Made by a program: the position numbers and the translations under genes. Shown piece by piece: positions 1-64,000 of a stretch of 64,000 nt of DNA; within the stretch, counting starts at the first letter, position 1, and every line of letters begins with the position of its first letter. The notes beneath the pieces are model-generated. The model saw only the letters and a program-made list of their open reading frames with translations, had not been told where the DNA came from and did no database searches. The stretch is from Bacilli bacterium. GTDB taxonomy: Bacteria; Bacillota_I; Bacilli_A; RFN20; CAG-826. The DNA is taken from positions 192,001 through 256,000 of the forward strand of contig JAZLKX010000025.1 in assembly GCA_045597865.1 (NCBI GenBank), read 5' to 3'.

Positions 1-749
1 GGGATGTTGAATTATTAAACAAACACTTTGTAGTAAATGTCTTAGACATCCATAATCCATTTGAAGAAAAGATTTCAACTCACACGATTATTGATCACAT
101 CAAAAATGGTGAGATTGAAAAAGCAAATAAAGAACTTGGTTATCACTACGCCATTACTGGTAAAGTAGTCCAAGGAAAGAAAAAAGGAAGAGTTCTTGGC
201 TTCCCAACAATGAATGTTAAACCTGTCGCGAACTATGTTCTCCCTAAGTTTGGTGTTTATAAATTACGTGTTGTCGTGGGTGTCCGTGAATACCTTGGCA
301 TGACAAATGTAGGCATGAGACCAACACTTGGTTATGAAGGTGAAGAAGCCGGTATTGAAACACACTTAATTGATATCAAAATCGATGAACTTTATGGTGA
401 AGAAGTCATCGTTACTTTTGAAGAATTCATCCGTGAAGAAAAGAAGTTTGATTCAGTAGATGAGCTTAAAGCTCAAATAGCAAGAGATTTGGAAAGTATT
501 AAGAAAACAGTACCAGCTCAAGGAAACTATCGACCAATGGTTGATAATTCACCTCTAAAACTTTCAGATAACCTAGATAGACTTGTTATTGATTTTGGTT
601 ACAATCCAGATATTGTCAGAAAAGTTTTATCTAACTCAATTGTCACTGTTAGAGGCTTCCTTGGAAGTGAAGAAGCACTTAAAAATGTATTAACTCCAGA
701 AGAGCTAAATGACCTCAAAAAAGTTATTGCTTCTCACATGATTTATTAA
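1..749 (+). CDS. ribF: Bifunctional riboflavin kinase/FAD synthetase (5' partial) with a ~80 aa C-terminal extension
   Basis: The frame of ORF 210..749 is open back to the window start and reads KISTHTI...GKVVQGKKKGRVLGFPTMN, then NVGMRPT, ETHL, FIREEKKF and LKAQIARD, which are RibF kinase motifs. Confidence 0.93.
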   Translation, partial: DVELLNKHFVVNVLDIHNPFEEKISTHTIIDHIKNGEIEKANKELGYHYAITGKVVQGKKKGRVLGFPTMNVKPVANYVLPKFGVYKLRVVVGVREYLGMTNVGMRPTLGYEGEEAGIETHLIDIKIDELYGEEVIVTFEEFIREEKKFDSVDELKAQIARDLESIKKTVPAQGNYRPMVDNSPLKLSDNLDRLVIDFGYNPDIVRKVLSNSIVTVRGFLGSEEALKNVLTPEELNDLKKVIASHMIY

Positions 750-773
750 CCAAAAAACACTCAAAAATTGATC

Positions 774-803
774 AAAAAATGCTTCGAAATTCGAGGCATT
801 TTT
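774..803 (+). terminator. Intrinsic terminator after ribF
   Basis: Inverted repeat AAAAATGCTTCGAA / TTCGAGGCATTTTT with a T-rich tail. Confidence 0.75.
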
Positions 804-829
804 CTTTATAAAAAGAATGGAATTTTTAA

Positions 830-875
830 AGAAAACGCTATCATAAATGATAAAGCGCTTACGTAAACGCTTTCA
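830..875. promoter_or_regulatory. Three clustered cre/LacI-family-like operator sites
   Basis: AGAAAACGCTATCA (830-843), ATAAAGCGCTTACG (850-863) and CGTAAACGCTTTCA (862-875) resemble the CcpA cre consensus TGWAANCGNTNWCA, each with a central CG. Confidence 0.55.
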
Positions 876-980
876 AAAATTAGTTCGATGAATTCGAGCT
901 TTTTAAATTATAGGTTGTTGACTATAGGTATCTATATATAATATATATAAGTTTTTTATACGTATAAGGAGACCAGACTT

Positions 981-3900
981 ATGAGAAAAAATAGACTTAT
1001 CGCATTAATCGGAACACTTACAATGGCAGCCGCAGGACTTGCTGCTGTTTCAGCTGGTGTTTCAAGTAAGGAAGCAGACAGTGTTAGTGCTTACGGAAAA
1101 GATGACACTACCTGGTTTGTTACAGGCGATTTTAACAGTTGGAATAAAGCTGATAGCAATGCTCATTTAACTTATTCAAAAGATTCTGGAAATAACTGGG
1201 AATTTGCTTCTGACAATCCTATTGGTCTTGACAAGGATAGTAAGTTTAATATTGTTTACTCTTGGAATAGCGGCGCTGGTTATAATACTTTTACTCCTGA
1301 TTTGCTTACTAATTCAACCGATTTTACTAAAGAAAATGATTATTTTGTTCCTAGCAGAAATATTAAGGTAAATTTTTATTTACAAATTTATGGTTCAGGA
1401 GCTTCTTGGACAGGTCTTTATTGGTCTGAAGTTAAAAGCACATTGACAGTAAATACTAGTAGCTCAACAATGGGTTCTGTTTCTGCAACAAAAACTTCTA
1501 ATATTGCTTATAAAGAAAATGTAACTATTACAGCAACCCCAAAGACTGGTTATCATTTTGTTGAATGGAATGATGGAAATACAACTGCATCTAGGAGCGT
1601 TTCAGTTACTGATGATGTAAGTTATACTGCAACATTTGCTGCTAATACTGATACTGAGTATGCAGTGAAACACTATAAAGAAGATTTAACTGGTGGCACA
1701 TATACACTTTCAGATACGGATTATTCAACTGGTACAACTGGTGCAAATACTGCAGCTACTGCAAAATCATATGAAGGTTTTACTGCTCCATCAATTACTC
1801 AACAACCAATTGCTGGTGATGGAAGCACTGTTATTAATCTTAACTATACAAGAAATTCACATACATTAACTTGGGATTTTGATGGTGGATCTACTTCATC
1901 AGCATCAGGTTCTTACACAACCGGTTCAGTTAAATATGGAACAACAATTGTTGCACCAAACAATCCGACAAAGAATGGATTTGTATTTAATGGTTGGTCT
2001 GCAAGTATTCCTGCAACAATGCCAGATAGTGATGTAACAATAACAGCTACATGGATTGAAGAAACAAAAACAACATATCAAGTTCGTTGGTTAAATGGTG
2101 ATGGATCAGTTTTAAAAACTGAACAAGTTGAAGAAGGAACTGTTCCTTCATATAGCGGAACCGCACCAACCAAAGCTCAAGATACACAATACACTTATGC
2201 ATTTAGCGCTTGGTCTCCAACACCTTCTGCATTATATGCAGCTCAAGATTTTACTCCTACATTTACTCCTACGTTGAGAGGTTATACTATTACTTGGAAA
2301 AACGGAGATGGAACAACTATTGAAACTGATGAAGATGTAAAATATGGTGACACACCAACTTATAATGGCTCAACCCCTACAAAAACACCAACTACAGAAT
2401 ATTCATATACTTGGGATGAGGGTTGGACACCGGCTGTCACATCAGTTACTGGTGATGCAACTTATGTTGCAACATTTGAAAGTATAAAGAGTAAATACAC
2501 AATTTCTTGGAATGTCGGAGATGGTACAATTACAAGTGGTGATTCCGATTATACACATGGTTTAGTCGAATACGGAACAGCAATTGTTGCTCCAGAAGTT
2601 AGTAAACCAGGTTATGAATTAGCATCATGGTCTCCAGCATTAGGCTATAGTGCAACTGTTACTGGTGATCAAGAATTTGTTGCAAATTATAGAGTTCCAG
2701 CAGGCCAATACATTATTGGTGGCTTTAATAGTTGGGCTGAAAATGCTACCGGCGTTAAAATGAGCCCACTTGAGGAAAGCGGTGCTGGCGAATATGATCG
2801 TATTGCTGAGCATGTTGCTGTTAATCAAGCAAATGAAGTGCAAATGATATGGGTTAGTAGCAGTGATTATGCAATTCAATACAAAAATGCTTACAGCGTA
2901 ACCTACTACAATTCTCCATCTGGCCGTTGTGTTGCTGGAACAAAAACTGAAGGTGATTCTGGCAAGAGTGGTGATAATGCAGTATTACCAATAGCTGGTT
3001 CATACACTATTAAAACATATAAAGATAACGAACTTGATGACAAGTATAGACACTATGCTGTTATATTAGAAGAATATAAACTCGAATTTAATATGGGTGG
3101 TCATGGTACTGCTCCAAATACCGAATATGCATTATATAATGAAGCATTTGCAGAACCAATTGCACCAGCAAAAGATGGAAATTATACCTTTGCTGGCTGG
3201 TATACAGATACAAATTATGCGACAGAATTTGATTTCACAACCGCATATAATGCTAATAAGGTTGCATATGCAAAATGGAACTATGATTCTGTTCCAGTAA
3301 CAATTTCATTCAATACTAATGGTGGAACTACAATTAGCCCAATAAGTGGAAATTCTGGTCAATCTTATTCAAAACCAGCAGATCCGACAAAAACAAATCA
3401 TATTTTTGCAGGATGGACTTGGTCAGGACAAACAACACCAACCAACTTGCCTGATGTTTTACCTGATGCCGAAACTGAGTATACAGCAAATTGGACATTA
3501 GAAAGTGGTACATATTTGGCAATTATGCCAAATGGTTCATCTTCAATGCCAAGAGATGGTCAACTTAAATTTGATGTCCATCAAGGAACACAATTAGTTG
3601 TTAAAGGATTAGAATTGCATGAAGGCGATCAAATCAGACCATATTTTGGTTATGGAGAAAGTGATTGGAATAATATCAATTCTTATACATGGTCTCATCC
3701 AGACTATGCTGTATCAAAATCTGGTGATAATGTTTTAATTTCTGAAGATGGAATTTATGATATCTATTTCACATATGACACTTGTGCAATGCATGTTTCA
3801 GTTCCAGCTGAGCCAGAAAATGGTCGTTATTTAGTCGTTAATGGCGATACATCTAAGGATGCCTTAAAAGTTATGAGTGAACACTCAGGCTATACTGGAA

Positions 3901-4565
3901 CTGAATTCCTTTATAACGGAAACTTTGCTGCTGGTGATAAAATCTCTGCATACTATCAAGATTCATCAAAAGCTACTCAATATTATCCAGAACTTAACGA
4001 ATCAGTTAAGGTTTGGGAATATGTAGAAAATGAAGGATTAGTATGTCCAGAAGATGGCAACTACTCAATTTATTTGATTTCCGAGGATGGCGGAGATACA
4101 TATAACAAAATTTCTATTTTCAAAGAAGGCGAAGCAGACGCTAATGAATTTGCTAAGAATTTCTTGAGTGCAATTAAAGGACTTTGCGAAGCAACAGAAA
4201 ATATTAATGATGAAGATCGTGGAACAAAACTTGATGCTTTAGAATCTGCTTGGGATACTCAAGCTGGTAATTATGGCGAACTTTCTAACCAAGCTAAACA
4301 AGCATTAGTTGCACTTCAACCAGATCAAGAAGGAAATCCAATCCAACAATTCTTATCATTATATGATTACACAATTTCTAGATATAATGATGGTTCTGAA
4401 GTTGAATTAGATAACTTCTTAAATAGAACAGTTTCTGCATCAAGTAGAAAACTTATTTCTATAAGTGATGTTTCTACATCAACATGGATTATTGCAACAG
4501 TTGCAGTCGTTGGTATTGCAGCAGTTGGCGTATTCTTCATCTATAGAAAACGCAAAGAAATTTAA
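981..4565 (+). CDS. Large surface protein with InlB B-repeat (Listeria-Bacteroides)-like repeats, SusE/F-like modules and a C-terminal membrane anchor
   Basis: AAGGAG RBS and an N-terminal signal peptide. Repeated F.T.GG...P..PTK.G..F.GW units; VTGDFNSW and IIGGFNSW motifs; C-terminal hydrophobic helix followed by RKRKEI; no LPXTG. Confidence 0.8.
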   Translation: MRKNRLIALIGTLTMAAAGLAAVSAGVSSKEADSVSAYGKDDTTWFVTGDFNSWNKADSNAHLTYSKDSGNNWEFASDNPIGLDKDSKFNIVYSWNSGAGYNTFTPDLLTNSTDFTKENDYFVPSRNIKVNFYLQIYGSGASWTGLYWSEVKSTLTVNTSSSTMGSVSATKTSNIAYKENVTITATPKTGYHFVEWNDGNTTASRSVSVTDDVSYTATFAANTDTEYAVKHYKEDLTGGTYTLSDTDYSTGTTGANTAATAKSYEGFTAPSITQQPIAGDGSTVINLNYTRNSHTLTWDFDGGSTSSASGSYTTGSVKYGTTIVAPNNPTKNGFVFNGWSASIPATMPDSDVTITATWIEETKTTYQVRWLNGDGSVLKTEQVEEGTVPSYSGTAPTKAQDTQYTYAFSAWSPTPSALYAAQDFTPTFTPTLRGYTITWKNGDGTTIETDEDVKYGDTPTYNGSTPTKTPTTEYSYTWDEGWTPAVTSVTGDATYVATFESIKSKYTISWNVGDGTITSGDSDYTHGLVEYGTAIVAPEVSKPGYELASWSPALGYSATVTGDQEFVANYRVPAGQYIIGGFNSWAENATGVKMSPLEESGAGEYDRIAEHVAVNQANEVQMIWVSSSDYAIQYKNAYSVTYYNSPSGRCVAGTKTEGDSGKSGDNAVLPIAGSYTIKTYKDNELDDKYRHYAVILEEYKLEFNMGGHGTAPNTEYALYNEAFAEPIAPAKDGNYTFAGWYTDTNYATEFDFTTAYNANKVAYAKWNYDSVPVTISFNTNGGTTISPISGNSGQSYSKPADPTKTNHIFAGWTWSGQTTPTNLPDVLPDAETEYTANWTLESGTYLAIMPNGSSSMPRDGQLKFDVHQGTQLVVKGLELHEGDQIRPYFGYGESDWNNINSYTWSHPDYAVSKSGDNVLISEDGIYDIYFTYDTCAMHVSVPAEPENGRYLVVNGDTSKDALKVMSEHSGYTGTEFLYNGNFAAGDKISAYYQDSSKATQYYPELNESVKVWEYVENEGLVCPEDGNYSIYLISEDGGDTYNKISIFKEGEADANEFAKNFLSAIKGLCEATENINDEDRGTKLDALESAWDTQAGNYGELSNQAKQALVALQPDQEGNPIQQFLSLYDYTISRYNDGSEVELDNFLNRTVSASSRKLISISDVSTSTWIIATVAVVGIAAVGVFFIYRKRKEI

Positions 4566-4585
4566 TCTTTGATTAAAAACTTAAT

Positions 4586-4613
4586 AAGGTGAGTCGAAAG
4601 ATTCACCTTTTTT
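4586..4613 (+). terminator. Intrinsic terminator
   Basis: AAGGTGAGTC-GAAA-GATTCACCTT followed by a T run. Confidence 0.85.
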
Positions 4614-4672
4614 ATAAAATATCAAAAAATGATGAAAGTGTTTGTTTTATAACGCTAAAATATAATGACATT

Positions 4673-4925
4673 GTGTTTTTACACTGGACTGCTCGTTTGG
4701 ATTCGGTGAGCCCTTAAATTGTCAGAAAAAAGCGTAAGGAGAAGTTCATGCTACTATTAGCAGTTTTAAAAGTGGTCATGGCTTCCGTGAGTTGATGGAT
4801 TTGTCGAGAAATTGACAGAAATACATCGTCAACTCTCTGAGCCGATGTACTAACCATATTAGTAACCATCTTTTTTGCGTTACTATAAGAAACTTTATTA
4901 CCGCCTCCCTCGGGAGGCTCTTTTT
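4673..4925 (+). ncRNA. Candidate stand-alone structured RNA of unassigned family; contains a 15-codon ORF
   Basis: TATAAT at 4661-4666, several nested helices with G-U pairs favouring the + strand, a GAAA tetraloop at 4808-4811 and its own terminator. The 5' end is inferred from the -10 box. Confidence 0.5.
4903..4925 (+). terminator. Intrinsic terminator closing the candidate RNA
   Basis: GCCTCC-CTCG-GGAGGC followed by TCTTTTT. Confidence 0.85.
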
Positions 4926-4980
4926 ATTTTTAAAAATTGCGCGCGTGTAATATCTTTTAATTTAATATATAATAATAGCA

Positions 4981-5766
4981 ATGAATTCTGATATTAAGAT
5001 TATCTTTGTAGATATAGATTGGACACTTCTTGATCATTGTGCTCATGATTTTGACTATGTTTCTATAGAAGGACTTAAGAAAGCCCAAGAAAATGGTGTT
5101 TTAGTCTATTTAAACACTGCTAGACCTTATGAATCAGTTAACCAGATTGAATTACTTAAGAAATTCAAACCAGATGGCTTAATATGCACAAATGGTGGTC
5201 TTATCTTTTCTAATGACAGAGTCATTATGAAAAACATCATTCCAAGTAACTTTGTATCTAAAGTATTAGAGGTTTGTAATAAGAAGCATTTAGAAGTAGA
5301 GTATGGCACTATTAAAGATAGATATTTTTCAGTTCCATCTAATAAATACGTTACAAGATATTTCCAAACATTTAATGAAAAACCATGTCCTGTAAAAGAA
5401 TACACAGGTGAAGAAGTAACAAGTCTTCTTTTAATGTGTCCAAAACGTTTCGATAAACGTCTTTTAAAACGCATTCCAAAAGAGCTAGATTATTTTAGAT
5501 TTCATCCTTATGGAGTTGATATTCGTTACATAAGAAATGATAAAGGCAAAGCTATTGATTTTGTATTAAAATATCATAACTTAAGTTATGATAATGCACT
5601 CTCAATTGGTGATGATATGCAAGACATTTTTATGTTTGAGAAAACCAAATATTCCGCTGCAATGGGCAATGGTTTAGAAGAAGTAAAAAAGGCCGCAACA
5701 TACATTGCTAAGCCTATTAGTGAAAATGGTGTGCTTGATGCACTAAAATATTTCAAAGTTATTTAA
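4981..5766 (+). CDS. Cof-type HAD-IIB family phosphatase
   Basis: Motif I DIDWTLL, motif II NTAR, CTNGG, KGKA, motif IV GDDMQD, MGNG. Confidence 0.9.
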   Translation: MNSDIKIIFVDIDWTLLDHCAHDFDYVSIEGLKKAQENGVLVYLNTARPYESVNQIELLKKFKPDGLICTNGGLIFSNDRVIMKNIIPSNFVSKVLEVCNKKHLEVEYGTIKDRYFSVPSNKYVTRYFQTFNEKPCPVKEYTGEEVTSLLLMCPKRFDKRLLKRIPKELDYFRFHPYGVDIRYIRNDKGKAIDFVLKYHNLSYDNALSIGDDMQDIFMFEKTKYSAAMGNGLEEVKKAATYIAKPISENGVLDALKYFKVI

Positions 5767-6232
5767 TAAACTTCCTTAAATCTACAGGACGTTTTTTAAA
5801 CATAACCACATAGATAAAGTAAATAAAGCAATTTAATAGTAAATAGCTTCCTATTGAAAGAACTACAAACATTGAAGTTCTGATAGGTTCTTCATTTCTA
5901 GTGAAAAACACTGTTAATGCAAGAGCAACTAAGCCAGCACCAAAGATAGTGCCAACAATAACTGCTACTAAAGGAACATTATTGACGTGTTGGTTTTCAT
6001 TAAAAGCAATTTTGTACAAAGAGCTTTCTTTTTTCCAACCTTTAATCATTACAACAAACTCTAAAAGTAAGAATCCTGCAGTTAACATTAATGCTATTAT
6101 TGAAAGAATATAGCCATTAGCTAATGTATTAAATACGTGTATTAATCCAAGAATAATGATTGCAAGTGGAATAAGTAGCAAGAAACATGCTACTAGTCTA
6201 AATGCAACATTTTTTCTTTCTTCAAAATTCAT
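5759..6232 (-). CDS. Hypothetical integral membrane protein (~4 TM)
   Basis: 157-aa ORF with four hydrophobic segments; fills the gap between flanking genes. Confidence 0.75.
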   Translation of the reverse strand: MNFEERKNVAFRLVACFLLLIPLAIIILGLIHVFNTLANGYILSIIALMLTAGFLLLEFVVMIKGWKKESSLYKIAFNENQHVNNVPLVAVIVGTIFGAGLVALALTVFFTRNEEPIRTSMFVVLSIGSYLLLNCFIYFIYVVMFKKRPVDLRKFIK

Positions 6233-6269
6233 ACGTAAATTTTAACTGAAAATTTTATAAAATCAAATA

Positions 6270-6298
6270 TTGATTTAAGGGCTTTCATTAATTATAAT
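6270..6298 (+). promoter_or_regulatory. SigA-type promoter of the maltodextrin ABC operon
   Basis: TTGATT-17 bp-TATAAT. The spacer holds a degenerate cre-like sequence, TTTAAGGGCTTTCA (6274-6287). Confidence 0.6.
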
Positions 6299-6334
6299 AA
6301 TTACAATATTGTAATAGGACAAGAGAGAATAATT

Positions 6335-8101
6335 ATGAAAAACAGAAAAACCAGATTTTCGATTATTGCATGTTCTGCATTAGCGTTTTTTGCCGTTTTG
6401 CCATTATCAAGCTGCGGCTCATCATTTGATTCATACGCTTCTGTAAGACTTGAATTTTCAGAGAAACAAATGTCTTTAGGTGAATCTTTAGCCTTAAAAG
6501 CTTCAGTCACCAAAGGATTTGAAGGAGACATTCGTTGGTTCTCATCCAATGAAGGTGTTGTCTACATCAAAGACGGATATGCATTCGCTGTCGGTCTTGG
6601 CACCGCTAAAGTTACAGCAGCATTTGCTGGTGGCTATGCCGATGCAACAATTACCGTTGTAGAAGGCGAAGGCGGAGATGTTACAGGAGATCGTTTATCG
6701 ATTTCTCCAAAGACAAAAACTGTTTCTCCAAGTGGTTCTTTCAAAATTGCATGTTCAATTTCTCCAGCAGATGCAACTGTAACATTCGCTTCTGGTAACG
6801 AAGCTGTTGCAACTGTTGATGCTCAAGGCAATGTTACTGCTGTTGCAGCTGGTACTACAAATATTACTGTTACAGGTAGCAATGGCAAAGTTGCTATTTG
6901 TGTTGTCACTGTTTCAGAAGGCGGTGGTGGAGACGATCCATCAGGTCGTGATATCGCTGTCGATACAAATCTTAACTATTCAGGTGTTTCAATTAGAGTT
7001 GGTGCTCCTAAGAACCAAGTTGCTTGGATGAACTCAATTTTAGGTGAATTCAACTCCTTAACACATTCATCAATTTCATTTACAGTTTCTGAATTCGAAG
7101 AAGGAGATGGTGTTTCTAACCTTCCAACTGCTGAATCAGCTCCAGATATCTTCCCATATGCTTCTGACCAAACATTAAGCTTCTATCAATTAGGTGCTTT
7201 ATCAAATGTTTCACGTAGTGATGCAAACTGGATTAAAGAAACAATGGGTCAAGATGCATACGATGCAGCAAGACTTCAAAACGTTGTTGGTATTCCATTT
7301 ACATCTGATAACGGTGCTGTCATGTTCTATGATAAGTCAGTCGTTTCAGATCCAAGTCAAATTGATACTCTCGATGAATTATTTGATTTAGCTGATGAAA
7401 AGGACTTAGAAGTCAACATTGCTTATGGTAATGGTTTCTATTGTGCTCCAATTCTTCAAACTTATGGTAGTGGAACTTCACTATACTCATTAACTCCAAC
7501 AGATCGTGCTTATAATGCAACATCAACATTCGCAAGTGATGCTGGTTTACAAGGTGCAAAACTCCTCAAACGTCTTATTGACGAACCATCAATTAGAAAC
7601 GTTTCAACAGTTCCAGGAAAGAATGACGTTCTTGCCACAATCGTTGATGTTTCTAAGGTTGCTTCATTCAAGAATGAAATGGGCGATAAATATGCAACAG
7701 CACCTCTTCCATTTGTTAGTGAAGGTGGACCAAGACTTGGCTCATATCTAGGTTACAAGTTCTATGGTGTTAATAACACCCTTTCAGCCGCAAACAAAAC
7801 AATCGCATTCAATGTTGCAAAATTCTTAGCAAGTGAATACGTTCAAGCAAAGAGATTTGATTCATACATGGCTAAACCAACCAATATTGATTTGGCTGAA
7901 TACGCAATGAGTGAATCTCATATTCAATCTTTGACAGAACAATCAAAGAATAACGGAACAATCTTACTTACAGCTTGTGGTCTTGAACTTTGGTCCGAAA
8001 CTGCAACTGCAACTCAAAGTATTAAAGCTTTACCTGCTAATGCAAGTGATAATGACTTCATGGAGATTTTGAGAGTCTTAGACGGTGCTCTTGAAAGATA
8101 G
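6335..8101 (+). CDS. malE: Maltodextrin ABC substrate-binding lipoprotein with two N-terminal Ig-like (Big_2) domains
   Basis: Lipobox LSSC; two W/F.SS/GN..V..V..G.V.AV..GT..IT repeats; then a sugar-binding-protein region (APDIFPYASDQ, MFYDKS, GYKFYGVN). Lies directly upstream of malFG/malK. Confidence 0.75.
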   Translation: MKNRKTRFSIIACSALAFFAVLPLSSCGSSFDSYASVRLEFSEKQMSLGESLALKASVTKGFEGDIRWFSSNEGVVYIKDGYAFAVGLGTAKVTAAFAGGYADATITVVEGEGGDVTGDRLSISPKTKTVSPSGSFKIACSISPADATVTFASGNEAVATVDAQGNVTAVAAGTTNITVTGSNGKVAICVVTVSEGGGGDDPSGRDIAVDTNLNYSGVSIRVGAPKNQVAWMNSILGEFNSLTHSSISFTVSEFEEGDGVSNLPTAESAPDIFPYASDQTLSFYQLGALSNVSRSDANWIKETMGQDAYDAARLQNVVGIPFTSDNGAVMFYDKSVVSDPSQIDTLDELFDLADEKDLEVNIAYGNGFYCAPILQTYGSGTSLYSLTPTDRAYNATSTFASDAGLQGAKLLKRLIDEPSIRNVSTVPGKNDVLATIVDVSKVASFKNEMGDKYATAPLPFVSEGGPRLGSYLGYKFYGVNNTLSAANKTIAFNVAKFLASEYVQAKRFDSYMAKPTNIDLAEYAMSESHIQSLTEQSKNNGTILLTACGLELWSETATATQSIKALPANASDNDFMEILRVLDGALER

Positions 8102-8106
8102 TATTT

Positions 8107-9630
8107 ATGACTTCGATAAAATATTTATCACTTACAAAAGGACAAAGATTCATAGTCAATGTTGGCTCATTCTTTAAAGGAATAGGCCGTGGCTTTTTGA
8201 ACTTCTTTAAAGGAATTCCTTTTAAGTTCATTAAATTAGGCCACAAATTAATTAAACCATTCGAAGTTTTAGCAGATGCCTGGAAGAAAGGCACTTGGAT
8301 GGTTAGAGGAAACTTCTTAGTTTTCGGTTTATATCAATTATTCCATAACCAAATTATGAGAGGCGTTTTGTACTTAATGTACGAAGTAGTCTTTATTTGG
8401 TTTATGATTAAACTTGGTGGACCTTACCTAGGTAAATTAGGTTCACTTGGTACATTCTCACCAACTTCAATGTATCTAGCGGATGCATACGAAGGAGTAA
8501 CTGTCACCCTTCCAGGAGATAGATCATTTACAATCCTTCTTTATTCCATTGTTACATTCATTTTAATGGGTATTTTCGTAGCTCTTTGGTATTTCTCTAT
8601 CAGAGATGCAAGAAGCTTACAAAATAGCTATGCAGTTGGAAAATATGAGAAAAACGGTCAATTCTTCAAAGATATTCTTGATAAGAATTACCACACATTA
8701 CTTTTAGCAGTTCCACTTGTTGGTCTTGTTGGTTTTACAGTTATTCCTGTTATTTTCATGATTATTACAGGTTTTACCAACTATTCTGGAACTCAATTCT
8801 ATTTATTTGACTGGGTTGGATTTGATAACTATTCCAATCTTTTCTCAGGTATGGGCGCTAGTAGTGGAGGAACTGGTTTAGTTACCATCTTCTTTAAAGT
8901 ATTAGCTTGGACCCTTATGTGGGCTCTTATTGCAACATTTACCAACTACTTCTTAGGTATGGTTGTTGCATTACTTATTAATAAAAAAGGAATTAAATTA
9001 AAGAAATTATGGAGAACAGTCTTAATTCTCACAATTGCTGTTCCTCAATTCGTTTCCTTACTTTTGATTTCTCAAATGTTCTCAGGATCAGGTTTCTTAA
9101 CCAAGTTATTTGAACAAATTGGTTGGATTGCTCACGATACACTTCCATTTGATAACGCTCTACTGAGTAGAATCATCATTATTATCGTTAACATGTGGGT
9201 TGGTGTTCCTTACACAATGCTTATTTGTTCTGGCTTATTAATGAACATTCCAGAAGACTTATATGAATCTGCAAGAATTGATGGTGCTACACCATTCAAG
9301 ATGTTTAGCGCAATTACTCTTCCATATATGCTCTTTATTACAGGACCATACTTACTTTCACAATTTGTCGGAAATATTAATAACTTCAACATTATTTACC
9401 TCCTTTCTCAAGGTAAACCATCATTTGGCTTATCAAGCTTAGGCTATGGTGATGTTGGTGAAACCGACTTACTTATTACATGGATTTATAAGATGTCAAT
9501 GGAAGGACAAGATAAGAACTATGCTGTAGCATGTGTTTTAGGTGTTCTTGTCTTTATTATCATTGCCTTCTTCTCACTTATCTTCTATGGAAGATCTAAT
9601 TCAGTTAAAAACGAGGGGGATTTCCAATAA
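8107..9630 (+). CDS. malF: Maltodextrin ABC permease (MalF/MalC-like)
   Basis: Multiple TM helices; EAA loop LYESARIDGA; TIAVPQFVSLL; ETDLLITWIYK. Confidence 0.88.
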   Translation: MTSIKYLSLTKGQRFIVNVGSFFKGIGRGFLNFFKGIPFKFIKLGHKLIKPFEVLADAWKKGTWMVRGNFLVFGLYQLFHNQIMRGVLYLMYEVVFIWFMIKLGGPYLGKLGSLGTFSPTSMYLADAYEGVTVTLPGDRSFTILLYSIVTFILMGIFVALWYFSIRDARSLQNSYAVGKYEKNGQFFKDILDKNYHTLLLAVPLVGLVGFTVIPVIFMIITGFTNYSGTQFYLFDWVGFDNYSNLFSGMGASSGGTGLVTIFFKVLAWTLMWALIATFTNYFLGMVVALLINKKGIKLKKLWRTVLILTIAVPQFVSLLLISQMFSGSGFLTKLFEQIGWIAHDTLPFDNALLSRIIIIIVNMWVGVPYTMLICSGLLMNIPEDLYESARIDGATPFKMFSAITLPYMLFITGPYLLSQFVGNINNFNIIYLLSQGKPSFGLSSLGYGDVGETDLLITWIYKMSMEGQDKNYAVACVLGVLVFIIIAFFSLIFYGRSNSVKNEGDFQ

Positions 9631-9631
9631 T

Positions 9632-10495
9632 ATGGCACAAGAAAAACATTTTGCTAGTAAAAGATTTGCGGAAAAAAGCCAAAGAGTTTTAGTTTACGTT
9701 GCCCTTTCTCTTATTTCCCTCATTTGGGTTTTCCCATTCTTCTATTTAATCTTCCAAAGCTTTGGTAAGTTCGCATCAGGTGGTATTTTCCCAGCACCAG
9801 GTGAATGGACATTCCAAAACTACGTAAACTTATTTACATTACCTGAAACACCATTCTTAAGATGGTGGCTAAATACATTCATTATTGCTGTATTTACTTC
9901 ATTGCTTCAAACAGCTCTTGTCTTAATGACATCTTATGCATTAAGTAGACTCCGTTTCAATGGTAGACAAGCTTTAATGAAATTAATTCTTATTTTAGGA
10001 ATGTTCCCAGGATTCTTAGGAATGCTTGTTATTTATTACATTCTTGAACTTCTTGGAATGAACACTTCTATTTTCTCACTTATTTTAGTCTATACAGCTT
10101 CCTCAGCAATGAGTTATTACGTTGCTAAAGGATTCTTTGATACTATTCCAATGGCGCTTGATGAAGCTGTTATGATTGATGGTGGAACAAAGAACACAGT
10201 TTTCTGGAAAGTTATTCTTCCACTTTCAAAACCAATTATTATTTACACAATCCTTGTTTCCTTCACGGGACCATGGGGTGACTTTATGTTTGGCAAATAC
10301 ATTACTCAAACAGCAGGTATGCTCCCAGATGGTTATACTGTCGCAGTTGGATTACAAGGTTTAACAGCAAACTCTGATTACTATGGCACATTCTGTGCTG
10401 GTGCAGTGCTTGTTTCAATACCAATTACAGCATTATTTTTCTGGTTACAACGTTATTACGTTGAAGGTATTGCTGGTGGTGCTGTCAAAGGCTAA
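9632..10495 (+). CDS. malG: Maltodextrin ABC permease (MalG/MalD-like)
   Basis: Likely ATG at 9632 just after the malF stop; YALSRLRF.GR, KGFFDTIP..LDEAVMIDG, C-terminal GAVKG. Confidence 0.88.
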   Translation: MAQEKHFASKRFAEKSQRVLVYVALSLISLIWVFPFFYLIFQSFGKFASGGIFPAPGEWTFQNYVNLFTLPETPFLRWWLNTFIIAVFTSLLQTALVLMTSYALSRLRFNGRQALMKLILILGMFPGFLGMLVIYYILELLGMNTSIFSLILVYTASSAMSYYVAKGFFDTIPMALDEAVMIDGGTKNTVFWKVILPLSKPIIIYTILVSFTGPWGDFMFGKYITQTAGMLPDGYTVAVGLQGLTANSDYYGTFCAGAVLVSIPITALFFWLQRYYVEGIAGGAVKG

Positions 10496-10509
10496 TAGGA
10501 GGAAGACAT

Positions 10510-13068
10510 ATGGCTTCGTTAAAATTAGAACATATTTACAAGGTTTATCCAAACGGACACAAAGCTGTCTCTGATTTCAACATGGATATTAAAGACGGTG
10601 AATTCATCGTTTTCGTTGGACCTTCAGGTTGTGGTAAATCTACAACATTACGTATGATTGCAGGCCTTGAAGAAATCACTTCAGGTGAATTATATATCGG
10701 CGACACAATCGTCAACGATATGCAACCAAAAGATCGTGATATCGCCATGGTTTTCCAAAACTATGCTCTTTATCCTCATATGACAGTTTATGAAAATATG
10801 GCTTTCGGACTTACACTTCGTAAAGTTCCAAGAACCGAAATCCACGAAAAAGTTATGTGGGCAGCAGATGCTCTTGGCTTAAAAGAATACTTAGATAGAA
10901 AACCAAAAGCTATGTCTGGTGGTCAAAGACAACGTGTTTCTTTAGGTAGAGCTATTTTACGTAATCCTAAAGTTATGCTTCTTGACGAACCTCTTTCTAA
11001 CTTAGATGCCAAGTTAAGAAGCCAAATGAGATCTGTCATTGGTAAACTTCATCAACAATTAAAAACTACATTTATTTACGTTACACACGACCAAGTCGAA
11101 GCTATGACTCTTGGTACAAGAGTCGTTGTTATGAAACTTGGTAAAGTTCAACAAATTGATACTCCACAAAATCTTTATGATCACCCAATCAATAAATTCG
11201 TTGCAGGATTTATTGGTACTCCACAAATGAACTTCTTTAATGTCACTTTAAAACAAGAAGCAAAGGGTGTTGATGTTGCTTGGAGTGATGTTGATACACA
11301 ACCTCATCTTAAATTATCACTTGATCAAGTTCTTAAAGCAGAAAAGAAATTCCTCCAAGGAAACAAGAAAGTTATTCTTGGCTTCAGATGTGAAGCTATT
11401 TCTGTTGAAGAAAAAGACCTTGCAAAAGGAGATAATATCGTTGATGTTATTATTTCTCACTTTGAAGAACTTGGTAATGAAACTCTTATTTATGGTGACT
11501 TAAAACAAATTGAAGGTCTTGGTGAAGAATCTAAGACTCCAGTTATTATCAAAGCCTCTTCAAAGAAAGACTTCAAACCTGGTGATAAGATTAAAGCAAG
11601 AATTGATGTTAACAAGATTCACTTATTTGACTATGAATCAGAAATGACAATTCTTCCAGCAATTCCAGAATATTCAGTCTTACCAGTTGATATTGTCGAT
11701 GGAAATATGACTTTATTTGGAAAGATTAAAAAACCAAATGATATTCCAGTTGACTTTGTCAAAGATGGCACAATTTCCTTACCACTTTCCGCAATTATGG
11801 TTGGTGAAGGTGAAAATGTTGCCGCAATTGACTTAATTGAACAACACGGTGATAAATATCTTGCTAGAGTAAAAGCAGGGGAACACAAATTCTTCTGTTT
11901 TGTCGATGAAAAAGCAAAAGTTGGTGGCAAAATCAAATTTGCAGTCGATTATTCTAAAGCAACATTCCGTGATAAAGACGAAAAGATTATTGCTTATCCA
12001 CTTGCAGAAAGAGATGACTTACAAGCTACATTTGTTAACTTGAAGACAGCTTTCGAAGTTACAAATAATCAAGAATTCATGGATCTACAAGCAAAACGTG
12101 TTAAAGAAGTAGAAGAAAAGTATGCTTCTTTAGAAGCAGATTTTGCTAAAGAACGTGAAGCTGCCATAAAAGAAGCTGAAGAAAAGCAAAAAGCAGCAGC
12201 ATCTACATTAGACACCGATAGAGCAAAACTCGATCAAGAAAACCTTAAACTTAAGGCTCAAATCGAAGAACTCAATAAGAACTATCGTGTTGAAATTAAA
12301 CAGTTAAAAGAAAAACATAAAGCAATTCGTAAAGAAGAACTCGAAAAGATTGCTGTTATGTATAAAAACATGTGGGAAAACGAAAAGAAAGATTTCGCTA
12401 AATCCATGGAAGCAAATAAAGATCCAGAATCTCGTAGAAGTAGAAGAATGAGCTACAGAGTTTTCAAAGAAAACTTCCCTCAAATGAGACAAAATGATAT
12501 CGAAAGAAAAGAGGGAGCATTAGATCTAGATAAAGAAACTGATTTTGGTGCAGCAGACTCAAGATTCTCTCAACAACTACATTTATTAAAGGAAACTATT
12601 TCTGAAAATAAAGCAAATTACGAAAATGAACATTTCCCAGTAAATAAAGTTGAAAAAGAATTTGCTCTAAAAGAGAAACAACTTAACAACAAGAAAAAAG
12701 AAGATCTTCTCAAGGCTCAACTTATTTTCTTCTTTAAGTTTGGCGATCATTATGAATTAATTGCAGATAACATTACTACAAAGATTATCCAAGGCTTAGG
12801 CAACAAAGTATTCACAAAAGTATTTAAAGTTGCAATGCCACATGATGGCTTTGTCGAAGACAAAGACGGCTTACCATTTGAAGTCGTTCAAGAAGTTAAC
12901 TTTGGTGATGTTAAGATGTATAAGTGCGCAGGTGAACTTTATGGTGAAAAAGTTTACGTATACATTATGAAGGAAAGAGAAATTGAAAGAGGAGAACATA
13001 TCACTCTTAAACCACTTATTGAAAAGAGTGAAATTTATGAATCTGAATTCAATATCAGACTCTATTAA
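10510..13068 (+). CDS. malK: Sugar ABC ATPase (MalK/MsmX) with a ~470 aa C-terminal extension
   Basis: GGAGG RBS; Walker A GPSGCGKST, VFQNYALYPHM, MSGGQRQR, LLDEPLSNLD, VTHDQ; TOBE domain; then extra OB-like and K/E-rich segments. Confidence 0.9.
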   Translation: MASLKLEHIYKVYPNGHKAVSDFNMDIKDGEFIVFVGPSGCGKSTTLRMIAGLEEITSGELYIGDTIVNDMQPKDRDIAMVFQNYALYPHMTVYENMAFGLTLRKVPRTEIHEKVMWAADALGLKEYLDRKPKAMSGGQRQRVSLGRAILRNPKVMLLDEPLSNLDAKLRSQMRSVIGKLHQQLKTTFIYVTHDQVEAMTLGTRVVVMKLGKVQQIDTPQNLYDHPINKFVAGFIGTPQMNFFNVTLKQEAKGVDVAWSDVDTQPHLKLSLDQVLKAEKKFLQGNKKVILGFRCEAISVEEKDLAKGDNIVDVIISHFEELGNETLIYGDLKQIEGLGEESKTPVIIKASSKKDFKPGDKIKARIDVNKIHLFDYESEMTILPAIPEYSVLPVDIVDGNMTLFGKIKKPNDIPVDFVKDGTISLPLSAIMVGEGENVAAIDLIEQHGDKYLARVKAGEHKFFCFVDEKAKVGGKIKFAVDYSKATFRDKDEKIIAYPLAERDDLQATFVNLKTAFEVTNNQEFMDLQAKRVKEVEEKYASLEADFAKEREAAIKEAEEKQKAAASTLDTDRAKLDQENLKLKAQIEELNKNYRVEIKQLKEKHKAIRKEELEKIAVMYKNMWENEKKDFAKSMEANKDPESRRSRRMSYRVFKENFPQMRQNDIERKEGALDLDKETDFGAADSRFSQQLHLLKETISENKANYENEHFPVNKVEKEFALKEKQLNNKKKEDLLKAQLIFFFKFGDHYELIADNITTKIIQGLGNKVFTKVFKVAMPHDGFVEDKDGLPFEVVQEVNFGDVKMYKCAGELYGEKVYVYIMKEREIERGEHITLKPLIEKSEIYESEFNIRLY

Positions 13069-13070
13069 TT

Positions 13071-13859
13071 ATGAACAATAAAAAGATACTTTCATTATTA
13101 ACACTTCCTTTACTTTTAGCATCTTGTGCTAAAAATGCTTCTTTTGAGCAAATTAAGGAGAAGATTGATAATATTTCATCGAATGCTTTGTATCCTTATT
13201 ATCGTGTCGCAGGTTTCCTTGATTTCAATAACGAAGTATTAGAAATCGATTCAGTATTTGATAAAACACCAAGCCCTGATTCTTTCGTTCCTTACGCACG
13301 TTATAACGATGGATTTTATTGTCCAGATGCATCAACTGCGGAAAAGGCATTAGGCAAGGAAAATACAGTAATTTATGGCATGTCTTCAAGATCATACTTT
13401 TTACGTGCTCCACTTAGATTACATAAAAATAATTTTTATGTAGTTGGTGAAGACGGCAAAGAAAATATGACTTGTGGCCATTATATTATTGAACATATTA
13501 TTACCTCTTATGCTGGTGCAGATGGCGCTATTAATCCAAGTAGTAATAAGATGAAATTTGAGCTATTAAACGATGGCGGATTTGCCTTCGTTGGAGAAGC
13601 ATCACACACTACATTTAGAGTGGATAATTACCCATATTATCCTGATGTAGCTACACACCCAGAAATAGGTGAGTGGGCTAGTGATATTCCGCTCCCATGT
13701 TTTGAGAATCAAATTAACGCAAAAGTTAATGTAAGATTTGAGTACAACAAGGATGGCTGGTTAACAAGAGAATTCTTAAAAACCACTGACTATAGTTATA
13801 GCAAAGCAACTGCATCGCAGATCTCACTTGAAACAGTATATTCCTATAGATTTGAGTAA
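13071..13859 (+). CDS. Hypothetical lipoprotein
   Basis: Lipobox LLASC; starts 2 nt after the malK stop. Confidence 0.8.
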   Translation: MNNKKILSLLTLPLLLASCAKNASFEQIKEKIDNISSNALYPYYRVAGFLDFNNEVLEIDSVFDKTPSPDSFVPYARYNDGFYCPDASTAEKALGKENTVIYGMSSRSYFLRAPLRLHKNNFYVVGEDGKENMTCGHYIIEHIITSYAGADGAINPSSNKMKFELLNDGGFAFVGEASHTTFRVDNYPYYPDVATHPEIGEWASDIPLPCFENQINAKVNVRFEYNKDGWLTREFLKTTDYSYSKATASQISLETVYSYRFE

Positions 13860-13860
13860 T

Positions 13861-14538
13861 ATGAAACTTAAGTATTTGTTATTGTCTATTTCGGCAATGT
13901 CATTACTAAGTTCATGTGGACAAAATGAATTAAGAAGTGACATAAAAGAATTTGTCGCTTCTTTTTCTTTAACCGAATCAATGGAGCTATATAAGCACGC
14001 TGGTTATACGAGTATAAAAGAATCACTTATTAATGGCGTAAAAACTAGCGAAACTACAACATTAAATTTTGATATTTCTGATCTTGAAAATATTTCGTAT
14101 GACTTTAAAGTAGTTACAAAAATTAATGACGGAAATGAAGAAATAAAAGAAAAATTAATAACAAAAGTTGAAGAAAAATATTTTTTAAATGAAACTGAAA
14201 AAGAGCCTGTTGAATACACTGTAGACAACATAAAATTACTTATTCAAGATTTCTTTTTTACCAAAACAATGTATGAAGGAACTTACCATTCTAATGGTAT
14301 GTATTATGGTGATCTAATTTTAGAGACAGCGCGAGATTTGCAAGGATTCATCGAAATAAATCAAGAAAATCAACTTTATATTTTCTATCACAAAACTCAA
14401 GGAAAAGTTGATGGAAAAGACTCAATGGTCGAACAATATTACTCAGTCAATAAGCATGGAATGCTTGTTAAAAATATATCCAATCAAGTCAACGGTGAAA
14501 ATTACATTAATCAAGAAATTAATGTTTTTGTTTTTTAA
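13861..14538 (+). CDS. Hypothetical lipoprotein
   Basis: Likely ATG at 13861 (MKLKYLLL...LLSSC lipobox), directly after the previous stop. Confidence 0.78.
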   Translation: MKLKYLLLSISAMSLLSSCGQNELRSDIKEFVASFSLTESMELYKHAGYTSIKESLINGVKTSETTTLNFDISDLENISYDFKVVTKINDGNEEIKEKLITKVEEKYFLNETEKEPVEYTVDNIKLLIQDFFFTKTMYEGTYHSNGMYYGDLILETARDLQGFIEINQENQLYIFYHKTQGKVDGKDSMVEQYYSVNKHGMLVKNISNQVNGENYINQEINVFVF

Positions 14539-14552
14539 TTGCTTCAACTTTG

Positions 14553-14581
14553 TTGACTAAAAATACAAAAAGAACTAAAAT
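14553..14581 (+). promoter_or_regulatory. SigA-type promoter of the amylase/pullulanase genes
   Basis: TTGACT-17 bp-TAAAAT, upstream of an AAGGAG RBS. Confidence 0.6.
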
Positions 14582-14618
14582 AATAGCTGAATATTAACCT
14601 AAGGTTAAGGAGACTATT

Positions 14619-17600
14619 ATGAGAAAGTTTAAAGTATTGCCTATTATTCTTGCTAGTTTGTGCATGTGCGCATGCGATCCTGGAGTTGTTGTTATTGACC
14701 CTTCAACGACTGTTCAAGGTGTCACGGATTTAAGTCTAAGTGATTCTACTCTCTCATTAACTGTTGGTCTTACCTCAACCATTACTGCTTTCGTCGAAGC
14801 CGAAAATCCAATCGACGTTACATGGGTTAATCAAAATCCAAATATTATCTCTGTTTTAGGAGATGGTGAATCTGCATCAATTACTGGTTTAGCAGTTGGT
14901 TCAGCCACTGTTAGCGCCAGCTGCGGAAATAAATGTGCTGTTTGTAAAGTTACTGTTTCCGGAAATGGTGGCGGTGGTCAAGTAGTCGTTAATTCTATTA
15001 CTTTATCTGCTGCAGAAAAAACAATTGATGTTGGTGAAGAAGTTGAAATTAGTGCAACAGTTGATCATACAGGAAATGATACTCCAGTAGTTAGCTGGTC
15101 AGTTGCAAACGATTCAATTGTTTCACTTGTTCCAACAGACAACAAAGTTAAAATTTTAGGAAAAGCCGAAGGCGTAACTAGAGTTACAGCATCCGCAGGT
15201 GGATGTGCAGCTTATTGCGATGTTACAGTCGAAGGCGAATCCGTTACATTCTCTATTAGACTTTCAAGTGAGTCATTAACTCTTAAAGAAGGTGCTACTT
15301 CAACACTTACTGCAACAACTAAACCAGCAGATGCTTCAGTTGTTTGGAGAACAAGTAATGAAGGTGTTGCCAAAGTTTCACAAAGTGGTGTTGTAACTGG
15401 TGTCAAAGCTGGTACTGCTGTTATTAGTGCAACAATCACTCAAGATGATGAAATCAAAACTGCTACATGTAATGTTTCAGTTACTTCAAATGCAGAAGAA
15501 GATGATTATGCAAAGAAGGTCTCTGCTTGGTCAGAACCAGGACATATTTATTTCCACTATTTGAGAAATAGCGATCAAGACTACAATAGATGGGCCTTAT
15601 GGTTCTGGAATTCTTATCCAGTCGATGATGAAGGTATGCTTTATGGTGCAAATCCAAATGGCTATGATTTAAAGAATGTTACTCCTCACACAATTGGTTG
15701 GATGACCAAAGGTGAATGTGGTGAAACAGGTAATGAACCATATATTGATCAATATGGACAAATTATTGATGTTGACCTTACCGAAGATGAATCAACCCTT
15801 ATTGGTGGTAAATCTGGTAAGAATATCAAACTCATTTCAAGTTGGGAAAAAGAAGAACTCGATAAAAACTGTGTTGGTTTCTTAATTGTTGATCAATCCA
15901 AGATGACTGGCGATGATATGTGGGTCAGTGATAGCGGCGGTGAAGTTTACATTAAGAAACTTGGTAAATACTTAGAAAATGGCAAAGAATCTTACTTACA
16001 CGTGTATTGTGTAGAAGGAAACTCTGCTAACTATGAACTTACAAGCGGTAAACAAGAAGTTAATAACCCAACACTCACAGATAAAACAGGTGTTTATCGT
16101 TCAAAGAACGATATTACCGATTTAAGACATGATGCATTTGCTTCAGGAGTTCCAACATCTTCAACATTTAAAGATGAGAAACCTGGCATTGGTTATCAAA
16201 TCTTCGTTCCATCATTTGCTGATAGTGATGGTGATGGCTTTGGCGATTTACAAGGTATCATTTCAAAACTTGATTATCTTGAAGATTTAGGTGTTGATGT
16301 TTTATGGTTAACACCAATTCAAGAATCCAACTCATATCATGGATATGATGTTACAGATTACTATAAGATCGACTCAAGATTTGGTACTTTAAGTGACTAC
16401 CAAGAACTTCTTTATAAAGCGCATCAAAAAGGCATGAAGGTTTTAATGGATATGGTTATTAACCATACTTCTAAATCAAATGTCCTTTACAAGAAATCAC
16501 AAAGAGCTGAAAAAGAAATTATTAACGGTAAGGAAATTAACTACCGTGATATGTACCTTTGGAAATTCAAAGGCGATAAAGTTAGAGTTTGGGATGAACA
16601 ACCTTCTACAACAACGGATGGAATTCAACACGCAAACTTTATAACAAAGAACGTCGAACAGGTTACCGACTGGTACAAAGACGGCACAAGTGATTACTAT
16701 TACTTTGGTAAATTCGGATCTGGCATGGCTGAACTTAACTATTCATCTCAAGCCACCCGTGATTATATGACTGATATGTGTAAGTATTGGTTAAGCTTTG
16801 GTCTTGACGGCTTTAGACTTGACGCTATTAAACATATTTACTTACTTTCAGAACTTGATCCAGCTGTTAACTTAGGAAGTGATTTTATCACTTACGATGT
16901 TGGCTGGAAGCATTACTACAATCCAGAAATGGGTAAATACATTGATGTTACAAACGATTATTCATACGATCGTAACTTAAACGTCTTATTCTGGAAACAA
17001 TTTGCAGGCACAATTAAATCTGCATATCCAAACTGCTTCTTAGTTGGTGAAAACTTTGATGGTTGGAATGCAAGAATGGCTCCATTCTATGAAGCAATTG
17101 ATTCTCAATTTGACTTCCAAACCTACTATGCACTTAACGAAATGAAGGAAGATTCTATCGGAAGTAAGATTAAAGATTCCTTAGACACTTATAGTGCATA
17201 TCGTGGCGATACACTTATTAATGGTGCATTTACATCCAACCACGACGTCTCACGTATGATGAATCACGCAGTCGTACATAATAGCGATGTCCAAAGCAAG
17301 TATGGTGGCGGTGATGCAGCTCATTATGGTGATGTTACACAAGCAAATTTACAAGAAGCAATCAATCAATCTAAATACTATGCCGCAATCTCCTTATTAA
17401 CTCCTGGCGTTAGCTGGATTTACTATGGTGATGAAATTGGCTTATGTGGAAACGTCAACGATAAAGTTCAAGATTCTAAGGGCGAAATTGTTGATGACCA
17501 CGGCAATAACGTTGACCGTTGGTATCGTCAACCAATGAGATGGTCAAATACTTATGGCACAGAAGGAACTGTCAAATATCAATTTGGTGGTATGGAAGTT

Positions 17601-17942
17601 CTTTGGGATAGTATTTCTAATACTATTAAGACTGTTCCAGAACAACAATCTGATCAAAACTCATTGCTTAATTACTTCAAGTTATTAACCGCAACAAAAC
17701 GTGATTCTAGATATCCAACCTATGGTTATGTTGAAAACTCTGGTTCTCCAGCTGAAGGAGTTGCTCAAATCAAGTTCTCAGATGGAACAAACAGTGCATT
17801 CGTTGTAATCAACAATTCAAATTCACCATATTCAGGTGAGTATATGGGTGCTAGCGGATTTATTGGCAAATCAAACGGATCAACTTTGAGTGGTTCTAAC
17901 TATACAGTAGAGGCACATGGTTTCATTGTGCTTGATATCTAA
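14619..17942 (+). CDS. Lipoprotein GH13 alpha-amylase with three Big_2 domains and a CBM41-like module
   Basis: Signal peptide ending MCAC; three Ig-like repeats; HYLRNSDQDYNRWALWFW (CBM41-like). GH13 motifs FADSDGDGFGD, YHGYDVTDY, DMVINH, DGFRLDAIKH, VGENFD and FTSNHD give an intact D/E/D triad. Confidence 0.9.
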   Translation: MRKFKVLPIILASLCMCACDPGVVVIDPSTTVQGVTDLSLSDSTLSLTVGLTSTITAFVEAENPIDVTWVNQNPNIISVLGDGESASITGLAVGSATVSASCGNKCAVCKVTVSGNGGGGQVVVNSITLSAAEKTIDVGEEVEISATVDHTGNDTPVVSWSVANDSIVSLVPTDNKVKILGKAEGVTRVTASAGGCAAYCDVTVEGESVTFSIRLSSESLTLKEGATSTLTATTKPADASVVWRTSNEGVAKVSQSGVVTGVKAGTAVISATITQDDEIKTATCNVSVTSNAEEDDYAKKVSAWSEPGHIYFHYLRNSDQDYNRWALWFWNSYPVDDEGMLYGANPNGYDLKNVTPHTIGWMTKGECGETGNEPYIDQYGQIIDVDLTEDESTLIGGKSGKNIKLISSWEKEELDKNCVGFLIVDQSKMTGDDMWVSDSGGEVYIKKLGKYLENGKESYLHVYCVEGNSANYELTSGKQEVNNPTLTDKTGVYRSKNDITDLRHDAFASGVPTSSTFKDEKPGIGYQIFVPSFADSDGDGFGDLQGIISKLDYLEDLGVDVLWLTPIQESNSYHGYDVTDYYKIDSRFGTLSDYQELLYKAHQKGMKVLMDMVINHTSKSNVLYKKSQRAEKEIINGKEINYRDMYLWKFKGDKVRVWDEQPSTTTDGIQHANFITKNVEQVTDWYKDGTSDYYYFGKFGSGMAELNYSSQATRDYMTDMCKYWLSFGLDGFRLDAIKHIYLLSELDPAVNLGSDFITYDVGWKHYYNPEMGKYIDVTNDYSYDRNLNVLFWKQFAGTIKSAYPNCFLVGENFDGWNARMAPFYEAIDSQFDFQTYYALNEMKEDSIGSKIKDSLDTYSAYRGDTLINGAFTSNHDVSRMMNHAVVHNSDVQSKYGGGDAAHYGDVTQANLQEAINQSKYYAAISLLTPGVSWIYYGDEIGLCGNVNDKVQDSKGEIVDDHGNNVDRWYRQPMRWSNTYGTEGTVKYQFGGMEVLWDSISNTIKTVPEQQSDQNSLLNYFKLLTATKRDSRYPTYGYVENSGSPAEGVAQIKFSDGTNSAFVVINNSNSPYSGEYMGASGFIGKSNGSTLSGSNYTVEAHGFIVLDI

Positions 17943-17955
17943 GGAGGGAACGAAA

Positions 17956-18783
17956 ATGAAAAAAATCTTATTCTTAATCTCAACTTTATTCCTTCTTGGA
18001 GGCTGCGCAAGTAATGCTGATTCCTCTAATTTCGAAGAAAATGATGTTATTGACAATGAAAACAAAATAGTTCTTCGCTATGAAAATAGACTTCCAACCG
18101 TTTATAGAGGAAGTTCTAATTTCACTACATATTTACTTCTTTCACCTTTCGGTAGTATTGATATCGAAGGTGTTGAAGTTCAACCTGTAGTAAGTGATTT
18201 ATTCTATGAGAATACAGTTGTCTGGAAAGCAGAACCTGGCACTGATTTACCAACTCCAGAGCAAGTTAAGTCAAGCGTTCCAGGCGCAGCATTTAGAGGT
18301 TGGGCTTATTACGACGAAGACAACGATAATGTTTTCCCAGATTATTATACAAAAGTTCCTGTAAAAGAAGGTTTAGCCTTAAAGGCTATCTTTGATGGAA
18401 AAGAAGGCGGAATTGATCCAACACCAGGAACTACTGTTACATATAAAATTACTGATTTCGCAAACTGGGTTCCAAATGATGGAGCCAAAGTATTCGTTTG
18501 GACATGGGGTGGAGATTCAGGAAATGGTGCCTGGACCTCAGTAACACTTTCATATCAAGGCGAAAATAACAACTACAATAGCGTTACCGGAACATTTAAT
18601 GCACCAAGTAATATTACAGGATTTAATATTGCTCGTTGTTCATCAAGCACAACACTTCCAAATTGGCAAGCTGTTGGCGATGCTCCAGGTAGAGTTTATA
18701 ACAAAACTGCTGATGTCATGATTAGACCAGGTGTTTTAAATTACACAGCACCTGAGTTTGTCGAATATGAGTACAGAGCATAA
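17956..18783 (+). CDS. Lipoprotein with a C-terminal putative starch-binding (CBM26-like) module
   Basis: AAGGAGG RBS before the ATG at 17956; lipobox LGGC; C-terminal W.PNDGA.VFVWTWGG...IARC...NKTAD. Confidence 0.65.
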   Translation: MKKILFLISTLFLLGGCASNADSSNFEENDVIDNENKIVLRYENRLPTVYRGSSNFTTYLLLSPFGSIDIEGVEVQPVVSDLFYENTVVWKAEPGTDLPTPEQVKSSVPGAAFRGWAYYDEDNDNVFPDYYTKVPVKEGLALKAIFDGKEGGIDPTPGTTVTYKITDFANWVPNDGAKVFVWTWGGDSGNGAWTSVTLSYQGENNNYNSVTGTFNAPSNITGFNIARCSSSTTLPNWQAVGDAPGRVYNKTADVMIRPGVLNYTAPEFVEYEYRA

Positions 18784-18797
18784 TTGGAGGAAAATTT

Positions 18798-21700
18798 ATG
18801 GCAAAAAGAAAAACTTACCTTCCTGTCTTGCTACTTACATTAGCTAGTTCACTTCTTGTTACTGGTTGTAACGACTCTTTTGAGCCTATCGAAGATGAAG
18901 ACACTAATGCAATTGCTTTAGACGATCCAATTGAGTACGAAAAAGACGAAGAAAAAACAATCCGCCTTTCTCAAATGAGAGCAGAAGAACCTGCTGCACA
19001 AGAAGAAGTTACTCCAGATATCGTCAAAATTCATTATCATAATGATGATAATGCATGTAAAACCCGTCGTTTCTATACATGGGTTACAGGCGTAGATGGT
19101 GTTGAAAGAAAACCAACTGAAGCAACTTGGACTGGTACTGATATGGAGATTACTTTGGACTATTCAGAAATTCCTGAATATCAAGGTTCAATTTCAATTT
19201 TCTTCATTATTAAGGTTGCAGGTACTTGGGCTGGTCAATCAGAAGATACTGAATTCAAATATTCAACTTTCCCAATGACCAAAGATGGCGAGAAAAATGT
19301 AACCGAGATTTGGACAATTCCAGGTGAAGGTACTTCTATCGAAATTTACCAAACTGAAGAAGAAACCCAATTCCCAAAAATCAAAACTGCTAAATTTACA
19401 AACTTTAACACAATTCACTGTGTTTCCACTGTTGATAAAGACGGAAAAGCATGGATTCCAGATTCTTGGGAACTTTATGCATATGACAAGAGCTACTTGA
19501 ACATGACAGAAGCTTCACAAAAAGCAAATAAACGTCATTATTTATTCAAGAGCAGTGAAACTAGTGGTAAACCAACAACTAGTGAATTTGATATTAAATT
19601 TAATTACACTGCAAAAATTAACATTCAATATGTTATTGAGTCAATTTTCCCAGGATTCCCTGATAGAACTCAAAAAGTTATCGTTAGTTCTGAATATTTA
19701 TATCAATCCGAAAGATTTGAAGAATATTACACCTATGATGGCGATGATCTTGGAATGACTTATACAGCTGAATCCACAACATTTAAAGTTTGGAGTCCTA
19801 TTTCTGCAAACGTCACTTTAAATCTTTACGATGCAGGTGCTCCAAAATCTCTTGGTGGTAGTGATATTAAACGTACTGCCGAGATGTATTATTCAAAAGG
19901 CGGCATTTGGGAATTAACCGTTAAGGGAGATCTTAAAGGCAAATTCTATACGTATACAGTTACAAATGCTAACGGAACTGTTGAAGCAATGGATCCATAT
20001 GCTAAAGCATGTGGTGTTAATGGTATGAGAGGTTTTGTCTATGACAAAACATCTTCTGAAGCAAATCCAGAAGGTTGGAATTCTGTACCAGATGTTTGGC
20101 ATAATACTGAATTTGATATTACTTCACCTCAACAATTAGCAATTTACGAAGTCCATGTTCGTGATTTCACAATTGATGATTCTTGGGATAAAGATAATGG
20201 TAATCCAGAAAAAGGTGGAACATTTAATGCATTCGTTAAAGAAGGCACAAAATGTAATGGTGAAACAACTGGTTATGATCACTTAAAAGAACTCGGTGTT
20301 AACGCTGTTCAATTATTGCCAGTATTTGACTATGACAATGATGAAAGACCAGAAAAGAATAAATACAACTGGGGTTATAACCCACTTAACTACAACTGTG
20401 TTGAAGGTGTTTATTCATCTGATCCAACAGATCCACTCGCAAGAATTAAAGAATACAAGAATTTAATTATGAAAATGGCCAATAACGGCAATCATACACG
20501 TGTTATTATGGACGTTGTCTATAACCACGTTATGTCAGCCTCAGCAAGCTGTTTTACAAAATTAATGCCAAAATACTACTTCCGCTATGATGCAGATTGG
20601 AACTTACTTGATGGCTCTGGCTGTAATAACGAAGTTAAATCAGATGCAACAATGATGTCAAAATACATCGTTGATTCATGTTTGTGGTGGGCTAAAGAAT
20701 ATAAGATTAAAGGTTTTAGATTTGACCTTATGGGCTTACTTGATTCATGGACAATGAGAAAAGTAAAAGATTCATTATATGCATATGATCCAGACATTTA
20801 TGTCTATGGTGAAGGCTGGACTTCTGGCGGTTACCATGGAAAATATGAAGCTGAATATAACGCAGATGGTTCAGTTGCCTACATTAAAGAAGGCGGCTGT
20901 GAAACAGACGTTGTTTATAGAACACTTTATCCAAGCGAATCTTCTCCAGGATTACTTGGTGGATTTAATAACGGCGGTCGTGACTCCTTAAAAGGTGAGA
21001 ATGATCGTGGTTTTAGCAATTCTCCATATCCAAACTGGGGCTTTATTTCAAAGAGTTCTGGCGATGTTGGCACGGCTAGCGACAACGTCGCTTATATGTT
21101 AAAGGGTGGTAACTGTTATGGAATTAGAGGTGCGAACCCAGTTCAAACAATTGCCTACGCATCTTGTCACGATAACTACACACTTTGGGACCAACTTCGT
21201 TATACACTTGCACCAAGTGGTTACACATCTCACAAAGATGATTCAAGTGTTCCATGTGTTCCAAACGGAAATACAGAACCTGATACTTATGCATTACTAA
21301 ATGCAACAATTACAGCTCATGGTGCTATTTTTGCATCAAACTCTGCTGCATTTATTCAAGGTGGTGAAGAAATCTATCGTTCTAAGTCTGCTACACCAGC
21401 TGAACTTGAAGCATTAGGTTTATACCACAATGATAGTGAAATATATCCTGAGGATATAATTCGTCCATTCTCTGATGGAAATAGATATGTTCATTATTCA
21501 ACTGATCCAGAAATAGTTCAAGCTACAAGTGAAGTTTGGATGTATGGAAATATCACCTCACACAACTCCTATAAATCACCAGATATCATTAACTCCTTTA
21601 AGTGGGAAAGAAAATCTAATGTTAATGGTGTCAACGTTGCTGATCATTATAAAGGAATGTGGTCCAAGATGATTAAAACACATATTGAGTCAAATAAAGT

Positions 21701-21980
21701 TAGTTCAATTATTGGCGATCAATTCCTAAATGAATTCAATACCTGGACCAACGGAGAAGGTTCAACTGGTGTTGCACTTTGGAATGGTAACGTAGAAGGA
21801 ACCTCAGGTTATAAGTATGCTTTCTCAGGTAGAGGAGAAACTTATTTCGGCTGGGGAGATAATATCGGTGGAACAGTTGTCTATTCAACTGGATTTACCG
21901 AAGAACCACAACAAAGAATTAGCGGTGGTTATTTACATTTGCCACCTTATTCCTCAATTGTGGTAAAAGTTGGAGCTTAA
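18798..21980 (+). CDS. pulA: Lipoprotein type I pullulanase (GH13) with CBM41- and CBM48-like modules
   Basis: Lipobox VTGC; DLGMTY...FKVWSP, DPYAKA, IYEVHVRDF, YNWGYNP (type I pullulanase signature), DVVYNH, FRFDLMG, YGEGW, SCHDN. Confidence 0.92.
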   Translation: MAKRKTYLPVLLLTLASSLLVTGCNDSFEPIEDEDTNAIALDDPIEYEKDEEKTIRLSQMRAEEPAAQEEVTPDIVKIHYHNDDNACKTRRFYTWVTGVDGVERKPTEATWTGTDMEITLDYSEIPEYQGSISIFFIIKVAGTWAGQSEDTEFKYSTFPMTKDGEKNVTEIWTIPGEGTSIEIYQTEEETQFPKIKTAKFTNFNTIHCVSTVDKDGKAWIPDSWELYAYDKSYLNMTEASQKANKRHYLFKSSETSGKPTTSEFDIKFNYTAKINIQYVIESIFPGFPDRTQKVIVSSEYLYQSERFEEYYTYDGDDLGMTYTAESTTFKVWSPISANVTLNLYDAGAPKSLGGSDIKRTAEMYYSKGGIWELTVKGDLKGKFYTYTVTNANGTVEAMDPYAKACGVNGMRGFVYDKTSSEANPEGWNSVPDVWHNTEFDITSPQQLAIYEVHVRDFTIDDSWDKDNGNPEKGGTFNAFVKEGTKCNGETTGYDHLKELGVNAVQLLPVFDYDNDERPEKNKYNWGYNPLNYNCVEGVYSSDPTDPLARIKEYKNLIMKMANNGNHTRVIMDVVYNHVMSASASCFTKLMPKYYFRYDADWNLLDGSGCNNEVKSDATMMSKYIVDSCLWWAKEYKIKGFRFDLMGLLDSWTMRKVKDSLYAYDPDIYVYGEGWTSGGYHGKYEAEYNADGSVAYIKEGGCETDVVYRTLYPSESSPGLLGGFNNGGRDSLKGENDRGFSNSPYPNWGFISKSSGDVGTASDNVAYMLKGGNCYGIRGANPVQTIAYASCHDNYTLWDQLRYTLAPSGYTSHKDDSSVPCVPNGNTEPDTYALLNATITAHGAIFASNSAAFIQGGEEIYRSKSATPAELEALGLYHNDSEIYPEDIIRPFSDGNRYVHYSTDPEIVQATSEVWMYGNITSHNSYKSPDIINSFKWERKSNVNGVNVADHYKGMWSKMIKTHIESNKVSSIIGDQFLNEFNTWTNGEGSTGVALWNGNVEGTSGYKYAFSGRGETYFGWGDNIGGTVVYSTGFTEEPQQRISGGYLHLPPYSSIVVKVGA

Positions 21981-21990
21981 GGGGGAAAAA

Positions 21991-22767
21991 ATGATGAAAA
22001 ACGGTATTAAATTATTTACAGTCTCACTCCTTAGCTTTGCTATTTTAGCAAGTTGTGATAATGGAGCATCTAAAAATGCTAATGGAAATAAGCTTGTTGC
22101 TTCTGTTACTTTAGACGAAACTTATAGAGTTTTGGATTTAGAAGATTCATTCCAACTTACTCCAACAATTACATTAAATGAAGGTGTCGAAGAAGCTACT
22201 TACGATGTTGAGTGGCGTTCTTCTAATCCATATGTTTGTGATGTAACTCAAGAAGGATTAGTTACTGCTTTAGGTGCTGGTACAACTACAATTTCAATTA
22301 TTGCAGGTTACAAAATTGCAACTTGTGATGTTCGTGTTCCAGGCCAAGGAGAGGATCCAGTACCACCTGGACCAACTCCACCTGTACCTCCAACACCTCC
22401 AGGACCAACTCCTCCAGGACCAGGACCAGATCCTGAACCTGAAGAAGAAGATGAAGAAAAGCAATGTACTGTTTACTTCTTTATTGATTACAATAACATC
22501 GATGAAAATGATACAACACACACAAAACTTTTAGCTAAATTTAAATGGTATGGTGATAGACCTATTTCAGAAGCTGAAGAGGTTCCAGCAAATCCAACAA
22601 CTCCGTTAGATCCTGCTTTCCCTTACTTCGTAGGTTGGTCAAATCATACTATTGTTGATACCAAAGATGACTTATGGGACTTAAGTTCCGATTTAATCGG
22701 AAACGGTTACTATTTCTATCTTTATGGTATTTGGTCTGATGTTTCACAAGGAGAATTTATAAAATGA
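21991..22767 (+). CDS. Lipoprotein: Big_2 domain, Pro-rich linker, InlB-B-like repeat
   Basis: ATG at 21991/21994; lipobox LASC; WRSSNPYVCDVTQEGLVTALGAGTTTI; PVPPGPTPPVPP linker; F.GWS...LYGIW. Confidence 0.75.
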   Translation: MMKNGIKLFTVSLLSFAILASCDNGASKNANGNKLVASVTLDETYRVLDLEDSFQLTPTITLNEGVEEATYDVEWRSSNPYVCDVTQEGLVTALGAGTTTISIIAGYKIATCDVRVPGQGEDPVPPGPTPPVPPTPPGPTPPGPGPDPEPEEEDEEKQCTVYFFIDYNNIDENDTTHTKLLAKFKWYGDRPISEAEEVPANPTTPLDPAFPYFVGWSNHTIVDTKDDLWDLSSDLIGNGYYFYLYGIWSDVSQGEFIK

Positions 22768-25700
22768 AAAAAGGTTTAAAATTATTCTCTCTTTTATTAG
22801 GTAGCAGCATCCTTTTATCTGGATGTGATCAGTTTACTTCTGATTGGCCTAATCAATTACCATCTCCAGAAGAAATGGGTATCGACACTCCTTGGAGTGA
22901 TTATTCAAACCCATGTTCTTCAATTACATTTGGTAAAGGCGATGCAAATGTAAATTTAAATAAGGGCGAAACACACACATACTCATATAGTGTTGAACCA
23001 AGAGATTTTGACACCTCATCACTTGTATGGGCATCAGATAATCCAGAAGTTGCCACCATTGAAAATGGTGTTTTAACAGCAGTTGGTGGTGGTAAAGCCA
23101 ACATTACCTTATCTTGTGGAGAAGTAGCAGCACGTTCACTTGTAACTGTTACAGTCCCAATTACCGAATTTAATGTATTAAATAAAGAAATTTCATTAGA
23201 TATTGAAGGTACTTCACAAATTAACTATGAATTTGCTCCTGAAGACACAACCCAAAACGCAGTTCAATATTCAACTGAATCCGACATCATTACTGTTTCA
23301 GATTCTGGTTTAATTACAGCTTTAGGCGTTGCAGGAGATGCTGAAGTTAAAGTTACTAATGAAGGTTTAAATAAAGTTGAAATTGTTAATGTCCATGTTT
23401 CTGATAACTGGAATTACATTTCGACCATGACTCTTTCTGGACCAAGTAAGTTAGAAGTTACTAAATCCAGCAATTTAACATGTAATGCTGTTGGTGTTGA
23501 TCCATCTAGAGAAGCTTCAGCACTTAGCAATAATAGCGTTGTTTACTCAGTTAAAGAAGGAAGCGAAGAATTCATTTCAGTTGATCCTGAAACAGGCGCT
23601 ATTACTGGTCTTGAACCAGGAACTGCAACTTTAGTTGCAAAACTTGTTGATGATAGACATCCTGAAGCTCTTTCTGAAGAAGCTTTAGAAGAGAAAACAT
23701 TCACAAGCGAATTTGCTGTTGAAGTATTTGAAGTTTCAATTGTCAGTCTTGATTTAACTGATTCTGAAACTATTGAACTTGATAATGCTGAAAATATTTC
23801 TCATCAATTATCTTATACATTCACTTTAAGTGATCCATCATTTGAAGAAGCTTCAAGAGCAAATATTGCTTATACTTCAAGCGACTTAGAAGTTGCTACA
23901 GTAAGCGAGAGTGGTCTTGTTGAAACTGTTGGTCCTGGCACTGCAACAATTACAGTTAAAGACTTAACCAGCAACGTTTCTGATTCAATTGATGTACATA
24001 CAACAATTTATGCAAAATCCATTACCTTAAATAGTAGTGGAGATTTCTATTTAGATGAATCTATTGAAATTAGCGCAAACGTTGTTCCAGCAAAGACAAC
24101 TGATTCAGTTGTTTGGGATTACGATGAAGCTTCAGGACACACATTTGTTGAGCAAGATAACAAACTTATTGTTACTTGTAACAATCTTGATTCTTCAGTA
24201 GATGTTAAAGCTAGTGTTGGAGGAGTTACATCTAACACCTTAACTTTAACTCCAAAAGAAAGAGAAGTTGCCTTTGAAAGCGGCAAAACTTACATCGTTG
24301 GTTCATCTAACTTCAAGACCGGTGTTTCAAAGGATGTTGAAGGCGGTTCTTGGAATGCTGCTAAATACGCATTTGTTATGACTGATAAGACAGGCAATGC
24401 ACATGCTAAGTATGAATACAAAGCAACAATTGAATTTAGAGAAAATGACGAATGGAAGATTCGTGAAAACGTTGAAGACTGGAGAGCAATCAGTTCTTCA
24501 AACGGTTTATATAAAGTAACCGAAGGTGCATTTGCTAAAGGTCAAATGAGCGTTAGCGGTACACCAGAAGAAGGCAATGTATTAGTTAATGTAGCTGGTA
24601 AATATGATGTTTATTATGCTTACTATGATGATACTGAAACAGGTTGGTATGAAGTTTATGTTGAAGAACATGGTATGAAGTTATCTTCAACTGATGTTCA
24701 CGCTAAATTAACTTCTCCAGTAACAGTTTCAACTATCAGCGTTGATAATTATGATGGAACAGTAGTTCTTGATGAAGTTGATGATGAATATATTTCCGCT
24801 TCATTTGATGCATTAACAAGCAAGATCTCAATTACTCCAGTTAAAGTTGGCAAAACTTCATTTAAAGTTCGCGATGACTATAAAGAAATTTTAGTTAATG
24901 TTGAAATTAAAGAAGGTTCTGATGCAAAACCAACTACTTACTATATTCGTGGTGATGCAGCAAATGGCTGGGGCATTGATGAAAGTTATGTCTTAAGAGA
25001 ATCAGCTGATGATAACAATTATGGTGAAATTTTAGATTTATATCTAAAAGCTGGTAGTTTCAAGATTGCTGATGAGAATTGGTCTGGTGGCACTGTTTGG
25101 GGCTATGAATATGATGGCCACACAACCATAACTGGTGGTGCTGCAGCTAACTTCACAGCAGGTGACAGCGATAATAATATTAAGTGTAATGTTGCAGGTT
25201 ACTATGACATTTACTTAACCAAAAATAATTATATTTCGATTGAAAATGCTGGCGTTGAACCAGTTCCATTTATGTGGGGTATTGCTGGTAGTGGAACAGG
25301 ATGGAAACTTGATACAGATCATCCATTTGTTGAAACAACATCAGAAGGCGATGCTATATACACCTACAAGTTAAATAACTTCGAATTTGCAAAAGATGCA
25401 ACATGGAAAGTTACAAATACAAAAGATGAATGGATTGCTAATAAATTAGGTGTTGGTTTTGATTTATCAAAATCAACAGCAGGTGCATTTGAAATCGATA
25501 AAGATGGAAACATTAAGGTTTTAACTGCCGGAACATATGACATTACCTTAAATATTTGGAATTTCGAATATGATGGTAAAGATGTCGTTGCTGGTGCACA
25601 AATCTATGCTGTAGCTCATGAAGCTCCAGCAGGACCATCAATTTCATTTGGCATTGCTAATCCAGAAGTTGCTGTTAATGGGACATTAGAAATTCCAGTA

Positions 25701-27695
25701 ACTGCCACAAATTGTAGTGGACTTACTTATTCTATTACTGAAGGTAATGAATATATCACACTTGATTTATTAAATAGTAACGATACAAAACTTATTGTTA
25801 ACGGCACTGAATACGAAGGAACTTCAACTGTTAAGGCAGCTGCAAGTGATGGTACAGAAGCAACTATTCAAATTGTTTGTAGCGAGTCTCCAACTCCAGT
25901 AGGAGATAAAGATTACATTGTAAAAGTTTGCCACGACGAAGTTTGGTCACAATTAGATATGAGCCAAACAGTAGGTGATGAATCACAATATGAATATACA
26001 GGTGATTTTGATAAAGATGATATCTTTGTAATTCATATGTATGGTGAAACCTGGTATCACTTTGAAGATGTCAAAGAAGGATGCCTCTCGCTTGTTTCCT
26101 TACAAGGAAGTGAAGACATTAAGTTTAATGCAGCAGGAAATTACACAATTTATGCTGATTACGATGCAGACGAAAAAGGTGATCATATTTGGATTAAGAA
26201 GAATGTTGCACCAGCCACAATGACCATTGAAGGCTCTGATCCAGTTACAATGTCTGTTCATGAAGGCGTTTCAGGTGAATTCATGTTATTAGATGTTTCT
26301 TTAGAAACAAATGAATTCTTCTCATTTGAATATGATGGAATTACTGTTGGATACAATGATTTGAAGGATGATTCTCCTGCAGGTGTTACTAGTAACACCG
26401 CAAAACACATTGCAGTTACAACAGCTGGTTCATACGACATCTATTTTGATACCGCTAAGATTGGCAGTGGATGCTTATACATCGCAGAGCACAAAGCAGT
26501 AACACCTGATTATGTTGCACATGCTTGTGTTGGTGGTTCCTGGATTGATATTCCAATGGAAAAAGATGATGAAGATCAGTATGTATTTACATATGATTTC
26601 TCTGAAGGTGATAGTTTCAAACTTCACTTAACAGGCGATGATTGGCGCGGATACGATAACTTAGAAGACGGATGCGCCTCATTAGTTAGCGTTGATCCAT
26701 TAGATAAAGATAAAAACATTTTAGTTACTGAAACTGCAAGATACACAGTTTATGCTAAACCAACAGATGGTAAAAATGTTTGGATTAACAAAGCTCCAGT
26801 TCCAGTAACAGGAGATTTCTCCGTTACAATTAATGGAACAAGCCACGATTTAACTTTGAATGAAAAGTCTGGTGAATATTATCTGGATAATATTGATTTA
26901 TCCCGTGACGATTTATTAGAGTTCTATAATGGCGATCAAAAATTAACAGTTTCAGCTAAAGTTGCTCCAGAAGGAAGTGCAAATAACTGCTTCCTTAATA
27001 GTTCTAACAAAATTGAACTTATTAGAGCTTTAGCTGCAAAAGAAGGCGAAGGAATTTATTTTGATCCAGTTAACAATACCGTTTGGGTTAATGGTAACCA
27101 TGAATCCTATAGCGTTGTTTGTAATGGTGAAGAATATGATCTTGAAGCACATGGTAGTGGTGATGGATATAAAGAATTCTCATTCACACTTGCAGAAGTT
27201 AGCGATGGCGATCAATTAGTCTTCAACAAGAATGGTTTAGTTGTTGATGCTGGCCCAGAAACTGGTACAGGCAACAACGCAACAGCCGATGATTATAAAG
27301 GCAATACTTTTTGTAAAGTTACAAAAGGTGGCGAGAACTTATCTGTTTACTTTAAAGTCTATGCAGATAGATATGAAGTTTGGGTTGGCGAGGCCAAAGG
27401 CGATGTAGTTACAGTTACATTTACCATTAATTATGGTACTGAAAGTGGCCAAGGCGTCTACATTGTCGGTGATTTCTGTGGTTGGGATCCAACTAAAGGT
27501 ATTAGAGGAACTTGGACAGAAGGCAACAACTGGGTATTTACAATAGAAATGCCTGTTGATACCGTTTGGTCATTCAAGTTCGTAATTAATAGTTATGATA
27601 ATCCAACTGATCCTGCTATAAGATGGGAAGAGAATCCAAATAGATCTTATACTTTCTTAGCAGATGGTTCAGAAACATTTGTTTGGCAAGCATAG
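22764..27695 (+). CDS. 1643-aa non-catalytic lipoprotein: Big_2 array, SusE/F-like repeats, C-terminal CBM20
   Basis: ATGA overlap with the upstream gene; lipobox LSGC; several Ig-like repeats; repeated YY.G...W...FKI...AG.YDIY units; C-terminal VTFTINYGT..GQGVYIVG...W...W..GNNW...FKFV...RWEENPNR. No GH13 catalytic motifs seen. Confidence 0.8.
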   Translation: MKKGLKLFSLLLGSSILLSGCDQFTSDWPNQLPSPEEMGIDTPWSDYSNPCSSITFGKGDANVNLNKGETHTYSYSVEPRDFDTSSLVWASDNPEVATIENGVLTAVGGGKANITLSCGEVAARSLVTVTVPITEFNVLNKEISLDIEGTSQINYEFAPEDTTQNAVQYSTESDIITVSDSGLITALGVAGDAEVKVTNEGLNKVEIVNVHVSDNWNYISTMTLSGPSKLEVTKSSNLTCNAVGVDPSREASALSNNSVVYSVKEGSEEFISVDPETGAITGLEPGTATLVAKLVDDRHPEALSEEALEEKTFTSEFAVEVFEVSIVSLDLTDSETIELDNAENISHQLSYTFTLSDPSFEEASRANIAYTSSDLEVATVSESGLVETVGPGTATITVKDLTSNVSDSIDVHTTIYAKSITLNSSGDFYLDESIEISANVVPAKTTDSVVWDYDEASGHTFVEQDNKLIVTCNNLDSSVDVKASVGGVTSNTLTLTPKEREVAFESGKTYIVGSSNFKTGVSKDVEGGSWNAAKYAFVMTDKTGNAHAKYEYKATIEFRENDEWKIRENVEDWRAISSSNGLYKVTEGAFAKGQMSVSGTPEEGNVLVNVAGKYDVYYAYYDDTETGWYEVYVEEHGMKLSSTDVHAKLTSPVTVSTISVDNYDGTVVLDEVDDEYISASFDALTSKISITPVKVGKTSFKVRDDYKEILVNVEIKEGSDAKPTTYYIRGDAANGWGIDESYVLRESADDNNYGEILDLYLKAGSFKIADENWSGGTVWGYEYDGHTTITGGAAANFTAGDSDNNIKCNVAGYYDIYLTKNNYISIENAGVEPVPFMWGIAGSGTGWKLDTDHPFVETTSEGDAIYTYKLNNFEFAKDATWKVTNTKDEWIANKLGVGFDLSKSTAGAFEIDKDGNIKVLTAGTYDITLNIWNFEYDGKDVVAGAQIYAVAHEAPAGPSISFGIANPEVAVNGTLEIPVTATNCSGLTYSITEGNEYITLDLLNSNDTKLIVNGTEYEGTSTVKAAASDGTEATIQIVCSESPTPVGDKDYIVKVCHDEVWSQLDMSQTVGDESQYEYTGDFDKDDIFVIHMYGETWYHFEDVKEGCLSLVSLQGSEDIKFNAAGNYTIYADYDADEKGDHIWIKKNVAPATMTIEGSDPVTMSVHEGVSGEFMLLDVSLETNEFFSFEYDGITVGYNDLKDDSPAGVTSNTAKHIAVTTAGSYDIYFDTAKIGSGCLYIAEHKAVTPDYVAHACVGGSWIDIPMEKDDEDQYVFTYDFSEGDSFKLHLTGDDWRGYDNLEDGCASLVSVDPLDKDKNILVTETARYTVYAKPTDGKNVWINKAPVPVTGDFSVTINGTSHDLTLNEKSGEYYLDNIDLSRDDLLEFYNGDQKLTVSAKVAPEGSANNCFLNSSNKIELIRALAAKEGEGIYFDPVNNTVWVNGNHESYSVVCNGEEYDLEAHGSGDGYKEFSFTLAEVSDGDQLVFNKNGLVVDAGPETGTGNNATADDYKGNTFCKVTKGGENLSVYFKVYADRYEVWVGEAKGDVVTVTFTINYGTESGQGVYIVGDFCGWDPTKGIRGTWTEGNNWVFTIEMPVDTVWSFKFVINSYDNPTDPAIRWEENPNRSYTFLADGSETFVWQA

Positions 27696-27714
27696 TAGAT
27701 TGTAATAACTCAAT

Positions 27715-27747
27715 AAAGCGCGACCTCAAAAATCGCGCTTTTATTTT
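27715..27747 (+). terminator. Intrinsic terminator
   Basis: AAAGCGCGA / TCGCGCTTT followed by TATTTT. Confidence 0.8.
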
Positions 27748-27860
27748 GCTTAATAAGTTATGTAATAGTTGATATCAACTATTAATAGAATATATTCATT
27801 ATTGTAATAATATTTTCATGTGTTATAATAAGATTAATCTTAAGGAGAAAAATTTTAATT

Positions 27861-28319
27861 ATGAGAAAATCAAAAATTGCAATTCTTGCATTAGCACCAG
27901 CTCTTCTTTGTGGTTGTGCTATGAAATGTGATTTTGCCAAATTCCAAGAAAAGGTTGGCGCAATTGATAGAAAAGGCGTTACAGCAACCAAAATTGTTAT
28001 CTCTGGCAAATTAACAATCGGTGATAAGGAAGAAGATATCAACTATGATAGCTCAACAGCTTCTTTATTAGATCTTGTTTCACCAAATGCAATTGCAGCA
28101 GCAGTTATGGCATTAAATAATGTCAACTTCTATGCTGTCACAGAAGACGCAAATTCAACATATTACGCTGGAACAACATTCAAAGTGACAAACGATGTCT
28201 TAAAAATTGAATGGAACAAATATGGTGATTGCACAAAAGCAAACGGAAAGCTTGATGACGGAAAAGGATCAAACTACACCGTTAACTTAAGTGCAAAATA
28301 TACATACGAAACAAAATAA
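27861..28319 (+). CDS. Small hypothetical lipoprotein
   Basis: AAGGAG RBS; lipobox LCGC; upstream TG.TATAAT. Confidence 0.8.
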   Translation: MRKSKIAILALAPALLCGCAMKCDFAKFQEKVGAIDRKGVTATKIVISGKLTIGDKEEDINYDSSTASLLDLVSPNAIAAAVMALNNVNFYAVTEDANSTYYAGTTFKVTNDVLKIEWNKYGDCTKANGKLDDGKGSNYTVNLSAKYTYETK

Positions 28320-28329
28320 TTGTTAAATT

Positions 28330-28353
28330 AGACGGATTTTATCCGTCTTTTTT
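28330..28353 (+). terminator. Intrinsic terminator
   Basis: AGACGGAT-TTT-ATCCGTCT followed by a T run. Confidence 0.75.
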
Positions 28354-28374
28354 ATAAAAAAAGGAGAAAACTTA

Positions 28375-31074
28375 ATGAAAAAGATTAAAATCTTATCATT
28401 CGCTAGCTTACCACTTGCAATGGCTTTATTAGCAGGTTGTGGTCACACTCACACATTCTCTGAAGAGTGGAATCACAATGAAGAGAAACACTGGCATGAT
28501 GCAACTTGTGAACATAAAGATCAAATAAGTGAAGAGGGCGAACACAACTTTGGCGATGACAATGTTTGTGATGTTTGTGGTTACGAAAAAGGCGAAGAAC
28601 CAGGCCCAGGCCCAACACCTCATGAACATACATTCTCTGATGATTGGACTCATGACGATGAAAAGCACTGGCATGCAGCTACTTGCGAACACACCGATCA
28701 AAAGAGCGGTGAAGCCGAACACGTTTATGGTGATGACAACATCTGTGATGTTTGTGGTTATGACAAAGGCGAAGGACCAGGACCAACTATTGATCCACAT
28801 AAAGTAGATGAAACTGGATGGAAAGCTGCATTTGGTGCGGACGAACATTTGTTTATGTTCGCAGACAACTATAAGGCCACAATGACAATGAGTGGTGCTA
28901 TGTCTGGCGAAATGATTCTTGAAGTTGATGGCAATAAACTCAAAAATAATCAAGGCGGCACAGTCTTTTATTATTCTTTAGAAGATGGAGCTGCATATTG
29001 TTACTCAAATTTAGCGGGCAGTTGGTCTAGAAGTCCAATTGGTGATGCAAATAATCTAAAAGCAATTGTTTCTACCTATTTTGAACCATTTGGAGATTTT
29101 AGCGCTTTTGCATATGATGAAGAAAGTCATGCATATAAAGCTGCGTCAGCAATTGGAGGAATGGCAACAAATTTAGTTGCATCATTTACTGATGGCAAAG
29201 TTATGTCAGTATCTTATGATTCAGTTAATCCTGAAGACACAACACAAGTTGCACATCTTGCATCTACATTTGTTTATGGCGGACAAACAGTTACTCTTCC
29301 AGAAGTAGAACCAGCTCACGAGCACGTTTTCGATACACAATGTAGTGATCAATACAATCACTGGAATGAATGTGAATGTGGTGCAGTTGATCAAGATTCA
29401 ATAGAAGCACACTATGATGTTGAACCAGAAGATGGATTCTGCGATGTTTGCGGATGCGAAATGGAAGATTCACCAATTCCAGAACTTCCAATGTATTCAC
29501 TTCTAGTTGGTGGTGAATCATTAAGCATGATTTACAATTCTGACTTAGAACAATATGAATATTGTGAGCTCCCAGTTGAAGTTGATGATGAAATTACTGT
29601 AATGAACGTTACACCAGGCGCGGAAGGCGCTTTAACATCACTCAGCATTGGCGATGATGCTCATGGTTTTACGGTCACAGATGGTGTTTTAAAAGCTACT
29701 GTAGCTGGAACTTATTCATTCTATTTAAAACCATCATGGGGAAACGATACAATTTACATTGCTGAAAGCACATCTCCACTTCCAAGCGAACCGGTTTATG
29801 GTTACAAAATTAATGATGGCGAATACATCGTAATGGATTTAGATGGCAAAGATAAATCTGCTCAATGGATTGCAATTGGTGTTGATGTCGAAGAAGGTCA
29901 AACAGTGACATTTGCAAACATCACTCCTGATACTCCAGAAACTATGCCAGGACTCTTCATTGGCGGAACAACACAAGGTTTCACCATCCTGGATGGTGTC
30001 TTAACTGCAGATCATACTGGAAATTATAATTTCTACTTACAACCAGAATTTGAAAATGATGTTGTTTACATTGCAGAAAACTCAGTTGTTGACTGTAGAT
30101 TAATGGGTATGGATGGTGACTGGGAAGGTGGAATTTTGATGAGTCCAGTTTCAGAAGGAAGTACCGAATTTGTCGCCCAAAATCTCGATATTGAACCAGG
30201 CGATAAAGTTAAAGTTAAATTTGAAGATAGTTGGATTAGCGATTTTAAACGAAATACTGGTACCGCAAATGCACTTGATGAAAATTTAGCTGAAATTGAT
30301 GGTGAAGGTAATGTTCAATTCAATTTCGCTGGTGTCTACACAATTTACTTTGAAAGCAACACCGAAGGTGCATATGGCGTCTTTGTTAGAAGAGAATCAG
30401 TTAGTTGCCCATATATTGGCTCTGCCGATATAACAACTCCATCTGGTGATATCCATCAAGATGCTACATTTTTCTTCCACAAAGTTGATTTAGCTAATAA
30501 TTTCATTGAATATTATTTATCCAACTGCCCAGGATACAACGGAATGTCATACACCATCAAAGATGGTGATACTCCAGTAACTGATTTTGATCTTGAAGAA
30601 GGCGGCGAAGCAGCAAACTTTACAAAAGTAGGTTCAACAATTACCTATCATGGTGAAGCTGAAGCATTGAATTTCTATCTAAAAGAAGATTTAACCGAAC
30701 ATACATTAAAAGTTTATGTTGAAGCATATATTGATCCAGCTCAATACAGCACTCTTTATTTAGAACCAGGTGTTTGGGCTAATGATGGTGCAACATTCTA
30801 TGCTTTCTTCTTTGATTCAACATCTGGAAAAGAAGCTGTTTGGGTTGCTTTAATTGAAGAAGATGGTTTATACAAAGTTGAAAAAGTTGATGGTTATGAC
30901 AAAGTCATCTTTGTAAGATGTGATCCTGCAAAAGATCCATTAGTTGATGGTTGGGATGCAAAATGGAATCAAACACAAGATTTAGATGTTCCAACAGATT
31001 CTTGTGTTAAATGTTCTATTACAGGCTGGGGAGAAGATAAACAACCATCTCCATCAACTTGGCAAGTGAAATAA
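28375..31074 (+). CDS. Lipoprotein with His/Cys-rich repeats, SusE/F-like repeats and a C-terminal CBM26-like module
   Basis: AAGGAG RBS; lipobox LAGC; H.H.FS..W.H..EKHWH.ATCEH...CDVCGY repeats; G.Y.FYL.P repeats; C-terminal WANDGA.F...IFVRC.P...WNQTQDL. Confidence 0.75.
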   Translation: MKKIKILSFASLPLAMALLAGCGHTHTFSEEWNHNEEKHWHDATCEHKDQISEEGEHNFGDDNVCDVCGYEKGEEPGPGPTPHEHTFSDDWTHDDEKHWHAATCEHTDQKSGEAEHVYGDDNICDVCGYDKGEGPGPTIDPHKVDETGWKAAFGADEHLFMFADNYKATMTMSGAMSGEMILEVDGNKLKNNQGGTVFYYSLEDGAAYCYSNLAGSWSRSPIGDANNLKAIVSTYFEPFGDFSAFAYDEESHAYKAASAIGGMATNLVASFTDGKVMSVSYDSVNPEDTTQVAHLASTFVYGGQTVTLPEVEPAHEHVFDTQCSDQYNHWNECECGAVDQDSIEAHYDVEPEDGFCDVCGCEMEDSPIPELPMYSLLVGGESLSMIYNSDLEQYEYCELPVEVDDEITVMNVTPGAEGALTSLSIGDDAHGFTVTDGVLKATVAGTYSFYLKPSWGNDTIYIAESTSPLPSEPVYGYKINDGEYIVMDLDGKDKSAQWIAIGVDVEEGQTVTFANITPDTPETMPGLFIGGTTQGFTILDGVLTADHTGNYNFYLQPEFENDVVYIAENSVVDCRLMGMDGDWEGGILMSPVSEGSTEFVAQNLDIEPGDKVKVKFEDSWISDFKRNTGTANALDENLAEIDGEGNVQFNFAGVYTIYFESNTEGAYGVFVRRESVSCPYIGSADITTPSGDIHQDATFFFHKVDLANNFIEYYLSNCPGYNGMSYTIKDGDTPVTDFDLEEGGEAANFTKVGSTITYHGEAEALNFYLKEDLTEHTLKVYVEAYIDPAQYSTLYLEPGVWANDGATFYAFFFDSTSGKEAVWVALIEEDGLYKVEKVDGYDKVIFVRCDPAKDPLVDGWDAKWNQTQDLDVPTDSCVKCSITGWGEDKQPSPSTWQVK
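28444..28797 (+). repeat. Intragenic tandem duplication, 177-nt (59-aa) period
   Basis: Copies start at 28444 and 28621 and share ACATTCTCTGA, CACTGGCATG and TGTGATGTTTGTGGTTA. A degenerate third copy lies at about 29317-29457. Confidence 0.85.
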
Positions 31075-31093
31075 TTAAAATTAATCCTAGATT

Positions 31094-31126
31094 AAGATGG
31101 TCACTCAGTGATCATCTTTTTCTTTT
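31094..31126 (+). terminator. Intrinsic terminator
   Basis: AAGATGGTCAC-TCA-GTGATCATCTT followed by a T-rich run. Confidence 0.8.
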
Positions 31127-31139
31127 GCAAAATTATTTG

Positions 31140-31250
31140 TTGTAAATGATTTAAAAATCATTATAATAATAGTCGCAACTTATTCTAAGTTTAGCGATTA
31201 CTCCGACGCTTGACCTGGGATAAGCGAAGAATATTCTAGGAGGGATAAAT
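31140..31250 (+). promoter_or_regulatory. rpsO promoter and putative S15 autoregulatory leader
   Basis: TTGTAA-16 bp-TATAAT. The leader forms a hairpin (CTTATTCTA/TGGGATAAG, AGCG/CGCT) whose loop ACTCC is complementary to the GGAGG RBS. S15 leaders are established in Firmicutes. Confidence 0.6.
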
Positions 31251-31517
31251 ATGTTATCCAAAGAAAGAACTGCTGAAATCGTTAAGAAGTTCGGAAAGAA
31301 CGAAAAAGACACTGGTTCAGTCCAAGTCCAAATCGCTCTTCTTACAGCTCAAATTAACGACTTAACCGAGCACCTTAAACATAACAAAAAAGATGCTTCA
31401 GCAAGACGTGGATTATTCATTTTAGTTGGTCAACGTAAATCATTCTTAAACTATCTTAACAAGACAGACAGAGATGCTTACGTCAAACTCTTAAGTGAAT
31501 TAAACATCCGCAAATAA
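31251..31517 (+). CDS. rpsO: 30S ribosomal protein S15
   Basis: DTGSVQVQIALLT..I..L..HL..NKKD..ARRGL..LVGQR; 88 aa. Confidence 0.98.
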   Translation: MLSKERTAEIVKKFGKNEKDTGSVQVQIALLTAQINDLTEHLKHNKKDASARRGLFILVGQRKSFLNYLNKTDRDAYVKLLSELNIRK

Positions 31518-31537
31518 GTTAGAAAACTTATAAAGAT

Positions 31538-31570
31538 GGACCATAACTTATAGTTATGGTCCTTTCTTTT
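31538..31570 (+). terminator. rpsO terminator
   Basis: GGACCATAACT-TAT-AGTTATGGTCC followed by TTTCTTTT. Confidence 0.88.
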
Positions 31571-31648
31571 ACCTTTAAAAGTGTTATTACTTATCTAACA
31601 TTTTATGTTAAAATACCAATAGATTTTTAAAGGAGAAAAAATAACAAA

Positions 31649-33814
31649 ATGAAAAAAGTATTCGAACTCGATTTCGAAGGCCGCAAAATTGTTGTTGAAG
31701 CTGGCGAAATAGGCAAGCAAACAAAAGCTGCGGTTTTGGTACGTTATGGCGACACAGTAGTTTTATCAAACGTTACTATGTCACAACATACTGTCGATTG
31801 GGATTTCTTTCCACTCTCAGTTGAGTACCAAGAAAGAATGTACGCTGCTGGAAAGATTCCAGGCGGATTCTTAAGACGTGAGTCCCGTCCAAGCTACCAT
31901 GCAATTCTTGCAAGTAGAATTACCGACAGAACCATGCGTCCACTTTTCCCTGAAGGATTCCGTAATGAAGTCCAAGTCGTTTCTCAAGTAATGGCTGCTG
32001 ATTACGATAATTCTCCAGAGATTACTGCAATGTTAGGTTCATCATTATGTGTCTGTATTTCAGACGTTCCATTTAATGGTCCTATTGCAGGTGTCTATGT
32101 TGGTAGAGTTGATGGCAAATTCGTTATTAACCCAACAGTAGAACAAAAAGCAAAATCAGATATCGACCTCTGTGTCGCTGGTACCGAAGAAGCTATCAAC
32201 ATGGTTGAAGCAGGTGCTAAAGAAGTCTCAGAAGAAGATATGCTCGATGCATTAATGTTTGGTCATGAAGCAGTCAAGAAACTTTGTAAATGGCAAAAGA
32301 AGATCATCAAAGCTATTGGCGTTGAAAAGAACAAAAACATTGAATTCAAGGTTATGCCACAAGACTTATATGAAGAAGTCAAGGCAAAAGCCGACAAAGA
32401 TTTACGTAAAGCTGTCTCAACAAAAGACAAACTCGAAAGAGAAGCAAATATTGAAAAAGTTGAAAAGGCTATTGAAGAAGAATACGCTGCAAATGGTGCA
32501 GATGCAAAGACAGTTCAACAAGTCCACAACATTCAAGAAGATCTCGTCCACAAAGAAGTTAGAAGACTTATTATCGAAGATAAAGTCAGACCAGATGGAC
32601 GTAAGACCGACGAAGTTCGTCCACTCGATGCTCAAGTTGACCTTTTAGGTCGTAGAGTCCATGGTTCCGCCATGTTTACACGTGGACAAACACAAGTTAT
32701 CTCAGCTACAACTTTAGGTCCTTTAAGTGACAAACAAGTTTTAGATGATTTAACAGCAGAAACTGAAAAACGTTTCATTCATCACTATAACTTCCCACAA
32801 TGGTGTGTTGGTGGCACAGGAAAAATCGGTGTCTTAGCACGTCGTGAAGTTGGACACGGTGCCCTTGTTGAAAGAGCATTAGCCCAAGTTATCCCATCAG
32901 AAGAAGAATTCCCATACACAATTCGTACAGTTGCTGAAGTTGTCGAATCAAACGGTTCCTCATCACAAGCATCAATCTGTGCAGGTTGTATGTCACTTAT
33001 GGCAGCCGGTGTTCCAATTAAAGGAATGGTTTCCGGTATCGCTATGGGTCTTATCTCAGATGGCGACTTAAGAAAGAATCCATACACAATCCTTACAGAT
33101 ATTCAAGGTCTTGAAGATCACTTCGGTGATATGGACTTCAAAGTTGCAGGTACTGCAAAAGGTATTACCGCACTTCAAATGGATATCAAAATCGATGGTG
33201 TTACAAGAGAAGTTTTAGCTGAAGCATTAGAACAAGCTGGCAAAGCACGTGCTCAAATTCGTGAAGCAATGGCTAAAGCCATTTCTGAACCAAGAGCAGA
33301 TGTTGCAGAATTTGCTCCAAAACTTGATAAGATGCAAATCGAAGTCGATAAGATCAGAGAAGTTATCGGTACTGGCGGTAAAGTCATTAATGACATCATC
33401 GCACAATGTGATAACGTCCAAATCGATATCGATGATGATGGACATGTCGTTATTTACCATATGAATCGTGAAATGATCAACAAAGCAAAAGCAATGATTG
33501 AAAATATCGTTCGTGAAGCAAAAGTTGGTGAAGTTTACGAAGGCGAAGTCACTAGAGTCGAAGACTATGGTGCTTTCGTTAAACTCTTTGGTAATTGCGA
33601 AGGCTTATGCCATGTTTCAAGACTTGACTGGGGCTATGTTGAAAAAGCAAGCGACAAAGTCAAAGTTGGCGATGTCTTAAAAGTCCGTGTTTGTGAAATT
33701 GATGATCACGGCAAAGTCAAAGTTTCTCATAGAGAATTCTTAGAGAAACCAGCTGGATATGTTGAAAAACCAGCAGTTGAAAAGAAACCTTTCAAAAAAG
33801 GTCATAGAAAATAA
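31649..33814 (+). CDS. pnp: Polyribonucleotide nucleotidyltransferase
   Basis: YAAGKIPGGF.RRE, HGSAMFTRGQTQ, ESNGSSSQAS, GDMDFKVAGT; KH and S1 domains; follows rpsO. Confidence 0.98.
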   Translation: MKKVFELDFEGRKIVVEAGEIGKQTKAAVLVRYGDTVVLSNVTMSQHTVDWDFFPLSVEYQERMYAAGKIPGGFLRRESRPSYHAILASRITDRTMRPLFPEGFRNEVQVVSQVMAADYDNSPEITAMLGSSLCVCISDVPFNGPIAGVYVGRVDGKFVINPTVEQKAKSDIDLCVAGTEEAINMVEAGAKEVSEEDMLDALMFGHEAVKKLCKWQKKIIKAIGVEKNKNIEFKVMPQDLYEEVKAKADKDLRKAVSTKDKLEREANIEKVEKAIEEEYAANGADAKTVQQVHNIQEDLVHKEVRRLIIEDKVRPDGRKTDEVRPLDAQVDLLGRRVHGSAMFTRGQTQVISATTLGPLSDKQVLDDLTAETEKRFIHHYNFPQWCVGGTGKIGVLARREVGHGALVERALAQVIPSEEEFPYTIRTVAEVVESNGSSSQASICAGCMSLMAAGVPIKGMVSGIAMGLISDGDLRKNPYTILTDIQGLEDHFGDMDFKVAGTAKGITALQMDIKIDGVTREVLAEALEQAGKARAQIREAMAKAISEPRADVAEFAPKLDKMQIEVDKIREVIGTGGKVINDIIAQCDNVQIDIDDDGHVVIYHMNREMINKAKAMIENIVREAKVGEVYEGEVTRVEDYGAFVKLFGNCEGLCHVSRLDWGYVEKASDKVKVGDVLKVRVCEIDDHGKVKVSHREFLEKPAGYVEKPAVEKKPFKKGHRK

Positions 33815-33824
33815 TTAACAAACT

Positions 33825-35267
33825 ATGTTTGATGTTACTGTAATTGGGGCTGGAATCGTTGGCTCGCTTATAGCGCGCAAACTTTCAAGCTACCAATTAT
33901 CAGTGGCAGTTATTGAAAAAGAACCAGACGTTGGTAACGTTACAACCATGGCTAATAGTGCCATTGTTCACTCAGGCTATGACCCTGTTCCTGGAACACT
34001 TAAGGCTCAACTTAATGTTTTAGGAAACAAAATGATGGATCAAGTCTGTGATGAGCTAGACGTTGAAATGAAACGCATTGGTTCTTTAACTGTTGCTCTT
34101 TTTGATGAACAACTTCCTCTATTAGAGGACCTTGCTAAAAGAAGTGCACAAAACGGTGTTCCTGTTCAAATCTTGAACGCCGAAGAAACTTTAAAACTCG
34201 AACCTAATTTATCAAAAGAAGTGAAGGGTTCACTTTTTGCTCCTACTGCGGGCATAGTGAATCCTTTCACTTTATCGGTTCATGCTATCGAAAACGCCGT
34301 TGATAATGGAGCAAAACTCTTCTTAGAAGAGAAAGTTGTTCTTATTAATAAAAACGACGATTTCTATAACATTATTTGTGAGTCTGGAAATACTTACCAA
34401 TCAAAGATTATCATCAATGCTGCAGGTATTTATTCAGACGAAATCCATAAAATGGTGGAGCCAATTGATTACTTCCTCACCCCAAGAAAAGGCGAGTACT
34501 TTATTTTGGATCACTATTGTGACGATTTAGTCAAACATACAATCTTCCCTCTTCCAAGTGAAAAGGGCAAAGGAATTCTTGTTACTCCATCCATTGGCGG
34601 AACTTTCCTTGTTGGTCCTTCAGCAGAAGCAATGGCATCTAAAGATGATGTTTCTACTGATAAGTTCACATTAGACGAAATAAAACGTCAAGCATTAATG
34701 CTTGTTCCATCAATTCCATTTAACCAAGTCATTAGAACTTTTGCTGGTAGTAGACCAACTCCAAATACTCATGACTTTATCATTAGATACGCTAAATGTG
34801 ACAATCACTTTATAACACTTTCTGGAATCGAATCTCCAGGTCTTGCTTCATCTCCTGCTATAGCAGAATATGTAGTGAACGAATTTGTCTCAAGAGTTAT
34901 TAAACTAGTTCCAAAAGAAAACTTTAATCCTAGAGTTAAACGTAGACCACATCTTAAAGAGATGTCAATTGAAGAAAGAAACAAATTTATTGCTGAAAAT
35001 CCAGACTATGGAAAGATTATTTGTAACTGTGAGAAAGTTTTACTTGGTGAGATTTTATTCGAGATGAATACTTCCGTGCCTCCAAAGACCATTAAAGCAG
35101 TTAAAAAACGTACTCGTGCTGGTTTTGGAAAGTGCCAAGGAGGATTCTGCCAACCATTAGTGACTAAGATTATCTCTGAGAAGTTTAATATTCCACTTAA
35201 CGAAGTTATGTTCCAAAAACGTGGATCTTTTGTTGTTAGATACGACATCAAAGGAGAAAAGAAATGA
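33825..35267 (+). CDS. FAD-dependent oxidoreductase (GlpA/LhgO-like) with a BFD-like [2Fe-2S] domain
   Basis: IGAGIVG; NSAIVHSGYD; GIESPGLASSPA; C-terminal ICNCE...RAGFGKCQGGFC. Confidence 0.85.
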   Translation: MFDVTVIGAGIVGSLIARKLSSYQLSVAVIEKEPDVGNVTTMANSAIVHSGYDPVPGTLKAQLNVLGNKMMDQVCDELDVEMKRIGSLTVALFDEQLPLLEDLAKRSAQNGVPVQILNAEETLKLEPNLSKEVKGSLFAPTAGIVNPFTLSVHAIENAVDNGAKLFLEEKVVLINKNDDFYNIICESGNTYQSKIIINAAGIYSDEIHKMVEPIDYFLTPRKGEYFILDHYCDDLVKHTIFPLPSEKGKGILVTPSIGGTFLVGPSAEAMASKDDVSTDKFTLDEIKRQALMLVPSIPFNQVIRTFAGSRPTPNTHDFIIRYAKCDNHFITLSGIESPGLASSPAIAEYVVNEFVSRVIKLVPKENFNPRVKRRPHLKEMSIEERNKFIAENPDYGKIICNCEKVLLGEILFEMNTSVPPKTIKAVKKRTRAGFGKCQGGFCQPLVTKIISEKFNIPLNEVMFQKRGSFVVRYDIKGEKK

Positions 35268-36520
35268 TTAACCGCAAGTTAGTTATTATTGGTGGTGGCT
35301 CAGCTGGTATGGCTGCAGCTATTAAAGCATACGAACTCGGTGAGAGAGATATTTTAATTATTGAGAAAAATGCTTATCTTGGTGGAATCTTAAATCAATG
35401 TATTCATAATGGCTTTGGACTTCATGAGTTTAAAGAAGAACTTACTGGTCCAGAGTTTATGACTAGATTTTCTAAAAAGGTCGATGAACTCGGAATTTCT
35501 TACGCATTAGAGTCCAATGTTTTAAGTATAAGTGACGACAAAGTCGTAACTTATTCAAACGCTAAAGATGGACTTGTTGAAGTTAAAGCAGAAGCTATTA
35601 TTCTTACAACAGGATGTTATGAAAGAAATGCTGGTGCTATCCAAATTCCAGGCGATAGACCATCAGGTATTTATACAGCAGGACAAGCTCAGTTGTTCGC
35701 TAACTGCTATGGTTATTTAGTTGGTAAACGTGTCTTTATCTTAGGTAGTGGAGACATTGGTTTAATTATGGCTCGTAGAATGACACTTGAAGGCGCTAAA
35801 GTCTTAGGTGTTGCAGAGCTTATGCCTTACTCAGCAGGTCTTAATAGAAACATTGTTCAATGTCTTAAAGACTATGACATTCCACTTTACTTAAGTCACA
35901 CTGTTAAGAAAGTTATTGGTGAATCTCACCTTGAAAAGGTGGTAATCGCTAAAGTTGATGAAAAAATGAACTTTATTGAGGGAACTGAACAAATCTTTAA
36001 CTGCGATTGTTTACTTCTTTCAGTAGGCCTTTTACCAAACGTTGATTTATTTAATAAATTACCTTTGAGTATGTCAAAAACTAGAGGTGCTAAAGTTAAC
36101 CAAGCAATGGAAACTGAAATCCCAGGTATTTTCTCTGCAGGTAACGTGCTTCATGTTCACGATCTTGTTGATTATGTTGTAGAAGAAGCTAGAGAAGCTG
36201 CGGTGGGCGCAATAAGTTACTTAAATGGTGAACTTAAGCACGAAGGCCATGTTTACGATGTAAATCCGGGCGTTGGAATCAACTATGTTGTTCCTCAAAA
36301 AGTTTTCCTTGATGATGTTAAAGATACACTTTCTTTCAAGTTTAGAGTCGCTAAACCAATGAAAGATATTAATATTCTTATTACCGAAGGTAATAATATC
36401 ATCAAGAAAATCTTTAAACCTGCAATAGTTCCATCAGAAATGGAAATAGTGCATGTATCTAAAGATCTCTTTAAAAGAGAATCTAATGAAATTAAAGTTT
36501 ACGTGGAGGAGAAAAAATAA
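35264..36520 (+). CDS. NAD(P)/FAD-dependent oxidoreductase (partner subunit)
   Basis: IGGGSAG, GGILNQCIHNGFG, LGSGDIGLIMARR, GNVLHVHDLVD; ATGA overlap with the upstream gene. Confidence 0.85.
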   Translation: MINRKLVIIGGGSAGMAAAIKAYELGERDILIIEKNAYLGGILNQCIHNGFGLHEFKEELTGPEFMTRFSKKVDELGISYALESNVLSISDDKVVTYSNAKDGLVEVKAEAIILTTGCYERNAGAIQIPGDRPSGIYTAGQAQLFANCYGYLVGKRVFILGSGDIGLIMARRMTLEGAKVLGVAELMPYSAGLNRNIVQCLKDYDIPLYLSHTVKKVIGESHLEKVVIAKVDEKMNFIEGTEQIFNCDCLLLSVGLLPNVDLFNKLPLSMSKTRGAKVNQAMETEIPGIFSAGNVLHVHDLVDYVVEEAREAAVGAISYLNGELKHEGHVYDVNPGVGINYVVPQKVFLDDVKDTLSFKFRVAKPMKDINILITEGNNIIKKIFKPAIVPSEMEIVHVSKDLFKRESNEIKVYVEEKK

Positions 36521-36864
36521 TGAAAGAACTTATTTGTATTACTTGTCCACGTGGTTGTCACTTAAAAGTGGACGACAATTTGAATGTAACAGGAAACACA
36601 TGTCCTAGAGGAGAAGCATACGCTAAAGCTGAGCTTACTCATCCAGTTAGAATGGTAACTTCAACTGTTGCGATTGCATCAGTAGTTGAATCAAGACTTC
36701 CTGTTAAGACTAAAGAGCCAGTTCCTAAGGAACTTATCTTCCCAGTTATGGAAGAAATTAGAAAAACTGTAGTTAAAGCACCTATTAATATAGGTGATGT
36801 TGTTATAGAAAACGTTTGTAACTCAGGAGTAGACGTTATTGCAACAAAAGATATAGCAAAGTAA
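36520..36864 (+). CDS. DUF1667 family CxxC protein
   Basis: CITCPRGC...GNTCPRG..YA..E...P.R.VTSTV; the usual third gene of this trio. Confidence 0.85.
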   Translation: MKELICITCPRGCHLKVDDNLNVTGNTCPRGEAYAKAELTHPVRMVTSTVAIASVVESRLPVKTKEPVPKELIFPVMEEIRKTVVKAPINIGDVVIENVCNSGVDVIATKDIAK

Positions 36865-36876
36865 AGGTAGTTAAAT

Positions 36877-38550
36877 ATGGACAAGATTAGAATTATTACT
36901 CTTGGCGGACTTGACGAACTTTATAAAAACATGACTCTCGTTGAAGTAAACGACGAGATTTATGTTATAGAGTGTGGTGTCAAGTTCCCAGACAAGACAA
37001 AACCAGGTATTGATTATATCATTCCTCGTTTTGATTATTTGCTTGCAAATAAAGCAAAAGTTAAAGGCTATTTTTTAACACATGGTCATGACTCAATTAT
37101 TGGAGCTTTACCATACATTTATGAGAAAGTTCCAGCACCTATTTATTGTACAAATACTACCAAAACATTTTTCTGTTCTTTCTGTATCCATAATCATATT
37201 GATTACAATAAATTTCCTTTTGTTATAGTAAAACCATCCGATGACGTTAGAATCGGAAATAGAGTTATTAAACTTTTCTCTACTTGTTGTAACTTCGCTG
37301 AATCATTTGGCGTATCTATTTCAACAGATCAAGGAAATATTATTTATTTAAGCAATTTTGTTATTAACAACGACAATGCTCCAGGATTTGTTAATGATTT
37401 TGCAAAATTAGGCAAAATTTGCGAAGAAAAAACACTAGCTTTACTTATGGATGCATCAGCATCAGAACATGCCGGTTATTGCGCTCCAAATTATCGTTTA
37501 CTTTCGCTTATTAAAAAAGAGCTCATGGACATCAAAGGCAGAGTCTTTTTGGCTATTGATACTCCAGACCTCTTCAATATAATTGAAGTTCTTAACAAAG
37601 CCGTTAAATACACAGGTAGAAAAATCATTGCATATGATGAGTCTTCTAGAGAACTTATTGAGAACTTAATTAAAGGTGGTTATTTAACCTTTGATAGAAA
37701 ATCTTTAGCACTTGTAGAAGACGTTAATAGACTTCCTCCAAATGAAGTTTTAGTTTTCTTAACTGGATTTGGCGCAAAACTTAACTCAAAAATCGCATTA
37801 CTTGCAGCCAGAAACAATGATGAAAAAATTATTTTCTTGAACGAAAAAGATACATTTATTTTCGCAAACCACATCACTCCAGAAAATGAAATTTCTACAA
37901 CCGATGCATTAGATGAACTTTATCACAATGATTGTAAAATCGTTCGTATTGGTAAAAACTTCGTTAGAATGCATGCCCAAGAAGAAGATATTAAGCAAAT
38001 TGTCTCGCTTATTAGACCAAGATATTTCATTCCAATCTCAGGATCATTCAAAGAACTTCTTGCAGCGGCAAAACTTGCAGTTAGCATGAATGTTGGTTTA
38101 AATCACAACTCTATTTTCGTTGTAGATAATGGAAACATTATTGAATTTGAAGCTGGATTTGGCAAGATTAGCAATAACAAAGTTATTGCAGGCGATTTAT
38201 TAATTGATGGCAAAGGCGTTGGTGACATTCAAAATGAAGTCATTGAAGAAAGACAAAAATTCTCTGATGATGGAGTCATTATCTTAGCTGCCACAATTAG
38301 TAAATCAAATCACAAAATTGCAGCAGGACCAGACGTTCAATCCAGAGGATTAGTTTTCCTTAAAGATAACGAATCATTAATGAGAGAAATTACTCGTTTG
38401 TTTGTTACCACAATCGAAATGGAACTTGCAAAAGAGAATTATTCTATTTCTTATATGGAAGAAGCAACTAAAGATATAATCTTTAAGGCAATTCGTAGGG
38501 CACTTAATAAAACTCCTATTATCATCCCAATTTTTGCTGAAATAGAATAG
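36877..38550 (+). CDS. rnj: Ribonuclease J family protein (J2-like, degenerate active site)
   Basis: LGGLDE..KNM, PGIDYIIP, LIDGKGVGDI, GPDVQSRG; located between pnp and ftsK; metal-binding motifs altered. Confidence 0.88.
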   Translation: MDKIRIITLGGLDELYKNMTLVEVNDEIYVIECGVKFPDKTKPGIDYIIPRFDYLLANKAKVKGYFLTHGHDSIIGALPYIYEKVPAPIYCTNTTKTFFCSFCIHNHIDYNKFPFVIVKPSDDVRIGNRVIKLFSTCCNFAESFGVSISTDQGNIIYLSNFVINNDNAPGFVNDFAKLGKICEEKTLALLMDASASEHAGYCAPNYRLLSLIKKELMDIKGRVFLAIDTPDLFNIIEVLNKAVKYTGRKIIAYDESSRELIENLIKGGYLTFDRKSLALVEDVNRLPPNEVLVFLTGFGAKLNSKIALLAARNNDEKIIFLNEKDTFIFANHITPENEISTTDALDELYHNDCKIVRIGKNFVRMHAQEEDIKQIVSLIRPRYFIPISGSFKELLAAAKLAVSMNVGLNHNSIFVVDNGNIIEFEAGFGKISNNKVIAGDLLIDGKGVGDIQNEVIEERQKFSDDGVIILAATISKSNHKIAAGPDVQSRGLVFLKDNESLMREITRLFVTTIEMELAKENYSISYMEEATKDIIFKAIRRALNKTPIIIPIFAEIE

Positions 38551-38604
38551 TAAGCAATTTATTGCTTTATTTTTATTTAAAATTAATTTATAATTAATAT
38601 ACAT

Positions 38605-41304
38605 ATGGACGAGAAAAAACACATTACTAAAAATTCAATATCAATTATCGGAGGCATCTGCTTCATTCTTTTAGCACTTGTTACAATGCTTTCTAATGGA
38701 ACACCTTTCGCTTTCCTTTCAATAGCAATTACAACAGTTTTAGGATTTGTTGGCTTCTGGATTTTAATGCCATTTTTGATCGTCTTAGGTCTATTCTTAA
38801 TTTTTAAAAAGAAACTCATCAAGTTTAAACTTGGCATGTCTTTATGGGGTGCTTTTGTAATTATTGTTTGTTTTGTTATTTTATCTAGCCATTGGGGTTC
38901 AATCGGCGTTGAATATGGTGGAGTAGTTTTTGATGGCTATTCTTCATATGATGGCGGAACCGGAACAATCTATAGATATTTAACTTTTTCATCTGCTATT
39001 CCATCATTACAAAGTGTCAGAGAAGCCAATTCTTCGCCATTCAATCCTCAATTAGGTGGTGGATATATTGGATATATTTTGGCAGGTTCAATGAATAGTG
39101 CCTTAACACCTGTTGGTTTAAATGTTATTTGTTGGATTTTCTTTATTGGCGGTTTAGTAATGCTACTTAATCACCAAATTAAAGCATTAGTTGTTCTTCT
39201 AAAGAAGAAAATATCCGAAAAGAAGGCCAAAAAGTCTACTTCTGAATATGAAGAGATTTCTTCCGAAAGTAACGAGGAAGAGGAACCAGTTATTGCTCCA
39301 ATTGTCGAGCAACCAAGTGTTTCTAATCCTGAAATCAGCATGCCTAAAGAAGATAAACCTGCTCCTAAAGTATTCCCTGAAGGCTTTCCAAATGCTAGAA
39401 CTCTTGATACAGGACTTAAAAAAGCAGTATTTACAATGTCAGATGAAACAGTCATTGAAGATTCAATGGTTAGAAAGTTAGATGAAACTCCTGTTCGTGA
39501 AGAAGTTCCTTCACCTTCAATTAGCCAAGCTAGATTTGGAGATTTAACTCCTGAAGCGGAAGTAGCAGAAGAAGTTCCTGTATTTGAAGAAGTAACTGAA
39601 ACTCCTGCGCCTACTAGTGAACCAGAAGTTTTTGCTGAAGAAACTTATCCAGAAGAAATTATTGAAGAAAAACCAAATTTTGTTGAGGAATTAGAAGAAG
39701 TTCAACGAGTTGAACAAGGTCCAGTAGTAGAATCACAAGCAGAAATGCTTCTAAGACCTCAACCAAAAGCAAATCTTGCTAAAGACTACATTTATCCACC
39801 TCTTGATCTTTTAGACATTCATGAGGCTGCTGATGATGTAAATAAAAATGAAGAATCATGTGCTGAAAGAACAGCACTTATAAATCAAGTTTTCGAACAA
39901 TTTAAAGTTGGTGCTGAAATTGTTTCACATACAGTTGGCCCATCAGTTACACGTTACGACATTATGCTTAGACCTGGTGTATCTGTTAACCTTGTTAGAA
40001 AATATGTCGAAGACATATCTATTCGTTTAGGCGGTATACCAGTTCGTTTTGAAGCTATTGTTTCAGGTAAATCTACATCTGGTATTGAAATTCCAAACGA
40101 GATTAGAACTAATGTTGGTTTAAGAGAATCAATTGCTGCTTTGCCGACTGGTCCTAAATATTTGTTAAACATTCCATTTGGAAAAGGCATCGGTGGAGAT
40201 TTAAGACACGCTTCTTTAGGTGACTTCCCACATATGTTAGTATCAGGAACCACAGGTTCAGGTAAATCAATTGCTGTTCACTCAACAATTCTTACTTTGC
40301 TTATGAGAAATAAGCCTGAAGAATTAAAAATTATTTTAGTTGATCCAAAGAAAGTTGAAATGAGCTTCTATGAAGACATTCCACATTTACTTTGTCCAAT
40401 TATTACAGATATGAGAAAAACTTATAACTGTTTAAAGAAACTTGTTGACGAAATGGAACGCCGTTATAACCTTTTCCAAGCTCACAAACTTAGAGACATT
40501 AAAGGCTTTAATGCTTGGGCAAACGCTAATGATGTGCAACCACTTCCTTATATCGCTGTTTTCGTTGATGAATACGCCGATTTAGTTGAACAAGTTAAAG
40601 AAGTACACGAACCAATTCAAAGACTCGTTCAAAAAGCTCGTGCAGCAGGTATTCATATCTGTATTGCTACGCAAAGACCATCAGTTAACGTTATTGATGG
40701 CGTTATTAAATCAAACTTTACAACTCGTCTTGCTCTTCTTTCAGCATCTGCAACTGATTCCCAAACAATTATTGGTGAAGGTGGTGCAGAAAAGCTCCTT
40801 GGACATGGCGATATGTTAATTGATAGTCCTCTTATTTCAGTCTCAACAAAACCTCGTGTGCAAGGCTGTTTTGTTAGCGAAAATGAAGTCAATAGAGTTT
40901 GTGATTTCTTAAGAGAACATTATTCAACACAATATGATCCATATTTCCTTGATCTAGAAGATCATGAACAAGAATTTTCTAAAGGCTCATCAAATGAACC
41001 TCCAGTAGAGGCAATTGATAAAAATGCTTCTGAGGAAGCTCAATACCAAGACATTAAAGATCAAGTAATGCATCGTGAATATTGTTCAATTTCATTCATT
41101 CAACGTTCATTTGCAATGGGATTCCCACGTGCTGGTAGAATCTTTGCTAGACTACAAAAAGAAGGTGTTGTTGCTTTTGAAGGTGATTCAAGAGGAAACA
41201 AAGTTTTAGCTCACGCTCCGATTGGTGAAGAACAAATTGGAACAATTGAACAATCTACATTTATTCCAGATGATCCAAGTGGTGGGGAAGGACAAAATTT
41301 TTAA
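38605..41304 (+). CDS. ftsK: DNA translocase FtsK/SpoIIIE
   Basis: N-terminal TM domain, acidic Pro-rich linker, GPSVTRY, PHMLVSGTTGSGKS, VDEYADL, ATQRPSV, and gamma domain SISFIQR...RAGRI. Confidence 0.95.
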   Translation: MDEKKHITKNSISIIGGICFILLALVTMLSNGTPFAFLSIAITTVLGFVGFWILMPFLIVLGLFLIFKKKLIKFKLGMSLWGAFVIIVCFVILSSHWGSIGVEYGGVVFDGYSSYDGGTGTIYRYLTFSSAIPSLQSVREANSSPFNPQLGGGYIGYILAGSMNSALTPVGLNVICWIFFIGGLVMLLNHQIKALVVLLKKKISEKKAKKSTSEYEEISSESNEEEEPVIAPIVEQPSVSNPEISMPKEDKPAPKVFPEGFPNARTLDTGLKKAVFTMSDETVIEDSMVRKLDETPVREEVPSPSISQARFGDLTPEAEVAEEVPVFEEVTETPAPTSEPEVFAEETYPEEIIEEKPNFVEELEEVQRVEQGPVVESQAEMLLRPQPKANLAKDYIYPPLDLLDIHEAADDVNKNEESCAERTALINQVFEQFKVGAEIVSHTVGPSVTRYDIMLRPGVSVNLVRKYVEDISIRLGGIPVRFEAIVSGKSTSGIEIPNEIRTNVGLRESIAALPTGPKYLLNIPFGKGIGGDLRHASLGDFPHMLVSGTTGSGKSIAVHSTILTLLMRNKPEELKIILVDPKKVEMSFYEDIPHLLCPIITDMRKTYNCLKKLVDEMERRYNLFQAHKLRDIKGFNAWANANDVQPLPYIAVFVDEYADLVEQVKEVHEPIQRLVQKARAAGIHICIATQRPSVNVIDGVIKSNFTTRLALLSASATDSQTIIGEGGAEKLLGHGDMLIDSPLISVSTKPRVQGCFVSENEVNRVCDFLREHYSTQYDPYFLDLEDHEQEFSKGSSNEPPVEAIDKNASEEAQYQDIKDQVMHREYCSISFIQRSFAMGFPRAGRIFARLQKEGVVAFEGDSRGNKVLAHAPIGEEQIGTIEQSTFIPDDPSGGEGQNF

Positions 41305-41325
41305 CTCTGTTAAGGCAATAAAAAT

Positions 41326-42147
41326 ATGAAAATTTTGCAGTATATTAAAGTCATATTAATTTGTGGTTTACCAATCGTGTTTTACCACCTTTTCTATATG
41401 ATTAGATATGCAAAGCATCCAGAAAAATATCCATTTGAAAAGCGCTATAAAGTAGCTAGAAAAGAAATTCGAATGGTTTTCAAACATTTTCATGTTGATT
41501 ACAAACTTGAGAATTTTGAAATGTTTACCAAATTAGATAAGAAATGCTTAATCATTTCTAACCATTATTCTTTATTTGATCCATTAGCTTTAATTGCTGC
41601 AAGCGATAAACCACTAACATTTGTTTGTAAAAAAGAAGTTTTTAAAATGCCATTTGTTGGAAAAGTTGCTAAAGCAATTGATTGTTTTGCACTAGATAGA
41701 GAAAACTTAATGAGTCAATTGAGTCAAATTAGAAACATAGTTTCTTATTTAAAAGACGAATCAAAACCTTCTGTTTTAGTATTCATTGAAGGTACTAGAA
41801 ATAAAGATCCAGGAACTCCATGTTTGGATTTCCATCCAGGAACACTAAAAATAGCCCAAATGGCGAACGTTCCGCTCCTTTGTGGGTCAACATTCGGCTC
41901 CTTTAGAATTCTCGATAAAAAGAGCCATATTAAAAAATACCCACATTTCTTCACTTTATTTAGAAAACTTGAAGTTGAAGAAGTTAAATCCTATAACACA
42001 ACTGAACTTGCTCCAATTTTGCAAAAAGAGACTGATGAAACCACCAATCTCTTGAGAATTAAGGATAAGGAATATTTATCTAATTTTAAAATGTCTGACA
42101 AAAAGAGAAATTTAGAAACTCGTTTTGATATCAGCGTTAATTCTTAA
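41326..42147 (+). CDS. plsC: 1-acyl-sn-glycerol-3-phosphate acyltransferase
   Basis: NHYSLFD (NHxxxxD) and FIEGTR motifs. Confidence 0.88.
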   Translation: MKILQYIKVILICGLPIVFYHLFYMIRYAKHPEKYPFEKRYKVARKEIRMVFKHFHVDYKLENFEMFTKLDKKCLIISNHYSLFDPLALIAASDKPLTFVCKKEVFKMPFVGKVAKAIDCFALDRENLMSQLSQIRNIVSYLKDESKPSVLVFIEGTRNKDPGTPCLDFHPGTLKIAQMANVPLLCGSTFGSFRILDKKSHIKKYPHFFTLFRKLEVEEVKSYNTTELAPILQKETDETTNLLRIKDKEYLSNFKMSDKKRNLETRFDISVNS

Positions 42148-43389
42148 TCCTTTTGGATAAAGATTTTTGAGTGTTCCATTAACTGAATGGACAACACCAA
42201 GGTTCATATCTAGATAGCTAACAAAGTAGTAGCCGTCTGGATATTTTTTATTTATAGATTCACCCCTTAAATACTTAATGGTTTCTTCTTTGCTTAATTG
42301 AATCGAATCTACTGAATTTTTAACATGGGAATAATGATGAGAAGGTATTTGTTTGTCGCCTATTTTTGAGCTAACAAAAACACCTGGTCTTAATGATAAA
42401 TCTATAAATTTTTCTGGTAATAAATGATTTATAAAAAATGTTTGAATTTCGTTTGTATTTCCCTTTGATTTTACTGTACGTTTTATTTCCATTTTTTCAA
42501 AAGAATTTTGTGTTAAATTTCCTGGTTTTTTTATAATGGCAATATAGTGTCCTTCTCCATCAAAATTTGAAGGGAATAGATGAATCGTTTCTGGATATTC
42601 TTTGCTTCTAAATTCACCAGGGATTTTTTCAATATATTGGAGTTTTGCAGTGGTTTTTTCAAGTAAATACCCGATTATTTCCTCATCTTCCTCGTGGGAA
42701 TAGGAGCAAGTGGAATAGACCATTGTTCCACCTTCTTTTAACAATGAATAACACATCAAAATGAGGTCTTTTTGAATAGCTGAATTTTTAAGAACTTTTT
42801 CATATGTCCAATCGAACTTCATTTCATCAGATTTTCTGAACATTCCAGAGCCTGAACATGGAGCATCTAAAATGATCTTATCAAAGTAGTTTTGGAAGCG
42901 ATCTGAATGAGCTGAAAAATCTAGAGAAGTGACAACAGTATTTGAAATGCCAAGACGTTCGATATTACTTAGCAAAACATTAGCTCTAGATTTAGATAAA
43001 TCATTAGCAATTATCATACCTTCATTTTCCATTTTTAAGGCTGTTTGAATTGTCTTTCCACCAGGTGCCGCACATAGATCTAAAACAATGTCGTTTTTAT
43101 TTGCATTAAGTAGATGTGCAACAAGCATTGCAGAAGGTTCTTGAATGTAATAAGCACCTTGTTCATGGTATATCTTTTTGCCTAATTGAATTTCATCTTT
43201 ATCGAACATAAATCCGTTTGGAACAACAGGATGATGTGTTAATGAAGGAAAAATACTTAATAAAGTTTTTTCGCTCATTTTATTTGTGTTAAGAAAAATA
43301 GCTTTCTTTTCTTTTTGTTCAAAAGATGAAATTAAATTATCAATTTCTGTATCAGATAGATACTTTTTTAAATGTGTTCTAAAGTCCAT
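42112..43389 (-). CDS. rsmF: RsmB/RsmF (NOL1/NOP2/Sun) m5C rRNA methyltransferase
   Basis: YYIQEPSAM, LDLCAAPGGKT, DAPCSGSG, YSTCS, C-terminal KNLYPKGLR. Likely ATG at 43389. Confidence 0.88.
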   Translation of the reverse strand: MDFRTHLKKYLSDTEIDNLISSFEQKEKKAIFLNTNKMSEKTLLSIFPSLTHHPVVPNGFMFDKDEIQLGKKIYHEQGAYYIQEPSAMLVAHLLNANKNDIVLDLCAAPGGKTIQTALKMENEGMIIANDLSKSRANVLLSNIERLGISNTVVTSLDFSAHSDRFQNYFDKIILDAPCSGSGMFRKSDEMKFDWTYEKVLKNSAIQKDLILMCYSLLKEGGTMVYSTCSYSHEEDEEIIGYLLEKTTAKLQYIEKIPGEFRSKEYPETIHLFPSNFDGEGHYIAIIKKPGNLTQNSFEKMEIKRTVKSKGNTNEIQTFFINHLLPEKFIDLSLRPGVFVSSKIGDKQIPSHHYSHVKNSVDSIQLSKEETIKYLRGESINKKYPDGYYFVSYLDMNLGVVHSVNGTLKNLYPKGLRINADIKTSF

Positions 43390-43507
43390 ATTATTATAAT
43401 AATATATAAGAAATAAAAACACAAGTGTTTTTATTAATATTTGATATTTTGTTTTTCTAGGTTGTTAGTCTTGATTATGATATAATCTAGACTGAGGTTA
43501 TATTTTT

Positions 43508-44812
43508 ATGAGAATGGTAGATATTATTACTAAAAAACGCGATGGCGGTAAATTAAGTGATGAAGAAATCGAATTTGTTGTCAACGGTTATGTTGATGGC
43601 AAAATCCCAGATTATCAAGTTTCTTCATTATTAATGGCCATTGTATTTAAAGGTATGTCTAACGATGAAATCGTTACACTTACCGATAGAATGGAACACA
43701 GCGGAGACGTTATGGATCTTAGCTCAATTCCAGGATTTAAAGTTGACAAGCACTCTACAGGTGGTGTCGGAGACAAGACTTCATTAGCTCTTGGTCCAAT
43801 GGTTGCTGCTTGTGGCGCAGTTGTTGCAAAAATGTCAGGCCGTGGACTTGGCCATACAGGTGGAACACTCGATAAACTCGAATCAATTCCAGGTATGAAC
43901 GTTTTCTTAACACAAGATCAATTTATGGATCAATTAAGAAAGATTGGCGTAGCCATTGCTGGCCAAACTGGAAAACTTGTTCCAGCAGATAAGAAGATTT
44001 ATGCACTTCGTGACGTTACTGGTACAGTTGAATCAATTCCATTAATTGCTTCATCAGTTATGTCCAAAAAGTTAGCATCTGGTTCAGATTGTATCTTACT
44101 TGACGTTAAGTTCGGTAATGGTGCATTCATGAAGAACAGAGAATCTGCTTATGAACTTGCAACAATCATGTGCAATATTGGTAACTCACTTAATAGAGAT
44201 ACACGTGCAGTCTTAACTTCTATGGATCAACCTTTAGGTCTTGCCGTAGGCAACGCCCTTGAAGTTAAGGAAGCAATTGATACACTTCATGGTAAAGGAC
44301 CAAAGGATTTCCAAGATCTTTGTTATCAATCTGGTGCAATTATGCTTGAACAAGCAAAAGTTGTTAAGAGCCAAGAAGAAGGACTTGCTTTACTCCATAA
44401 AGTAGTTGAAGATGGTTCAGCATTTGAAAAATTCAGACAAATGATTATTGCTCAAGGTGGCGATATTTCTTATATCGATGATCCAAGCAAATTCCCATTA
44501 TCCAAAAATATCATTGAAGTAAAAGCTTCAAAACCAGGATACATTAAACAAATCGTTGCCCTTGAAATTGGCGAAAGCGCTATGCGCTTAGGTGCAGGAA
44601 GAGAAACCTTTGATGACGTTATTGATATGTCAGCAGGTATCGTTCTTTCTAAGAAAGTTGGCGACAAAGTTGCAAAAGGTGATGTACTTTGTACAGTTCA
44701 CACAAACAAAGACGATTATGCAGCTGTCTTAAAAGACATCGAAAAAGCATTCGTTATTGTTGATGGCTTTGTTGAATATCCTCCAACAGTTCACGATTAC
44801 ATTCACAAATAA
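43508..44812 (+). CDS. pdp: Pyrimidine-nucleoside phosphorylase
   Basis: MRMVDII.KKRDG, DKHSTGGVGDK, KMSGRGLGHTGGT.DKLE. Confidence 0.96.
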   Translation: MRMVDIITKKRDGGKLSDEEIEFVVNGYVDGKIPDYQVSSLLMAIVFKGMSNDEIVTLTDRMEHSGDVMDLSSIPGFKVDKHSTGGVGDKTSLALGPMVAACGAVVAKMSGRGLGHTGGTLDKLESIPGMNVFLTQDQFMDQLRKIGVAIAGQTGKLVPADKKIYALRDVTGTVESIPLIASSVMSKKLASGSDCILLDVKFGNGAFMKNRESAYELATIMCNIGNSLNRDTRAVLTSMDQPLGLAVGNALEVKEAIDTLHGKGPKDFQDLCYQSGAIMLEQAKVVKSQEEGLALLHKVVEDGSAFEKFRQMIIAQGGDISYIDDPSKFPLSKNIIEVKASKPGYIKQIVALEIGESAMRLGAGRETFDDVIDMSAGIVLSKKVGDKVAKGDVLCTVHTNKDDYAAVLKDIEKAFVIVDGFVEYPPTVHDYIHK

Positions 44813-45264
44813 TGAGAGTTGTTATTCAAAACGTAACTGAAGCCTCTTGTAGGATCAACAATAAAATCGTGGGAGAAATCTCCCGCGGTTTTTGCATTCT
44901 TGTTGGTTTTACACACGATGATACAAAAGAAATTGTTGAAAAAATGGTCAACAAAATCGTTTCGTTAAGAGTCTTCAACGATGAGAATGGCAAAACAAAT
45001 CTTTCTTTGAAAGATATTGATGGAAAAATACTCTCAATATCTCAATTTACACTTTATGCTTCAGTAAAAGATGGTCGTCGTCCAAGTTTTGTAAATGCGA
45101 TGAGACCAGAAGAAGCTACAAAGATGTATGATTACTTTAATGAATGTTTAAGAAACACAGGTTTCGAAGTTCAAACTGGTGTTTTTGGTGCAGACATGAA
45201 AATCTCATTAATAAATGATGGTCCATTTACCACAATTGTTGATTCCAAGGAGTTAGGACTATGA
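44812..45264 (+). CDS. dtd: D-aminoacyl-tRNA deacylase
   Basis: MRVVIQ, SQFTL, GRRPSF, G.FGADM...L.NDGP.T. Confidence 0.96.
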   Translation: MRVVIQNVTEASCRINNKIVGEISRGFCILVGFTHDDTKEIVEKMVNKIVSLRVFNDENGKTNLSLKDIDGKILSISQFTLYASVKDGRRPSFVNAMRPEEATKMYDYFNECLRNTGFEVQTGVFGADMKISLINDGPFTTIVDSKELGL

Positions 45265-46391
45265 AAGTAATGGTTGGTCTTAGCGGTGGTGTTGATTCCG
45301 CAGTTGCAGCATATTTACTTAAAAAGCAAGGCTATGATGTCGTTGCTTGTTTTATGCGTAACTGGGATGCCATGGCTAATGGCGATTACCTTGGAAATCC
45401 AACAGTAAATGATGACCAATGCCCTCAAGAAAAAGACTATCAAGATGCTCAAAAAGTTGCGGAAAAACTTGGTATACCACTCTTAAGAGTGGATTTCATA
45501 AAAGAGTACTGGGATCATGTCTTTTCTTTCTTTATTTCAGAGTATGAAAATGGAAGAACTCCAAACCCAGATATTTTATGTAACAAATACATTAAATTTG
45601 ATGCATTTTTGGAGTTTGCAAAGAAGAATAATTGCGACATCATTGCAATGGGACACTATGCAAAACGTGTTGAGAAAGATGGACATTTTTATTTGATGAA
45701 ATGTCATGATACAAACAAAGATCAAACTTACTTCCTCTCTCAAATTAATGAGGAACAAATTAAATCATGTTTATTCCCACTTGGAGACATTGATAAAACC
45801 GAAGTTAGAAAGATTGCTCATGAACTTGATTTAGAATCAGTTATGGATAAAAAAGATTCAACTGGAGTTTGTTTTATTGGTGAACGTAACTTTAGAGAAT
45901 TCTTAAAAAATTACATTCCAGCACAAAAAGGCAATATCATAGATATTGACACCGGTAAAATTATTGGAGAACATCGTGGAGTTTATTACTACACAATTGG
46001 TCAACACAAAGGCTTAGGCATTGGCGGAATTTCTGGTGAAACAGCAGCAGGATGGTTCATCGTTAAAAAAGACGCTAAGAAAAATGTTCTTTATGTTACA
46101 CGTGGAGATGCTCAAAAGTATTTGATGTCTAATAAATGTATCGTTAGAAAACTTAACTTTATAAATAAAGACGAAATCTTCCCTCAAGAAGTTGGAGTTA
46201 AGTTTAGATACCGTCAACCTGATCATCCAGCAGTCATTAACCTTGTGAATGATGAAATTGTCTGTGAATATGATTATTACAAAGCAGTTACACCAGGGCA
46301 AGAAGCTGTCTTTTATAATAAAGACGGCTTAATGATTGGCTCTGGCACAATTGATGAAGTCTATAGGGACAATGTTAGAATTGATAAGTAA
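45261..46391 (+). CDS. mnmA: tRNA 2-thiouridylase
   Basis: SGGVDS, TPNPDILCN, GHYA, KDQTYFL, DSTGVCFIG, TPGQ. Confidence 0.97.
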   Translation: MKVMVGLSGGVDSAVAAYLLKKQGYDVVACFMRNWDAMANGDYLGNPTVNDDQCPQEKDYQDAQKVAEKLGIPLLRVDFIKEYWDHVFSFFISEYENGRTPNPDILCNKYIKFDAFLEFAKKNNCDIIAMGHYAKRVEKDGHFYLMKCHDTNKDQTYFLSQINEEQIKSCLFPLGDIDKTEVRKIAHELDLESVMDKKDSTGVCFIGERNFREFLKNYIPAQKGNIIDIDTGKIIGEHRGVYYYTIGQHKGLGIGGISGETAAGWFIVKKDAKKNVLYVTRGDAQKYLMSNKCIVRKLNFINKDEIFPQEVGVKFRYRQPDHPAVINLVNDEIVCEYDYYKAVTPGQEAVFYNKDGLMIGSGTIDEVYRDNVRIDK

Positions 46392-46446
46392 TTGTTCCTT
46401 TTAAGGATTAAATATATTAGAATATAACGGAACTAGGAGAAAAAAT

Positions 46447-47067
46447 ATGAAAAGAAAAGTTTGTTTTGGGGTTACTTTAATTTTTATTGCAATGTTTGGT
46501 TATTTATTTGGTAAGTTTTTACCAACTTTAATTCAATACATTAAAAACTTAGATATTGGTTCTTATCCTTTAGACGAGTTAATTTTAGTGAGCTATATTG
46601 CTGTTTCATTATGTTCTGCAATTGGATTACTTGTTTCACTTATAACATTAGGAATGTTACTTGCGAACAAAACCAAATTTTTGGATCAATACGGCAGTGT
46701 TTTATTTAACTCAATCGTTTTATGCTATACTCTTACAGAAATTATATCCGGAATATTTTATGCAGTTGAATATGACTTTACAGAAATTTTCAAAAGCGAA
46801 GCAATGATAAGAGTGTTTATTATGTTCGCATTAGGACTTGTTTTAACTTTTGCTGTAAGTGTCAGAAAACAATCAATTGTAAGAACAGGTGTTATTGCAG
46901 TTTCAATTTTAGGAATTTTGGTTATTAATGTTATTAATATGGTAAATATTGATTTCTCTTTTAATGCACTTAAATATTTTCCTGAAACTTCGCACATCTA
47001 TCTCTTTATTATTTTAGCTGGAATATTTGGTGGTGCAATGATGCTCTGGCCAAATGACGAGGAATAA
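46447..47067 (+). CDS. Hypothetical integral membrane protein (~6 TM)
   Basis: AGGAG RBS; 206-aa hydrophobic ORF. Confidence 0.75.
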   Translation: MKRKVCFGVTLIFIAMFGYLFGKFLPTLIQYIKNLDIGSYPLDELILVSYIAVSLCSAIGLLVSLITLGMLLANKTKFLDQYGSVLFNSIVLCYTLTEIISGIFYAVEYDFTEIFKSEAMIRVFIMFALGLVLTFAVSVRKQSIVRTGVIAVSILGILVINVINMVNIDFSFNALKYFPETSHIYLFIILAGIFGGAMMLWPNDEE

Positions 47068-47082
47068 AATTAATAAAAAAGC

Positions 47083-47120
47083 AAAAGAAAAAAGAGACTT
47101 AAGTCTCTTTTCTTTTTGTT
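47083..47120. terminator. Bidirectional terminator between convergent genes
   Basis: AAAAGAGAC-TTAA-GTCTCTTTT flanked by A and T runs. Confidence 0.8.
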
Positions 47121-47123
47121 TGT

Positions 47124-48173
47124 TTACTCACCGGCTTCTTGGAACATTCTAAGCAAATCATCAACAGTGAGTTTTGCTTTTTCTTTTCCAGAGATATCGT
47201 GAAGTACGTGACCATGGTGGAACATAATAAGTCTGTCACCATAGGTGAGTGCATCTTTCATGTTATGAGTAATCATTAATGTTGTAAGTTTCTTGGTTCT
47301 TACGATTTTGTCAGTAAGTTCAAGAACTTTCTTTGCAGTCTTTGGATCAAGAGCTGCGGTGTGCTCATCAAGTAAAAGAATCTTTCTATCTCCATTGTAA
47401 TCATGAAGTTTATTTGATAAATCAACTAAAGCTGCAAGTTTTTCTTCTGGAGTAGAAGTTTTTGTTACTTTTCTAGTATGTTCAGCTTTAGCTTCATCAT
47501 AGAATTTACCAGCTTTTTCAGCACATTCTTTCTTCAAAGCTTTAAGCTTGTTTTTAATTTCTTTTTGTTTGGCTTTATCAGTTGTATTTCTGAGTTCAAT
47601 ATTAAGTGGACCAGATGCAACATCAAAGTTCATTTGAATGAATTCTCTTCTTGTGTCAATACGAGAATCATTTGCGGCCATTAACAAAGTTAATGCTTGT
47701 CTTTGTCCGCCGGACATACGACCAACTTTTTGATTTATTCTATCTTCAAGTCCCAAGTCAAATTGCTTAACTTGAGAGATAAAATAATCTTTAACGGTTT
47801 CGCTTGAGAATCCCCATCTAATTGGTGAGTGGTGTTTACCACGTCTATACGCAATTTCGAGGTTTTCAAGAACCGACATTTCTCCGGTGGTACCCATTCT
47901 TGGATCTTGGAAGACTCGACCGAAGTATTTAGCACGTCTAAATTCTTCCATATGAGAGATTGGCATACCAGAAAGTGAGATTTCACCTTCGGTTGGTTTA
48001 TAAGTACCAGCGATTAAGTTCATAGTGGTGGTTTTACCAGAACCATTTGAACCAATAATAGTAACGAATTCACCATCATTAATCTTTAGATTAACATGGT
48101 CTAATGCTACTTTTTTATCTCTTGAATCTCCAGAGAGATTAAAGATTTTGGTTAAATTTGTTAATTCAATCAT
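47124..48173 (-). CDS. ABC ATPase of a putative aromatic amino acid transporter, with a ~90 aa insertion
   Basis: GSNGSGKTT, RVFQDP.MGT, MSGGQRQALTLLMA, LLLDEHTAALDP, ITHNM. Confidence 0.88.
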   Translation of the reverse strand: MIELTNLTKIFNLSGDSRDKKVALDHVNLKINDGEFVTIIGSNGSGKTTTMNLIAGTYKPTEGEISLSGMPISHMEEFRRAKYFGRVFQDPRMGTTGEMSVLENLEIAYRRGKHHSPIRWGFSSETVKDYFISQVKQFDLGLEDRINQKVGRMSGGQRQALTLLMAANDSRIDTRREFIQMNFDVASGPLNIELRNTTDKAKQKEIKNKLKALKKECAEKAGKFYDEAKAEHTRKVTKTSTPEEKLAALVDLSNKLHDYNGDRKILLLDEHTAALDPKTAKKVLELTDKIVRTKKLTTLMITHNMKDALTYGDRLIMFHHGHVLHDISGKEKAKLTVDDLLRMFQEAGE

Positions 48174-49157
48174 TTATCTAGCCTCCCCAGGAATATCTTG
48201 TTTAATGCGGAACAACTTTTTAAATTCAGTTTTAATAAGTGGTAAACAAAGAGCAATTGTAATAAGTACTGCGTAGAGTAAGCTCTTAAGTTCAGTTGGT
48301 AAACCAAGTCTTGTTGCAACTGTAACAATTACAAAGTAAATAATTGAACCAAGTGCAACTGAAATAATCCAGTTTTTAAATGAACGTTTACCAAAGATTG
48401 CTTCACCAATAAGAATAGACGCAAGGCCTACAACTAAGTAGCCTGCTGCCGATACTGTTGAAACAGTCTTAACATCTTGAACGTAAAGTGAACCACCAAG
48501 TGCAATTAGTCCGTTTGCTATAGCAACACAGACAATAGTGGAGATATTTGCGTTAATTCCTTGTGAATTTGCCATGTTTTCATTTAATCCTGTAGCACGA
48601 ATAGCCATTCCGTATTCTGTGCCAAAGAAGAAATAAATGCCAAACATCACAACAAGAACAACTCCTAACATAATTGCAACTTTAATAATTTCTGCCCATG
48701 GAGCAATTGGCATCCATCTATTTGCAACATCATTGAATTGCCATGGATAACAAAGTGAGTAAATTGTTTGTTGTTCTCCACCTTTAACTATGTTAGTGAA
48801 TGAAATTGTTGATGCGAAAATGGAACCATTTCCAATTTTTGCTCCCATGATAAGCATTGCAATTGAAGCAGCTGCAGTCATGGTAATAATACCAGACAAC
48901 AATTTTGGTATTTTCAAATAGCGGTTTAAAACGCCTGTAATAATGCCACACAAACATCCACCAAGGAATGCTGCTAAAGTGGCAAGCCAAGGGTTTAAAC
49001 CATTAAAAATCATAACTGCAGAGATGGCTGCTCCAATAAGGAAACTGCCTTCAGCAGTTAAATCAGCAAAATCAAGGATTCTGTATGTAAGGAAAATACC
49101 AAGTGCTAATAAGACACATGGAAGTCCTGAAGATAAAATATTTAATATTATATCCAT
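48174..49157 (-). CDS. ABC permease of a putative aromatic amino acid transporter
   Basis: LTYRILDFADLTAEGSF, LLSGII, GMAIRATG.N, GLASILIGE. Confidence 0.88.
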   Translation of the reverse strand: MDIILNILSSGLPCVLLALGIFLTYRILDFADLTAEGSFLIGAAISAVMIFNGLNPWLATLAAFLGGCLCGIITGVLNRYLKIPKLLSGIITMTAAASIAMLIMGAKIGNGSIFASTISFTNIVKGGEQQTIYSLCYPWQFNDVANRWMPIAPWAEIIKVAIMLGVVLVVMFGIYFFFGTEYGMAIRATGLNENMANSQGINANISTIVCVAIANGLIALGGSLYVQDVKTVSTVSAAGYLVVGLASILIGEAIFGKRSFKNWIISVALGSIIYFVIVTVATRLGLPTELKSLLYAVLITIALCLPLIKTEFKKLFRIKQDIPGEAR

Positions 49158-49171
49158 TTACAAAAACCTAC

Positions 49172-50161
49172 TTATTTTGCGGAGATATCAGTGAAATTTT
49201 TAGTAATTGATTCTGGAAGAGTAATTCCTGAATCTGCTAAGTTAGCGGAAGAATAGACTCTTGAGCAAGTAGAAGCATCCATAAATTTAACTGGGAAATC
49301 AGATGGTTTCTTGCCATTTTTAATGATTTCAACAGCCATCTTACCAGCTTCTTTACCAAGTTGTTTGTAATCAACTGAAATGGTAATGTGGCCGCCATCT
49401 TGAAGCATGCCTTCTTCGCCACAGACAACTAAAACTCCTTTGGAGTTAGCTGCTTGTTTTACATCGTTCATGTGTGCTGCAATGTTATTGTCGGTTGGGA
49501 CATAAATTGCATCAACTTCTTCAGCAAGAGCTAAAGCAGCAGCATTAATATCTGATGGTCCAGAGACTGCTTTTTCTTTAACTGTAACGCCTCTTCCTTC
49601 AACGATAGATTTAACTTGATCCTTTTGAATTACTGAGTTTTCTTCACTTTGTGTGTATAGAACACCAAGTCTTGTTGCAGATGGAAGAATTTGATTGATA
49701 AGTAAAAGTTGTTCAGCAATTGGTTGAGCATCACTTGTACCACAGACAAATCCATTAGTGTTTTCAACACTAGAAACTAAGTTTGCAGAAACTGGATCTG
49801 TAACAGCAGAGAAGAAAACTGGATTTGTAAGTCCTTTTTCAATTGATGCTGACATAAGTTGCTTTGAAGCTCCTGTTCCAAGGCCAAAGGTCATGTCTTT
49901 TGTTGAGACTAAGTCTTTAGCCATTGCTGTTAAGTCTGCATCGTTTCCGCCTGCGTTCTTAATATCAAAGCTATAATCTACACCTTGAACTAAACCAGCT
50001 TCATCTAAAGCTTCTTTAAAACCATTTGCACAAGTTCTAAGTGCAGCGTGTTCAACTGGGAGTAAAACACCGATTTTGCATTTAGCGTTGTCGCCGCATG
50101 ATGCGAGACCTGCCGCAGCAGTTGCCAAAGCAAGTAATGAGATTAATTTTGATTTTTTCAT
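49172..50161 (-). CDS. ABC substrate-binding lipoprotein (putative Trp/Tyr/Phe-binding family)
   Basis: AAGGAG RBS before the ATG at 50161; lipobox LASC; VEHAAL, FSAVTDP, GTSD, YVPTDN, VDY.QLG. Confidence 0.85.
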   Translation of the reverse strand: MKKSKLISLLALATAAAGLASCGDNAKCKIGVLLPVEHAALRTCANGFKEALDEAGLVQGVDYSFDIKNAGGNDADLTAMAKDLVSTKDMTFGLGTGASKQLMSASIEKGLTNPVFFSAVTDPVSANLVSSVENTNGFVCGTSDAQPIAEQLLLINQILPSATRLGVLYTQSEENSVIQKDQVKSIVEGRGVTVKEKAVSGPSDINAAALALAEEVDAIYVPTDNNIAAHMNDVKQAANSKGVLVVCGEEGMLQDGGHITISVDYKQLGKEAGKMAVEIIKNGKKPSDFPVKFMDASTCSRVYSSANLADSGITLPESITKNFTDISAK

Positions 50162-50180
50162 AAAATTTAATACTCCTTTC

Positions 50181-50209
50181 AAAAATAAATCCCGGGAGTG
50201 AACACCGGG
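50181..50209 (-). terminator. Putative attenuator terminator in the transporter leader
   Basis: On the minus strand, CCCGG-N9-CCGGG followed by ATTTATTTTT, just upstream of the RBS. Confidence 0.55.
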
Positions 50210-50269
50210 CTATCTTTGCTTGGTGTTCAACTTTCGTCTCCCACCAATTATTTTTACAGCAGGAAACAA

Positions 50270-50341
50270 TTACCTATAGTAAAAATAACCAAAGTAAAAA
50301 GCATTGATATTATTGATTTTTGAAACACAATTTTTAATCAT
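50270..50341 (-). CDS. Putative Phe/Tyr-rich attenuation leader peptide MIKNCVSKINNINAFYFGYFYYR
   Basis: 23-aa ORF after a purine-rich AGGTAGGAAG; 3 Phe and 4 Tyr among the last 9 sense codons; overlaps alternative helices upstream of the transporter. Confidence 0.75.
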   Translation of the reverse strand: MIKNCVSKINNINAFYFGYFYYR

Positions 50342-50427
50342 TTTGCTTCCTACCTTGCGTATATATTAACTTATTTAAAATAAAAGTGTTAGAAAAATTG
50401 AAAAATGTTCGATTGATTATTAGCCTT

Positions 50428-50466
50428 TACTAAATATTTAGTATTTGTTTAAAAAAGTGGTATAAT
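50428..50466 (+). promoter_or_regulatory. marR promoter with a perfect 16-bp palindrome (candidate operator)
   Basis: TACTAAAT|ATTTAGTA at 50428-50443 and an extended -10 TGGTATAAT at 50458-50466. Confidence 0.5.
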
Positions 50467-50490
50467 AGTAAACTGTAGGGACTATCTACT

Positions 50491-50922
50491 ATGGAAAAAG
50501 AGCTTAAAGAGATTAAAATTAACTGGTTCAAAGTCAGTAGTATTTATAATAAACTCGCTGATAGACATTTAGTGAACTTTTTCTCTATGCGTGTTTTCAA
50601 TTTAATTTATATTTTCGAAAATGAATGTACCCAAAAGAAGATCGTTGAATTTACTGGTGCTCCAAAGCAATCAGTTAACAATGTTGTTCAAGATTTTCTT
50701 TCTAAAGGTTACGTAAAATTAGTAGCTAATCCTAAGGATAAAAGATACAAAATTATCAAAGTTACCAAAAAAGGAAAAGAACTATATCAATCAACTCTTT
50801 TAAACATTGAAGATGCTGAATTGAAGGTTTTGTCCAATTTTAGTGATGAAGAAATAAAGTCATTTATTAGTTTTTCGTGGAAGTACAATGAATTGCTCGA
50901 GAAGGAAGTTGAGAAGATTTAA
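50491..50922 (+). CDS. MarR family transcriptional regulator
   Basis: TQKKI...PKQSVNNVV..F..KGYV...DKR.K.I.VT.KG winged-helix pattern. Confidence 0.9.
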   Translation: MEKELKEIKINWFKVSSIYNKLADRHLVNFFSMRVFNLIYIFENECTQKKIVEFTGAPKQSVNNVVQDFLSKGYVKLVANPKDKRYKIIKVTKKGKELYQSTLLNIEDAELKVLSNFSDEEIKSFISFSWKYNELLEKEVEKI

Positions 50923-50923
50923 T

Positions 50924-53900
50924 ATGAAGAAGTTTTCTAAGATTTTAATTTTGTTAACACCATTAGTTTTATCTAGTTGTGATTTTAATTTTAGCCAATT
51001 AACTGAAAAGAACTTAGTATTTTCTGATCCAATGGCTTTCCAATATAGAGTTGGTGATGTTTTTGATGATTTTGTCGAAAATGGTGGACTTAATGTTGAC
51101 GTTAAAATGTCTGATGATTCCATTAAGGAATTAAATAAAGAAGAATTTAGATACACTATAAAGGATTCAAATGGTAATTTTATTACCCCTACAAGAGCCT
51201 TTACTAAAGAAGGAGATTATACAGTCTCTGTAACAAGAAATATGTTAGAACCAATTTCTGAATCTATCAGTGTTGGAAAGAAATTATCTGGTGTAGTTTT
51301 AACAAGCATTTCTGCATCTGGCTACACAAATACAGTTTCTCAAGGTGATAGCTATAGTTATGATGGTGTTGTTACCGCCACTTATAGTGATGGCACAACA
51401 AAAGATGTAACATTATTAGCAGATAAAGGCAGCATTTCGACCGCAAACATAGGTATTGAAACAGGACTTATTTCATACACTGAAGATGAGATTACTAAAA
51501 CAACTCAATATTCAGTTGAAGTAACAGAAAAAGCACCAGAATATGAAACAATCACAGTTGATGAAGCTGTCGCAATTATTGATGGATTAACTCAAAACGT
51601 TGTTAGCGACCAAGAATATTACGTTAAAGGCGTTGTAACCGGTGTTGAAAAAGACCAAAATGGCTTTAATGGTAGTTTCTTAAATTCAAATCTTAAATTT
51701 AGATCAATTAAAGAAAATGGTGTTGCTAATACCGTTGATGAAATTGATGGTAAAGAAGTTATCATTTTTGGTTATTTAGAAAATTATAATGGAATTTATC
51801 AAATTCCTTATTTACCAGTTTCCGCATCTCCTACAGGTCAAAAATATAATGGTAAGTTAATCTGGGTTGAATCAAGCGGAAGCGAAGAGACTATTGATGT
51901 TACTAACGTTTCAATTTCACCAATTAACAAGACATTAAAAGTTAATGAAACTTACACTTTATCCGCTAAAGTTTTGCCAGAAAACGCAACTGATAAGTCA
52001 ATCACATGGAGTTCAAGTGACTCAAGTGTTTGTTCAGTTACTAGCGCTGGCGTTATTAAAGGTCTTAAGACTGGTAATGCAATAATTACTGCAACTACAA
52101 GTAATAACTTGACAGCAGAATGTTCCGTTACGGTAATCAGTGGTGGATCAACTCCAATTGAGGGTAATAAATATGAAATTGCCTTCAATAAGTATGAAGT
52201 TGATGGCCAAACAGAACTTAACATTTCGACTGTTTATGACCAAATTACAGCTGGTGCAGATAATATTTCATCATTTACATATGTTTCTAAGATTTATAAA
52301 GGAACTGATGGTTTAAAATTTGGTTCTAATAGATCTGGTGGACAAATAACATTTGATTTATCAAATGAAATTAGTTCAATTGAATGCTCTCAGATCATTG
52401 TTGATGTTTCTCAATATGGCACAACCTCCACAACAATAAATGTTTCTGCAGATGATAGTTTAATTGTTTCTGGATCATCTGCTGATTCACAAATTATTGG
52501 AACACTTTCAAAACCAAAAGAAATTAGTGAAATTTCAATTAGAACATCAGCTAGAGCTTATGTATCTAAAGTTACTTTAGTATGTGCTGAAATTGAAGAA
52601 ATTCCTGTTACAAGCATCTCAATTCCAAGCTCTAAAACAATCTCAATTGGTAATAGTGAACAACTTACAGTTACATACACACCTAGTAACGCAAATACAG
52701 GCAAGAAAATTACCTGGACTTCAAACAAAACTAGTGTTGCTACAGTTGAAGATGGATTAGTTAGAGGAATTGCTGCAGGAACTGCTACAATTACTGCCAC
52801 ATCAGAGGGTGGTTATACCTCAACTTGTTCTGTTACAGTTAACGAAGTTGCAGTTACAAGCGTTTCAGTTTCTCCAACATCACAAACTATGTCTGTTGGT
52901 TCAACAAAACAACTTACAGCAACTATTTCTCCAAGCAACGCTTCAAATAAAACTCTTACTTGGAGTTCATCTAAACCAACTGTTGCTTCAGTAAGTTCTG
53001 ATGGCCTTGTAACAGCTAATGCTGTTGGTAGTGCAACAATTACCGTAAAATCAAATAATAACAAGACTGCAACATGCTCAATTACCGTTGAAGAATCAAC
53101 TAAAGATGCATGGACAATTCTTATTTATATGTGTGGTGCTGATCTTGAGTCAGAATCAGGCTTAGCAACCAGTGACATTAAGGAAATTCTTTCCGTCTCA
53201 AATCAACCAAGCGATGTTAATATTGTTATTGAAACTGGTGGCGCAAAATCATGGTCACTTTCAAGCACATATTTAAGCGGTGCTACTAAGATTGATTCTT
53301 CTAAACTTTCAAGATGGCACGTTGCTAATAAAAAACTTGTTTTTGATGAATCATTAACGTATGCATCTATGGGCGCAAGTTCAACACTCCAATCATTCGT
53401 TGAATACGGAATTAGAGAATATCCAGCAGAAAAAACTGGTGTCATTTTCTGGAACCATGGCGGTGCAATGTATGGTTGTTGTTACGACGAAAAGAAGAAC
53501 GATGATTCACTTGTAAATAGTGAGATGAAAGAAGCCTTCTCAAACGCTCTTTTTAATACCGGTTCAAGTAAACTTGAATTTGTTGGATATGATACATGTT
53601 TAACACAAGTTCAAGACATTGCAGAATTCAACTCAAATTATTTCAATTACATGATTGCTTCTGAGGAAGCTGAAGCCGGTGAAGGATGGGACTATGATAC
53701 ATGGGTTGATGACCTTTATGCAAAGAAAGAAACAAGCACAATTTTAACTGCAATTGTTGATGGATTTATTACCGATAATGGCGGCGCAAGTTCAACTCGT
53801 TCAGATCAAACATTATCATGGCTTGATTTAACAGCTATGCCAGCGTATAAAACTGCATTTGAAAACTTTGCTTCTGCTTTAAAAACTAAGTTATCTAATA

Positions 53901-54259
53901 GCGGTGTAAGCAAATCAACATTTGCATCTTGGATGAGCAAAAATGTTAAGGCATTCTGTACTGACTCTGATGAAGATGAAAAATACTATTGTCTATTCGA
54001 TGTCAAAGACATGATCAATGATTTATCAAGCAGTTCATATAATCCTGGTTCAAGTTATTTAGATGCAGTTGATTCTGCCTTCTCAAATTTAGTTAAGTAT
54101 AGTGTTGCTCAAAAGGGTGCTGGAAACGCTTATGGATTAGGTTGTATTTATTGCCAAGCTTCAACGTATAGCAGTTATATTAAGAGTGCTTATACAGCAG
54201 GCGAAACCAACTTCTCGAACTGGTTAAGTTTCTGCAAAACATACAGCTATTTAGCATAA
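50924..54259 (+). CDS. Lipoprotein clostripain-family (C11) cysteine protease with Ig-like repeats and an OB-like domain
   Basis: Likely ATG at 50924; lipobox LSSC; three Big_2 repeats; WTILIYMCGADLES, YPAEK, WNHGG (catalytic His), GYDTC (catalytic Cys), IASEEAE.G.GWDY. Confidence 0.88.
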   Translation: MKKFSKILILLTPLVLSSCDFNFSQLTEKNLVFSDPMAFQYRVGDVFDDFVENGGLNVDVKMSDDSIKELNKEEFRYTIKDSNGNFITPTRAFTKEGDYTVSVTRNMLEPISESISVGKKLSGVVLTSISASGYTNTVSQGDSYSYDGVVTATYSDGTTKDVTLLADKGSISTANIGIETGLISYTEDEITKTTQYSVEVTEKAPEYETITVDEAVAIIDGLTQNVVSDQEYYVKGVVTGVEKDQNGFNGSFLNSNLKFRSIKENGVANTVDEIDGKEVIIFGYLENYNGIYQIPYLPVSASPTGQKYNGKLIWVESSGSEETIDVTNVSISPINKTLKVNETYTLSAKVLPENATDKSITWSSSDSSVCSVTSAGVIKGLKTGNAIITATTSNNLTAECSVTVISGGSTPIEGNKYEIAFNKYEVDGQTELNISTVYDQITAGADNISSFTYVSKIYKGTDGLKFGSNRSGGQITFDLSNEISSIECSQIIVDVSQYGTTSTTINVSADDSLIVSGSSADSQIIGTLSKPKEISEISIRTSARAYVSKVTLVCAEIEEIPVTSISIPSSKTISIGNSEQLTVTYTPSNANTGKKITWTSNKTSVATVEDGLVRGIAAGTATITATSEGGYTSTCSVTVNEVAVTSVSVSPTSQTMSVGSTKQLTATISPSNASNKTLTWSSSKPTVASVSSDGLVTANAVGSATITVKSNNNKTATCSITVEESTKDAWTILIYMCGADLESESGLATSDIKEILSVSNQPSDVNIVIETGGAKSWSLSSTYLSGATKIDSSKLSRWHVANKKLVFDESLTYASMGASSTLQSFVEYGIREYPAEKTGVIFWNHGGAMYGCCYDEKKNDDSLVNSEMKEAFSNALFNTGSSKLEFVGYDTCLTQVQDIAEFNSNYFNYMIASEEAEAGEGWDYDTWVDDLYAKKETSTILTAIVDGFITDNGGASSTRSDQTLSWLDLTAMPAYKTAFENFASALKTKLSNSGVSKSTFASWMSKNVKAFCTDSDEDEKYYCLFDVKDMINDLSSSSYNPGSSYLDAVDSAFSNLVKYSVAQKGAGNAYGLGCIYCQASTYSSYIKSAYTAGETNFSNWLSFCKTYSYLA

Positions 54260-54269
54260 TAAAATTATC

Positions 54270-54316
54270 AGAAAACGCTTTCTTTAGAAAACTCTATCGA
54301 GAGCGTTTTTTATTTT
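54270..54316 (+). terminator. Intrinsic terminator
   Basis: AAAACGCTTTC ... GAGAGCGTTTT followed by a T run. Confidence 0.65.
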
Positions 54317-54449
54317 CAAAATTTATTTAGAAAATGATTAAAGTTTCGATTGGATCTTATTTTTTACATTTAAAACTGAAATTTTCCCATTAATTTGATA
54401 CACTTTAATTAATTAAAAATCTAATTTAGACCCGGCTAGATTTTACTAT

Positions 54450-57400
54450 ATGAAAAATAGAAATAAATTATTTACATCAATTGCTATATTAGGATCAGCT
54501 ATTTTTGCTATGGTTCTTACTGCAGGCACTGGAGTTTTTGAAGCTTTAGGTTTATTTAATAGCTCTAGAGCAACAAATAATGGAACTTATGCTATTAACT
54601 TCACCAATAAGAAAAATGCTTATCTAGGAGAAGGGACACAAGTTGTTCTTACAGAAAATGGCGGTGCAGTTAATTTTTCATTTTCAAATTGTGCAAAATT
54701 GACAGGTGGTTTTGCTACCATAAACAATGGCGGAACCATTTCAAATAATGAGCAGATCACTTCAATTAACAAAGTTAATGCTGTTTATACTGCTTCTACC
54801 GGAGCTTCTTTAAAATTCAAAGCCTCTTTAGATAAAATTCATTGGGGCGAATATGTTACTATTGCTTCAGATGCAGATTTTATATTAGATTCCCATCCTT
54901 ATTATTTACAATTTGCTGCTGATGGTGGATCTATTAACATTGAAAGCTTAAACATAAGTTTCCTTTGTTCTCCAAATCCAAATGCTGAAAAAGAAGGCGG
55001 CGATTCAATCTTTAGACTCAAGAAAGATTTCGACTGTGATGAAGACATTTCTGGAACTTACTTAATTGTCGGCAATGCAAGAAATAACACAAATGTTTGT
55101 CTTGATGGTTCATTATCTAGTGGTTTTGCTGATAACAATAGCGGATATCCAGTAACAATTAATTCTGATAGCACAATCACATATAGTGAAGAATTAAATG
55201 ATAGGACATTCACTATCAGTAAATATGATGTTGGTTCAGATGGATACTATATGTATGATGTTAAGGCTGCTTCTGGAGTTTATATAGGAACTGATTCTGC
55301 AAAATCTATTAAAACATCTACTACAGCGCATTATTTTGATAATGAATTCTGGTATGGTAGTGACGAAAGCCGTGACAATGGCGAAACTACATTCTTAAAA
55401 TTCTATTCTGGCGGATATTATTTACGCTATAACTACGACAACAATACTCCTCCAACAAATAAGTTCAATTTCTATAACAACTTTAATATGCAAGATGTGT
55501 ATCTTTATCAATTATTTGGTGAAGGCGGTGGCGGTGATCCAACACCAGTTTACGAATCTGGTATTTTGCACACAGCAAACAAGACAACATTCTCCGTAAA
55601 TGAAAAATTAAATGATTTCCTCGATTCAGATGAAGGCGTTAAAATTTCCGTTAGAATGTCTGATGGATCTACAACATCGATAACAAAAGATAAATATAAT
55701 GTTAAGATTGAAGACTCTTTAGGAAATGAAGTTTTACCAACAAGTGAATTCCCACATGCTGGACTTTACTATGTAACTATCAGTTATAAAGCTTTACTTC
55801 CAATTACATTTACAATTAATGCAAATGATTTTGCTACATCAATCACAGCATTTAAGACAACAACAAGTTATGATGTTGGCGATGCAATTAATTTAAGCGA
55901 TGTTACTGCAAAGGTTAATTATTATATTGAAGAAACAGATCAATTTATTACTTATAGCAATTTTGCTGCAAACAATTTAACTGCAACATTGAAAAATCCA
56001 AGCGGACAAACTGTCTCCACTAGTGGAACATTTAATGTTTCAGGCAGATGGCATTTAGTCATTTCTCTTATCGATAATCCTTCAATTTCTACAACTGTTG
56101 ATATCGACGTTGCTGTTGTTAGTGTTACATCTATTACATTAGATAAAACTAGTGCAACAATCGAAATTGGTTCACAAGAAACGATTACTCCGACAGTTTT
56201 GCCAGAAAATGCCTCAGATAAAGGTGTTACATGGACATCCAGCGCATCATCAGTTGCATCAGTAAGCGGTGGTGTTGTTACTGCATTGGCTGAAGGTACT
56301 GCCACCATTACTGCAAAAGCAGGAAATTATACAGCTACATGCAATGTTACTGTTATTCCTGTTTATGTTGATGGTATTTCAGTTGCCTCATTGGGCAATA
56401 TGAACATTGGTGACGAAAGAGATCTTAACGTTACAATTTCACCTGCAAATGCAACAAACAAAACTGTTTCATATTCCACAAATCCAGCTGGTATCGTAAG
56501 CATTACTGCAGATGGTAAAGTTACTGCAATTGCAGCAGGATCTACTGTTATTACAGTTACAACTGAAGATGGTAGTTACTTTGCAACAACATCTGTAACT
56601 GTTTCTGCAGTGAATGTTTCAAGCGTTACTCTAGATAAAACTGAGCTTGATTTAACAATTGATGATTCTGCAGTTACATTGAATGCAACTGTTTTACCAG
56701 CAAACGCCACAAATAAAGGTATTATTTGGTCTTCTGATGATAATACAGTAGCCACAGTTTCTGGTGATGGAAGTGCAGCATCTGTAACACCAGTTGCTGT
56801 TGGAACAGCCACAATTACTGCAACTTCTGCATCAGACAGCACAAAATATGCAGAATGCGAAGTAACTGTGTCAAAAATAAAATCTTGGACATTAGTAACC
56901 AATACTTCCCAATTAATTAATGGTAACAAATATGTTTTTGTTTCCTATGAAGCTGGAAAAGATTCGAATTATTATGCACTTTCTTCTAATCAGTTTGAAA
57001 AGAATAGAAGAGGGACATTAGTTAATAAAAATGAAAATACTATTACCTCGGTTTCAAATGCTGAATATCCAATTGCTGAATTTACATTAGGTACTGGTAG
57101 TCAAAACGGCACTTACAGTTTCTATGATTCAGTTAGTTATTCAGAATCAACTAAAACCAATGTTGGTTATTTATTCGCATCATCAAGCAGTTCAAATAAT
57201 CTTAATACAGAAAGTACAATTTCTGTTAATTCTAGTTGGACGGTCAGTATCGATTCAGACGGAGAAGCCTCTATTATCGCTGAAAGCTCTACAAATAGAA
57301 ATGTTATGCAATTTAATTATAACAATGGGTCGCCATTGTTTGCTTGCTATGCAAGTGCTTCTCAAACATCAGTTTGTTTATACACAAACTCTGAGGGTGG

Positions 57401-59987
57401 AGATGTACCGCCAGAAAAAGAGCTAATATCTATCAGTATTTCTGGTCAAACAACTGCCTTTACTCAAGGCGATACATTTAGCTTTGGCGGTACAGTAACT
57501 GCTCACTATGATGATGGTACAACAGCAGATGTCACATCTATCGCATCATTCAGTGGTTACTCTATGAGTGCTGTTGGAACTCAAACAGTCACTGTTTCTT
57601 ATATGGGACAAACCCAAGAATATGAAATTACAGTTTCTTCCTTAGTTGTCACATTACAAAGTATTTCTGTTTCAGGACAAAAGGTTGCATTTAATGTTGG
57701 CGATACGTTTAGCTTTGGCGGTACAGTTACTGGATTATTCAGTGATAGTACAAGACAAGATGTTACTAGTAGCGCAACATTTAATGGTTACAACATGTCA
57801 CAAGCAGGTAAACAAACTGTTACCGTTACTGTTGGCACTGTAACTACAACATATCAAATTACTGTTAATGCAAGTTCACCAGTTGATGTTGCAGAAGATA
57901 TGACAATTGAGAAAGCATTATTTGGTACAAGCATTAGCTATAACGATTGTGCAGGCACATATAATATTTCCGAAAATGGAAACTACGAGGTTTCAATTAA
58001 TCGTGTCTGTGTACAGAGTACACAACTTCAATTTAGTGCACCAAAGAATACTGCTGGTAAGATTTATAACTTAACATCTTTGCCGCTCGCAACTATTACT
58101 ATTTCACCTGCTAGTGCATGTTCAGACTTAAAGGTTTATTCCGGAAATGAACAAAACCCAACTCAAGACGAAGTTCTTGGTTCAAATGGTGTTTATGTAT
58201 TTGGTGGCGAAGCATATTTCTCAATTACTTCCTTAGCAACTGTTAAGGTTGATTCAATTGTCATTTCAGTAGGTACTCCAGAACCTGTTAATCCAACTGG
58301 TATTACTATTGGAAAATCATCAACAAATATTTCAATTGGTCAAACAGAAAAACTCACTTATAGCTTATTGCCTACAAATTGCAATCAAAATAAAGGTGTT
58401 GCATGGTCAACTGATAACAGCAGCGTTTGTACCGTTGATCAAAATGGTAATATTAAAGGTATTTCAGAAGGAACCGCACACATTACTGTAAAATCAACGT
58501 TTAATAATAATTTTGCAGCCTCATGTACAGTATATGTAAGCAGAGTTTCTGTAACAAGTATTACAGTTGCTCCATCAAGTAAGACTTTAGTCTTAAATGA
58601 CACTGTTCAATTAAGTGCAACAGTTTTACCATCAAATGCTTCAAATAGTGCTGTTACTTGGTCAACAAATAACAATAACGCTACTGTTACAGCATCTGGA
58701 TTAGTTACTGCTAAGGCAGTTGGCACAACAACAATTACTGCAACAGCTAAAGATGGTTCTGGTGTTAGAGGCACATGTGTTATCACAATTGTTGATCATC
58801 AAGTTGTTGAGGAAGATGCCTGGACAATCTTAGTTTACATGTGTGGTGCTGACCTTGAATCAGGATGGGATTCATATGAAGGAAAATATGATCCAGATCA
58901 TGACGTTTATTACGCATCAGAAGACCTTGATGAAATTAAGAAAGTAAAAAATCAACCAAATGATGTTAATGTTGTCTTTGAAGCTGGCGGCGCAAAACGT
59001 TGGAGTTCTACATATAGTTCATTAATTCAAACCGGTAATCTTAATAGATTCCACCTTAGTGGAAGAAACTATGTAATCGATGAACGTATCGATCTTGACA
59101 GCATGGGTGAATCAGAAACATTACAAGACTTCATTGAGTGGGGTATGGAAGAATATCCTGCTGAAAAGACAGCATTAGTCTTCTGGAACCACGGTGGTGG
59201 TATGCGTGGCGTCTGTTATGATGAAAACTTTGAAGATGATTCGCTTAGAAATAGTGAAGTTAAGTCTGCTTTGGAAGGTGCAGGATTAAACTCAAATAAT
59301 AAACTTGAGTGGATTGGTTATGATGCATGTTTGATGGCTGTTCAAGATATCGCTGAATTCAATTCTGGTTATGCTAATTACATGGTCTGTTCTGAAGAAT
59401 CAGAAGCTGGTTATGGATGGGATTATGATACATGGTTAGATGATGTATTTGCAAAACATGATACCGAAACGATTTTAACTGCAATTGTTGATGGATTTAT
59501 TTCTGATACTAACTCCTTATATAGACAATACAATTGGGGTGATTCTGATCAAACATTGTCATGGCTTGACTTAAGTCAAATGTCTGCATATAAGACTGCA
59601 TTTGATGCGTTTGCTACTGCATTAAGTAATAAACTTAATTCAAGTAAGGTTAAAGCAAATACATTCAAGAGCTGGGTGCTTAATAATGTTAAGTATTATG
59701 GTGAAGAGGATGTTGACTACTTCTGTACATTTGATGCTTATGACTTTGTCACACAGATTCGCGGAAGCCAATATGATCCTGGAGGAACATATTGCTATGA
59801 TGTACAACAAGCATTTAATAACTTAGTTGGGCATAACGCAAAAGGTTCGGGTGCCGGAAACTCTTATGGTTTAGCCTTGGTTTATGGTAACTCAAGTGCT
59901 TATAGATTAGGAACTTACTACTATGGCACTGATGAAACGAACTTCAGCAGCTGGAGAAGTTTCAATACAAATTACGGTTTTATTTAG
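54450..59987 (+). CDS. 1845-aa secreted or membrane-tethered clostripain-family (C11) protease with many Ig-like repeats
   Basis: N-terminal hydrophobic signal without a lipobox; about five Big_2 repeats plus two tandem GDTFSFGGTVT repeats; WTILVYMCGADLES, WNHGGG, GYDACLM. Confidence 0.88.
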   Translation: MKNRNKLFTSIAILGSAIFAMVLTAGTGVFEALGLFNSSRATNNGTYAINFTNKKNAYLGEGTQVVLTENGGAVNFSFSNCAKLTGGFATINNGGTISNNEQITSINKVNAVYTASTGASLKFKASLDKIHWGEYVTIASDADFILDSHPYYLQFAADGGSINIESLNISFLCSPNPNAEKEGGDSIFRLKKDFDCDEDISGTYLIVGNARNNTNVCLDGSLSSGFADNNSGYPVTINSDSTITYSEELNDRTFTISKYDVGSDGYYMYDVKAASGVYIGTDSAKSIKTSTTAHYFDNEFWYGSDESRDNGETTFLKFYSGGYYLRYNYDNNTPPTNKFNFYNNFNMQDVYLYQLFGEGGGGDPTPVYESGILHTANKTTFSVNEKLNDFLDSDEGVKISVRMSDGSTTSITKDKYNVKIEDSLGNEVLPTSEFPHAGLYYVTISYKALLPITFTINANDFATSITAFKTTTSYDVGDAINLSDVTAKVNYYIEETDQFITYSNFAANNLTATLKNPSGQTVSTSGTFNVSGRWHLVISLIDNPSISTTVDIDVAVVSVTSITLDKTSATIEIGSQETITPTVLPENASDKGVTWTSSASSVASVSGGVVTALAEGTATITAKAGNYTATCNVTVIPVYVDGISVASLGNMNIGDERDLNVTISPANATNKTVSYSTNPAGIVSITADGKVTAIAAGSTVITVTTEDGSYFATTSVTVSAVNVSSVTLDKTELDLTIDDSAVTLNATVLPANATNKGIIWSSDDNTVATVSGDGSAASVTPVAVGTATITATSASDSTKYAECEVTVSKIKSWTLVTNTSQLINGNKYVFVSYEAGKDSNYYALSSNQFEKNRRGTLVNKNENTITSVSNAEYPIAEFTLGTGSQNGTYSFYDSVSYSESTKTNVGYLFASSSSSNNLNTESTISVNSSWTVSIDSDGEASIIAESSTNRNVMQFNYNNGSPLFACYASASQTSVCLYTNSEGGDVPPEKELISISISGQTTAFTQGDTFSFGGTVTAHYDDGTTADVTSIASFSGYSMSAVGTQTVTVSYMGQTQEYEITVSSLVVTLQSISVSGQKVAFNVGDTFSFGGTVTGLFSDSTRQDVTSSATFNGYNMSQAGKQTVTVTVGTVTTTYQITVNASSPVDVAEDMTIEKALFGTSISYNDCAGTYNISENGNYEVSINRVCVQSTQLQFSAPKNTAGKIYNLTSLPLATITISPASACSDLKVYSGNEQNPTQDEVLGSNGVYVFGGEAYFSITSLATVKVDSIVISVGTPEPVNPTGITIGKSSTNISIGQTEKLTYSLLPTNCNQNKGVAWSTDNSSVCTVDQNGNIKGISEGTAHITVKSTFNNNFAASCTVYVSRVSVTSITVAPSSKTLVLNDTVQLSATVLPSNASNSAVTWSTNNNNATVTASGLVTAKAVGTTTITATAKDGSGVRGTCVITIVDHQVVEEDAWTILVYMCGADLESGWDSYEGKYDPDHDVYYASEDLDEIKKVKNQPNDVNVVFEAGGAKRWSSTYSSLIQTGNLNRFHLSGRNYVIDERIDLDSMGESETLQDFIEWGMEEYPAEKTALVFWNHGGGMRGVCYDENFEDDSLRNSEVKSALEGAGLNSNNKLEWIGYDACLMAVQDIAEFNSGYANYMVCSEESEAGYGWDYDTWLDDVFAKHDTETILTAIVDGFISDTNSLYRQYNWGDSDQTLSWLDLSQMSAYKTAFDAFATALSNKLNSSKVKANTFKSWVLNNVKYYGEEDVDYFCTFDAYDFVTQIRGSQYDPGGTYCYDVQQAFNNLVGHNAKGSGAGNSYGLALVYGNSSAYRLGTYYYGTDETNFSSWRSFNTNYGFI

Positions 59988-60001
59988 TATCTAAATATTA
60001 A

Positions 60002-60046
60002 AGAAAACGCTTTCTAAGAAAAATACTTAAAAAGCGTTTTTCTTTT
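60002..60046 (+). terminator. Intrinsic terminator
   Basis: AAAACGCTTT.TAAG ... CTTA.AAAGCGTTTT followed by TCTTTT. Confidence 0.7.
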
Positions 60047-60073
60047 GCGCTTCTATTATTTATAATAATAACC

Positions 60074-61546
60074 ATGAATTCTGCATTTAATAATGAACGC
60101 TATGTTGAACTTCAAAAAGAAGCTATTCTTAAACGCGCATCCGCGTTTCATAAATTATATATAGAAGTAGGAGGCAAACTCTTTGATGATTATCATGCTT
60201 CAAGAGTCCTTCCAGGCTTTAATCCTAATAACAAAATTAACATTCTTCTTTCTTTGAAAGAAAAGAGTGAAGTTGTAATTGCAATTAACTCAAACGACAT
60301 TAAAAATAGAAAGATTAGAAATGATCTTGGAATTACTTATGACGTCGAAGTTGAAAGACTTATTAAAACTTTTTTAACAATGGGTTTAGACGTTAATTCT
60401 GTCGTATTTTCATTTTATGAGCCAAATGTAGAGGTTGATAAATTCATGCGCAAATTAAAACGTATGAAAATCCAAACCTATAAGCATTATAAGATTGCAG
60501 GTTATCCTCAAGATGCATCTTTAATCGTTTCTGAAAACGGATTAGGTAAAAATGAATACATTAAGACAACAAAAGACATTGTTTTAGTTACTGCACCAGG
60601 ACCAGGTTCTGGAAAGATGGCTACTTGTCTTTCTCAGTTATATCATGATAAGAAAAACGGAATTATTTCAGGCTACGCAAAGTACGAAACATTCCCAGTC
60701 TGGAATCTTCCTTTAAATCACCCAGTAAACATTGCCTATGAGGCTGCAACTATCGATTTAAACGATGTTAACATGATTGATCCATATCATCTTGATGCTT
60801 ATGGAACTTCAAGTGTTAATTATAACCGCGATATTGAGGTTTTTCCTCTATTGAGGAATATCTTCATGAACATCTCTGGTTCTTGTATGTATAAATCACC
60901 TACAGACATGGGCATTAATATGGTTGGTTTTGCTATCGAAAACGATGAAGAAACTAGACGTGCGGCAAACGAAGAAATCATTCGTCGTTATTACCAAACA
61001 AAGAAGGATGTTTTACTCGGAAAACTTGAAGATGAAGCAGTCACAAAATGTGAAATGCTTATGAACCGCCTTGGTTTATCAGCAAGTCAAAGAAGAGTAG
61101 TGGAATTTGCCAATGAAAAGGCTAAAACCAGTGGTCGTCCGGCCATCGCTATTGAATTACACGATGGTAGAGTAATTACAGGCAAAAGAAGCAAGCTTCT
61201 TGCCCAATCTGCTGCGCTTTTACTTAATGCATTAAAAGCTTTAGCAGGAATTAATGATGAGATTCCACTTTTAACTCCAATGGTTATTGAACCAATTATG
61301 AACTTAAAAGTTGAATCTTTAAAGAATAATAACCCAATTATTCACGCTGAAGAGATTTTGATTGCTTTAGCAATTCAAGCTAATACAAATCCGCTTGCAA
61401 ACTTAGCATTAAAGAAGCTTCCTGAACTTGCAGGTTGTGAAGCACATGCTTCATGTATGATTAATACCAATGACTTAAAACTACTTAACAAAATTGGTGT
61501 TAGAGTTACAGAAGAACCAATTTCATTATTGTTTAAAATTAATTAA
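60074..61546 (+). CDS. DUF1846 / UPF0371 family protein
   Basis: LYIEVGGKLFDDYHASRVLPGF, VTAPGPGSGKMATCLSQLYH, YAKYETFPVWNLPL.HPVN.AYEAAT, SPTDMG.NM. Confidence 0.88.
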   Translation: MNSAFNNERYVELQKEAILKRASAFHKLYIEVGGKLFDDYHASRVLPGFNPNNKINILLSLKEKSEVVIAINSNDIKNRKIRNDLGITYDVEVERLIKTFLTMGLDVNSVVFSFYEPNVEVDKFMRKLKRMKIQTYKHYKIAGYPQDASLIVSENGLGKNEYIKTTKDIVLVTAPGPGSGKMATCLSQLYHDKKNGIISGYAKYETFPVWNLPLNHPVNIAYEAATIDLNDVNMIDPYHLDAYGTSSVNYNRDIEVFPLLRNIFMNISGSCMYKSPTDMGINMVGFAIENDEETRRAANEEIIRRYYQTKKDVLLGKLEDEAVTKCEMLMNRLGLSASQRRVVEFANEKAKTSGRPAIAIELHDGRVITGKRSKLLAQSAALLLNALKALAGINDEIPLLTPMVIEPIMNLKVESLKNNNPIIHAEEILIALAIQANTNPLANLALKKLPELAGCEAHASCMINTNDLKLLNKIGVRVTEEPISLLFKIN

Positions 61547-61594
61547 TTATCACTTTTAAGTGATTTATTAACAAAAAAGTAATAAGATAATCAT

Positions 61595-62653
61595 ATGCCA
61601 TTTGGAATGATTATCTTTTTTGTTTTAGCACTCATTGGTGTTGTTTTTTGTTTTAGAAAAAAGAGCGATGAAGAATCTGTATTAGACAAAAAAGCAACAC
61701 AAGCAATCAAAGGTATTCTTTGCATTTTTATTATGCTTCATAACGTTGGATTAGATTGCACTGCAAATAATGAAGCTGCAGAGCTAATTTGTGATCATGC
61801 TGGTGGTGTTTGCGTAGCAATCTTTTTCTTTTTAAGCGGTTATGGTGTACTTCAAGCTTATAAGAAGAACGGAGTTAAAAGCCTAAAAAGATTGCTACTT
61901 AAAAATGCACTAAAACTTTACATTATTGCAGTTGTCATTAACGTAATTGAGTATTTTGCGTTCTTCCAAGGAGCTTTTGAGACAAAAGATTTACTTTTAA
62001 AAATCTTTAATCTCGACATTTTCAATAATTTTGCTCGTATGAATCGACATGGTTGGTTTATCGCGACAATTATTGGAATGTATATTATCTTTGCTCTTGT
62101 TTTCTACATTTCATCATTGTTTAAAAAGAAAAACAGTACTTTAGTTGCAACAACTGTTGTTGCAGCAATTGCAATTGGCTTAAGAGTACTCGCTAAAATT
62201 ATGGATAATGGTGGAATGTACACTAATGGACTTCCATTATTTGGTGTTGGTTTACTTTATTCATACTTCTTTGAATTTGTTAATAAGCTATGCTTAAAGA
62301 AGCCAATTTATATTCCTACAATTTGCGTTTGCCTTATTGGATTTGCTATTTCCTTTATTTTCTTCTGGGGCACAGTAGCAAGTTATGCATTGGCAATTTT
62401 GATTGTTATAGGTGCAAATTATTTCAGAGTAGACAACAATATTACGTTATATTTAGGTAATATTTCTCTTGGAGTTTATCTGTTTACAGATACATCAATG
62501 CATTTAACATCCAATTTTATGGATAATCCATATGTTTACGCTCCGCTTAATATTTTGATTACAGTTACTCTTGGAACGATTTTGTTTGCGTTTGTTCTTT
62601 ATACTGAAAAAATGATTGGTTATCATAGCTCAAAACAACAATCTCAAAATTAA
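61595..62653 (+). CDS. Acyltransferase family 3 membrane protein
   Basis: IKGILCIFIMLH, V.IFFFLSGYG, WF, LGNISLGVYL; about 10 TM helices. Confidence 0.82.
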   Translation: MPFGMIIFFVLALIGVVFCFRKKSDEESVLDKKATQAIKGILCIFIMLHNVGLDCTANNEAAELICDHAGGVCVAIFFFLSGYGVLQAYKKNGVKSLKRLLLKNALKLYIIAVVINVIEYFAFFQGAFETKDLLLKIFNLDIFNNFARMNRHGWFIATIIGMYIIFALVFYISSLFKKKNSTLVATTVVAAIAIGLRVLAKIMDNGGMYTNGLPLFGVGLLYSYFFEFVNKLCLKKPIYIPTICVCLIGFAISFIFFWGTVASYALAILIVIGANYFRVDNNITLYLGNISLGVYLFTDTSMHLTSNFMDNPYVYAPLNILITVTLGTILFAFVLYTEKMIGYHSSKQQSQN

Positions 62654-62679
62654 CATTATTAATTATTAGAATTCTTTGT

Positions 62680-62708
62680 TTTACAAAGTCAAAGAGTAAT
62701 GGTATAGT
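62680..62708 (+). promoter_or_regulatory. SigA promoter of alaS
   Basis: TTTACA-17 bp-TATAGT with an extended TG. Confidence 0.65.
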
Positions 62709-62709
62709 A

Positions 62710-62865
62710 TTAACACTCCAGTTAGGGAAATTTGCCACTTCCTTAGGAGTCGATGATGAATCGACGTAGCTCTGCGTTAAAGAACATTAATAAAGTGCAA
62801 TACAAAGTATTGAATTAGGATGGTACCACGACAAAAGTCGCTCCTAAGAGATACTTTTTTATTTT
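62710..62865 (+). promoter_or_regulatory. T-box riboswitch (Ala)
   Basis: T-box AATTAGGATGGTACCACG (62813-62830); antiterminator TTAGGA/TCCTAA with CGAC/GTCG; UGGU fits the ACCA end of tRNA-Ala; likely GCT specifier at 62769-62771; T-rich terminator before the alaS RBS. Confidence 0.85.
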
Positions 62866-62883
62866 GTTTAAGGAGGCCTAAAT

Positions 62884-64000
62884 ATGAAAAGATTAACAGG
62901 TCAACAAATTAGAGAAACATGGTTAAAGTTCTTTGAGAGCAAAGGACACCATATTGAAAAAGGCGCAAACCTCATTCCGTACAATGATCCTTCTTTACTT
63001 TGGATTAACTCCGGCGTTGCAGCCTTAAAGAAATACATGGATGGAAGCGAAGTTCCTCCTACAAGAAGAATTACAAACGTTCAAAAGTCAATTCGTACAA
63101 ATGATATTGAAAACGTTGGTTTTACTGCAAGACATCAAACTTTGTTTGAAATGCTTGGAAATTTCTCAATCGGAGACTACTTCAAAAAAGAAGTTATCGC
63201 TTGGGCTTTTGAAATTTTAACTAAAGAATTTGAAATGCCAAAAGATAAACTTTATTTCACTTATAACCCAATCGATGAAGAAACTCACCAACTTTGGTTA
63301 AAACAAGGCGTTGAAGAATCTCATCTTATTCCACTTGATGGAAACTATTGGGAAATCGGTGAAGGCCCAGCAGGTCCAAACACCGAAGTCTTCTTCGATA
63401 GAGGCGAAAAATACGATCCAGAACACTTAGGTGAACGTTTACTTCGTGAAGAAATCGAAAACGACAGATACATTGAAATTTGGGGTATTGTTTTCTCTCA
63501 ATTCAACGCTCAACCAGGTACTCCACGTAGTGAATACAAAGAATTGCCATCTAAAAACATTGATACAGGTGCAGGTCTAGAAAGAATTGCATCCGTACTC
63601 CAAGAAACTGATACAAACTTCGAAACTGACCTATTTGAACCAATCATTAAAGCAGTAGAAAAGATTGCTTCAGTTCCATACAAGGCTCCAAATCTAACAC
63701 CATATAGAGTTATTGCAGACCACATTCGTGCGGTTACATTTGCTATTGGTGATGGAGAAATGTTCTCAAATGAAGGACGTGGCTACGTTTTACGTAGACT
63801 TGTTCGTAGAGCTATGAGATTTGCAAAACAAATTGGAATTCATAAACCATTTATGTACACACTTGTTCCAGTTGTCGCAGAAAAATACAAAGAATTCTAT
63901 CCAGAATACATGGATAAGATTGATCATATTTCCAAAATGCTTAAAGCTGAAGAAGAGAAATTTATTGTTGCTTTAGAGAGTGGCGAAGCTTTGCTTCGTG
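62884..64000 (+). CDS. alaS: Alanyl-tRNA synthetase (3' partial; absent from the ORF track because it runs off the window)
   Basis: AAGGAGG RBS; translates [22 protein letters not shown]...[16 protein letters not shown]...[35 protein letters not shown]...[10 protein letters not shown]...ADHIR. Confidence 0.97.

Follow-up and report, generated by a model that had tools for sequence, protein, structure and literature searches.

A conserved lipoprotein-rich operon for probable alpha-glucan utilization in an uncultured, apparently wall-less herbivore-gut bacterium

Organization of the locus

The window, the whole 64,000-nucleotide stretch that was analyzed, contains a run of 13 open reading frames at positions 6335-31074. 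All are co-oriented on the + strand, which agrees with the count in an earlier note on this DNA. Intergenic gaps are 14 nt or less, except for 80 nt upstream of the amylase gene, 165 nt upstream of LP152, and 55 nt upstream of LP899. The operon genes are tightly packed and some overlap, as seen for LP258 (21991..22767) and LP1643 (22764..27695). A promoter-like site lies upstream of the operon (6270..6298, + strand; TTGATT-17-TATAAT) and an internal one within the 80-nt gap preceding the amylase gene (14553..14581, + strand; TTGACT-17-TAAAAT); both are consensus matches only. Downstream of LP1643, the conserved operon is closed by an intrinsic-terminator-like hairpin (27718..27747, + strand) with a 6-bp GC stem and a 9-nt loop. 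The hairpin proper, at 27718-27738 with the T-run next to it, was read directly in the sequence, and its 9-nt loop falls outside the automated terminator scan. A terminator had been proposed ahead of the last two genes, and this hairpin supports that proposal. A family search found no match to a transcriptional regulator within the locus. Contigs of a horse-gut RNA library, among which DNA carry-over is possible, match the locus at 90-99% identity and cover 27 of its 30 bins; some pieces cross gene junctions. Two further metatranscriptomes had no match to the locus.

The two genes beyond the hairpin encode LP152 (27861..28319, + strand), a small lipoprotein whose gene has a separate promoter-like site (27802-27829) and a terminator of its own (28330-28348), and LP899 (28375..31074, + strand), a large lipoprotein whose N-terminus carries three Cys/His repeats that recur in other lipoproteins of the genome. 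Both were absent from every related locus examined, and the N-terminus of LP899 belongs to a multi-copy lipoprotein family in the genome. Therefore, these two genes, previously counted as members of the system, probably lie outside it.

Transporter, enzymes, and accessory lipoproteins

The operon begins with an ABC transporter. In the substrate-binding lipoprotein SBP (6335..8101, + strand; 588 aa), a Big_2 stalk at the N-terminus is combined with an SBP_bac_8 domain; the Big_2-SBP family comprises 171 clusters. The best match of SBP to a named family, a galacto-oligosaccharide binder, reaches only 38.6 bits and, therefore, the SBP ligand was judged from context. Two permeases follow: one is MalF-like (8107..9630, + strand; 507 aa), and its best NCBIfam match, MalF (167.7 bits), falls short of the equivalog cut-off; the other is MalG-like (9632..10495, + strand; 287 aa), with MalG as its best match at 139 bits, also below the cut-off. 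MalK852 (10510..13068, + strand; 852 aa) joins a MalK/UgpC-type ATPase to a 470-aa C-terminal extension, made up of a beta-domain (385-505), a coiled-coil-like region of 230 aa (505-735), and another beta-domain (735-852). The extension is strictly kept in 91 clusters, nearly all of 848-853 aa. After the ATPase come LP262 (13071..13859, + strand), a conserved lipoprotein of a small unnamed family with a weak LolA/LppX-like fold resemblance, and LP225 (13861..14538, + strand), a conserved lipoprotein without an assigned family that is always paired with LP262.

Both enzymes expected from the earlier reading were recovered. AMY1107 (14619..17942, + strand) is a lipoprotein GH13 alpha-amylase with three Big_2 domains, a PUD/CBM41 module (26.6 bits; cut-off, 25), and a catalytic domain. 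It has a PF00128 match (E 1e-74), its catalytic segments can be aligned to 1wza, and SusG ranks among its top solved relatives. PUL1060 (18798..21980, + strand) is a lipoprotein type I pullulanase with CBM48 and a weak PUD. Its match to the type I model TIGR02104 (436 bits) is below the cut-off of 504.5; the solved structures closest to it are those of pullulanases, Amy12 and Amy10 of Ruminococcus bromii among them. The enzymes and the transporter of the locus are ordinary. The uncharacterized components are the two conserved lipoproteins and the oversized transporter ATPase, for whose extension any role is a presumed one.

Three further non-catalytic lipoproteins are encoded among and after the enzymes. 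In LP275 (17956..18783, + strand), a Gly-rich linker joins an InlB-B-repeat-like module (54-150) to a beta-sandwich (156-266). In the predicted fold, the C-terminal domain is nearest to the CBM20 of Bacillus cereus beta-amylase (rmsd 2.6 Å for 87 aligned residues; Z 7.3, in a range that, according to the tool, unmatched models commonly reach), with generic Ig matches at 5.2 or less. LP275 is modeled as an InlB-B-repeat-like spacer bearing a CBM20-like domain, in an overall model that is mediocre (pLDDT 68). In genomes of the related genus g11, this C-terminal module is located within giant proteins matching LP1643. LP258 (+ strand) has a Big_2 domain connected by a Pro-rich linker to a C-terminal module, and is a presumed accessory. 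LP1643 (+ strand) is a giant protein that carries Big_2 domains at its N-terminus and a CBM20 at its C-terminus (residues 1549-1637), separated by about 1000 aa that match no family. Domain and NCBIfam searches gave no family match for the middle of LP1643 (about 1000 aa), the C-terminal half of LP258, LP262, LP225, or the whole of LP899.

The recurrence of Big_2 on the binding protein, the amylase, and two accessory proteins (LP258 and LP1643) was as previously described. The claim of three non-catalytic proteins with CBM20, CBM26, or SusE/F-like modules held in part: at least two accessories qualify, LP1643 by its CBM20 and LP275 by predicted fold, whereas LP899 has no family and CBM26 and SusE/F matched no protein.

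Lipid anchoring and the wall-less host

All 10 gene starts for which a lipobox had been claimed carry one. A strict G+LPP-type regular expression matches eight of these; the amylase (..CMCAC) and LP152 (..LLCGC) escape it because of a Cys at -2. Among orthologs with a full N-terminus, a lipobox was found in 12 of 12 amylases, mostly the canonical L(G/T/S)AC, and in 13 of 13 SBPs. About 79 of the 1449 open reading frames of the genome carry a lipobox, so the locus is enriched (at least 8/13 against 79/1449; binomial P = 7.8e-8). The anchor type varies among pullulanase orthologs (regular expression matched in 0/12; LPAC in 8, no Cys in 2), and these orthologs are not uniformly lipoproteins. The cluster contains no SusC/D, dockerin, or cohesin family, and no translation ends in a C-terminal LPXTG-type tail, as the earlier note had observed. 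Profile searches also found no sortase or dockerin in the genome.

No matches to sortase, PBP transpeptidase, Mur_ligase_M, or FtsW/RodA were found in the genome, a metagenome-assembled genome (MAG) that is 96.9% complete, in 58 contigs, with 5.4% contamination. Lgt (two copies) and LspA (one copy) are present. Within the same family, PBPs were found in no more than 6 of the 164 genomes, in 0/16 of the genus, and in 0/8 of genus g11. PMC7301438 reports mraY and murG to be missing from most RFN20 genomes, a group in which we tentatively place this genome. The all-lipoprotein, LPXTG-free design had been regarded as a specialty of the locus. Since the cell has no wall, with wall and sortase genes absent from its genome, the same anchoring is found genome-wide. 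At least 10 further large surface proteins encoded in this genome likewise bear Big_2 domains. Lipid anchors and Ig stalks are a general surface-display mode of the wall-less cell and are not locus-specific.

Conservation in related genomes

An 11-gene block (Big_2-SBP, MalF, MalG, the 852-aa MalK, LP262, LP225, amylase, LP275, pullulanase, LP258, and LP1643) is conserved. Its order is intact in 12 of 15 LP262-bearing species genomes, with contig ends cutting two of the remaining three, and in 5 of 8 relatives whose loci were compared. The accessory lipoproteins are thus kept with the enzymes and the transporter in a fixed order in two genera, over 27-93% identity, answering the earlier question of cluster conservation. 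The relatives carrying the block are all uncultured rumen, goat, or horse MAGs.

Interpretation and alternatives

These findings suggest that the operon serves to bind, cut, and import an alpha-glucan, most likely dietary starch, through membrane-tethered lipoproteins, and that its host is an uncultured, cell-wall-less, reduced-genome bacterium of the herbivore gut. We assign a probability of about 0.7 to this explanation as a whole. A lipid anchor at the N-terminus would fix every extracellular part to the cell's only membrane, because there would be no peptidoglycan for attachment. Starch would be held at the surface by the C-terminal CBM20 of LP1643 and by LP275, with its CBM20-like domain on a B-repeat spacer. 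The SusG-related GH13 amylase would cut alpha-1,4 bonds and the type I pullulanase alpha-1,6 bonds, with Ig-like or CBM41-type modules keeping both enzymes at a distance from the membrane. Maltodextrins would then pass from the lipid-anchored SBP on its two-domain Big_2 stalk to the MalFGK-type importer. Final breakdown may fall to the cytoplasmic phosphorylase, amylomaltase, and GH13 enzymes, whose genes (GT35, GH77, and GH13) are encoded elsewhere on the contig (C25:57-64 kb).

The substrate could instead be another gut alpha-glucan, such as a pullulan-like glucan or the glycogen- or amylopectin-like reserves set free from the protozoa and bacteria of the rumen. A GH13 amylase, a type I pullulanase, and CBM20/41/48 cannot tell starch from glycogen, the present data as a whole fit either substrate, and the rumen and hindgut habitat of the relatives is rich in microbial alpha-glucans. 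However, CBM20 and very large multi-module binding proteins are more typical of binders of granules or insoluble starch, and we consider a non-starch substrate unlikely. We are equally doubtful that the encoded proteins assemble physically, in fixed stoichiometry, into a surface machine (a membrane "amylosome" or monoderm Sus) in which Ig-like domains and uncharacterized lipoproteins mediate contacts that hard-wire binding, cutting, and import. The strictly kept gene order and content, the tight spacing, and the shared Big_2 stalks would fit such a machine, and LP262 and LP225, which showed no enzymatic or CBM signature in family searches, could be scaffolds. However, independently acting, co-regulated proteins equally predict operon conservation, confinement to two dimensions on one membrane would co-localize lipoproteins without specific contacts, and family searches found no known assembly module, whether of the cohesin/dockerin type or of another. 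Because Big_2 is a generic stalk elsewhere in this genome, its recurrence in the locus does not point to Ig-mediated assembly, as had been proposed.

With regard to LP262 and LP225, our best guess places them with the transporter module, as accessory parts, and not with the enzyme module. Both lie directly downstream of MalK852 in 15/15 loci, and the internal promoter-like site divides them from the enzyme half. In one locus (L036), the transporter and the pair stand alone, without an amylase or pullulanase gene in the vicinity, and housekeeping genes come next, but this is a single case and the enzymes may be elsewhere in that genome. A more specific version, which we hold only tentatively, is that they are LolA/LppX-like lipoproteins serving the long-MalK importer and not the starch-degrading layer, e.g., by organizing the membrane or as additional carriers of dextrins that are long or helical (lipid-complexed). 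About 20 of the best 50 matches of the LP262 model are LolA/LolB/LppX/LprF/LprG-type chains, but their Z of 4-5.1 is under the typical best of 7-8 and below the level that the tool calls meaningful, and the model has a pLDDT of only 66. The nearest named Atlas clusters of LP225 are LppX_LprAFG and DUF6612, at a score of 0.83 where 0.9 is meaningful. Profile searches of both proteins against solved structures gave no match, and a comparison of the two profiles aligned only the first 50 residues, signal peptide included.

Comparison with known systems

Such a system in wall-less bacteria was not described in the literature searched, nor in the available portions of a 2026 transporter review (PMC13543919). 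Among known systems, Gram-positive polysaccharide utilization loci (gpPULs) are defined in the accessible text of PMC5320581. As far as the available portions of PMC13543919 describe it, SusCDEFG of Bacteroides thetaiotaomicron shares with our locus a lipoprotein amylase (SusG is among the nearest solved relatives of the catalytic domain), non-catalytic starch-binding lipoproteins in the same operon, and the logic of surface binding, cutting, and import. In contrast to Sus, there is no outer membrane, SusC TonB-dependent transporter, or SusD here; import would proceed directly via the ABC transporter, and the accessory proteins come from other families, with no SusE/F match. The R. bromii amylosome, in the parts available of PMC9112005 and bioRxiv 10.1101/2022.11.20.514607, likewise places non-catalytic starch binders (cf. 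the Sas proteins) beside enzymes. The pullulanase described here is related to its Amy12 and Amy10, but the genome has no dockerin, the locus has no cohesin/dockerin, and attachment would be by lipid anchor.

Lipoprotein (amylo)pullulanases beside MalEFG-type transporters are also known from Klebsiella (PulA) and from the maltodextrin loci of Thermococcales and Thermotoga, where, as here, a lipid-anchored debranching enzyme adjoins or works with a binding-protein-dependent maltodextrin importer. To our knowledge, those systems have no conserved accessory-lipoprotein set, Ig-stalked SBP, or extended MalK, all of which are present here. The starch gpPUL of Eubacterium rectale combines ABC importers with Amy13K, a surface-attached multi-CBM GH13 enzyme that is wall-anchored via sortase/LPXTG. 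Our locus resembles such gpPULs in its single-membrane cell, in having enzyme and transporter in one locus, and in pairing a surface multi-CBM GH13 enzyme with a CUT1-type ABC importer and a lipid-anchored SBP. It differs from them in that its enzymes are lipid-anchored in a genome without sortase, in having no transcriptional regulator, and in its five dedicated non-catalytic lipoproteins, Ig-stalked SBP, and 852-aa MalK. We regard it as a starch locus of the Gram-positive type in a form adapted to a cell without a wall.

Operon structure and boundaries

Thirteen open reading frames (ORFs), all on the forward strand, were seen between 6335 and 31074, as the earlier note had counted. The first eleven are separated by no more than 14 nt or overlap, save for 80 nt upstream of the amylase gene, and the last two, LP152 (27861-28319) and LP899 (28375-31074), are preceded by 165 nt and 55 nt, respectively (LP denotes a lipoprotein and the number its length in amino acids). 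Promoter-like sites lie upstream of the binding protein (SBP), amylase and LP152 genes. The terminator proposed ahead of the last two genes was located as a hairpin with a GC stem and a T-run at 27718-27747, directly 3' of LP1643 (22764-27695).

LP152 and LP899 were rejected as parts of the system. They are found in none of the related loci examined, whether anchored on LP275 or collected with the LP262 profile, and they lie beyond the terminator with a promoter-like site and terminators of their own. The Cys/His-repeat N-terminus of LP899 is common to five other large lipoproteins in the genome. Because of their absence from relatives, their position and this multi-copy N-terminus, the end of the system was set at 27747. 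The LP899 N-terminus (28375-28900) consists of three copies of a Cys/His-rich repeat of about 50 aa immediately after the lipobox, with the pattern H..W..C.H....H....CD.CG and without a Pfam family; N-termini like it occur in at least five other large lipoproteins, for example at 87504-90254 and 171479-174274 of G000:C25, a contig of the window's own genome.

No transcriptional regulator family was matched among the products of 981-31517 in a Pfam scan, and the sole LacI-family match genome-wide, at C25:30739, lies some 167 kb from the locus. Upstream of the operon are a HAD-family (Hydrolase_3) phosphatase (4981-5766) and, just before the first gene, a small multi-pass membrane protein on the reverse strand with no family assigned (5759-6232).

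Transporter, enzymes and binding modules

Domains were assigned by Pfam, NCBIfam and PDB sequence searches. The first four genes encode the SBP (6335-8101; 588 aa, a Big_2 stalk with SBP_bac_8), MalF-like (8107-9630) and MalG-like (9632-10495) permeases, whose best NCBIfam matches are MalF and MalG at scores under the equivalog cut-offs, and MalK852, a MalK/UgpC-type ATPase of 852 aa (10510-13068). Together they have the domains of a CUT1-type MalEFGK2 importer (SBP_bac_8, two BPD_transp_1, ABC_tran and OB_MalK), the ligand being predicted. The Big_2-stalked SBPs form a family of 171 clusters at E <=1e-10, with lengths of 580-610 aa in nearly all of them.

MalK852 scored 458 bits against the UgpC subfamily, over the cut-off of 432, and its N-terminal part is an ordinary nucleotide-binding domain with an OB/TOBE domain. 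This is followed by a 470-aa extension made up of a β-domain (residues 385-505), a 230-residue coiled-coil-like segment (57% K/E/R/D/Q/A and 2% P+G) that contains a conserved basic motif, and a second β-domain (735-852). The extension was found in 91 clusters (90% identity), nearly all of 848-853 aa and 44-100% identical, and in one further distant member of 850 aa at 29% identity. No name or described function was found for it.

The two enzymes are, by their sequences, ordinary relatives of SusG and of Ruminococcus bromii Amy12/Amy10. AMY1107 (14619-17942) is a GH13 amylase with three Big_2 domains and a PUD/CBM41 module. Its catalytic segments aligned to Halothermothrix AmyA (1wza), SusG chains were among its best solved relatives (E 1.5e-45), and with its lipobox it matches a SusG-type surface lipoprotein amylase. 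PUL1060 (18798-21980) is a pullulanase with CBM48; it scored 436 bits against the type I model, under the cut-off of 504.5, and the solved structures closest to it are those of type I pullulanases and of R. bromii Amy12 and Amy10.

The Big_2 domains reported on the binding protein, the amylase and two accessory proteins were matched on the SBP, AMY1107, LP258 (21991-22767) and LP1643. The labels CBM26 and SusE/F-like, which had been given to the non-catalytic proteins, were reproduced by no search. With an E limit of 5, the segments scanned matched no SusE/F Pfam family, and permissive Pfam searches with LP899 and the 1194-aa protein described below, and with the middle of LP1643 and the C-terminus of LP258, gave no CBM25, CBM26, SusE/F or other credible family. 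LP275 (17956-18783) and LP1643 have CBM20-type modules instead, that of LP1643 being C-terminal.

LP275 was modeled from an 8-row alignment (pLDDT 68, about 85 in the C-domain) as two modules. The best superposition of residues 156-266 was on the CBM20 of Bacillus cereus β-amylase (Z 7.3, with 87 residues superposed at an rmsd of 2.6 Å). Next came a glucoamylase CBM20 (Z 6.8), then Thermotoga PulA and E. rectale Amy13K with their CBM41 and CBM26 domains (Z 5.3-5.5), and generic Ig/Fab chains reached at most Z 5.2. The N-terminal module (54-150) superposes on the InlB B-repeat (Z 5.9). Given the modest Z values, both assignments are a lead rather than proof. The CBM20-like reading of the C-module agrees with the finding that, in genomes of a second related genus (g11), this module also occurs inside the giant proteins that match LP1643. 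When HMMs of the two modules were run against all ORFs of the window's genome, only LP275 itself was matched, so that neither LP1643 nor LP899 was recovered.

Conservation in related genomes

The order was searched with LP275, and about 34 kb was fetched around eight matches. Five of the eight genomes, from the window's genus and g11, have an identical 11-gene order (SBP, MalF, MalG, MalK852, LP262, LP225, amylase, LP275, pullulanase, LP258 and a giant Big_2 protein) at 27-93% identity, and the giant protein matches the N-terminal part of LP1643. Two others have looser amylase-LP275-pullulanase sets, one adjoining a normal-sized MalK, and in the remaining genome the match was limited to a distant amylase. 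An independent scan with the LP262 profile, using one genome per species, gave 15 loci: 12 have the full order, two are truncated by contig ends and one is transporter-only. In this last locus (L036:3213-11424, from a horse-faeces MAG), housekeeping genes come after Big_2-SBP, MalF, MalG, long MalK, LP262 and LP225, and there is no amylase/pullulanase half. The recurrence of one gene order in 5/8 and 12/15 loci bears out the proposal that the accessory lipoproteins are kept with the enzymes. Strong LP262 matches were found in 12 of 301 genomes sampled from the order, including 3/16 in the genus (in addition to the window's own genome) and 8/8 in g11. The genomes of the relatives are MAGs from rumen, goat reticulum and horse faeces.

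LP262 and LP225

LP262 (13071-13859) has 53 invariant columns across 16 sequences and belongs to a very small family, with 46 matches at E <=0.001 and 11 at E <=1e-30 among 1.84 billion representatives. The eight distant members inspected are without exception lipoproteins, 200-240 aa in length, and a Pfam scan of 22 distant relatives gave no informative family. The LP262 model (pLDDT 66, pTM 0.71) found nothing in the PDB at E <=0.001 with Foldseek. A wider aligner returned Z values of only 4-5.1, under the tool's quoted noise level, and the chains were frequently LolA, LolB, LppX, LprF or LprG; the LolA/LolB/LppX-LprG class was defined as an unclosed β-barrel with a helical lid enclosing a hydrophobic cavity.

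LP225 (13861-14538) had no family match in Pfam, NCBIfam or profile searches. Its Atlas matches were hypothetical clusters only, the nearest named ones being LppX_LprAFG and DUF6612 (score 0.83). Neither the LP262 nor the LP225 profile matched a PDB sequence under E 0.3, and when the two profiles were compared, the alignment was limited to the first 50 residues. A complex prediction of LP262 (20-262) with LP225 (21-225) from paired 16-row alignments gave a score of 0.01 and a mark of 0.32, which is uninformative either way. Our best guess is that the pair belongs with the transporter half, because it lies directly 3' of MalK852 in 15/15 loci, including L036, which has no enzymes.

Lipid anchoring in a wall-less cell

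All ten of the lipobox starts listed in the earlier note gave a signal peptide terminating in a lipobox. Eight matched the strict G+LPP-type pattern; the two outside it, the amylase (..CMCAC) and LP152 (..LLCGC), carry Cys at -2. This amounts to at least 8/13 in the locus versus 79 of 1449 non-overlapping ORFs of >=100 aa in the window's genome (P = 7.8e-8). Among orthologues with a full N-terminus, a lipobox was found for SBP in 13/13, for LP262 and LP225 in 15/15 each, for the amylase in 12/12 (mostly canonical), and for LP275, LP258 and LP1643-like proteins in 12/12 each. The pullulanase is the exception. It has a canonical lipobox in the window; eight orthologues instead show LPAC, with Pro at -2, a motif outside the lipobox pattern used, and two have no Cys. 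Since there is no Cys in their signal region, these two may be released or held by an uncleaved signal. They are the two closest orthologues (81-82% identical), and the anchor variants include those at L032:15750-18929 and L035:15668-18862, two loci from relatives. The genome encodes two Lgt genes and one LspA gene in genome-wide family searches, and with their predicted lipoboxes the ten locus products that have one fit lipoproteins of the Lgt/Lsp pathway.

The genome (1.74 Mb in 58 contigs, 96.9% complete, 5.4% contamination) gave no matches to sortase (PF04203), PBP transpeptidase, Mur ligase or FtsW/RodA/SpoVE in whole-genome family searches that were positive in control genomes. Within the 301-genome sample, PBPs were found in 59 genomes of the order, 6/164 of the family, 0/16 of the genus and 0/8 of g11. 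The absence of wall gene families from the genome and the rarity or absence of PBPs in relatives indicate that the organism is from a lineage without a peptidoglycan wall. This picture agrees with the gut 'Tenericutes' lineage RFN20 as reported in the available part of PMC7301438. Lipid anchoring would be the default mode, since wall anchoring is impossible in a wall-less cell.

About 79 ORFs in the genome have a lipobox, many of them longer than 1000 aa and frequently arrayed, and at least ten other large surface proteins have Big_2 domains like those of the SBP. Therefore, both the all-lipoprotein make-up and the recurring Big_2 domains are traits of the organism and not specific to the locus. 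Lipobox density as the mark of a special secretion or assembly pathway was rejected for the same reason, the density being genome-wide. The giant lipoproteins include two very large surface-protein genes in the window with operon-like Big_2 domains, 50909-54259 (about 1116 aa, with a lipobox) and 54417-59984 (about 1856 aa), and there is a further array at G000:C25:72279-90257. A second, non-lipoprotein mode of surface anchoring in the wall-less cell is predicted for a 1194-aa protein (981-4565), which has a signal peptide and Listeria-Bacteroides (Flg_new) repeats and ends in a transmembrane anchor; several relatives have proteins akin to its C-terminal part near the starch operon.

Downstream metabolism and expression

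Genes for phosphorylase (GT35), amylomaltase (GH77) and cytoplasmic GH13 enzymes are located at C25:57-64 kb. Logan contigs from a horse-gut metatranscriptome library matched window 6000-25999 at 90-99% identity, covering 27 of its 30 bins, and some bridge the pullulanase/LP258 and LP258/LP1643 junctions. This fits in vivo transcription, with DNA in the library being possible. The raw-read metatranscriptomes X12 and X14, of which about 2% each was scanned, gave zero reads, which is no test since the presence of the organism is uncertain.

Interpretation

The locus is apparently an undescribed, conserved starch-harvesting operon with dedicated non-catalytic lipoproteins, as judged from gene content and order. 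That part of the earlier claim of a distinct architecture stands. The architecture itself is for the most part what a known scheme would be expected to become in a wall-less cell, and 'all lipoproteins, no LPXTG' is best taken first as a sign of wall-less biology. Physical assembly through the Ig domains, which the claim included, has no support so far. Interest centres on LP262, LP225 and the extended MalK.

A bolder reading, which we consider improbable, is that the Ig-stalked SBP, LP262/LP225 and MalK852 form a new ABC importer module for wall-less cells, and the 11-gene set a membrane 'amylosome' whose physical organisation does without cohesin-dockerin, SusC/D and a wall. On the outside, two LolA/LppX-like lipoproteins would aid the capture or feeding of long, helical or lipid-complexed α-glucans. 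On the inside, the 230-residue coiled coil and two extra TOBE-like domains would array transporters or couple them to regulation, the coupling being proposed because the locus itself has no regulator gene.

Wall-less Bacilli with reduced genomes are common and uncultured in rumen and hindgut, and their ecological role is poorly understood. The operon suggests that at least two genera of them are dedicated surface starch degraders. Its two small, uncharacterised families of lipoproteins and its strictly conserved MalK with the unusual extension are concrete structural and biochemical targets.

Comparison with known systems

Surface binding, cutting and import is a problem for which Bacteroides uses Sus and Ruminococcus uses amylosomes; the locus illustrates how it may be met by a cell bounded by a lipid bilayer alone. 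Full-text searches of openly accessible main texts turned up no account of a starch system in wall-less Bacilli or Mollicutes. The terms 'Mycoplasm', 'Mollicutes' and 'coiled' are absent from the available part of a 2026 review of glycoside transporters (PMC13543919), and the available part of PMC7301438 states on this point only that environmental Tenericutes encode pulA.

The earlier note had seen no SusC/D, dockerin or LPXTG, and none was found at the locus. Sus-like loci of Bacteroidota have the TonB-dependent transporter SusC adjacent to SusD, whereas a Pfam scan of all 13 products and their neighbours gave no TonB_dep_Rec, Plug or SusD. Amylosomes and cellulosomes combine dockerin enzymes with cohesin scaffoldins; here, Dockerin_1 had no matches genome-wide and cohesin is absent in the locus. 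In contrast to sortase/LPXTG surface amylase systems, the genome has no sortase, and no LPXTG with a hydrophobic tail was seen at the C-termini of the 13 translated products. Gram-positive PULs (gpPULs), as defined in the available part of Sheridan et al. 2016 (PMC5320581), contain at least one enzyme that degrades polysaccharides, together with machinery for carbohydrate transport and a transcriptional regulator, within the locus. The operon resembles them, as described there, in its GH13 amylase and pullulanase, SBP, two permeases and ATPase, and differs in having no regulator in the locus. Because it has no SusC/D pair, cohesin-dockerin, sortase/LPXTG or the in-locus regulator of a gpPUL, the locus is outside these known classes. 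By analogy, it would work functionally like Sus or a Gram-positive PUL, in that starch would be bound and cut at the surface and the products imported.
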